From contig CM120646.1 of assembly GCA_051362555.1 (NCBI GenBank), positions 1,736,001 through 1,800,000 on the forward strand: a DNA stretch of 64,000 bases, read 5' to 3'. The notes beneath the pieces are model-generated. The model saw nothing but the letters and a program-made list of their open reading frames with translations, made no database searches and was not told the origin of the DNA. This document shows positions 1 to 64,000 of this stretch, one piece after another (positions within the stretch are counted from its first letter, which is position 1; the number at the start of each line of letters is the position of its first letter). The position numbers and the translations under genes were made by a program. The DNA is from Lingula anatina. Its lineage: Eukaryota; Animalia; Brachiopoda.

Positions 1-65
1 GCTTAGACCGCAGCAGATACCATGTTCTATCTTTTACACATTGCTCAATAAAATGATTCTATATT

Positions 66-1041
66 TAGAGAATAATGAGCATACTGTAGTTTTCATTCAA
101 AGGTAATTGCTTACCAAGAGTACTTAGTCAGATGTTAGATGTAGCCAAAGGCTATGTTTCATCAGTACTTACCTGGAGAACATGTCATTCTCTATATGCA
201 CAATGTGTAGGCCTATATAGTGAATCATTCAGACACTGGACTTCACCCTGATAGGAGGTGTGCAGGACTTTTTATACCTGAGGTGACTTTCATTTATTTA
301 CATATATCAGTATTTCATAATCTAGTTCTTTATTGTGTATTTCATATTTTTCCATTTATTATATTACTGAGTTTACTAATAGTTTGTTTGTATGCATTTC
401 AGCCTTCATTGTTTCCAGTTAATAAAGATTGGAAATCAAATAGTGTCCATCTTATCTATGAAGGCTCAGGTATGATCATAGTCTACCGGTAAACAGTCCA
501 TCCTACAGGCCAGCATGCCAGTTGTAAAGTGCCCATTCCCAGACTGCACCTATGAGACAGAAGATGTGGCAGATACCATTGTCAACACACTATTGACAAT
601 ACATGCACAAAGCCATAATGCCACTTCCTCTCAGTCATCTACAAAGGTCAAAACTGACAAGATTCGTCGCCCCACAATATCTACAGCGGGTACTAGTGAA
701 GATTGGACTTACTTTCTGACTAGATGGAAAGAATATACCATAGCAACCAAAATTACTGGCCAAGATCGTGTAATACAATTACTGACAGAGAATGACATGA
801 TAGTGAATCATTTAGACACTGGACTTCACCCTGATAGGAGGTGTGCAGGACTTTTTATACCTGAGGTGACTTTCATTTATTTACATATATCAGTATTTCA
901 TAATCTAGTTCTTTATTGTGTATTTCATATTTTTCCATTTATTATATTACTGAGTTTACTAATAGTTTGTTTGTATGCATTTCAGCCTTCATTGTTTCCA
1001 GTTAATAAAGATTGGAAATCAAATAGTGTCCATCTTATCTA
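66..1041 (+). mobile_element. Internally deleted Gypsy-like LTR retroelement (5' LTR 66-458, gag fragment, partial 3' LTR ~800-1041)
   Basis: Direct repeat of ~240 bp (217-458 vs ~800-1041). Termini TAGA...TCTA, flanked by ATATT at 61-65 and 1042-1046. The paralogous site in the tandem copy (~7005-7020, 'ttctatattcat') is empty. Contains a gag-like ORF. Confidence 0.8.
515..782 (+). pseudogene. Truncated Gypsy-like gag N-terminus
   Basis: MPVVKCPFPDCTYET...IHAQSH...RPTISTAGTSEDWTYFLTRWKEY...QDRVIQLL resembles gag N-termini of invertebrate Gypsy elements (recognised from memory, not searched). The ORF runs into LTR sequence after ~782. Confidence 0.65.
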
Positions 1042-1433
1042 ATATTCACATACTAGCAAATTTGGATTTTGTACTTAGCTTCTCGCCGCTTAAAAGGTCG
1101 GGCAAAGCAAAGGATTAGTGAAAAATGTCAAGATGCAAATGTGAAATACACGAATACCCTAAATTTTACCATATTGGCAAGAGTATTTAATGAGTAAGAA
1201 ATCACAACAACAACAATAACAACATCAACAAAAACAACAACAATAATAATAATTTAAGTAATGTCGATACCCATGTGTTAAACCCCATATAAATAGTTCC
1301 AAGAGATAACCCACATCAGCCCCTGTAGATAACCCCTTCCTTCGCTATCTCGACCTTCTCACGTTATATGGGGGTCATTTTAAGCGGTGAGAAGCTAAGT
1401 ACTTGTGTTTTAGCGTCCTGCCATCGTAAGAAG

Positions 1434-4400
1434 ATGAACGTCCAATATTTTCTCATCGCATTGCTGTTTTATTGCTCTGCTCAAGGTATGTATGGCTTAC
1501 AGATATTTAGTAATTGCAGGCATATGTAATGTGTGTATCATTTGATATGGATATGTGTTGGTTATTAGAAAAAAACACCCAACTTTGAAGTTTGATTTAT
1601 TAAAGATAGAACAGGGAGCGATACGTTGGAAAAATTCTTACTTATTATCGATCCTCAATGGGTTGTGCTTTAATTCGATTGTATGGGCATACATGAACAT
1701 CTTGGCATGAAAATATATTTTTAATATCTCTGTCCGCTAATTTGTGTATACTCAATCATATATCAAGCATACTACGAGTATATGTTGCCATAGATATTTG
1801 ATATTCATATTAATTTACATAATGTGTACATTTGTTAAGTATGTTCGTGTCGCAATGAATAAATGGAATTGTACATGCATCAGGGAACTCATTGAATTAA
1901 GTTGTGGCATTTGTTCAAAATTACATAAATAAAGATTTCATCTTTTAAGATGCAAATTAATTTTTTTTAAATGCAAAGCGACCAAATACATTTATTTGGT
2001 GTCAAAGTACAGTGGATTTTGGTGTTGATAACCAATATGACATACATACAGGCGGTTCAAAATCCAATTTTCTGCAAAGCAACACTATCCCAGACCACAC
2101 ATGGGAATGTGATTGTACATATATATAGGCACAGACAAGTTGGTTTTATTGACCTATTTCAGCCAATGGGAACAGCCCGCCTCAGTTCACAGCGCCACCT
2201 ATACTTGTGATTAAGGAGGATCGGCCGATAGGTAATGCAAACCGAAAATTCAAGTATCCATTTTGAAAACAGCTATAAAATTATGACACTTTTTGGGAAA
2301 ACATGTTTTATGTATATCATATCCCAGATGTTTGAAGGCACAGGTCCCATCGTAATAACTGTAAGTTTTACTTCTTGTCCAAAGAGCAGCGTAATTTATG
2401 CACTCTTTTCTTATGACATAACCATGTAAGAACAATGGCAAATCAAAACCAATGTTTTCTTTCTTGTACAGGGTCTGTTGTTGGAACACTCAGGGCTACC
2501 GACTCAGACAGAGACAGCCTTACTTTCAGTGTTTCAGCCAGTGGATCTTCATTCGACCTCGTCCAGGTCTCTAACAATCCCGGCAGCGCTGAGTCAAACA
2601 TTACACTAAAGTCGCAACTTAATTATGAGGTGTGTGCACAGAAATTGAAATAAAGTTAAAAGGCCTATGATTACCCGTGCTTTTTGACTAGATTCGATCA
2701 CAATATACAGTAGTATTATGAGCGAAGTATTTTCTGTTCAGCTTTTAAAAACGTACTTCAATGTTTTAAAAATGTAAGTCATTTTATTCTTTAAATAAAA
2801 TTTACATCAATTTCTAAAACATCACTAGATTATATTATCCAGGCTCAACTGCAATGATTGGAAATATTCGAATTACACAATAAAATGACCATGCGATTAA
2901 AATAACACACAGTTATTACCGATATCTGCCTTTCATCGGAAACAGATTTAAATGACTCGTTGATATTTCTTTTAGCACATCCACAGTTTCTATTTTATTT
3001 GATTTTCAACATGAACTTGGATGTATATGTAGTACCAACAGATCTGCCTATTAGATTTTAAGTTTCATAATATATTAATACATTTCAGACAGCCTCACAG
3101 TTTGATGTTGGGTTCACTGTATCTGATGGCGTTAACCGGGTCAGTGGTATACGATAATAATTGTAACGAACTTTGTTCTTCACAATGTATTTTGTTTTAA
3201 ATAATAAAAAAAAGTTGTGATGACGATCATTAAACACATTTGCAGTGATCAGTGAATAAAAACCTGGGGTATAGTTAACTGATTTAATTTCTGAAAGTAG
3301 ATCACCACTTTGAAATATTCATCACCTTTCAAAATTCTTCTTTTACGATCCGGACAAACGACTGGCGATCGTGCTGTTTATTAAACAATACTTTTCATTT
3401 TAAGCCATTTGACGACACTAGCCTTCATCCACATTCACAAAGCCAGAATCCACTTGCCAAGTATGTTTCGTTGTTGAATATTATGTTTTCTTATTGCAGC
3501 TATTCAGAACTGTCACTGTATATGTCGTCAACGTAAATGACAACGTACCTCTCTTCAACAAGCTTCGTTACATTGCAGATGTTCTGGAAGTAAGCATGAT
3601 ATTTAAATAGCTGTGCATCATCCATATTATCACATGCTATAGAAAAATCATATGAGTCAGCTAGTATAAGAAGATAAAACAGTGCAGTGTATTTGTAGTT
3701 ATATAGAAAGCCATCTGTCTTAATTATCGTGCCATTTATGAAAAGGATGATCGTATGAGTATCGCAACTACCCAAAGCGTTTTAATAAGATAATGTTGAA
3801 ACATAGCGATACCTTTTTTCGTAATAATATTTGTATGTTTGAATTGATATGTCTGAGCTTTGCATTCTGTTTTAGAGCACTCCAGTGGGGACCAAAATCC
3901 TCACAGTGGAAGCGACGGACCCAGATTATGGCCCACCAACATACTTTTTCTACTCAAAGGTATGAAAACCGCTTCAACTTCCCCTGTCGTTTATTTATAA
4001 GTGCATAGGTTAACTGTTAACATAACTCAGAACTTTTACCCAACGCATGAAAAAGAGGTCTTGGAAAGAAGGAACCATTGTATGCATGTCCGCAAAAGTC
4101 GAATGAACCATTAATTTACTTAAGTATTTGCTTTTCCGCGCCATCTAATATGACGACGAAAAAATGAGTGTCTTTTATTTTACTGATATTTTGGATTTAT
4201 AATTGATCTTCACATTACTGCAGGGTCGAAGTTACTTTTTTGTGACAGGTTGGGCAACGGTTTGAGTTAAAACTGTTTGTTCCAAAGGTTTTTTTTTTTT
4301 TGTGTGTGTATATTTCTCCTTTACCCGCCGTTTCAGGATTCAGATTCCATCTCACAGGACGTTAGTCACTTTAGAATGAATCAAACAACAGGGGATATCA

Positions 4401-6460
4401 CACTTATAGCTCCGTTGGATTTTGAAAAGGATGCACAACACATTTTGATGGTTATGGCAAGGGTAATTATTTAATATTAGTATTTTGTATTAAAGAGTAG
4501 ACATCTGAGGTACCTGTTTTTATCAAGGTAAATAGTTTTTGTTTAGCTGACCAAGGACCAATTAGTAATATTTTTAAATCTACGTAAGCTGGTTGGGGTG
4601 GGGGGGGGGGGTCAAAGGAAAATTGTGAATCTTACTCCGGCCTTGAATCCCGGCTAGGTTCTTTCATTGACGTATGAGTATATCATTGGTATTTGAGGTC
4701 TCCTAAAGAGATTGCAAACACTTGAAGAAACAGAGATTATTCATATTTCGTTCTGAAAAACGCATGTAATTGTCAGCATTAATTATGATGGATAAAATAA
4801 GTAAAATCAGGTCATTGGTGGTTAAACAAAGAGGTAGAGTCAAAAGCAAATTTGTCCACTTGTCTATTTCTTATCATTAACCAATGTGTTTCAACGTTCT
4901 TTACAGGACCAATACGGCTGGAACGGCACATCAACGGTCTATGTAAGAGTTGGGGACGTGCCAGAGGAACCGCTTACTACATCACCTCAAGGTGAGACAA
5001 GGGAAATACGGTATAAAAGACCCATGTCATTATCTAAGGGAGTTAGATCGATCTAAATCTTTGGGAATGCACCCTTAGATTCTAGTCAATTCACATTTAC
5101 TGTATACATTCCACGTGGAAGATCTATGCCACACTACATGTAGGTAGGCTCTTTAATTTGAGAATATACAAAGTGTCGATTCAAAGCATTTTGAGCTGCA
5201 CCTGCAATATACAATGACCTTGACGTCATTCAACACAGTGACGTAGTACGATTTATGACTTCAGATTGCTATGATGTGTTCAAGACGGAAAATACCACAC
5301 CTGGTGTATATACTGTGTATCCTATCTCTGACGTCACAAAGTCAAAAGCCCCAGCACCACTGATGGTAACTAATCATAAAAGTTTTACCTCTGAGGCGCT
5401 GTGTCCAAATTTATTTTGCTTTAAACACTGGACATGGTGAATTTAAGCTAACATGTACTTTGAATAATTTGATCAATGCAAGGCACATTAGGATTTTTTG
5501 TAATTTTGTAATTTACAGACAATTAAAATTTGCACAAGCAGGGCATGCAAAAAAGATTAAAAGTATAATTATTATATATCCATTTCAGGGTGAAATGTAT
5601 GCAAAGATATTCTACATGTGGGAATCAATGAATATTTACAGTCATACGTGTATTATATGGTGATGTCTACATCTGTCAAAGATCTCTGGCCATTCTTTTC
5701 GTCAATTTTTGAAAGTGTGGAGAAAAGAAAATTGGTTTTATTCTCGTAAATTGCAATAACAAATCTTATTCGTTTAAGTTAATTTGCTTATTTATTCATT
5801 TATTCACCCCAGATTGGAATGACTATAAAGATGGCTTTGGCGATCTTCGCGGTAATTTCTGGCTTGGAAATGAGAACATCCACTCTCTGACGAAGAACAA
5901 AGCATACAAACTAATGCTTCAGGTTGAAACTTTGTAAGTGTTATTGTATAGTTTGGGGGTATTACTTTGGTAGTATATTTAGTAACTTGTGTTCTATAAC
6001 AGCCCTTTCTATCATTTATATTAGGTCCTTTCTGTTTTATCAGTAGATGCTGGTAAGCTAATAATAGTGCCATTCTTTAAAACAATCTTACAGTAACAGG
6101 ACAAATTATGCATTTCTAACTTGTAATACCTTTTTTGTTGTTAGGAATGACAAGAAGAATTATGTCGCAGGGTACGAAGCATTCAATATCGATGACGAAG
6201 CCAGTCTTTATACTCTACATGTCTCCGGGTACTCAGGCAACGCAGGGGATGGATTCGGAACTCACAACGGCCTTCCTTTCAGCACCAAGGATAAAGACAA
6301 CGACAAAAGTTTCGGCTTTTGTGGCGACATCTATGGTGGATGGTGGTATCACGACTGTCGTCTGGCGGATCTGAACGGTTGGATGGAATGGTTCACCGGG
6401 AACAAATGGCTTTTCTTGGATCGCACTGCGATGAAAATTAAACCTGCTTCTGTAAATTAG
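1434..6460 (+). CDS. Secreted protein: signal peptide + two cadherin repeats + fibrinogen-related domain (FReD); one splice junction is frame-discordant
   Basis: Exons 1434-1485 (MNVQYFLIALLFYCSAQ, signal peptide), 2163-2231, 2472-2629, 3089-3139, 3500-3589, 3876-3959, 4337-4462, 4907-4991, 5265-5365, 5813-5933, 6145-6460, all GT-AG. Cadherin motifs: ATDSD, LNYE, NVNDNVPLF, EATDPD, LDFE. FReD motifs: DCYD..GVYTV, WNDYKDGFG..GNFWLGNE, FSTKDKDND, GGWWY..C..ADLNG, MKIKP. Phases match at every junction except 5365/5813. AATAAA at 6495. Confidence 0.8.
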
Positions 6461-7398
6461 ATGCTTTGATGTAAATGCGTTGATTTTGACGGTAAATAAA
6501 GGAGAATGTATTAACGTTGCTAAATTTCAAAATATAGCATTGTTTCTTTTTTATCCATAATACAATCCACTGCACGGCCATCGATACATTGAAGAGTTCC
6601 CATGTATTGATGTGTGTCACATGTAATACGTACCTGTACGTCGTATAAAGCAGCGTCGCGAAGCAGCAAGCTGGAGGTGGTAACACGGGATATGTGTAGC
6701 CTTCTACCTTTTTCTCGGAAGAGGTCTATGTGTGCTGCAATGTATTATCTTATCGTGACACCCTTCTCGGCCGCCGTAACAGGTGACGGCATACCTCAGG
6801 CATATCTCAACACGCATGACACAGTAGTCATATTACACTTAGGAAGCGTATTCAGTAGCACTAAAATAAAAGATTCCAACTGAACGTAAAGTCTATTGTT
6901 TCAGTTGGATCACATAAAATTCCTTGACAAATTCCTCTTTCAGGAGAATGCTTAGACTGCAGCAGATACCATGTTCTATCTTTTACACATTGCTCAATAA
7001 AATGATTCTATATTCATATACTAGCAAATTTGGATTTTGTTCTCAAAAGACGGATAAAGCAAAGGATTTGTGAAAACTGCCATTTTGCAAATGTGAAATA
7101 CACGAATACACTAAATTCTACCATATTAGCAAGGGTATATAACGACAACAACAACAATAACAACATCAACAACAACAACAACAATAATAATAATAATAAT
7201 AATAATATAAGAAATATCGATCACCATGTGTTAAAATCCCACATGAGATACTAGTTCCAAGAGATAACCCACATAGGCCCTGTAGATAACCTCTTCCTTC
7301 GCTAACTCTACACTGTACCTTCCCACGTTATATGGGGGATCATTTTACGCGGAGAGGGGATAAGTGTTTGTGTTTTAGCGTCCTGCCACCGTAAGAAG

Positions 7399-9546
7399 AT
7401 GAACGTCCAATATTTTCTCATCCTACTGCTCTTTCATTACACTTCTCAAGGTATGTATGGCTTACAGATAGTTTGTGATTCCTGGCATCTGTAATGTGTC
7501 TATCATTCGATATTGATATATGTTGGTTATTAGAAAAAAATCACCCAAATTTGAAATTTGACTTATTAAAGATAGAACAGGGAGCAATGCGGTGCAAAAA
7601 ATCTTACTTATTATTGATTCTCAATGGATTTTGCTTTAATTCGATTATATGGGCATACATGTACTTCGTGGCATGAAAATGTATTTTTTATATTTTTGTC
7701 CGCTTATTTGTGTATATGCAGACATATATCAAGTATATGTTGCCATAAATATTTGCTATTCATATTATTTCACATAATGTGTACATTCGTAAAATATGTT
7801 CGTGTTGCAATAAACGAATGGGATTGTACATGTAAGAGGTAATCCATTGAATATAAGCTGTGGTATTTGTTAAAGATTACATGAATAAAGATTTCGCCTT
7901 AAAGGCACAGCGACCAAATATTTGGTGTCAATGTACAGTGGCTTTTGGTGTTGATAGCCAATGTGACGTACATTCAGGCTGTTCAATATCCCATTTTTCT
8001 GCAAAACATCCTTATCCCAGATCACATATGGGAATGTGATTGTTCCTGTAGAGGCACAGGCAAGATGACAATGCAATTCGGTCGAGAAAAACGAAATTTG
8101 AGGTATGAGCCAGAAAACGCCATTGGATGCACTGTCCAAAATGACCAAATAGCGAAAAGAAAGGGTGGGTAGGACAATGGAGGGTGTCGTTATTAAAATG
8201 CGTTTTGTGAAGTAAACTAGGTGCCAATGTATCTTAATAAATTATTGCACTATTTCAGCCAATGGGAACAGCCCGCCTCAGTTCACAGTGCCATCTATAC
8301 TTGTGATTAAGGAAGATCGTCCGATAGGTAATGCAAACAGATAATTCAATTTTCAGTGTTGAAAACAGCTATAAACTTACGATACTAGTACTTTTGGGGA
8401 AAACGTGTTTTACATGTATAGGCCTATCGTATCTCAACAGATGTTTGAATGTACATGTCCCATCATATAAACTGTCCGATTTGCCCATTTTTCCAAAGAG
8501 CAGCGTGTTTTATGCACATTTTCTTATGACATAACCATGTAAAACAGTGGCAAACCAAAACCAATGATTCCTTTCTTGTGCAGGGTCTGTTGTTGGGACA
8601 CTCAGGGCTACCGACTCAGACGGAGACAGCCTTTCGTTCAGTGTTTCAGCCAGTGGATCTGCATTCAACCTCGTCCAGGTCTCTAACACCCGCGGTCACG
8701 CTAAAGCAAACATAACACTAAGGGCGCAACTTAATTATGAGGTTAGTGCCCAGAAAATGAAATAAAGTTAAGAGGCCTATGATTACCCATGCTTTTTGAC
8801 TAAATTCGAAACCAATATGTTGTAGTATTATGAGCGAAATATTTTATGTTTAGATTTTTAAAACGTACTTCAATGTTGTAAAAATGTAAATCATTTTATT
8901 TTTAAAATAAAATTTGCATCAATTTCTGAAACGTCACTAGATTATGTTATCCAGGCTCAACTGCAATAATTGGAAATATTTGAATTACACAATAAAATGA
9001 CCATGCGATTAAAATAACACACAGTTATTACCAGTATCTGCCTTTCATCGGAAACAGATTTAAATGACTCGTTGATATTTTCCTTAAAACATCCACAGTA
9101 TCTATTTTATTTAATTTTCAACATGAACTTGGATGCATATGTGTATGTAGTACCAACAGATCTGCCAATAAGATTTTAAGTTTCACAATATTTTGATACA
9201 TTTCAGACAGTCACACAATTTGATGTTGGGTTCACTGTATCTGATTTCGTTAATACGGTCAGTGGTATACGTTAATAATTGTAATGATCTTTGTTTTTCA
9301 CAATGTATTTTGTTGTAAATAATAAAAACAGCTGTGATGACGATCATTAAACACATCTGCAGTGATCAGTGCATAAACACATGGGGTATAGTTAAAGGGA
9401 TAATAACTCTTCGTTTCGGCCAAAAAATGAATTTTCCTGGAGTAAACAACAATTTTCCCATACTTACCAATGGTTAATGAATCCATTTTTACATTCGAAG
9501 TTAGTCCCTGTCAAAGATGAAAATTAAACCTGCTTCTGTTAATTAG
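7399..9546 (+). pseudogene. Second copy of the cadherin-FReD gene, internally deleted
   Basis: Exons 7399-7450, 8259-8327, 8584-8741 and 9207-9257 are intact. Exons 5-10 and most of exon 11 are missing. Only MKIKPASVN* remains (9517-9546), with no native acceptor. Confidence 0.8.
9396..9511 (-). mobile_element. Fragment of a TTAA-targeting (Kolobok-like) MITE at the deletion breakpoint
   Basis: Reverse complement of 43133-43249. Begins AGGGATAATAACTCTT right after TTAA (9392-9395), which matches TTAA 3275-3278 in copy 1. Confidence 0.8.
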
Positions 9547-12114
9547 ATGCTTTGATAACAATGCGTTGATTTTAACGGTGAATAAAGGGGAAAATGTGAA
9601 CGTTGCTAAATTACAAAATATAGCATGGTTTCTTTTTTATTCTGAATACAATCTTAAGGCCACTTCACGGACATCGACATATTTAAATAGTTTGGGCACT
9701 GATGAAGAGTTTCCATGTATTGATGTATATAACATGGAACACATGTGCTCCTTTTGTTGCTCTTTTTATTCGCTTTATTACCTTGCGCTAGTAAGACTGT
9801 ACACCCTCACCTTCCTACCCACCCACCCCTACTTAACACAATGTGCATATCGAGGTGTTGAAAGCCATCAGTGCCATATTGAAGGGATTACCGAAATAAA
9901 TGCTTTACTGAGCCAATTATAAACGGAAGCCGAAATAAAATTTATGATTACAGACTATGGCTGTTTGACAGCGGTAATTAGACTGTCTTTTAGAAGTTTA
10001 CTAGTATACAAATATGGACTGTTTTGCCATATCATAATGTTTTCTCTTTGTCACGGGAGAAGTAAAGATCAAATCTTTGTCTGAAGTCGAAAGGGTTTCT
10101 GATTCAGTCAAAAAGAATGATAATTCAAAACACCGACATGATGGGTGTACGTTTTACTGCTCGAATTTTACTTGAAATTTTTAATAATCCTTATAATAAA
10201 TTAAGAGAAGCTATTTTATTTATCATTATTATTATTATTATTACTATAATTTAATTCTAATCATATTTTGACTTTTCGAGCATTATTGGATTGACACTGT
10301 TTCCACGAGAAGCTCACGTACCGAGCTGGCCGGTATACATTATCCAACTGAAATTATGCTGACTTCGTAGATCCTCCACTTAGTGAATGCAGTAACCTTG
10401 CCTTTCTATCTCCTCTACCGCAATAGAACCCATGTCAACAGAATGGAGCTTCATTTTGTCGTTTTGCGCAGGGTGCCGAGGGCAAAAGATTAGCGGAAAA
10501 CATATAATTCATAAATAGGGTTAGAGTTTTCACTGCTGTAACGATGCCTATTTATACACTATTGCCAAAAAACTCATTTTAACCAAGCATCCAAACTATT
10601 GTGTCCAAGCTTTTTTTTCCAAACTAATGAAATCCATTTACTAACACCTTTCGTCATTCCCAGTTTTCGCGCGTGATCATGAATCACGACTTTTAAGAAA
10701 CAATTAAGTTAAAATGATTCTACCATCGGGTCTGTAGGCTGAGGAAAAAGCCCGTGGGAGCAACTGATGATGATCTGCAACAGCAACAAGACTTGTTATT
10801 TGTGTCTCCTGCGGTACTCATCTAGACGCTTACAGAAGGAAAAGACCTCTGATAAAAGGGGAGAGAGGAAAAGGATAACACTTGAAAAGTTCCCTAAACA
10901 TGTCTGTTTTCATGAATAACTGGGAGGCAGCCCCCCCCTTCCCCGTGCGTGATTCCCGCGCGTGACAGGGAGTTCCTATGTGTTTTGTTTCACCACTTAT
11001 GAAATCGATATGTTATAGAGGTCGTACATGTATTATATATGTATCTTCACGAAAAATAAACATTATATATAGCTGATCAGGTAAATGCTACTTCTGCTGT
11101 TTAAGGTGAAGCGTTCAGTAATGTAAATTTTGAGCACTGCCGTCATTCTGCTGAAATTCTAAATATAAAATCATTTGGATAGTTGTATACGTTTTGATCT
11201 GGAGAGTTTCACCAACTTCCGTGAGATCTTGCATTTGATATACATGTATTATGAAGAACTGAAGATGTAGGAATCGTACCGAACAACTGCAAGCTCATGC
11301 CCATGTAACTTGCAGTCCTCACGCGATCGTCAAATTGCAGTTTACTTCCTCGAGCTCGGGCAGACGTCAAGATCAGAGAGCGATAGCAGTTGTAATGTCA
11401 CATAAGTTCACGTCGTTGCTCGGAGATTTCTCACTAGCTTCAGTTAATCATTCTTTTATCCAGATTTGATTTTGATCTGTGTATTGCCCCGTTCACTTTA
11501 TCTCCACGTGTCAGAGACAGTTCACAGGGATGACAATATTGTGTTATCTACTTTTCTTTGTAGTCATCCTGCCTATGAGAAATTTAATCAATTGAGAAGA
11601 TTTCAGCTATTGTCCGACAGAAAAAAGGGACATTTTATCAAATTTCAACTTGAAGATTATTTGCTTTATTTATTGTAACGTATACATCTACGTGGGAAGA
11701 TGAAAATTGACAAAAGAAATGTAATTATAGATAAGTATGCTATTAACCACTGATATACTAAAATGACTACTTCTAGCATAATAAAGAAATTTTGGCTAAG
11801 CTCTTGTATACACTTACAAATCAATTGCCATTAGGACTCTAGATCTCTACTACTTGCATCAAGGGCATTGGAGTGGTAAAGAATTAATACGATCGCGGTT
11901 TCTTTCCCTTGGCATTTTATAACAATGGCAAAATTTTCATCGATTGTTCTTAGGCCAAAGTTTGTAGTGTTTTGTAAATACTCGGCAGAATGTGGTTCGC
12001 AAGGTCGTTGTAGGTCGCAAGGTCGTTGACCTTTTTACCTGTGCGAGCCTCGTGTCGTATTTAATTGACAGTCTAATTGATAGTAACCTGATGTTTCTTA
12101 AGGAAGCTAGTGTC

Positions 12115-12147
<33 letters not shown>

Positions 12148-13202
12148 ATTGAGCATGGCCCAATTATACTGTGATACTCTGGAAGCGTTACCTGGACGTT
12201 TTCAGTCTAGATATTTAAATCGTCTAAGTCATCTCACACACACACCAGTAGACACCAGCATCTCCAGTCTATGGCGTCCAATTATAAAAGAGCCTTGAAA
12301 GGGATACGATATGTTTGATCTCATTCTTTCAGCCTCCAGGCTGAAGGAGCTACATGCATTTCTGATAAATACTCCGTTTTACCGGGAAAGAAACGAGAGA
12401 GAGTGTGGACAGCATTCTGCGTGACATATGCGTGTCTGTGTCTTGTGCCTGCATATGCGTTTATCTTTTATATACGTATATGTCTGTACATATTCTGGTT
12501 ACCGTGTCTGTCCGTTTCGTCGCCGTCGCTGTCACTGTCCGTATCATCAATAAACTGAAATAAATAAATTGACTGGTTACATACTATAGTAATTAACATG
12601 AAACGGTCACATTATTAACACGCTGGTGTAATAGTATAAAAACATTTTGGGTGGCACATAAGCATAGCGTAAAGGTCTAACATGGATTAACTTTGTACAA
12701 AAAAACGTATAAAAAAGTTTTTCAGGTAAACATGAGCCTTTACACACAGGCTATACAATAGTATAAAAACACTAGGCTATACAAGTCCAAATTCTAGGTT
12801 TCAAGAGATAAATTTTCACATTAGGTTATACATGTCTGATTTCTGGGTTTGCAAAGCTCCTTTTTCGCACTTATAACGGCGATGTTAGCCCCATTTGTTC
12901 AAGTGATGTATATTTGTTTTACTTCAAAATTGCTGTTTGTCTTTGCATGTTAATAACACGTTCTTTTCGAAAATCGCCATGATCCGATTATTTTTGGTAT
13001 ATAAAGAAGGGTCTTTTCTAAAATCAACATGATCGCATTTCTTTCATAGGAGATTTTGATTTTTTCCGGATTACTTCAAATTTGCAGATTGACTTTTGTA
13101 TGTAAATACGCCAGGTTCCTTTCGAAATACCAATAGTGAATTTATATGATAAATGATTTATGCTCATTTGTATCGAATTAGAATGTTGCTCTTAATGTCT
13201 TA

Positions 13203-13403
13203 GACCCCATTCCCATAGATATTTAGATCGATCTATCCCCGTGGGGAGTCTCACTAGATTACTGTCAGCTTAGCCGGTTTAAATGTCTGTCCCGCTTACT
13301 AAAAGCTGTAAGGGGGTACAATAACTTCCGTGAGCGCTCGGCTGAACCCCAAGGGAGTTAGGTCGATCCAGATGGATCGATCTAAATCTGTGGTAATGCA
13401 GTC
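13203..13403. mobile_element. PIF/Harbinger-like MITE (family A)
   Basis: Imperfect TIR GACCCCATTCCCATAGAT..TAGATCGATC / GATCGATCTAAATCTGTGGTAATGCAGTC with TTA on both flanks. Related copies at 52766-53018 and 60473-60697; fragments near 5040, 24960 and 61130. Confidence 0.65.
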
Positions 13404-14431
13404 TTAGTCGAGCATTCTACAGTCGTGCTGAGGTAGGTTGCTTGATCTGGGCAATAGGAAAGTAATTGGTTAAATTTGCTGACAATGAGGGTACCGTCAT
13501 ACATCTTTCTCTTATTACCCCGAAAAAGTACGCGTACGTACAGTGTTGTGTGATAATGTTGGCATTTATTTCTGGGCAATGTCTCTGTTTCGTGAGCAAG
13601 TGGTTAGGTAGGAAACATGAAAAAAAGTACAGCACGAAACAACCAGTTAAAAATAGTTTTATTGAAAAAATATATACAAGGTGTCAACGACCTTAAATAC
13701 CTATAAATGACGATAAGGCTACATTCTCTGATGTATAGGGTAGTTTGCTTTAAGCGAAAATAAAGTAAACAAAAGCCTGAATTTCTCCTGATGTAGCCAA
13801 TGTTATTAGGTTACTTATTTCTGAAGAATACAAAGGTATTAAGCTGGTCAACATATCGATAACACATAGGGCTGGTTATGTCTTCAGAGTTTACCTCGTT
13901 TTACCTATTGATCTACCAGGAAATGCATACTTCTAATTGGGTACATATAGATGGCAGGCGGTTCTGAGTATAACTTCCAAAGTGCTGCAGATAATATCAC
14001 CAAAATCGGTGTAGTTATTAACAAAGTTATGAAGAACAATCATAGGCATAGAGCTTTGATGAAATCTTTTAACCCGGTGTAAGGCGCTTTTGTTTTCAGA
14101 AGTCCATTGAAAATTAGTGGAATTTCACGTTATTAATATTAAATAGTAGCTTCTATTAGCCGTTGGGATTCCTGCTATGAGGCCAGGTAATGGAGAACAC
14201 CAAAACCCGCTGACATGACGTCATCAGCAAAATGACCATGTTAGTATTTTGTCTGGAGTCACATGGAGTCCATTTATATTATATGACAATAATATAACTA
14301 TCAGTTTTGAGCAAATTCGTTTTATAGCCCCATTTCGGCGAACAGTGTATATAACCTTAACGTCTTTGATAATACCACTTGGCTATGTGCTTTTAATATC
14401 TTATTTGGTATTTTGTATAAACATATACATA

Positions 14432-16092
14432 CAGGGTTACCACTTAATATGGAATATTATTTTTTTGCGAGTAAATTTTCTACAAAATATTTAATTTCTC
14501 TCTAAGTACTTTAAATCCAAAGCTGAGGTGCCACTCCATGTGTAGCCAGGTGTGTTACCTAATTACCATACAACTCGCGAAACAATTGATGCATGCAGTG
14601 GCATGTTTTGTGGTCAGAAATGTGAGGGGTGGTCTTTTCGGCAATTTCTGCCCTTGTATAAAAACGCATGGGTTTGGTCAATCTTTGGAGTGTGTTTAGA
14701 GAAGCAACAAAGGGATCGCTCTGAAACGTGACAGGTACCTTAGTGAAAATATGGTTCAACAGCTAAGCAACGCAGCTTACTATGGGATTCTCGCTCTCAG
14801 AGAAAATGGCCAGAAACAGTCAGCCATTGCCAGGTAATTCAACATTTATCAGGAACCGTTTGTGAAGTCCTCTTAAGAAATGCTGCAACAGGGGCACCTA
14901 CTCCAATACCTCGACCAGGGTGTCCGCGTATCACACCAAGAAGACAGGGTCGCCTTCTCCTGAAAGTACGCCGTGCTGGTTGTACAAAGACAACCAGTGT
15001 CCTCAGAAAAGAGAGGCAGAATGTCATTCAAACGCCAGTTTCAAGGTCCCTAGTGAACAAGAGATTACTGCAAGCCGGTTATTTTGCACGAAGGCCAGTA
15101 GGGAAACCACTGTTAACAGCAGGCCATATACAGCGACGTCTGCAATGGGCTGGGGACGACGTGGGTTTGCAGCCAAAACTCTGGAATCACGTCGTTTTCA
15201 GTGATGAGGCCAGAGATGGATTTTTTAGGGTTGATCGTCGAATCCGTGTCCACCAACGTGTACGAGGGGCATAAAACGATGATTGGGTACTGCCTAGGAT
15301 GCAAGCAGGGGATGGTAACGTCTTTGTTTGGGGAGCATTTCATGTTGGTGCCCAGAACCAGTTGGTTTTTTCTAGGAGGCAACCTCATCCAGGATTCCTA
15401 CAGAGACATTCTACAGCAAACAATGCTTTGATTGGTAAGAGTCATCTTCAGGAACAACTTTGTGTACCAAGAGGACTGCGCAACCCCACATCGAGGCCGC
15501 AGAATCACTGTTTTTCTTCAAAACCAATGGGTTCAGCAACAGCCCTGGCCTGCAAACTCTCCAGATATGAACCCAATTGAAAATCTGTGGGCGGAAGTAA
15601 TTCACAGAATTAATAGCTATGGTCCTCGGCCGGTAAATGTTGATGAACTGCGACAGGCAAATGTCACTGCGTGGAATGATATCCCCACCCAAACTCTAAA
15701 AAACGTGTCACAGGGTATGCCATGTAGGATGAGGGCGCTGCAAGCGGCTGCTGGAGGTCATACCCGCAATTACTGACTTTTCATGATTTACTGTAGTGAG
15801 TTCTTTGACTGTGTAACATATCACTGTCCGGAGGCTATCATTTTCTTTAATATCTTATCTTAAGGTTTATACTGACATCAAACTGTTGATATGGTTTTCT
15901 GGGGGTGTTCCTTTCTTTTGACTGGCATCTTATGTCAGATTTGATATAATTGACCAAAATATCTCACAACAGAAGACTGGATGTTATTATCACTCAGTGA
16001 CATACTTTTTTAATGACTCAAGCCCAAAAAATTTTAATTAGCACTCAAAAATAACAATGATAAAAAATATTCCATATTAAGTAGCAACCCTG
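14432..16092 (+). mobile_element. Tc1/mariner DNA transposon (DD34E), full-length, degenerate
   Basis: TIRs CAGGGTTACCACTTAATATGGAATATT / AATATTCCATATTAAGTAGCAACCCTG with TA on both flanks; 1661 bp. Confidence 0.92.
14751..15776 (+). pseudogene. Tc1 transposase pseudogene
   Basis: Motifs KPLLT, VVFSDE, VWGAF, YQEDCATPH, WPANSPDMNPIENLW, GGHT. 34 residues lie between the second D and the E. Stops at ~14835, 15272 and 15429, plus frameshift(s). Confidence 0.9.
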
Positions 16093-17281
16093 TATATGTA
16101 CCTGCTCATATTTTGCCAAAAGATAATACAACATATTTAAACATTCATCAATCTCCGTGGAATTTCGTATATCAAAGATAAAAAAACACATGCAAATTGC
16201 TTTGTTCCAAGTCAAAGGATGCTTGGATTAAGATACGCTTTCATTGCCTATTAAGTTTTATTGCCTGTGAGCTTTTTTAAGAGTTTCCATTATCGCCAGT
16301 TCTTATTTTTAATCCTTAACTGATCGAATAATCTCTGGCAAATACATGGGATCAATTAACAGAATGTGACCGAGTAGTGTTAAGGGTATATTACTGCTGG
16401 AAAGGCAACTTTCTGATCAAATCAACCTGGGACCTACCAGTAGCTTTAACCGAACGTCACTGAAAGCGCACCAGCACTGGATTAGCTTCTGCCAGTGTGA
16501 ACCACTTCAGAAGAAGGCCTTTCCTAATGAATAATCCTCACCTTGTTGAAGGCATCGATTACATATTTGAGTTCTTTTAGTTTCATGTAGCGCATAGGTT
16601 TGTGATACCGTTTTGGGGTTTAACCTTTCGAGGTGTGAGCAGATCGTTTCCTTTTTCCATCAACAAGGATACTGGATTGACTTGAAAACGGAGGGATGTG
16701 GCTTGAGGTGTGAAGCAATAAACTGCTTCTAGCGCACTCAAACGCCCATCAAGAGACTTCAAGGTAGTATTTCATAGAGCAAATCAAAAAACGTGTTGAT
16801 TAATGAGAACGTCAGTGACATTGGCCAGGTTCTTTCGTGATGGACAACTACTAAAAAAAAAACACCTTTTGTGTACCAGAATTCCTCTTTATATCTCACC
16901 TTTAGTTAATCTCTTCCCGCTGTTACCTGTGACCTCTGTTAGTTGGCTTATTTTTTAGTCCGATGTAAGTAACAGTTGGCGCTTCGACAATATTTTGACA
17001 ACAACAAATACGTGAAATTGAAGTATGTTATTTAAGAACAGTCAACCATAAAATGATAATACAATATGTAAGCCTACTTTTTTTCCAAACAAACAGTGAA
17101 AAATATAACATTGAATGATTTTGTAACAGCTTCTTAACTTTAGCCGAGTCACGCTCTATCTTTGAGCACAATGTTAAATATATACAAAACTCGAGATATT
17201 AATCTTGCTGACTTTGTGGTTTAACGCCAAAAATCAGGGGTGTGACCAGCACAAGAAACAAAACATTCTTCGGCGGCAACA

Positions 17282-17578
17282 TCAAAGTGGATGTGCGCGT
17301 GACGTAGAAGCACGCGTGTGGTCATATGGTATTTCCATGACGTCAATATTTGTAACTTGTGCCGTTCCGCGTGTTGAAGCTTTTGTTTCTGTTTCTGTTT
17401 TTAAACTCGAAGCTGTGTCTTCCCTGTACGGAGACGCTATGGCCTGGATTGGAGGTGACCTCTTTGAAGAATTAAACTGGACAACGGGGGCGGCATGCGT
17501 CACAGTAGTGTTGTCCGATTGCTCTGCCGCGCCCACGTCTTCGTCGATCTTTATTAACAGTTTGAGACATGGGACTTG
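17282..17578 (-). CDS. Opsin shared exon 5 (end of helix 8, Ser/Thr-rich C-terminal tail, stop)
   Basis: Acceptor ttcactttgtag|CAA; phase 0 matches the exon 4 donor. QVPCLKLL...RAHPL*. Confidence 0.85.
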   Translation of the reverse strand, partial: QVPCLKLLIKIDEDVGAAEQSDNTTVTHAAPVVQFNSSKRSPPIQAIASPYREDTASSLKTETETKASTRGTAQVTNIDVMEIPYDHTRASTSRAHPL

Positions 17579-17734
17579 CTACAAAGTGAAAAAACATAAA
17601 ACGTGACATGAAAGCTTAAGAATAATTGAAAAGAAAGTTTTATTTAAGAGCTTTTAACACTATATGCTAACTTGACAGAAGCAGAATGAAAACGAAAAAG
17701 TACATGTATTTTGTGTTGAATTCTGTTGTTTCGA

Positions 17735-18215
17735 ATTGTTTGTTTGTTTGTTTTTCTCATTCTTATTAAGGTTTATGATTTTTTTTTTACTCTAACATTA
17801 TGGGCGACGACCATAAACCCATAAAATAAACCTTTGAATACAAATAGTTCTACACATCCGTATGCGGATTTATAGGAAACTACACAAGGATAAGGATCGA
17901 AGGAGGTAAGAGACATATATGAAAGAAATATGTCACTTTATGCCAAAAACGCCACCAAAATTTAAATATGATCGATTTCATTATTATATCTGCTGCATAC
18001 CATAAATTAAAACAATGCAGATTTTGTCATCAAATGTCTAACTATCATGATATTGAATTCCGTTGTTTTCTTTTTATTCTAATTCCTATCAAGGTTTCGC
18101 CCGTTATGTTGTTTGTTTGTTTGTTTGTTTGTTTGTTTGTTTACTCTAAAGTGGGCGACGGCCATAAGCCCATAAAATAAACCCTTGAATACAAATAATT
18201 TTCCACATATCCTGA
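17735..18215. repeat. Local direct duplication (~110 bp) in the last opsin intron
   Basis: (ttgt)n...tactctaa..tgggcgacg.ccataa.cccataaaataaac..ttgaatacaaata occurs at ~17735-17860 and ~18105-18215. Confidence 0.75.
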
Positions 18216-18253
18216 TTGACATCTATTTCCAATATACAAATTAACAAACTTAC

Positions 18254-18473
18254 GTTCACTGCTGCTCGACGAAACCGCTCGTTCATCGCTACGTAGATAA
18301 ACGGATTATACACTGTGGCGGATTTAGCCATCACCGACGGTAAAGCAGCTGCCATGTAGCTGATACTGCTGGCGTCGCCAAATGTTGATATTAAGGCAAC
18401 GGTGGCGTATGGCGTCCAGGCGATCAGAAACGCTGCCCAAACTACGATAGTCATTTTGGCCACTTTCTTCTCC
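18254..18473 (-). CDS. Opsin shared exon 4 (TM6-TM7, retinal-binding lysine)
   Basis: REKKVAKM..FLIAWTPYA..LPSVMAKSATVYNPFIY..NERFR. The K296 equivalent is at 18323-18325. Acceptor taatag|G, donor AAC|gtaagt. Confidence 0.95.
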
Positions 18474-18759
18474 CTATTAAGAAAATAAAACCTCTTCAAA
18501 AAAGATAGAAATCAGACAGAATACAATTACACCTGTTGAATTTATTCTAGAAATTATACATAAAAGAATGTATGTTGTTTACAACGTATTTATTGTGAAA
18601 TTTTTAATTTCATATAAACAGCTGTTATCCCTTTAATTTTAGTTTCCAATCACAACAAACAAAGAACATGGAGCTATCAACCTCGTGTCTGCAGTCTGCG
18701 CAGGCGTTAAAAGGCAAGTTTTAAATGTTGAAGGTTTCTGTTTAAACCAGTCAACCTAC

Positions 18760-19075
18760 CTACGTATGTTCTCCCTACCAGCAGAAGAATCCTGCTCGAT
18801 GGACGTCTGTCTGGCCATGCGTCTCACCTCCCGGTACAAATGATAGTAGCAGACCGCCATAATGACCACCGGAATGAAGAAACAGAATACAAACAGGGTG
18901 ATGATGTATGAGACGTCGATGGGGTCGCTGGATTGCCAGAGGACGCTGCACCAGGTGCCAGGTCCCTCTGTGGTGTAGGAGGACCACCCAAACACGGGGG
19001 GCAGCGCCCACAGAAGAGCGTAGAGCCATGCCCCGGCGGCGATCTGGATGGCTTTTCGAATATCCAAGCGCATGC
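18760..19075 (-). CDS. Opsin shared exon 3 (TM4-EL2-TM5-ICL3)
   Basis: AWLYALLWALPPVFGWSSYTTEGPGTWCSV (E181 and C187 equivalents), FFIPVVIMAVCY. Acceptor ccag|GC, donor AG|gtaggt. Confidence 0.95.
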
Positions 19076-20314
19076 CTGGAAACCATATAAAAAGTTTTTT
19101 CATTTTCGCACATACACTGTACATCGTCCTGGCCCATCTTGATGTGAATTGTTTTGTATTGTACTGTACAAATACATAGATTTTTCTGTATTTTGATGAG
19201 GAGAATTGAGGTAAACATCTCTAAAGGTCACTACCAAATCTAGTTTTGTACTATATTTCGTTTCTTTATCATGACACCTAAAAACTTCCACTCGACGGCC
19301 TCTCATTTCCTGTCAACACATAATAAGATCCAACGTGCAAACCTCTATTTAGTTTCGAGTTTCACGCCTAGGAATCCATTTTGACCTCGACTTTAGGTAA
19401 ACACAACCATATAAATGACAACGCAGTGCCGATTTATATATAGAAATAAATTGGAACCGTACAATTTTGGGAAACAGATTTGAAGCTTGGGTCCTTCTAA
19501 TGAATTAGATATACTGAGAGTCATATTTATTCATTATTAGTATTGGCACAATGGCATCGAAAGTAATAGGTTCAACAATATACCCCAGTGTAATTAGTGT
19601 TTATTTTTATATAGATATTTTCAGATTATTTGTTTCTTAAAAGCATGGAGCTTTTTTATTTCTCAGATTCAATAATAGCTGTTCACAAGTCATTTTTAAA
19701 GCCATGTCTGAAAAGGAGAATACCTGAATAGGAGAAACTTTCAAAAATGTTTTTGAAAAATATCATTCTGCTCAAATAATAAATTGTTGAAGTAATAACA
19801 AGAAGGTGGATTTTTCAATCTTCTCAAGTAATAAGAGGTCGGGGGAATTCAAATATATCGCCGCAGTTCATGATAACTTACGTCATATCCATAGATGTTT
19901 TTAATACGTTTCCATGATTGCCCTTATTCATAAGGACCTCTCCCACGATTCAATTCTTATTTTAATTGTCAACAAAGCGTCTAATGATACATGTCAGTCA
20001 GTTCCAAAAATCCCCCCTGTACGTAACAAAAGAGCAGTTATTAATACCCACCGCCTCCCGGGAGAGCTCATTAACGGACGGCATCAACTAGATGATGATC
20101 GTTTCCGGTGTCCTTCCTGCACGCCTTCAAGTTCGATTTGTGAGTAACGTATGTGATTTCGATGATACTCACAAGTTTGAGCGTACGAAACCACCCTGTT
20201 TCCAGCGTATTTTAATGAAGATATATGAAACCTATGAGACTATTTTTGAACATGCCTGAAATATTTTCTCCCTTAGGCTATGAGAAGGATCATCTAACGT
20301 TTGCATGTACGCAA

Positions 20315-20317
<3 letters not shown>

Positions 20318-20375
<58 letters not shown>
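20318..20375. repeat. (TA)n microsatellite
   Basis: Direct reading of the sequence. Confidence 0.95.
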
Positions 20376-20380
<5 letters not shown>

Positions 20381-21208
20381 TTAAGTCTAACGAAGCCGTT
20401 GCATTTGTCTGCCCACGAGTGCAATACTCTATAGGTGTAAAAGTGCCCTAACAGGTAGAGAGTTGTAAGGTTCCTTAGTTTAGCCTGTTGATATATCGCA
20501 AACCGAATTAAATTCGCTGTGGAGTCAGTCTCGTGTCTTTTCTGTTTCCTCACTTCTTTTTCTCACTTCTATTTCCTCCTCAATTTGAAACCTTATCATA
20601 AATGTGATCATGATGACTAACAAGCAGCTTAACTTTTAAAGATTTCAAATCTGGAATTGCGTTGTTAAAACTTTTGCTTATATTGTCTCTTGAGTCTTAA
20701 ATCTTGTAAAGCAGTGTGATCGAAAGGAAAGTACAAGATTTGATCAATACTCTCAGCTGATTTGTTTACCCGCCCACCCGAAGATACACTAGTTTCCGAT
20801 TTATAACCTAAGACAACGTGTGTCAGACGTAAGCGAGTTCAGAAATAACGTAAATTACGCTGTCCAAAATAACCCTTACAATTTATTACCGCACTATTAA
20901 TATTTTTCGCTTACTCAATACTATCAAACTGTCAGTTTATTCCATCAATACGCCCATTGCTACTCTACGTGATCTAAAGATATACCAATAACAGATTGAA
21001 TTTAAGTAATGAATTATTTTGCTTTCATTTCCTGAGTCGGAACTGTGAAACTGTATCGGTGTGTTGTATGAGAAATTCCGCCATGATACAGGGTTTGATC
21101 CCCATCGATTTGCACAGGTTAGTCCCGTCTTGATTTTGACCCATTTACGTCACGTTAACCTCAACCTGTATGAATCTAAAGGGGACAGACCCTCTGTCAA
21201 GGTATATA

Positions 21209-21491
21209 GGCCTACCGTCACACTTGGCGTATGGCACTAACGTATGAGAAAAATTCCACGTACGCAGACAAACGAAAGGGGGTTCTAGTTAGACTTACGT
21301 TCTAGGCAGACGTTGTTGTACGTTCACAGACCAGGATGAAGATAAAAAGTGTTTTGAGCATGTTCAAAAACATATACGCTGTTTGCATCTTCATTTTAAT
21401 ACACCGTAAACAGGGTGATTTCATGCGCTCAAAGGTGATATAACATACGATACTCACAAGTACCTCTTTACGCTATAGGTGTGACAGGGTC
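21209..21491. mobile_element. Harbinger-like MITE with a diverged inverted partner at ~20150-20450
   Basis: Ends CCGTCACAC / GTGTGACAGG. Internal segments (tttgagcatgttcaaaaa; gcagacaaa..ttagactta) are reverse-complementary to 20243-20260 and 20380-20412. Confidence 0.55.
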
Positions 21492-22069
21492 TTTCTTTAC
21501 ACAGGATCTCAAATCACACATGCCAAACAGTGTTGAAAAATTAAGCTCTACTGCAACATTCAGAATAACATCTATTATACAGTGCACATAAGCGTAAACT
21601 TTCGTGAATAGCATGCAATCCAGTATGGAGGGGTTTACATCATACTGAAATCGGTGTTGGGCTACTTATTGATTGATATCCTAGCTTGTCTTGGGATTGC
21701 CAATGATCAGTTAATTGCATTACTTTGTCATTCCAAGAATAAATTGTTTCCTGGCAGCGTAATAAATCTGTCTAAAAGACATACGGTTTCTCACCCGGTT
21801 TAGAATTGTCTTGTCTGCTTTCTGGGCCGGGGTAAAATATGCAATCATTGCAAGTGCAGGGGCCGACTGTCTTCCTGATTCCAAATTACTATGCGACTGT
21901 GGTGTTTTTTTTTTTTTTTTTTTTTTTTGAAAGATATTAATTTATTTATTCATTTACCTATATTTTCGCGTGTGTGCGTGTGTGTATGTTTTTATTATCT
22001 GATGTCAATTTCTCCCTTCTGTTGTTCCATTGTGGAGATATTTTTTAACTAAGTGAAGGCACAAACCTC

Positions 22070-22070
<1 letters not shown>

Positions 22071-22126
<56 letters not shown>

Positions 22127-22160
22127 CGTGTGTGTGCGTGTGTGTGTGTGTGTGTGTGCG
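22071..22160. repeat. (TC)n(TG)n compound microsatellite
   Basis: Direct reading of the sequence. Confidence 0.95.
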
Positions 22161-22300
22161 TATGTGTATGAGTGAGCGAGAGTGTTATATTTTAGTCACA
22201 CAGACCACGCTGAAAGCAGGATTGACATACCTTCAAACAGCCAGAGAGACAGACGCACAGACAGACAAAAAGAACGACAGACAGACAGAGCTAATCTTAC

Positions 22301-22398
22301 CTGATGTTGGTCTACATATAACAATATATCTGTCAATGGCGATGCAAGAAAGATTAGTGATTGACACCAATCCAAAGAAGTTGTTTGCAAAGCCGTAC
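22301..22398 (-). CDS. Opsin shared exon 2 (TM3, DRY); missed by the ORF track
   Basis: ttcttccgcag|G TAC GGC...= (W)YGFANNFFGLVSITNLSCIAIDRYIVICRPTS(G)|gtaaga; 98 nt. The phase-2 start completes the TG|G Trp codon of each first exon. This is the only copy I found in the window. Confidence 0.95.
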
Positions 22399-23152
22399 CT
22401 GCGGAAGAAAATATAAAAAATATAAATACCATAAGAACAAATGTAATCAGTATTGAAAGAAATGATTCGACATCAACTTTTTATCTTTGTTGTAAACTCA
22501 CTTCACAATGGACAGACAATATTCCTTAGTTTACTTTTTTACACAAATAGATCATTTTCGCTGTTTTAATTTTTTTCTTGTCACATTGTACAGCTACACT
22601 ACAAAACGGGGCAGAAAATTCTGAATTGCACGTATGACAATAAAAATAGAAGTTTATAAAGTGGATATTTAAACTGTTATTTTCTCAGCGGTTTTAAATT
22701 AAGATGTACAGTACCTTGATGATTAAAGGAAGATTATTGAACTTTCCAGGAAAATTAACCTGTTTGTTATATTAAAGGCCAACGCTCATGATATACCTTT
22801 GCCGACCCTCAATTTATATCAATTTCTGTGGTCGGCAAATAGGGGTTGGACATTTCAATTCAGGAAACAATTAAGATCAATCCAGTGGCTTAGCGCTTAA
22901 TGGCCGTAAAGTAATTTCCCAAATAATTTGGAAGCTTTCTAAGAGATCTCATTACGTGCAGTTTACATGGACTACTGTTGGTAAGAGTTTAAGGTCAATC
23001 GCGAAAATTCATTTATCTGCATTATGAGTTAAAACCTTTGGATATAGCATGGCCACATATCAAGGGATACAATCGTCAATCTGATTTAAAGTGGACCCGT
23101 TATAATGTGAGGCGGCAGAATGTATCAAGCCTATGCATTTCCACCACCATCG

Positions 23153-23185
<33 letters not shown>

Positions 23186-26100
23186 ATTTATTCCTTGACT
23201 CTCTACTGGGTCTTGTTTTTTGCGTGACCTTTAACTGGAAATTAGTTCTACGAGTACATTGATCCCAGACAAATCAGTAGAAATGTAATCAAATGCAATG
23301 TTGCGCTTGTTTTTAAACCAACAAGATATTATTTGCCCTTCAAACTAATACAACCAATATAAACTACATTAAAGTCGACTACTAAGAATTTAGCTTTAGC
23401 TGTAGTTGGTCAAATTTAAGTCTAAAAGTTGAGATCAAATTTCGGGCGAACGTTTTTCTTTTCTTTTTTTCTATTTATTTATTTATTTATTTATTCATTT
23501 ATTTATTTTGTAAAAATGGTTCCTGTTGTTAAAATGGGCAACAGCACCTGTCACCTTGAACAAAAAGACTTCGCCGCCATCAAAATATTGGAGAACAACA
23601 CTCTTTGAAGATGACTAAGTCAGAAAACTACTTCATGGCATAGTATAGTATAGGAACAGGGTGAATAAGACGACTAATGAGAATTTCTCTGATCGCAGAA
23701 ATTGACTTCGTTTAGGAGAGATCAGACAAGGCATCAGTGTGGCATTAAGATCCCATTATTATCCTATTATCAACAGCGGGAGATTAAATGCTGTGGCTAT
23801 CGGATTTTCTGCGATCTCGTAAACTGTGTGATAAATCAAAACACCTCCCGCTCTAGTATCTGTTTTCATATCAGTCATATTGTCTTCTTTTTTTATTAAA
23901 ATACCGCTTACCAACCAAGACTGAGAAAAGCGGAGATGTGAGCTAGTCTTACATCTTATGACCTTTATTTTTCATTGTACCAACTTCTTGCTCCAATCGC
24001 TTTTGTTGTTCCACATATTTTCTTAATAAATGTTAATTGCACTCATTAACCTACTTTATTGATAATATATATAGGTAGTTATATAGCATGAGGGATGTGT
24101 GATTATCCCCCGTTTTTGTGAAATTGTATTATATTCTTTTTCGTTATTAATAAATGACCATTTTCAGTCATATGGACCTATGTCTTATTTACCTTTGACT
24201 AAAACCAAAGCTTTATCGTGCTTGTGAACATTTGGCTACATAAATGGGCTTTTTTTCTCCCCTAATATTGACCCAACAATAGACATAATCCTCTGCAGTG
24301 GCGGTTGGGGTGGTTAACCTTGAACGAGGGTGCCTACTTTTTGGGGGACAACAATTTTTTTTGTAAGTCCATTATAAAAAGTATAAACTTTACATCATCT
24401 CTATATTCCAACAAAATATTCTTCATACAATATGCAACATGCAATACAGTATTCTGCATACATTAGACCGTGTAGATAATTAGGATACATAACATTGGAA
24501 AGCAGATGCCAAGAACGTTGTGCACAGAGTTAAAAAACTCTAATTTGCAATTGCTTAAGGAGTCAAAAAACTAATCATGCTGCACATCGAAAGACTTTTG
24601 TCCAATTTATGCGATATACAGAGTTGTAATTATCGTGGAGACGCCTAATGATGTGACGCAAAAATAGCATACATTTCATTTTCTCACGCACAAAGAAATA
24701 ATTAAAGAGGGTCAGCAATGGATCACCTAGATTTAAGGTACAATGATGACGACAGAACAAAATTATCTCTCCAAATATGTGCGTGTGTATGGATTTAATC
24801 TGCAAATTAGTGGATGTTTCTTGCTCGTCGAGTCTGAAAAATGCCTCAGACACAATTAACACGTTATCAATGAAATTCGGCGTTTTAGGCACACCCGTTT
24901 TGTTGGTATCCTACGTATGCATTAGCATATCTTGGACGGGGAGAGGCACTGATGATTAAGGCCTTAGATTTCATTCCCATCGGTCTACTTAGATCGATAA
25001 ACCTCTGCGGGGACTCTTGCTGAGCACAATCTGCTTAACTGAATGACACGTATACTCTTGTTTCCAACATACTCGTATATACCAACATACCAGCCATTCT
25101 GTATTCTCTAAAAGGAGCTAGTGTCTGTCCTATCTTCAAACGCAACAATCTGCGTCGAGATTTTTTTCGTAAAAGCATCCATTACCGCTGTCTTTGCAGG
25201 ACGGGTGTACATCAAAGGCTCTTAAACTTTTCTTCATATCCCTAAGTGGTTTCTTTCGTGCGTTTAACAGATTTTATTCTTATCTAGCCGTCCACAGAGA
25301 CATGGGGGAAATGAACCCCGTCATCCATTTGATGGGGACCTCAAAAGAGCAAAATGCCAATCCCGACAATGGACGTTTCAGTTTAGAATGTCTGAACGAT
25401 ATAAAGCCTACTTTCTGTGTAACAAACTCGATAAAAGGCAGCGAAGGACATGCGGTGTGCACATTTGTGAAGATACAGTGGATGTCACACACAGCTCGCA
25501 TAATTTCCTTAAAGCCTGTGATTTTTCACGGCACTTAGATAATTAACTTGTTTGCTCAAGACATTTGCCCTGATTGCGTTCTGTCTTTTCTGACTTGTAA
25601 AGCCATTACCATTACCATTACTACAGATGGTACTTCACTATCGGTTAACAAAGGGCATCTAGTGTTTGAATGACGTCAAGTGCATGGAGTGATCGTTTAC
25701 TAACTATTGTGCCTGTATTCAAATTTGGTCCTGAAGCTTTTATTTTTGTGAGATCAAATTAAGTGACATTGCGGGAAAAAAAAAGAAAGAGACACGAACC
25801 GGTACATGCCGAAAATGAATGAAGCGTCAGCGGTTCTAGGAACCTACGTTCACGGTAAAAAATGGTCGTGTTGAGTTTTGAAGCATGAAAACAATCTTAA
25901 GATTAAGTAACATGATAATAAAGAAGGAAAGTCCATAGCTTGCCCCCTTCAACCCGAAACAATAATTTCGATATTGTACACATCTTAAGCAAATATCACA
26001 AGAAGCAGCAAGGTGGAAAGTGTGTTTATCAGATGAAACGCTATTATAACGCTACCATAAAGTTTATATGACAGAAAACGTTATGGTAATGTTATAAAAC

Positions 26101-26775
26101 GTTCCGTGACTGCTGGGGTGGGACATATACTGTTAGTAGTATTTAATGGCAACACTTTGAAAACAGTTAACTTTCTAAAAATGTCCTTTATTTCGTTAAA
26201 TAAAGCTAACGCTGTGTCACTGTTCAAACAAAATTAGATAATAAGGGATTTTTTTGGGTGAATTGTAATTCACAAGCTAATGATTTATTGCTTGACTCAT
26301 TGCTGCATTTGAAAAAGACTTTTCTGTCAGCAGCAACAACAAAGCATGTTGTTTAAAGTTTGCAGAACAATTACACATAAAACATATGACCTTGGAGCAT
26401 TTTTATACGAAAATTATACTCTAAGCATATACATAGACATTTTGTCTAATTATTTCTTTGGAACATTGGATTAAAAAGTTCATCCTGGCAGAGTCTGGGT
26501 AAGCTTCTTAGATACCGTCAAACAGCTTTTCTCACATCCGGCATGATGTAAATCTACTGACAGATCTTCTCTAATTATCGCGCCAAGTTTGAACTGATCT
26601 CAGATTTGTTCACTACTTCCTGAGCTGTTATCCCATATACTACCAGAACAGGGTCGAATTATTCATAGCACTGCACATGGTGTAATGGGGCTATACGCGG
26701 AGCCGTTTGTCCTAAAGAGGGCGCTGGGGTAATAGTGGTTATTGAAGATAGCCTCGTTTTCGCGTCCGTGTAGAA

Positions 26776-26877
26776 ATGGCTTTAGAGTATGGGAAGCAAA
26801 CAGTGGCGAAGTTAAAACTTCAACTAGTTGAAAAAGGAGCCCCCACAAGAGGGAAGAAACAGGATTTGATAGAAAGG
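26776..26877 (+). pseudogene. SAP-domain first exon of the transposon's second gene
   Basis: TVAKLKLQLVEKGAPTRGKKQDLIER matches the SAP consensus and is followed by a donor (ag|gttagt). No intact continuation seen. Confidence 0.6.
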
Positions 26878-28650
26878 TTAGTGTATTTACTTATAAATAT
26901 GTCAGTTGTATCACTAACATTGAAGGTTTCGCGCTCGAATCTTCCCGTAAAATATGGGTTTCTGTGTGAGCTACCTGTCAAAAGCCAGGTGTAAGCGGCG
27001 GCTAGTTCCGCTACTTATATGCCTAATTTATTACTATATTTCAAGAAAATAATATTGTCATTGCATATTTCCATATCCCGAGAATATAATGAAGGTATTT
27101 ATGTTTAAAATATGTTTATTGTAGGCACTCCTAGTCGATAAAGGACCGTTCGTTTCAGTAATCAAATTTCGTGTACCAGGTCCGACATTTAACACGACTT
27201 GTGTCAACGCAAATTTTTAAGGGAGAAACAAGGCCTGATGCGTATTTTATGTCAATGACAGTTGACATAACTAAGTGTAGATGAGGTAGACAATCTAAAC
27301 AGTGTTTGCCAAGAATGTTAGCATCGTTTTGTTAGCATCATTGTTTTTTTCACTCCCTCATAACCTTGCATTGATGTTGGTAGGTCCAAGAAGTTATAAA
27401 GAGAAGGAGTAGAAACAAGGGGTTTCCTTTCATCCTATCCTCGTAACGGGCTTAATCCTAATAATTACCCAGCTTGTGGTCTTAGGGAGAGCTTGTGCCT
27501 AATACATATTCAAAAGACCGTTCACGTGGGTTGCTTCAGCCAATTGGGATAAAGCCTTGCGAAGTCTCTAATAATCTCACAGAGAAAACATGGTGGGATT
27601 ACAGAAAGGTGTAGAGAGAGATTTCAAGCCTGGACGCAACCATTTTGGGAAATAAAACTCAAATCATGCGAGATACACCTTCATTTGATCTAGAGCCGAT
27701 CAGTTATACAAAAATTAGTTTCACATCAAGAATGTATGAGAACAATTTCACAAACCCACCTTCAACGCTAAAATTTGCACCTGTAGAAGTCTCATATTTA
27801 TTTTAAATTCTTTTTGTCGTGTAAAGGAAATTTACCTTCATCTAGAAATGACACATTCAATTCACAGCCGTGTACACAAAACAGTAGTACTTGCAATTTC
27901 CGTATGCCAGCCTCGTTTCTTTCTTTTTTGGCACATTATTGCTTATATACCAGGTAGAGCTTAAACAGGAAAATTGGGGAAATGAAAATAAGTTATTGCA
28001 CTTAGTATGATTCTAAATAAAATTTCATTAATACATATTTTTGTTTATATCTTTGTCTATAACATGAGGCCAACTAATAGTAGACTGATAGTTTAAATTC
28101 ATTAGAAGAAAAAAATCAAAGAAATATTTTTATTGATTGATATTGCTTTATTTCAACATTCGAGCAACTTGTATAATATCTAAAACAAAGTACCAGCAAT
28201 GAAAATATGTCAATATTGTTACACCCAACAGTGATTAAAGCAATACAAAAATGGTTAGTTTTTATTTTGATGTGGTGATTATTTTATTTTATACTTTAGA
28301 CAATTAGCCAGTGAACACTAAATTCCCTTTTAAAACTTGGACCACTAAATTCCCTTTTAAAACTTGCACCTCTTATGCACTATAGTTTAATTTTAGTGGT
28401 GGTAAGAAAACAGAGCCGTGTGCCTCATCAAGTTGCTGCTGGAAACAATCATTTTGACTGTTCAATTATGGCTACATGTACATCTGCCAGCAAAACTTAA
28501 GATCTTTCACCTGCATTCTCTTCAACCTGAAATGAGTAAGTGCAGAATTCATTACAAAATATAACTCTATATCCTAAACGAAACTCTGCAAACATCATAT
28601 TGCAATAAAAAATTGAAAAAAATTCCGAGAGTTCCCTGTCATCAAATTTT

Positions 28651-29438
28651 GGACCCACCATTTTGAAAAAGTCCCAAGAAAAGTTGTTTATTTGAAACGA
28701 TGTTTTTCATCTAAAGGATTGATTCATTTAATATCACAATGATATATTGTAATGGTGCACGTGCTTAACTAACCAGAAAAACATAAATTATATGCATACA
28801 CCACGTTAAAATTACCAAAACTTGTCCCAAACTGACACCCAACTGTCTCTAACCAATTTAGGGACCCGCCATTTTGAAAAAGTCGGATGAAAGTTGTCTA
28901 TTTGAAACGATGTTTTTCATCTAAAGGATTGATTCATTTAATACTAAAGTGATGTATTGTAATGATGCACGTGCTTAACTAACCAGAAAAACATAAATTA
29001 TATGCATACACCACGTTAAAATTACCAAAAATTGTCCCAAACTGTCACCCAACTGTCTCTAACCAATTTAGGGACCCGCCATTTTGAAAAAGTCGGATGA
29101 AAAGTTGTCTATTTGAAACGATGTTTTTCATCTAAAGGATTGACTCATTTAATATCACAATGATGTATTGTAATGGTGCACGTGCTAAACTAACCAGAAA
29201 AACATAAATTATATGCATACATCACGTTAAAATTACCAAAAATTGTCCCAAACTGTCACTCAACTATCCCTTACCAATTTAGGGACCCGCCATTTTGAAA
29301 AAGTCCGATGAAAAGTTGTCTATTTGAAACGATGTTTTTCATCTAAAGGATTTATTAATTTAATACCAAAGTGATGTGTTGTAATGATGCACGTGCTTAA
29401 CTAACCAAAAAAACATAAATTATGTTCATACATCACGC
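28651..29438. repeat. Tandem array of ~210-bp units (~3.7 copies) nested in the transposon
   Basis: ggaccc.ccattttgaaaaagtc recurs at ~28651, 28862, 29072 and 29283. Confidence 0.9.
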
Positions 29439-30299
29439 ACTTAAGAAGAAAAAAGGTCCTAAACATGGAGGTCCCGCTGAATCGGCCTCAGATCTTCGAG
29501 CTAACGCTGCTTTCTGCACTGACAAATTTGACTGACAGCCACCGTATGAACATAAAACAATGCTCAAAGCAGATTATCAACTCTCACTCACCTTTATATC
29601 GATCGACTTGGCGTTTTTCTAAGTATAACTTCCAAATATTCGCATTAAACATGAATAAATCAAGACGTATACGCACTGGTTCAGCTTCTCCGTCTTGAGT
29701 CACGCGGAGGCGAGCGGAGGATTAGACCAGTTACGAGGATCGAATTTCAAAGGACGCCGCTTTGAAAAGAATGCTGCGATCTGATTGGACGAGAGAGATA
29801 ATTGATGTCCCGTTTCTACTCCTTCTCATTATAACTTCTTGGTAGGTCACAGAGAAGGAAGTGGCATAACTTGAAAACAGAACTAGAGACCAAAGAAAAA
29901 GTCGAGTGTGGCATGAAGAAAGATCATGGAGAATAACAGCATCGAGGTAGGTGTGCAAACGAAAATAAGTTTGCTAGTTTTTTACTTGTTCAAATGTCTT
30001 GTATCAATGTCATGTCATACAATGTCATGTAGCTTGAGCTACTATGTACCTGAAGTTGCATTATAGTACAGAAATACAAGTTGTGAGATGATATATCATG
30101 GTTTGGAGGTCACAATTTAATGCTATGAATGTACAATTTCATTTTGCATTTGAAATACAAATTGAAAAGAACAGTAAAAAAACAAAATCTCATTAATTTA
30201 ATTTTATTTTTTAGGTTTGGTGATATTTTGAACGCAACCGAAAGACGAGACAAGGGCAAATTATGCCAGTGACTCTTGTTTACCCATGAAATCAATACT

Positions 30300-31668
30300 C
30301 CATATTTCTTAAGTTTTAAAGGCATATAGTCGTCAACAATGTCACGTTCTGGCTAAATGTTCATTTCACTGAGCTGGAAAAACAAAGTTGATCCATGTGC
30401 TTTTTATTTCTGACACCGTTGTTACCGATAGCTTGAAACTGTCAAAATGCATAATGGTCAAAAAACATTGGTCCACTGGTGACAAACATTTGAAATTCAA
30501 GCGGTGAGCTGCTGGTCCAAGGCAATTGAAAAACAACATGAAGTGTTCAAATGACTGAATCCAGTTAGATACTGGACAGCCTTTGCATTTTGCTGGTACA
30601 GCATGATGCTTTCTCTTGTGTCTGATGATGTAATGATATCACAATGGGAAGCTGTACTTTCTTTTTGGCTCTCACCAGGACAGTCTTCATGTTTGTCTTC
30701 CACTGCTTCATCTGCTCGAGACTCAACTTATAGGATACAACAAAAAATAAATACATAAGTTAATAAATTACACAAAGTAAAATACTTCATGTATTAATTT
30801 TAATTGTGTTTAAACACATAAAATCGGTGTAGATGACAGAAATGACGCAGATCTGACTGCCTCTTGTCCTGTTTAGTCCGTCTCTTGTATTTTTAGATAA
30901 TTCTGTATTTACACAGATAATTATACAAATAAAAATAAACATTTTATTTATAAATCTGTTATTATATCATGCGTTATATTTACCTCCATGAATACAATCA
31001 GGAGCTGTAAGTAGGCCTACTGTCACCGGATCTAATACTTTGCAGCTTTTAGCTAGACAGCTGATGATGGTACGTCTTTCACTTTATTAAATGGAAATAT
31101 GGATGGTATCGTTCCTGGCTTCAGTCTTTTTCTCTCATCTGCAAAAGGAGTGCACATAACGATTATTAATACAATAAAAATCAAGTTGCCTTAATTTGAA
31201 AACGTGGCCTTTAAAAAAACTCATGGATTAAATCACATAAAAACGAAGAAATAATTGTATTGGTTGGTCGGGGTTGACCCGGGCTCGGTAGCTTAGTAGG
31301 TAGAGTGTTTTCTCCCCCCAAATCGCTACACAATGTTAGGTGAAGAATGTCTTAAAATTAACATTCTAAGCACGTTACACGATATAATTACTTAAACATC
31401 GATAACAAAGACCTAATGAATAAGTTGACAAACTCATTATTAATACTAAAAGCGACAATAACAAGTACAACTTACGTAGAAGTGTAATCTTCCTCACGAA
31501 AGTGGAGGAAACAGACTTTGTCATGTGCCTTTGGTTTCCATAGTGTTTTTGATGTAGAATCAACCCTCCTGATGGCAACTTTCCACTGGTAACTTAGCTT
31601 TGTGTCTTTCGGAAAGAATGACCTCCTGTTGACGATGTACATTCCCGAACACAACAGTATCCTGGCAT
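30300..31668 (-). pseudogene. THAP-domain transposase remnant (THAP + HTH; DDE core not found)
   Basis: ATG 31668 MPGYCCVRECTS, frameshift, then FPKD..QWKVAIRR..WKP..KVCFLHF. A later exon gives RLKPGTIPSIFP (AVPTIF-like box, ~31090-31140), then AVQYLTGF, LSPVDQCFLT and PERDIVDDYMP. Confidence 0.75.
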
Positions 31669-34380
31669 TATTTAGAGCGATATTTACAGCGTCAGATTAA
31701 AAATGAAACTGCAAACACACGAGAAAGTACGCGCATGCGCAAAAGTATCCCAACTAAAACACGCGCGCCACCCAGTGGTGAAAAAAACTGATAGCCCCAT
31801 TGATTAAATGGCTAGTTCGGACAAAACGGACTGGGTTCAACAGGTTTCGGAATTTCGATAAAATCGTCACCTTTGTCATAAACATACTGCACGGAATCAT
31901 TGGTATTAAGGAAAAAGGATTTCTACTCTACACACTAAACCCCCGACGCGTAATGTTTGGGGAATTTCGGGTTTCGCTATACTCTAGTGGGGCTCATGAC
32001 AGTCTTAGCATAGTTAGCAACTGCATAAAGCAGTTTATACGAGTCATCGAATGACGTGTATTAAAAAATTACAAGGTTTCTTTCACCAAGACTAACTGAG
32101 AATAAAGTTCAATAAAATAAGGTATATCATAGGCAACCTTTGTTTATCAACGTTCATTGTTTTTGTAGAACACTATGTCTTGTGGCGGAAGTCACTGACA
32201 AGCCTTACAAGTCATTACATCAAAACAATATATGCAATCGTCTACAATGTTTTCTAAAAAAAAGTATAAGCGAGCGAATATGATGCAGTGCAGCTTTTAA
32301 TCACTGCCATCATCATTATGTATTTATGTCTACACTCCGTGTATTATGACGACTACCATTTAAATGTAAAAGAATTGGATGAACTTAACCACCGAGCTTG
32401 TGAACACTTGCGAGATATTTGCCTGGTTATCTTAAAATCAAAATGCTTTTTACAGTTAACTGTTTTCTTGAGAAACCTATTTTACACATGTACGTGAGAC
32501 ACATTTTATGAAAAACGTATTTAAAAAACGATATTACTGCAAACGTTTATATTATCCCCTCATAGTAAGCCAAAACGCTCACCACACAGGGAACAGGTGT
32601 CTTGCACAGTTCTGACAAATATGACACTGGTCAAAGTTGTCTTTAGTGGCTGGTTGCAAAGCTGTGTTCTAACATCAATGAAACAAGGGTGATTGTCCGC
32701 CCATGCTCCGTCCCCAGCGTGATTAAGTTCTCTCAAACGATTATTGCTGCAATTATTCCAGTCTTCGGGGGATAAGACAATTATTGAACAGGGAAAACAT
32801 CGCGATAAGGGTAGGAACCTTTTAAACGACACGTAATTGACCGAAAACAGGGTAAGGCAATAAAATGGCCTACACACCTAGGGATCACCATCTGATATTA
32901 CAAACCAATCATTGCATGACGGTTATTCATCTACATTGGATTGGCGTTCCTTTGTCAGGAAAAAATATGATGCACAGTACAGGTAGTGTCGGCTTCATAT
33001 AGCAATAATTGAACCGATGTTATTCATTCTTTAAAAAGAAGGAGCAGACAGAAATTAATTATTCATTCTAAAACACTAAAAATATTTCATTTATTGATGA
33101 ATGTATATCCAATCCTGAAATAAGCATTGTGTATGTCTGAGAGAGAAAGCTCGCCCTTATCGTAGGGGAAATGGCTGCACATGCTTCGGGTGTCAGTTGA
33201 ATTTGCTCGTGTTGATTGTGTAATCTTCTGATATCCAATGTTGAAGGCAAATATCTACAGCCTAACGATAAAAGTAAGACCAAGCGTTATATCTGTGGTT
33301 GGAAGATGCAGGCCGTGGTGACGACACAAAAAAGTCATTCAAATTGGCGTTTTGTATAGTATTAACATGACGTTTTCCTTATTACTCGATCAATCACGCT
33401 CAAAAACCTTTGAAAAAAGTGCATTTATCTGTCGCCAGCACCGGAAGAACAGTAATGTATTGCAAGGATTTATTAGCAATAAACCGAGCAAAAAGGGGAA
33501 AAAAGCTCACGTTGTTGTTGTTATGATGCTTTGGTACAAGCAGTGTGCGTGTGTGTGTGTGTGTGTGTGTGTTTGCTTGTGTGTTTTTTCAAAATGTTTC
33601 AATCCAGTGATTTCAGAAAATGACCAGTCCCGGCCAAGTGAAAATTAAAATATTTGTTATCAAAGAACTGTGCGAAACCGTAATGTAAAGTCACGGATCA
33701 CAAAAGCCACAGGTCACAACTTAGTATTTCTAATAGTTAAAGTGCCATTGATTGAAAATTCTACTCTTAACAGAAATGTCAGCCACCTGTCGACCTAACA
33801 ACTGCTGTAAAAAGAATTGCAACATCAGCGGAACTCAGAGAACGACATGGGGGGGGGGGGGGAAGAGAGGGCTGGAACTCGGAGGTGAAACTGATGGGAA
33901 AGACGTGGAAGCAACAGCAGAGAGAAGGCAGTCCGGCGCCTTAGGAGCTGCATGTTGAAGCATAAGGGACACGGTGCTCACACCTTATATTCCATGTAGT
34001 GCGTACAGGGTATGTGAGCAATAAAAGTTCTTAAAAGCATAAAAAATATTGACCGTACCGCAGCCGTTGCTTACCACATAACCCCCCTCATAATAGCGTA
34101 GACAGATATTGATAAAATCCGTGTACAAATGGCCCATGCGGGAACATACATCAACAACACACGCCCAACACAATCACATGTACACAAACGCATCTTTTAC
34201 ACACACACACACACACACGCTGATTACTTGCCTGCCTGACGCATAATAGAACTCCACATTATCATTTATCTATTCTGCACACATATTTTCTCTTTCGTGA
34301 ATAAGTTGCAAAAGAAAACCTCAAGCCGAGAACTAATTTGAAGCCAGTTTTGTAATGACATTAAAGCAATTGCCACTCAC

Positions 34381-34763
34381 CAGGTGCATCCGCCCTCTCC
34401 ATACAGCCAGTGTGTCGCCCAACTGGACGACGATGAAAACGGATTCCCGACAACAGAAATAGCCAAGTCACTGATCGTTAGAGAAATCACGAATATGTTA
34501 GTCGGCGTCTGCAGCTCTTTGGTCTTGAAAAAAAGATAGAGAACGAAACTGTTTCCAATGAACGCCAGAACGCCAATCAAGCCAATGAAGAACCCAAGAC
34601 AGTAGAAATTCTCAACGGGCCAATTTTCCGGGCCGGTACCATTGGTGTGGTTTTGTTGGTCGAGGACCCCTGGTTTATCACCCGGTTGATAGGCCAAACT
34701 GATATCTAACGAGTTCTGGGCGGCAACCCAGACAGAACTTTGGTTATGCGCTGATGACAACAT
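34381..34763 (-). CDS. Opsin alternative first coding exon C (N-terminus, TM1, TM2, EL1), proximal
   Basis: ATG at 34763; 383 nt; GNSFV, TPTNIFV, SDLAI, WLYGEGGCTW; donor TG|gtgagt. Gives a 437-aa opsin with exons 2-5. Confidence 0.92.
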
Positions 34764-36928
34764 TATCCTTTTGGAAAAGAACGCGGCATGCAATTGGCAA
34801 TTTATAGTTTCAGCGGCATAATCCCAATGACGCCATTCGCCTTTGTTAACGTTGATGTACAAGACAGCTAAAAGATGGCTTTGTCCTTGGATGTTTTGAT
34901 CGCTCAATTGGAAATCCAGTTATATAACTGTTTACACTATGCCTTAGACATCGACGAACGCTGTTTAGGAAATTCCGTTCTTTATGTATTAAAAACCTCA
35001 CTTCCGCTTACACCATTCAATACAGCGTGCATGCTACTCGTACACTTCTGGTCATATATTGCATTAACATCGTCTCAACTGGCGTAATAAAGATGCTTGC
35101 TTCTCAAAGCCAATTTTCAGTCCTAAAAGACTCGATGCAACAGGTTTCTGCGAACGATATTCCCAGCCTCAAAGTGGGTAGCTGAGGAAGGTCGAAGTGA
35201 GACAACGTTCGTAATCTTTTTTATGCAATGTTCCTATAATTGTTGCAGAACTAATATTATATATATTCATCAATCTCGAATGAAAATTATGTAAACCTGT
35301 ATTCATGCATATATTCTTATAATATCTGAATATTTTATATAACCATGTTAAGGTTATTTTTGTCTCCTCTTCAGAGAGCGTTTTTGTTTCATGCGAAATG
35401 GTTCAATGCAGGTAAAAAAATGGTTTCAGATCGCAGCCGAGGTGCTGCCCTTTATTATATATATATTTTTTTTTTTTACTAGTGTTATCTTAAAAGTGCA
35501 ACAAGGTCTTGGTTCTTATTTTTTCTCAAAGGAGTTTAGAAGGCGGGATGGTATCCGCAAAGCTTACTGAATAAGATATGTTGATATAATCTGGCTAGCG
35601 CATCGTACCTGCTAACACAATCAGCAAGTTCAAAGAAAGCAAATAGGCTACCCTTGCCGTTAGCATGTCGCGTGCTCTGCGGGAGATACATATAAATCCA
35701 ATATGCGGTTGACACACACGCTATTGGACGCGTAACTTATAAAGATAAAAACTTTTGTATCCTCATTGTGAATGAATGTGTTGACGGTATCTTTACAAAT
35801 TATGAACATTTCATACCTATACAGAAACCAGTGTATTTGAGGGGTTGTGATATCTAAATGATTGAAAACATGGATATCTACAATGGTATTTTTGCAGCAT
35901 AATTCATGTCAGATGGAATATAAGATACTACTCAAAGCAGGTCACAGCTGTGATGTGCTAGATGGTAAAAAAACATGTGGAACTGAAGCTGTGACAGCTT
36001 TTGTTCATTGTAAGAACCTGGTTGGAAGAGATGTGACAGAGAGGATTATGATGAAATGTTAGAACATTAAGCATTGTGTTTATGTATTTTCTTTGTAACT
36101 TGGAAATTCTTTCCATTCGGAATATCTTTTTTGTTGTTCAGTAAAATCTTTTGCAGCGTTTACCAATTACGTGTGAATGTTACCAAGATATGTTATTCAT
36201 AGAAAAAAGGTATGGGGTCAAAATGGTGGCGCGAAATTCTCCTTGGCAACGTCAACTTGTTTTACGTCTATAATAAACACATTGGCTGAGATATGCAGCA
36301 GTAGACGTTAACGAGCAGATACTTTTTTAGGCATAGGATAAAGTCTTCACAGATTTTACGGTGTATTAGGAGCAAAGTGTCTCAATACAACGTCTCAAAA
36401 TAGTGCATACCTCTTCATGCATATAAATAATGACGAAAATTGCCTTTAGCAAACCTAAGCTTGTATTTTCATCGTTTAACGCCTCGGTGTGTACTGGAAG
36501 ATCACCACCACCGAAGTAGTTGAGCTCAAATGTCAGTGAATGCAGGACCAGTGACAATACAACATAACTGGTCTTCCTCCCCCCCCCCCCACCCACCCAC
36601 CCCCACCCCCCCGTTACGTAAGTGTAATCATTTTAGCACATTTCGTTACTGATCTATGCACTCTTTACAATTTAAATAAAAATTCAATTTTTATACACAT
36701 TTTTTATGTTGTTAAATCCTTTACAATAAGTTTTACCCTCATACCGGTAAATTACAAGTAAACCTGATTTTCCTATCACGTTTTAATACCTCGCATGACG
36801 TCACTCGTTTGCCGAAAGCCTCGATTTAAGATGCCTTGGATACCCACCCCCAAAATAAATAAATAAATAGATAAATAAACAAACAAACAAACAAACAAAC
36901 AAACAAACAAATAAAAAATGCGACTTAC

Positions 36929-37311
36929 CAAATGCACCCGCTTTCTCCAAACAACCACCGCGACACAAAACTGGACGACGACGCAAACGGATTCCCGACA
37001 ACAGAAATAGCCAAGTCACTGATCGTTAGAGAAATCACGAATATGTTAGTCGGCGTACGCAGCTCTTTAGTCTTGGCAAAAAGGTAGAGAATGAAACTGT
37101 TTCCAGTGAACGCCAGAACGCCGATGAGGCCAATGAAAAACCCAAGAGAGTAGTAATTCTCAAGGGGCCACTGTTCTGGACCGGTACCATTGGTGTGGTT
37201 TTGTTGGTCGACGGTCCCTGGTTTATCACCCGGTTGATTGGCCAAACTGATATCTGAAAAATTCTGGGCGGCAATCCAGCCAAAACTTTGGTTTTGTGCT
37301 GATGACAGCAT
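36929..37311 (-). CDS. Opsin alternative first coding exon B
   Basis: ATG at 37311; 383 nt; no stops or indels; donor TG|gtaagt; same phase as exons A and C. Confidence 0.88.
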
Positions 37312-38439
37312 TATCCTTTCTGTAGTTGACTTTCACGCATACTCTATGGAAATTTATAATTCAGAGGCTTAACATTATCTATTCAGTGAATAGCGCGGCA
37401 TGTAATTGGCAATTCATCGTTTCGGCGGCATAAAATCAATGCCGCCTTCCGCCTTTATTTGCACTGATGGACAAGACAGCTTGAAGATGGCTCGGGTGGC
37501 AATCCAGTCATTTATTTGTTTACACGACATGCTTTATGGATCGACGAACGCTGTTTAAGAAATTAAGCTATTTATGTATTGGAATCTCACTTCTGCTTGC
37601 AAAGCATCTTGCACACGCTATTCGTGCGGTGCTGGGGAGATGCCAGAGAGATACACAAGCCTGCTACTGCATTGCGGCCGTCGCACCTGTCGGAATGAAG
37701 ATTCATGCTCCTCGAAATCAATTCTCCGTCTTTGACACTATTACCAACATCAAGTAGTTGAAGAATGTGGAAGTGAGGCAATTTATGTATTATCTTTTTT
37801 TATTGTTTGCTTTGAGCATAATAAATTTAATACCTACTCGAACAAATGATTTCAAAGCACTCACCCCAACATGTGCACACACACCTATACATGTATATAC
37901 ACCCAGATCACAATCACAAAAAGACATATATCCAAACACACTTGCACCCAACTGATAACGCATCTACAGCCTGGTATTTTCTCTTTATTTAATAAAATTG
38001 TTCACATGGCATAATATAAAATGATTTTAAATTTGCATTTTCCTAATAATATGATCATATATCATTAAAACATTAAAGCAATGGGATCATCCGGGATAGC
38101 CCAAAATCTCACAACTCTGAATAAAGTCTGGCAAGATTTTGAGGGATTTGGAAGAGAGTGGGGTCAGAAATAATAGCGGCTAGTGAGAGCGGCGCAATAA
38201 AACGCTAAAGCTTACAGCTGTTATCCACTTGCTGCTTTCTGTTCATAGGTTCAGTAAGGACTACAGTGCGACTTCGACTATGATTTACTTGTCGCTTTTG
38301 TATTGCTTTCGTAGACATAATTCCCATCGCTATCTCATCTTTGAATAAAAAACTTTCACTTTTTAGGTTACCGTTAGCCTTGGCCAAAAACTCCCCATTT
38401 ACTGCCTTACATACATTTTTTTGGATAACTGATAACACT

Positions 38440-38820
38440 TCAGTGTTCAGTGACTAACCTTATTAACATTTAAATACATATTTTCTTACTGGTGACGTCA
38501 TAATTGCAATTTTGGGGTAAAATTGATAAAAAATCGGTTTCTCAAATTTCTCCTCAACCTGAGCAACAACGAACACCGTTTCAACGCCAATTTAATGAAA
38601 CTACCAGAACCCTGCCAGCATTTTCTTTAAAGCCTTAGTTCAGATTTTAACGTTCATAAAGCAAAATAACGCCTTTGTTTAATGAAAATATGTAATTGAG
38701 GGCTCATAACTCCACAACAAAAACATTTCAACCAAAATGACGGCACAAATTGTAGCCAATACACTTGTGATAGACTATGACAATTTTCGTCATAAAATCT
38801 TGTTCAGGGATAAAGTTACG
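38440..38820. repeat. Dispersed repeat; inverted homologue at ~42285-42665
   Basis: aattttcgtcataaaatcttgttcagggat (38782) vs atcctgaacaagattttatcacgaaaatt (42288), and aaaataacgcctttgtttaatgaaa (38663) vs tttcattaaacaaaggtgttatttt (42367), are reverse complements. Confidence 0.75.
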
Positions 38821-39190
38821 AACTATACTGATTACCATGTCACCTCAAAATAGAAAGGTGTTAAACTGACTATTAAAGCTTTGAGTTGCCCATGCTTCTT
38901 GTTTGCAAAGAGAAATATAAAAACCGATATTTTATATTTTTGAGGGGATTTTTATTGTTTTTTTAAAATAAGCACAAAGATAGATACATTATCGAATGAT
39001 AAGATGAAAGAAACTTTTTCGTACCTGAATGAAAATAAAGGTTCGCAATACCCTTAAAAGTTAGCCTTCCTTCAAGCAGATTCAAGCACTTTTTTAAAAT
39101 CTAGCACGAGGTCACTTTGTACCTATAGGATCGTTTCAAGCTACCCCTTCCCTCCCCCCCCCCCCACCCCCTCCCCCACCACACACTTAC

Positions 39191-39573
39191 CAAATGCATC
39201 CGATTTCTCCATACAACCACCGCGACGCAAAACTGGACGACGACGCAAACGGGTTCCCGACCACAGAGATGGCTAAATCACTAATCGTAAGTGACATCAC
39301 AAACACGTTGATAGGCGTCTGCAGCTCTTTCGTCTTGGCAAAAATATAGAGAATAAAACTGTTTCCAGTGAACGCCAGAACGCCAATCAGGCCAAGAAAA
39401 ACTCCAAGACAGTAGAAATTCTCAACGGGCCAAATTTCTGAGCCGGTACCATTGGTGTGGTTTTGTTGGTCGAGGACCCCTGGTTTATCACCCGGTTGAT
39501 AGGCCAAACTGTTAGCTGACAAGTTCTGAGCAGCAAACAAACTGAGACTTTGGTTTTGTGTTGACAATAGCAT
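39191..39573 (-). CDS. Opsin alternative first coding exon A, distal
   Basis: ATG at 39573; 383 nt; no stops or indels; donor TG|gtaagt; many synonymous differences from exons B and C. Confidence 0.88.
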
Positions 39574-39645
39574 TGTCCTTTCGGTAGATCGATGACTAGT
39601 ATGCTTTCTTCTCTGAAAATTTATAGTTTATCTGTTTAAGACGAG

Positions 39646-39653
39646 TGACGTCA
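39646..39653. promoter_or_regulatory. Palindromic CRE-like site (TGACGTCA) ~73 nt upstream of the opsin exon A ATG
   Basis: Exact motif match only; function untested. Confidence 0.35.
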
Positions 39654-41889
39654 CCCGCCTTGGCATTGTCATTTGATTATTGCCATGAACGATCAATCGA
39701 ATTCGGTTTATTTGAGCGTTCACGCATTCCCTGCCTCACGCTACGGCGAACGCCGTTTTGGCCATTCAGTTTTCTGCGTTTTCGAGACTCACCTTTGCTG
39801 ATGTAACACAGCGTGCATGCCGTTTGTGCAGGACTGATGCGAGGCCTGCTGGTGACCCCTCTTAACATAAAACTCTCTCAGTACAGGAGCAAGCTTATCC
39901 ACTTTTTCGTCCCATCGTTACGATGCAACATCAGTATTAGCGGATGTTTTTATTTGATAAAACATGGGAGGCTACTTTTTTGTAGGATGTAGACAATATT
40001 TAAAATTTAAAAAAAATTACTGTTTTCTTTTGTTCGTTTATTTAACCCTTCTTCATTTTACTTCATTCAATTGGTAGTGATGTGATAAAAGGATGATTTT
40101 ATAGATTAATTGATTAAATCATTGATCTTTACCTTGAAATGATTTAATTTTTTCCTTACAAGTACCTACATGTGGTCATAAATCTTTTTCCACATAGATA
40201 TTAAATTTGATTTGTTTTGTTTTTATGATATGTGAAAATAAACACTTTGAAAATCCTGGGTAGTGAGATTTGTGTCTCGACACTGGAAGTGTGACAAAGA
40301 GGTAAGTAGACAGCAATATCAACGTTCGTTTTCACAAAAGTGGACCTTTTTACCCTCTTAGTTGACCCAACTTGAAACTTGACTGGATACAAAGATGTTT
40401 AGGCTACTCATAATTAATAATAACATAAGCATCCACCCAATCCATCAAGCAGTTTATTTTATTTTTAGGGAAAACGACAAACTGATAAAAAACCAGAGGA
40501 TTATGACGGACGTGCCAATGGCAACCTTTGTGTTGATATTATCTGTTTTCTTCGAACAAGTAAAGTATCTTTTCATCAATCTTCAATTCCCTTTCTTCAG
40601 AAGATCATGTTTGTTCGTTAAGTTGTCGAACAAAAGGTTTTTGACGTATTTCATTAATGAACTGCTATCAAGATATGAGATATTGATTAATAATGTGGGT
40701 CTTGTAGGTGACTCGAGATTCTCGTTATAATATGTGACAACTGATATTTAACCGTTTATTGCTCGGACAAGGACCTATAGATAAAACACCTTTAGAGGGG
40801 TTGGGTCTTCACTAGCTATATAAAGAACTGGTGAGCTGATCCACGTGTCTTGTTTCCGCCCTTTTGGTTTAGCTATGACATAAATTTTTTGCTTGAAGAA
40901 GGAGCTTTTATTCATATACTGTATGTTTTATTTATAAGCAATTTCCATAGATACCACGCGAGTCGAGGGATTTTACTTTATTGGACAGTAACCCCCCTTT
41001 GTGGGCCTTTTGCACCTGCTACAGCTGTCAATTGAAATTCTATCATCGTTATTTAATATAAAGACTGCGACCATCGAAGCAATCACCAATAATAAGACCT
41101 AACAGCTTTTGGAAATGGTAGACATTTTTATCTCGCGCCTCTCATATTTCTCCGTGCACTAAATTTATCTTTCAAAGGTGGCAACGCCCACAACGTGGAG
41201 GTATCACACTGTTGCACAATACACCGCAATTTGACAGAAATTTTAAGAAAAAAACCAGAAAAAAAATGTCCTTGATTAAATTCAATCAGTATTTATTCGT
41301 TGTCGTGCCGCACAATGTATCCCAACCCACTCTCTTCCAGATCGCGTGAAATGTTGATTAAATGCACTAATTCCAGTTGCTTATGGCTCCATTACGGTAT
41401 ATTGAACCTTGGTTTGCTTAATGGTGCTAACTTCCCCGTGTTGTACAAGGAATCGCAGGCAAATGTGCATGTTAATTGTCACTTAGTTTATGTTCCATAT
41501 GTAGGAATGATACTTTTACACAATCCAACGAAATCAATCCTCGTGGTCACATCTTATGAAAAGCAAACGGATTTTCTAATATTCAGGGAGTCTAGGATGT
41601 TTACATGTTCAATTTAAACTTGTAAAAATGTTTGCTCGTGAATTTTTTGATGAAACAGAATGAGAGGGAGGGAGAGAGAGGGGACTAATCCATTAGACTT
41701 AATTAATTTTCTTTCATTGTATTTTTCGATTCCCGAAAATGTACCTTATTTGGTCTTTCTTCGTGTAAACATCTCCTACAGTGAAAGCGATACCTATTAG
41801 CAGCTTTGGATTGCATGACGTCCTTGAAAAACGTAGACGGACAACAATATATGGGACTTAATGGTACATTACGGGTTTATTATCGCCAA

Positions 41890-42056
41890 CAGGGGCGGGG
41901 GGAGGCCGTCTTCTGGATTTTCCGGAAGACGGTCCGAATTTTTCAAGTTACACTGACAGGCATGTAATTTTTCTGTTTGATGACGGTCAAAATAGAGGCT
42001 TAATCAACAAAGACAATTTGGAAGACTGTCGGAAAATATCTCTAGATCCGCCCCTG
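41890..42056. mobile_element. Short hAT-like MITE
   Basis: Ends CAGGGGCGG / CCGCCCCTG; no clear TSD. Confidence 0.45.
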
Positions 42057-42897
42057 CCTGGATTCCAAATGACGAAAATGAGTTTTTCCTGCACCTAATT
42101 ACCCACTAATGCATGTAACTTTGTCCTGATTTTAAACAATAAAAATCCCCTTGAAACATATAAAATATCGTTGTTGATATTAGCAACCTACTAGTTGCCA
42201 TGCATTTATGCATAGGGCACTCAGGGCAATTATAGTCAATTTAACAGATTGCTGTTTGAACGAGCAATTGATATGGGACGTAACCTCATCCCTGAACAAG
42301 ATTTTATCACGAAAATTAGCACAGTCTATTGTTAACTTATGGAGCGATAAGCCCCCAATTACGGATTTTCATTAAACAAAGGTGTTATTTTGTACTGTCA
42401 ACGATGAAATCTGAACTAAGGCTAGCTTAAAAAAAAAAAAAAAAAAAAAAACGCTGACAGGATTTTAGAGCACTTAATGGTTGCAATAATGAAGTCGGCG
42501 TTGCAACGGCGATCGTGGCTACTCAGGTACTGGTAGGCCTACTAAAGGAGAAATCTCAAAAACCGGTTATCCATTTTAACCCCAAAATCGCAATTATGGC
42601 GTCACCTGTAAGATGACACGTGTGTAAATGTTAAATAATTAAGTCACTGAATAGTAACTGTTATCCATAAGAATGTAAGCTACATGTATGTAGAGGGGGG
42701 ACCTGGGTTTTCAGTGGAAACCAGGTTTTTCGTGGCGCATTTGCACCCCCCCCCCCTTAGGCCTACATCTTTCTTTTCAGTTAATTTTCATTGTGTTATT
42801 ATAATTTATTAGCCTTATTGCATAATTATTTTTACTTTCCCAGGACAAATATCCCGCTGACTCCCTTCGCCACAAACAGTTTTCGTGTAATTATTAA

Positions 42898-43091
42898 AGG
42901 GATAATAACTCTTTGTATTAGATCTATATTTCACAATAAAAACATTGTGAACAACTCATAGAAATATTATATATTCTGTTTTACCACAAAAACGGCAGTT
43001 ATAGCTATTATTCTGATATCTGAGCTTGTCTTCAGACCACGTGACCTCCATTGATGGCTATACTCTGCTATAATCTCTTAAGAGATTTTAA

Positions 43092-43134
<43 letters not shown>

Positions 43135-43249
43135 AGGGACTAACTTTGAATGTAAAAATGGATTCATTAACCATTGGTAAGTATGGGGAAAATGTTGTTT
43201 ACTCCAGGAAAATTCATTTTTTTGGCCAAAACGAAGAGTTATTATCTCT
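42898..43249. mobile_element. TTAA-targeting (Kolobok-like) MITE, complete copy
   Basis: TTAA|AGGGATAATAACTCTT ... AAGAGTTATTATCTCT|TTAA, with an internal poly(A) at 43093-43133. Confidence 0.75.
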
Positions 43250-43834
43250 TTAAACAGAGCAAAAAATGTCTCTTTTTCTGTACAATTATAAATAGGGAGT
43301 TTTTGGCAAATGCTTACAGTATTATTTGTTTGGTATAGAGAATAGATTGCTGGTGCTGAATTGTTAATACACCGGGATTAGAACAATGCTATATTATATA
43401 TTTTCTACCATCTATGATTTTATTTTCATATATTTAAGCGCACGACGCTTTGTAGGCTTATACATTGTTCCCAGCTTGATTTTGTTCAAGTTGTTTGCTT
43501 CTAACCAGTCTCAACACCAGTATGTGTATGTAGGCCTACATGTAGCTACTATTCGCCGATTTCTAGTGCTAAATAAACATTACACTCGTTTAATTTGACA
43601 CAGATAGGCTCTTAAATCAACATTTATTCGGGTGAGTGAAAATGCTAAGGTTATTTAATTCAATGTTTAATTAAATTCACCATAGATAACATTTGGCTAA
43701 TTTACTTTGAAATATAAACTAGAGTCCACCTTCCTCCAGGTTGCCTCACTTCGAAATAATGGGATTTAACTTTAGACCAGGATAAAAATGAAGTGACTAC
43801 CCCAGAGCGCGGTTTTAATGCGGAGAGCTCTTCC

Positions 43835-43905
43835 TCCCGCGAACCCGAAACTTTCAGCCAATGACCGCGCTTTGTTTACGTCACGTGACCTTTGATCGCG
43901 GGAAA
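43835..43905 (+). promoter_or_regulatory. CDK2 core promoter motif cluster
   Basis: CCAAT at 43858-43862, GTCACGTGAC E-box at 43880-43889, E2F-like CGCGGGAAA at 43897-43905 and CTCCCGCGAA at ~43834. All lie ~125-195 nt upstream of the ATG of a cell-cycle gene. Confidence 0.6.
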
Positions 43906-44004
43906 ATCCACATTGCTTTGTTTACAGGTTCGAGTGAAGAAATTTACTACTGGACATATTTAGTATGAATACGACTTCGGTTTCCTTTTTCGTGATATGT
44001 TTAG

Positions 44005-50546
<6,542 letters not shown>

Positions 50547-51733
50547 CAGCCAGGTACTTTCCTGACTTGTCTCCAGTTACTTGAGGGGTAAAAAAATACT
50601 TCTAAAAACTGTTTGTCACTTTCAACTTCCACCAAGCCATATAGAAAATCACATATGCCATTATCCATAATACTAGAATCAGATCTTATCATGTGACAGA
50701 CAGGAGTTAGTTTTTCAAAAGAATTTGCCCAAAAAGTGATCTAAACTCTTATGCAAATAATTTAGTGTCCTTTGAATCCAAGAACAATCGAGTCGTACCT
50801 TACAATTCTGACTGACACTAGTATCATCCGTGAACTTCTACGGATTGATCATTAACTGAAGTAGACCAATTATTTGGTTTAAAATTAAAGACCATTTTTA
50901 CGGCTTAGTTTTTTTATTTTTGTGAAATGGTAACCCTGCCCAGTATGTTTAAGTGCAAGTTCTCCTTTTTCTTTCACCTCAGAACAATACATTGTAAACT
51001 TAAAGCAGTAAAAGCCTAACATATGTGGATGTAAATTTTTAGCTTAAATTTTTAAAGGGAACAAAAGAACATTCAAAACTATCCCCAAAGATTGATTTCA
51101 AAGCAAATTATGACTTTTTCTCATCAAGGCCAAGTTGCACCTACCAATGATTGGATCTATTAAGAAAAGCAAACTGAAAAGTGCAGTGTCACCTATCATG
51201 TTTATCCGATATTCAACATTTTTTTCTTTTGCCTCTTTGTATAAATGATAAAATATTTTTGTGACTAGATATTTGGTTAGAAATTTATTTATAAGTTACT
51301 GTGTGACCAGTTTAGTGAATGATTCAGGATTAGGACGTGAAATTAGCTTTACTTTTGGTGTCATTTTTTAAATATGAACATTTTCGATAATTTCTTGCTC
51401 TCTTGTACAAATTGAAACATAAGATTTAGTTTAATTTATTGACTAGCTGTCCAAGATATGAAGTTGAATACCACTGACATTTGGTCAAGACTGAAACTTT
51501 AAGTTATAAGTGATTTATGAAAGGTTTTTGAAAGGGTGTGAATATTTTTAAAGAAGTATTTTTGTCCTTCGTAAAATAATGCCAGAGTTGCAAAACCTTC
51601 GGTTTTAAAAACAAATGCAACATGGGTTGTATACTAGTTTTACTTTTGAAGGTTTTAAATGCATGTATGTTTTGTTCTCTTTATTGAATAGAAGTCTAAA
51701 TAATTTTGTATATATTTGTACAGATAATTTGTC

Positions 51734-51739
51734 AATAAA
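51734..51739 (+). terminator. Candidate CDK2 polyadenylation signal
   Basis: AATAAA preceded by TGTA elements and followed by a GT/T-rich stretch. Confidence 0.45.
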
Positions 51740-52765
51740 AGATAAAACTGAATCTTGGGTTGTGCATTTTTAAAACATTAAATGCATTGATGAATCCTTT
51801 AAGCAATTCTGTCAATTTATTTTAAAAGCAAAATTTCACTTTTTAATTAATTTAATGCATACAAAATAAGAAAAATTAATTCTTTCTCAAAACATTTGTG
51901 CACCTCTGAAGCAAATATGGACATTACAGTCACAAATACGGTGCTGGCAAGCCTTTAAGTTCTATGGAAGCACTGTAGAACTGGCAATAATTATAATTCA
52001 AGGGTCACCACCAAATTCTTATCAATTCTGAGCCTGTTTCAGTCCTATTTTGAAAATCCTATCAAAATCTGTCCTTTACTTTTTGAGTTAGACTGTTTAA
52101 GGAGTAATAAACTAACAAAGGCCAAAACAACTGTCATAGCAAGGGGACTCCTGAATTCATAATCCATTATCTTTGGATCACCCTGAACTTGACACGATGA
52201 AGATAGGCTATAGTGAAGAGGTTAGTGTCAAGTTAGCTCTGAAGCTCAGGGTGCTTTGGATGGACCACTCGAGGTCCGAAATGTGGTTATTAAAGTAAGA
52301 AAGAAAACAAGTATAAATGTTTTCATACATTTTACTTAATACAAAGTAACAAACAAAACATGAAAGCCAGTGTTCACATTATTGCATAAGAGACATGCTC
52401 ACGGCACAGTAATATTAGAATACAGACAATTGTGAAGGGGGGGGGGGGGGGGGGGGGGGCACTTGCCCACACCTGAAAATTACCCCCAAATCACTGGAAA
52501 ATCACTGTAAAAAATCTTTACATCACCAAATGTTTTCACTACTTCTGTATGGAGCACTTTACCACAATGACTGCAGTACAAACTTAATTAAATATTCAAT
52601 TGCCCTCAAATTCTACAGAAACTAATAAGGAATACGCAATAACTCATGCACAAAAACCTACAAGGTGAATTCTGGGGAACATTGCATCTTTGGAATGAAG
52701 GGTTAAAATATCTGTGTATTTACATTCTGTGCGCTTACACTATCAAATAACACTGATTTAATTAA

Positions 52766-53018
52766 GACTCAATTCCTCTAGACACCTCTGGTCTACATAG
52801 GTTGATCCCAACTCTTTGGGGACTCTTGCTGAGTGCAATCAGTTCAACTGAATGACACACACCCTTTTGATTCCAATGTACTGGCATAATCACCAGCTTT
52901 TCTGCATTCCATTTAACGCCAGGAGGTGTGTCAATCTGTTAATTGATTGCACTCAGCACGAGTCCCCTGGGAGTTGGAAGTATCTATGTAGACCAATGGT
53001 ATCTATGGGAATGGGGCC
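52766..53018. mobile_element. PIF/Harbinger-like MITE (family A related)
   Basis: GACTCAATTCCTCTAGA / TCTATGGGAATGGGGCC with TAA/TTA flanks. Internal inverted arms ggggactcttgctgagtgcaatca / tgattgcactcagcacgagtcccc. Confidence 0.65.
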
Positions 53019-54224
53019 TTAGATTGGGGTGTAAGGCTCTCAAGTGAGGAAATATCAATTAAACACTAGCCCTTGCTGCTATGAAATTTTAATTCCATCT
53101 GAAAAATTCTGAGTCATTCAATAGAAAATTTCTTTCATTCCATACTTACATCCAGTTCATTTTTTATATTTTCTACTTTAATTTTATCATTTATCTGATA
53201 AACACTTCATTACATGTCAAAATAAAATGAGTGTAACCTAAAAAGATATGAACAAAAACCACAGCAATTACTCCACTAATAATTTGGGCAAATTTGGTAA
53301 ATTGCAAACTTCATCTGGTAAAAAAAAAATGCAGAAAATGATATGACATCCAGAAATTTCATGTACATACTATCTACATGAATCATAAGGAAAAAAATCT
53401 TGAAACTGCAAACAGCACTGCTGTTAATTTGTACCTCCTTTAATTGAAGAGTTTGCTACATTTTTATAACCACAAGCCCACATTTGAGGCTTGGCTCTCC
53501 TCTCCTCGATATTTCTCTTCCTTTGCATTGCAAATGTCCAACAATTGTTCCATGGGCAGAACAATTTCAGATACAATAATTATGTACATCAAATAAAACA
53601 AAAGTGATTTACATGGCAATTTTATAATTCTACACATTAGTATATGACCTATTTGTGCATAAATAAATAAAACTGAGGCAATCATCTCACAGTGGTGATA
53701 AACTGAAAGCCAAATGGAGATTCTAAGCACAAAAACCTCAAGCTACACATCATTCTGATAATGATGAGTTTTTTTAAACCTTCTGCTTCACTTTTTTACT
53801 GGGTGCACGTAGTTAGTGAGTCTGCAAAGCACCCATCAAAAAATAAAGAAAGAAATAAATAAAACGAATTAATAAAATAAATAAAAGGAGCTATGAAACC
53901 TTTAAGAAATGTGGAATTCTTTATCTAAGGATGTTTTTTAAAAACATGTATGCTTTTAATTTAACCATCAGTTTTCCCTTTTTTTATATACAGACTGGCT
54001 CTACTGTTTTATCCAAGAAATCAAAGCACAGGGCAACCATAGTATACAACATTTAAGCCAGTTTAAATTTTGGTCTCCAAAACCATCATCAGACAACTTG
54101 CACCGTGGCCTCGTGGTCTTTTTAGTTATCTATGTTTTGGCTTGTTGGCATTTTCAATCATTGATTTGACTAGATACAACAAACAAGTATTCCACATTAA
54201 TGCATAATGCTTCAAGATCTGATG

Positions 54225-54298
54225 ATATGGCCTTGACCTTAGGTCACTGGTTATATGGCCTTGACCTAAGGTCACTGGTTATATGACCTTGACTTAAG
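54225..54298. repeat. 28-bp tandem repeat (TTGACCT-containing), ~2.5 copies
   Basis: atatggccttgacct.aggtcactggtt repeated. Similar TGACCT-rich patches at 48530-48625 and 55885-55970. Confidence 0.8.
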
Positions 54299-56486
54299 TT
54301 TTCAGCAGGGATATTTTTTTACCCAAAAGGCCATCCAGACTTGTGTAATGAATGAACATCAATACAAATAGAGCTCTTTGTAGCAAGGCTGCAAGATAAA
54401 TTACAAGGCCAATTCTGTTATAAAGAAAGATTTTAAAATGTGAACAGGCCTTATGTGCTGTCCTACATTGAAGTTTGTGACAGAGGCAATATCTAGAAGA
54501 AATAATAACTTGTCTTGCTGTAGTATCTATTCAGATGTGCTGTAGATATGATCTATATTAAGTGCGATAAAACATCCAGCTAATGTGCACATATGTTCCA
54601 ACAAGAAAAAAAAAAAAAAAAAAAAACTCACAAAGATGTGCAGTACAGACCTTCACAGTGCAACTTTCACAAACCCTTCACTCAGTCAAATGAAAACTTT
54701 TGGTCCGATCACATATGACCCTTCCTTCCTCGTCACCAGTCTGCCTGGATTCTTGTAATCTCGATCACGTTCAACTCGTCCAGCAAGTTAGTTACATGAA
54801 GGCAATAATGTAGACTAGATATGTTTGTTGGCCGCAGCCAAACATTTTGAGAAACATAGCTACACTTAACATATTCATTACATTAAGTATGATACAGCAG
54901 TTTTGAATATTTATGCACACCTACTGCCAAGAATATGTAATATATTAATTGATTTGACAATAGTGCTGGTTTTGAAGCTTGGATCGTAGAAGAGGGGGGT
55001 AAGGAAATGTGAATTGACACATAAAAGGGGAGCAGCATAATTTGTTCCACTCGAAGGAAGAATTATAAGTATTAATTATAAGTATTTATGGCTAATATTT
55101 TCTTGGTTTAAATCTTTTGATTTCACATACTTTGACTTAACTCAAAGGAAACATTCACTTTTTTCAATGACCAAATAAGCATTACCTACCATTAACTGAA
55201 TATTGCCTTCTACTGAAAACTGATGCTATGAAAATTGATCAAATTTCATAATTTGCACAAAATATTTTCTATAATAAATAAATACATTAAGAAGAGGTGC
55301 AAATATTCATGAATCCACATCATCTTCATTTAAATATTTTCCATAAATTTTGCACCTTTATATTGGTCGGTTGTGTATGTGTTTTGGCGTCTGCAAGTGC
55401 AGTCAAGGGCTTATTTAAGAAAGCATTTTCCATCTTTCATCATTCTTTTCGGACCAAAACCTTCTGATCTTGAAGATGGTCTTTTTTGAGAAAAGTAGCA
55501 CGAATAGTGCTGTCTTTCACCAAAGCCACTTCTCCATCAGAACACCCTCTTGTCCATTCAAATACTTTCTTATCTAATAGAAATAATGCATTCTGGTTTT
55601 TAGCAAATGAAGGATTTTAAAAAATAAATAACTTAAAAATTGGCTGTTCAGATGCCCATCTCTGATTACAATTTCTCAATCATATTTCTTATAGTTCCTC
55701 ACTGAAATTTTGACCAAAGTGCAGCTACAGATGCACACAAATAAGCAATCTAAATACTGATGAATGAAACAGATACTGACTACACAGATTCTGCAATATA
55801 TAAATGAAAGAGCTTAATACACCGACTTCTGAAGTCGGGCCATAAAATAACCTATGACCTGCATTTTGGCATTGTTCTTAGAGGTCCTGATCATCAATTA
55901 CCTTGACCAGTGGCCTTGACCTGATCATCAATGACCGTGCTCAGTGGCCTTGACCTTGACCTCAATAACCTTAAATCCACCTCTTCCCTATGACCTACCA
56001 CTTTGTTTGTCCTAGTTTTACAAATGCAAATACCACAGAAAGTGCTACTGCTTCATAAAAAAAAAAAAAAAAAAAAAAAAACTTCATATCCAAAGCAATA
56101 ACTCCAGTTGGCCAGAATGAGACTTTGATCGTGCATCATGACACAGGGAAAGTGCCTGTAATCCCAGACGCCTGCCACGTCACTCTGGACCCTAACCACT
56201 TCTCTTCACAACTTGCCTCTCACAAAAAACCAATGAAAGATTGCAAGTGACTGAAAATTGCAAATGAAGATCAATCTTTCCCAAACCATGATGGATATGA
56301 CTGAAAAATCAAAGCATGAGGGGTATGATACCATCATTCAAAAACATCACATAGTTCTCCTTTTCGCAACCATTTCTGACTGCATCATTGATGAAAGATT
56401 TTTGGTACATGGAAACCAAGAATGCCTTCTGGATGACTGCAACAATGACAAGATTGATAATGTTCACAGAAAGGCCCGGGCACACA

Positions 56487-62360
<5,874 letters not shown>

Positions 62361-63009
62361 GTTGTGGTGCTGCGCCTCCCCGGAGTGGCCGCTCGGCTGC
62401 GAGGATGGTTGCGGCTGCTCCGTGGTGGACGCCAACGTTACTGCCTCACCAACTAAACACTAAACACACTCCTGCTCTTTGCCTCGCCTTGGTAGCTTTC
62501 TGCAAGTAGAGAAATGCCAAGAGATTACAATGAGACTAGGCTAGGACATAAATATTCATTTCTTCTGAAATACCATTACAACTATACTGTATAACTAACA
62601 AGCCTAATTTATCCAAAAATCACTAAAACATTGGTCCAGTCTGAAAGCTTAACATCCATAATTAACATACCTAAAAAGCTCTACACCAAATATCCAATGT
62701 TTAATAAGTTTAATTTTAGATGTGGGCATGTCATTATCTGTATTACTGAGCCATGAAAGTTTTCTGAGAATAATTCATTTCCAACAACATCTGGTTTTTC
62801 ATTGCAAGCTGTCGCCCTGGAAAATTACACTTATCATTGACTAAAGCAGATATACATAGAAAAGGGCACAGAGACAGACAGACAGACAGACAGACAGAGA
62901 GAGATATTTTACCTATCATATTATTACTATCATTGTTGTTGATCAGATAACAACAAAGCCCAGAGTCTTTGGGTATTCAGACATGTCAAATGTTGAAATC
63001 AGCATGATC

Positions 63010-63330
63010 TCAGACATAAACTAATCTTGGTCTGAACACAGCTGAAGGTCAACATTTCGGACAAACTTTTTCCTGGTCTGAACACAGCTGAGGGTCAACA
63101 TTTCAGCCATAAGGTAATCCTGGTCTGAACACAGCTGAAGGTCAACATTTTAGCTATAACCTAATCCTGGTCTGAGCACAGCTGAAGGCATACCAGTAAG
63201 GTAATTCTGGTTTGAACACGTCTACAAGTCACTACTTCTGATAAACTAATTATTGACTGGGCAAAGCTAAAAGCAACCATCCCAAACATAAATTACTCCT
63301 TGTGTGAACAGGGATGAAGGCCAATAACTC
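63010..63330. repeat. ~47-bp minisatellite (5+ copies, decaying)
   Basis: tggtctgaacacagctgaaggtcaacattt recurs at ~63028, 63074, 63121 and 63168, with degenerate copies after. Confidence 0.85.
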
Positions 63331-64000
63331 AAAACAATGCATGCTCAATTACTACGAATGGGCAGAATACTATACAATCAGTGGTTGGCCAGATGATGTA
63401 CACACCCAGTCCTGAGCAGCAAGAGTGCACCTGTACCAAGTTGGGGGACAGTCACCTATTTGTACTGAAATCAAAATACTTTTAGCTTCAGGCCAACAAT
63501 TTAGCTCTACCTAAACCCAGATGAATAAGAAGTTTTCCACTGAAATTAGGACCTTTGTATACAGAAATGATAAATGGCTCGGGCTGTAGATCGATATTTA
63601 CTAGTACTTTATCCAAGTTGTGTAATACAGATTTACTCTGGATTACACAGAGCACTTCTACATCGATGTCATGTCTCACAATATTAATGTTTAAAAAAAT
63701 GTCACATCTCACAGCACAATCCACTGTTAAAACTAGCTCTTCTAGTGAAGGTGACACCTATATTGACAGTCAGTTTCACTATACATACAGTATACAAATA
63801 ATTGATACAGATCTACACTATCCGCGGCACGCACAGCACTCTGAAGATCAAACAGAGGTCACTAAGTACATGTATACTACCTGGACTAGTTATGCTAAAA
63901 GCAGTGCTATTGTTTAACATACGGAATGGACTTAATTACCTGGACTAGTTAGACTAAAAGCAGTGCTAATTGGTAAATATGAGATCAGGAATGAAGTTGT

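Follow-up and report, generated by a model that had tools for sequence, protein, structure and literature searches.

Genes in which tandem 5′ exons with alternative promoters precede constant 3′ exons have been described a number of times: PMC8373072 places protocadherins, UGT1A, GCNT2 and KCNAB1 in this category (bearing out an earlier note on the DNA considered here, which had taken the design to be known from clustered protocadherins and UGT1A), and PMC4835542 describes chelicerate sDscam as being of the same 5′-variable/3′-constant kind. The products in these cases are adhesion proteins, enzymes or channel subunits, whereas the gene described here, from Lingula, encodes an opsin, and it has three cassettes as against the 9–21 of protocadherin/UGT1A-type clusters. 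The variable exon of a protocadherin or of UGT1A accounts for an entire domain or for the greater part of the protein, unlike that of the Lingula gene, which encodes two helices of one integrated bundle.

A closer precedent, among seven-helix sensory receptors, is provided by Drosophila Gr39a, whose large 5′ exons lie in tandem, carry a donor apiece and are alternatively spliced to a common set of 3′ exons; a further likeness is purifying selection, which is weaker in the duplicated exons (PMC2204066, where Gr23a and Gr28b are also described as alternatively spliced). There are clear differences, however: the variable exon covers six helices in Gr39a as against two in Lingula, the ligand pocket is mostly variable in Gr39a whereas the retinal pocket of the Lingula opsin is mostly constant, and splicing has been shown for Gr39a while the Lingula layout is known from genomic sequence. 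Gr39a is, in addition, not a rhodopsin-family GPCR.

The layout itself is already known, then (protocadherin, UGT1A, sDscam, Gr39a), while the opsin case is without precedent in the literature searched. The earlier note had known of no opsin of this design, and the search likewise found none with duplicated alternative first exons in the full-text literature, nor any paper on the structure of the bathyopsin locus of Lingula in the literature on Lingula or bathyopsins, most subscription papers and bioRxiv supplements being outside the scope of this search. Opsin repertoires are counted as genes, their growth being assumed to occur by whole-gene duplication, and the receptors of a cassette locus would escape such counts; a locus of this kind, if real, would also constitute a natural TM1–2 swap experiment on one pigment. 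Points that go beyond the earlier note are the gene-conversion mosaic, the in-frame AG before the ATGs, the Gr39a precedent and the bathyopsin identity.

That the Lingula opsin gene has three tandem first exons ahead of a single set of exons 2–5 is confirmed in the window (the whole 64-kb stretch of DNA that was analysed). All of the exons lie on the minus strand. First exons A (39573–39191), B (37311–36929) and C (34763–34381, the one proximal to exon 2) each run for 383 nt, free of stop codons, from an ATG to a phase-2 donor, this being TG/GTAAGT in A and B and TG/GTGAGT in C; all of the coordinates and donor sequences given for them in the earlier note were reproduced. Exon A encodes the N-terminus, TM1, loop 1, TM2 and EL1, ending at W112. 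The shared part of the gene consists of exon 2 (22398–22301, 98 nt; TM3, where site 113 is Tyr, and the DRY motif), exon 3 (19075–18760; TM4, EL2 with Glu at site 181 and Cys at 187, and TM5), exon 4 (18473–18254; TM6, TM7 with K296, NPxxY and helix 8) and exon 5 (17578–17282; the C-terminal tail and stop, matching the tail of XP_013394150.1), with AG/GT at all boundaries of exons 2–5 and a distance of 12–17 kb from the cassette donors to exon 2. As had been claimed, any of A, B or C joins in frame to exons 2–5 to give 1314 nt, encoding 437 aa with K296 and having its sole stop at the end. A tblastn search of the window, at E values up to 10 and with a word size of 2, found exons 2–5 once and exon 1 three times, and the same copy numbers were obtained using an opsin profile on the six-frame translation, X being substituted for stops, for which the next-best score in the 64 kb was 3.3 bits; within the window, the claim of a single exon 2–5 set with none between the first exons therefore holds. 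The 5′ coding exons of the locus are thus homologous and arranged in tandem, every one having a start of its own and a donor of the same phase, and there is one 3′ set in the window. Hidden or decayed copies of exon 2 between the cassettes were also considered, and were ruled out over the window by the same two methods.

Six of the seven exon translations match Pfam 7tm_1 (exon A with an E value of 4e-11), the tail exon having no match, and the top PDB matches are opsins. Residues 1–72 of exon 4 align at equal length with residues 247–318 of bovine rhodopsin, K296 being residue 50 of the exon (codon 18325–18323). As regards the type of opsin, the trees in the supplement of PMC5521729 group the L. 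anatina protein XP_013410035 with three echinoderm opsin2 sequences with a support of 100. In a quick tree of 40 rows, the isoforms grouped with Owenia, two hemichordates and two others including Lytechinus with an SH-aLRT of 94, which is below the 95 mark of the tool, and no row of that tree was labelled opsin2. Relatives from Owenia (CAH1794499.1), Glandiceps (XP_077979537.1), Ptychodera (XP_070557899.1) and Lytechinus (XP_041486013.1) are 35–48% identical to isoform A, with a single TM1–2 match per protein in a comparison made between proteins only, and an exon-sized relative, P0003, shares with exon 1 the Trp at which it terminates. The bathyopsin gene structure is reported in PMC5648526 to be like that of Strongylocentrotus opsin2 and unlike those seen in c-opsins or xenopsins, and the bathyopsin clade is reported to be unstable in some studies (PMC5648526, PMC9368030). 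On sequence grounds the locus is the bathyopsin gene of Lingula, the founding protostome member of this small and poorly understood clade. A c-opsin or TMT identity, which the TM3 motif had hinted at, was set aside as published trees put the protein with echinoderm opsin2.

The same gene is represented in RefSeq by the L. anatina bathyopsin XP_013410035/XM_013554581 (“peropsin-like A”), by which brachiopods are represented in the bathyopsin clade of PMC5521729. XM_013554581 reads A, one Ile, then B, with both copies open; by eye, the first 128 residues of XP_013410035 show 11 differences from exon A of the window, while between its second copy and exon B there are 8 in 127 positions. The A copy retains the A-specific TM residues 58, 60, 88, 90, 93 and 124, while the B copy fills the TM1–2 columns of the seven-TM core in two published alignments. 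This comparison covered the first ~400 characters of the published alignment rows for XP_013410035, within which copy C was not found. To judge from its sequence, XP_013410035 is probably a gene-model chimera of exons A and B, and the placing of B in the alignments suggests that the model joins this non-proximal exon to exon 2. This reference protein, on which at least three opsin phylogenies have drawn, looks like two first exons fused together and is due for re-annotation; the available parts of PMC5521729, PMC5648526 and PMC10097855, all of which use it, make no mention of a duplicated exon.

As XM_013554581 was sequenced independently, its order of A then B implies that the tandem arrangement is replicated. 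This bears on whether several complete genes might have been misassembled into the layout of the window, or whether extra copies of exons 2–5 elsewhere might serve the first exons, either of which seems very unlikely. There is indeed a second constant-region model besides XP_013410035, namely XP_013394150.1 (exons 3–5 only, 276 aa, 268/276 identical, on a 72.6-kb contig), but at 97% identity it fits an allele, and PMC13121700 describes the gene set of the older assembly as redundant. Not only does A then B recur in the independent model, but the spacers are just 1879 nt (A–B) and 2165 nt (B–C) of non-repeated sequence, and exons 2–5 ought not to be collapsible if the first exons differ by 20%. 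As to other records, none with Lingula exon 1 was found in three protein-collection searches and a search of 1.84 billion proteins: exon A against longer proteins gave 0 of 567 candidates and exon B against proteins of similar length 0 of 18, while for exon 3 one of 95 candidates in the protein collections matched, and the ESM Atlas gave generic 7tm_1 clusters only. In a 50%-identity protein library none of the 150 matches listed was above 51% identity, from which it seems that XP_013410035 is absent from the searched protein collections.

Between cassettes, the first exons are 78–80% identical in amino-acid sequence, with whole-exon pairwise dN/dS values of 0.26 (A–B), 0.24 (A–C) and 0.49 (B–C). 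Changes unique to A comprise 22 synonymous and 16 non-synonymous (omega ~0.22, p 4e-6), the ratio in the TM part being 16:7 (omega 0.14), a pattern that clearly points to purifying selection on exon A; those unique to B (7:13, omega 0.56, p 0.16, with 1.09 for the N-terminal part) and to C (10:17, p 0.07) are not significantly below neutral. The earlier note had drawn attention to 9 of 14 codons differing synonymously between A and B, and while this count is exact, B equals C there, so that it amounts to one comparison over a hand-picked stretch. When a neutral 383-nt exon was simulated at 0.25 changes per site, it came through intact in 1.3% of 3000 runs if indels were left out and in 0 of 3000 if they were allowed; the same length, an open frame and a GTRAGT donor have been kept in all three first exons. 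In the intron behind the donors, two of the three cassette pairs gave no alignment above shuffles. The similarity of A and B downstream of their donors proved to be a poly-G run only.

Identical tracts of 70 nt between A and C (p<0.0002) and 72 nt between B and C (p 0.004) are present, and informative sites of like type are adjacent 45 out of 84 times (p 0.0002), all of which is a clear indication that the cassettes swap patches by gene conversion. Conversion from a working cassette can leave a silent one looking intact, a point that counts against the explanation favoured below. It could be, therefore, that only one cassette (C or another) is used, and that the rest are silent or dead-end partial duplicates kept intact-looking by conversion; such conversion is clear, as just described, and B's own changes are indistinguishable from neutral. 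Nevertheless this is unlikely, given that conversion has not erased the 22 private synonymous differences of A, which taken together with its few TM replacements imply constraint on both sides of the split between A and B/C, that A and B are open in the second sequence too, and that a TATA and a donor are retained in all three cassettes. For B by itself such a reading would be easier to accept than for A.

Upstream of exon A, the candidate core promoter (39653–39620, minus strand, as are the other two) has TATAAA at 39625–39620, 52 nt before the ATG, as a consensus match only, together with a palindromic CRE-like candidate, TGACGTCA, at 39653–39646 (also a consensus match). Candidate promoter B (37601–37353) has TATAAA at 37358–37353, 47 nt before the ATG; its proximal stretch resembles that of A, while the preceding ~230 nt (37371–37601) are homologous to the region upstream of C. 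Candidate promoter C (35012–34764) has TATAAA at 34806–34801, 43 nt before the ATG, and TGGCGTCA at 34835–34828. TATAAA is found in 1.1% of 20-nt windows across the 64 kb, and the three cassette copies are homologous and so are not independent. Upstream homology is strong for B–C, marginal for A–C and not above shuffles for A–B over 400 nt, the recognisable homology of the unit made up of promoter and exon 1 extending over ~0.7 kb.

Selection on the most distal exon, A, and the presence of a TATA before each exon support the use of alternative promoters. The explanation regarded as likely is that this is a bathyopsin gene in which exon 1 has been tandemly triplicated ahead of shared exons 2–5, promoter choice giving rise to three 437-residue isoforms. 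The unit of promoter and exon 1 would have been duplicated twice; transcription from any cassette would make that exon cap-proximal, and the cap-proximal donor would then splice over the 12–17 kb to exon 2, downstream cassettes being skipped as they would present no strong acceptor, while ectopic gene conversion would shuffle patches between cassettes. The main outcome would probably be that the sites and the timing of expression of a single bathyopsin come under separate control, with modest protein differences (in the N-terminus, loop 1 and EL1). It speaks for promoter choice that a layout of this kind is functional in Gr39a (PMC2204066) and in protocadherins and UGT1A (PMC8373072). In the sole public model, XM_013554581, A and B follow one another in a single chain and are not alternatives, which counts against promoter choice.

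What the isoforms would have in common limits how far they could differ as pigments. The shared exons encode K296 as well as residues 113 and 181 (bovine numbering), and A and B are identical over bovine-equivalent positions 78–99, so that the earlier note's “three photopigments” was too strong; its reading of the gene as an opsin with variable 5′ and constant 3′ exons stands as regards the anatomy, which is real and recurs in a second independent sequence. Among the TM2 pocket positions checked, which are equal in A and B, only C differs, having Ser at site 94 (bovine-equivalent; a known tuning position) where A and B have Ala, and isoform C alone is predicted to be different near the Schiff base. 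Similarly, the claim that all isoforms have the same G-protein-coupling half is correct in that exons 2–5 are shared, but cytoplasmic loop 1 is encoded by the variable exon and varies with it, and hence the cytoplasmic face is not wholly common to the isoforms. A fuller scheme, in which three TM1–2 modules would be chosen by promoter according to cell or stage, C, with its Ser at site 94 and a different EL1, would be shifted in wavelength or thermal stability relative to A and B, and ongoing conversion would make new chimeric cassettes in the population, is possible but rather doubtful.

Each of A, B and C has an in-frame AG 4 nt before its ATG. The four real acceptors (exons 2–5) have tracts with 69–88% pyrimidine and 63–69% T, whereas the AG before B belongs to an AAG and its tract is rich in purines (38% pyrimidine); that before C has a 75% pyrimidine tract, is among the best 5% of the window's AGs and is a possible acceptor, through which A or B transcripts might take up C. 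Were the cassettes to be spliced serially (A-B, A-C, B-C or A-B-C), extra TM1–2 hairpins would result, giving proteins of 9 or 11 helices and 566 or 695 aa. XM_013554581 does read exactly A, Ile, B, the AGs before B and C are in frame and open, the chains contain no stop, each added cassette contributes two hydrophobic segments, the tract before C is pyrimidine-rich, and the topology would be allowed, as EL1 and the N-terminus should both be extracellular. Even so, serial splicing is very unlikely: the same AG occurs before the first cassette, A, implying an inherited 5′ UTR feature, the AG before B is of the poor kind just described, each cassette retains its complete N-terminus and a start at TATA spacing, and the chaining of tandem exons is common in gene models made automatically.

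Two further observations concern the flanks of the cassettes. AATAAA occurs three times in the A–B spacer and once in the B–C spacer, and early termination there, which would count against promoter choice, is possible, but AATAAA is to be expected in AT-rich DNA. A GTGAG-like motif lies ~200–290 nt upstream in all three cassettes, only that of A matching the full consensus, and this might serve a non-coding exon as its donor.

The opsin gene on the minus strand of the window opens with three tandem first exons, or cassettes, A (39573-39191, farthest from exon 2), B (37311-36929) and C (34763-34381), each running stop-free for 383 nt from its ATG to a phase-2 donor (GTAAGT in A and B, GTGAGT in C), and continues on the same strand with one constant set, namely exons 2 (22398-22301), 3 (19075-18760), 4 (18473-18254) and 5 (17578-17282). 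These are the exons proposed in an earlier note, which was also right that A, B or C joined to exons 2-5 each gives 437 aa, that K296 is present (a lysine at exon-4 residue 50 lines up with bovine K296), and, within the 64-kb window, that the constant set is single: tblastn, self-comparison of the window and an opsin profile search of all six frames (stops read as X) found exon 1 three times, exons 2-5 once, and no extra copies of the latter. The spacers measure 1879 nt (A-B) and 2165 nt (B-C), the intron between C and exon 2 is 11,982 nt long, and the first exons are 82.5-87.2% identical in DNA and 78-80% in protein.

Six of the seven exon translations match Pfam 7tm_1, and their closest solved structures are opsins. 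Of 95 candidates searched with exon 3 as query, one matched: Lingula anatina XP_013394150.1, whose 276 aa span exons 3-5 and agree with the window at 268 of 276 residues, so that the animal is L. anatina or a near relative. The row XM013554581LianBRABAT in the supplement of PMC10097855 consists of exon-A sequence, one Ile and then exon-B sequence, while XP_013410035 carries B-type TM1-2 residues (PMC5521729 supplement table); we take XM_013554581 and XP_013410035 to be one model, because their numeric offset equals that of another Lingula XM/XP pair. XP_013410035 is the brachiopod bathyopsin, placed beside three echinoderm opsin2 sequences (PMC5521729); in the available part of PMC5648526 it is named 'peropsin A', dropped as unstable in trees, and said to resemble sea-urchin opsin2 in gene structure, and the gene-structure figure there may depict the repeated exon with no remark on it. 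In a quick tree of 40 rows the window isoforms group with Owenia, Ptychodera, Glandiceps, Lytechinus and one further protein (SH-aLRT 94). No annelid or hemichordate bathyopsins were reported by PMC5521729; opsins of Owenia (an annelid) and of Glandiceps and Ptychodera (hemichordates) fall with that of Lingula in this tree, so the bathyopsins may reach further than their original description had them.

Since the RefSeq model, another sequence of the locus, also has A followed by B, misassembly is unlikely, and we give very little credence to the idea that the cassettes reflect an artefact or hidden copies; the tandem first-exon architecture in Lingula bathyopsin is real and replicated. A comparison by eye shows 11 differences between RefSeq A and window A over 128 residues: eight agree with window B (11, 33, 34, 45, 47, 50, 53 and 77), one agrees with C (127) and two are private. 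Between RefSeq B and window B there are 8 differences over 127 residues, of which four agree with A or C. Differences are commoner in the cassettes (19/255, RefSeq A+B) than in the constant region (8/276, XP_013394150.1; Fisher p 0.018), in a comparison where the two RefSeq models may stem from different haplotypes. The model was compared over the first ~400 alignment characters, ending before any post-B sequence; B fills the TM1-2 columns in both published alignments, which would fit a B-to-exon-2 join but could also mean that C is absent from that assembly.

Identical tracts of 70 nt between A and C (0/5000 permutations) and 72 nt between B and C (p 0.004), together with clustering of like-type informative sites (45/84, p 0.0002), show that the cassettes are mosaics whose patches were exchanged by gene conversion. 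Pairwise dN/dS is 0.26 (A-B), 0.24 (A-C) and 0.49 (B-C) over the whole first exon, and 0.15, 0.18 and 0.43 over its TM part. As judged from cassette-unique changes (synonymous:non-synonymous), there is strong evidence of purifying selection on A, which lies farthest away (22:16, omega ~0.22, p 4e-6), and weak evidence for B (7:13, omega 0.56, p 0.16) and C (10:17, omega 0.51, p 0.07) each alone. We regard the reading of one active cassette with the others as passengers as unlikely. The nine of 14 codons at which A and B had been said to differ synonymously are correctly counted, though B equals C over those codons. In simulations of a neutral exon without indels (n=3000), the ATG, the frame and the GT all survived in 14% of cases at 0.1 changes/site and in 1.3% at 0.25; with indels at assumed rates, 0.2-1.7% were intact at 0.1 and 0/3000 at 0.2-0.25, a test weakened by gene conversion.

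TATAAA lies 52, 47 and 43 nt upstream of the ATG of A, B and C respectively (background 1.1% of 20-nt windows, the three copies being homologous to each other). The palindrome TGACGTCA, which we take to be a CRE-like element, stands at -80 of A, with a one-mismatch version at -72 of C. Over the upstream 400 nt, the B-C alignment is strong (score 150 vs shuffle maximum 29) and the A-C one marginal (32 vs 30), while the A-B score does not exceed that of shuffles (27 vs 28), even though the final 50 nt of B look like those of A; past the donor hexamer, the only intron sequence common to the cassettes is a poly-G run. A conserved GTGAG-containing motif followed by a conserved block lies ~200-290 nt 5' of each ATG (~39793, 37592 and 35001, minus strand), and may serve either as a promoter element or as the donor of an upstream exon that is non-coding. 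Taken as a whole, the sequence points to three isoforms probably chosen by promoter, which would require skipping of downstream cassettes. It might instead be that cassettes are spliced one into another before exon 2: an in-frame AG lies 4 nt 5' of every ATG, the chained products (566 or 695 aa) have uninterrupted frames and gain two hydrophobic segments per added cassette, and splicing into that AG gives Trp-Ile-Met, the same join as in the RefSeq model, whose A-B junction equals the product of splicing into the AG before B. Pyrimidine content is 56% (A), 38% (B) and 75% (C) before these AGs and 69-88% at the four real acceptors, the AG before C being in the top 5% of window AGs. The uninterrupted chained frames and pre-ATG AGs keep such chaining in contention, particularly into C, although we assign it a low probability.

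If isoforms are indeed chosen by promoter, their predicted differences are modest. With numbering anchored on residues presumed to be bovine D83 and C110 (the spacing of 27 agrees), 21 of residues 49-127 vary among A, B and C, none of them within 78-93. The 'three photopigments' envisaged earlier thus shrink, A and B being alike from 78 through 99, whereas only C carries Ser instead of Ala at 94, with more changes at 99, 101, 102 and 111, so that spectral tuning by cassette choice is possible for C only. Exchanging Ala and Thr at site 94 of shark rhodopsins gave, according to the part of PMC10068813 available, a 19 nm absorbance shift and altered thermal stability, although carrying this over to a bathyopsin would be an extrapolation. 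All isoforms would have sites 113 and 181, K296, the tail and loops 2 and 3 in common, and the role of the cassettes would most likely be regulatory.

Tandem 5' exons with one 3' set in the window are the anatomy of 5'-variable/3'-constant loci. The layout resembles that of Drosophila Gr39a, in which three common exons can be joined to one or another of four large 5' exons (PMC2204066, available text); the protocadherins, UGT1A, GCNT2 and KCNAB1 are human loci with a like arrangement of tandem 5' and constant 3' exons, from a catalogue of 39 N-terminal cases in whose main text, as far as available, 'opsin' is absent (PMC8373072), and sDscam is a further case. The accessible portions of PMC10097855, PMC12104807, PMC9368030 and bioRxiv 10.1101/538538 do not mention a repeated exon. 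Titles and abstract openings yielded no published account of the Lingula locus structure and no precedent for an opsin of this layout. C-terminal splice forms are known for melanopsin and VA opsin, a different phenomenon from alternative first exons.

As for the surroundings, an old inverted repeat pair (38431-38991 / 42107-42665, 64% over 619 nt) flanks A and its putative promoter, and the C-to-exon-2 intron holds a tandem array (28651-29437; 211-bp unit, 3.7 copies, 93% matches) and, on the opsin strand, a decayed THAP-domain (P-element-type) transposon remnant (31668-31475, minus strand) with a frame break, in which the stretch 31615-31475 is open and gives a Pfam THAP match (E 2e-5). The upstream neighbour is an SPOP-like BTB/BACK gene (exons ~57050-58180, minus strand; Pfam BTB E 9e-17, BACK_BPM_SPOP E 0.007). 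Downstream lie a broken Tc1/mariner-type transposase (14747-15776, plus strand; HTH_Tnp_Tc3_2 and DDE_3 in different frames) and a fibrinogen C-terminal domain exon (6068-6460, plus strand; Pfam E 2e-17) adjoining a duplicated block (1042-3278 resembles 7010-9395 at 80-87%). A 186-aa ORF (482-1042), gag-like by eye and without a Pfam match, is overlapped by a 242-bp direct repeat (217-458 / 800-1041, 99.6% identical), the two being possibly the remnant of a small LTR element.
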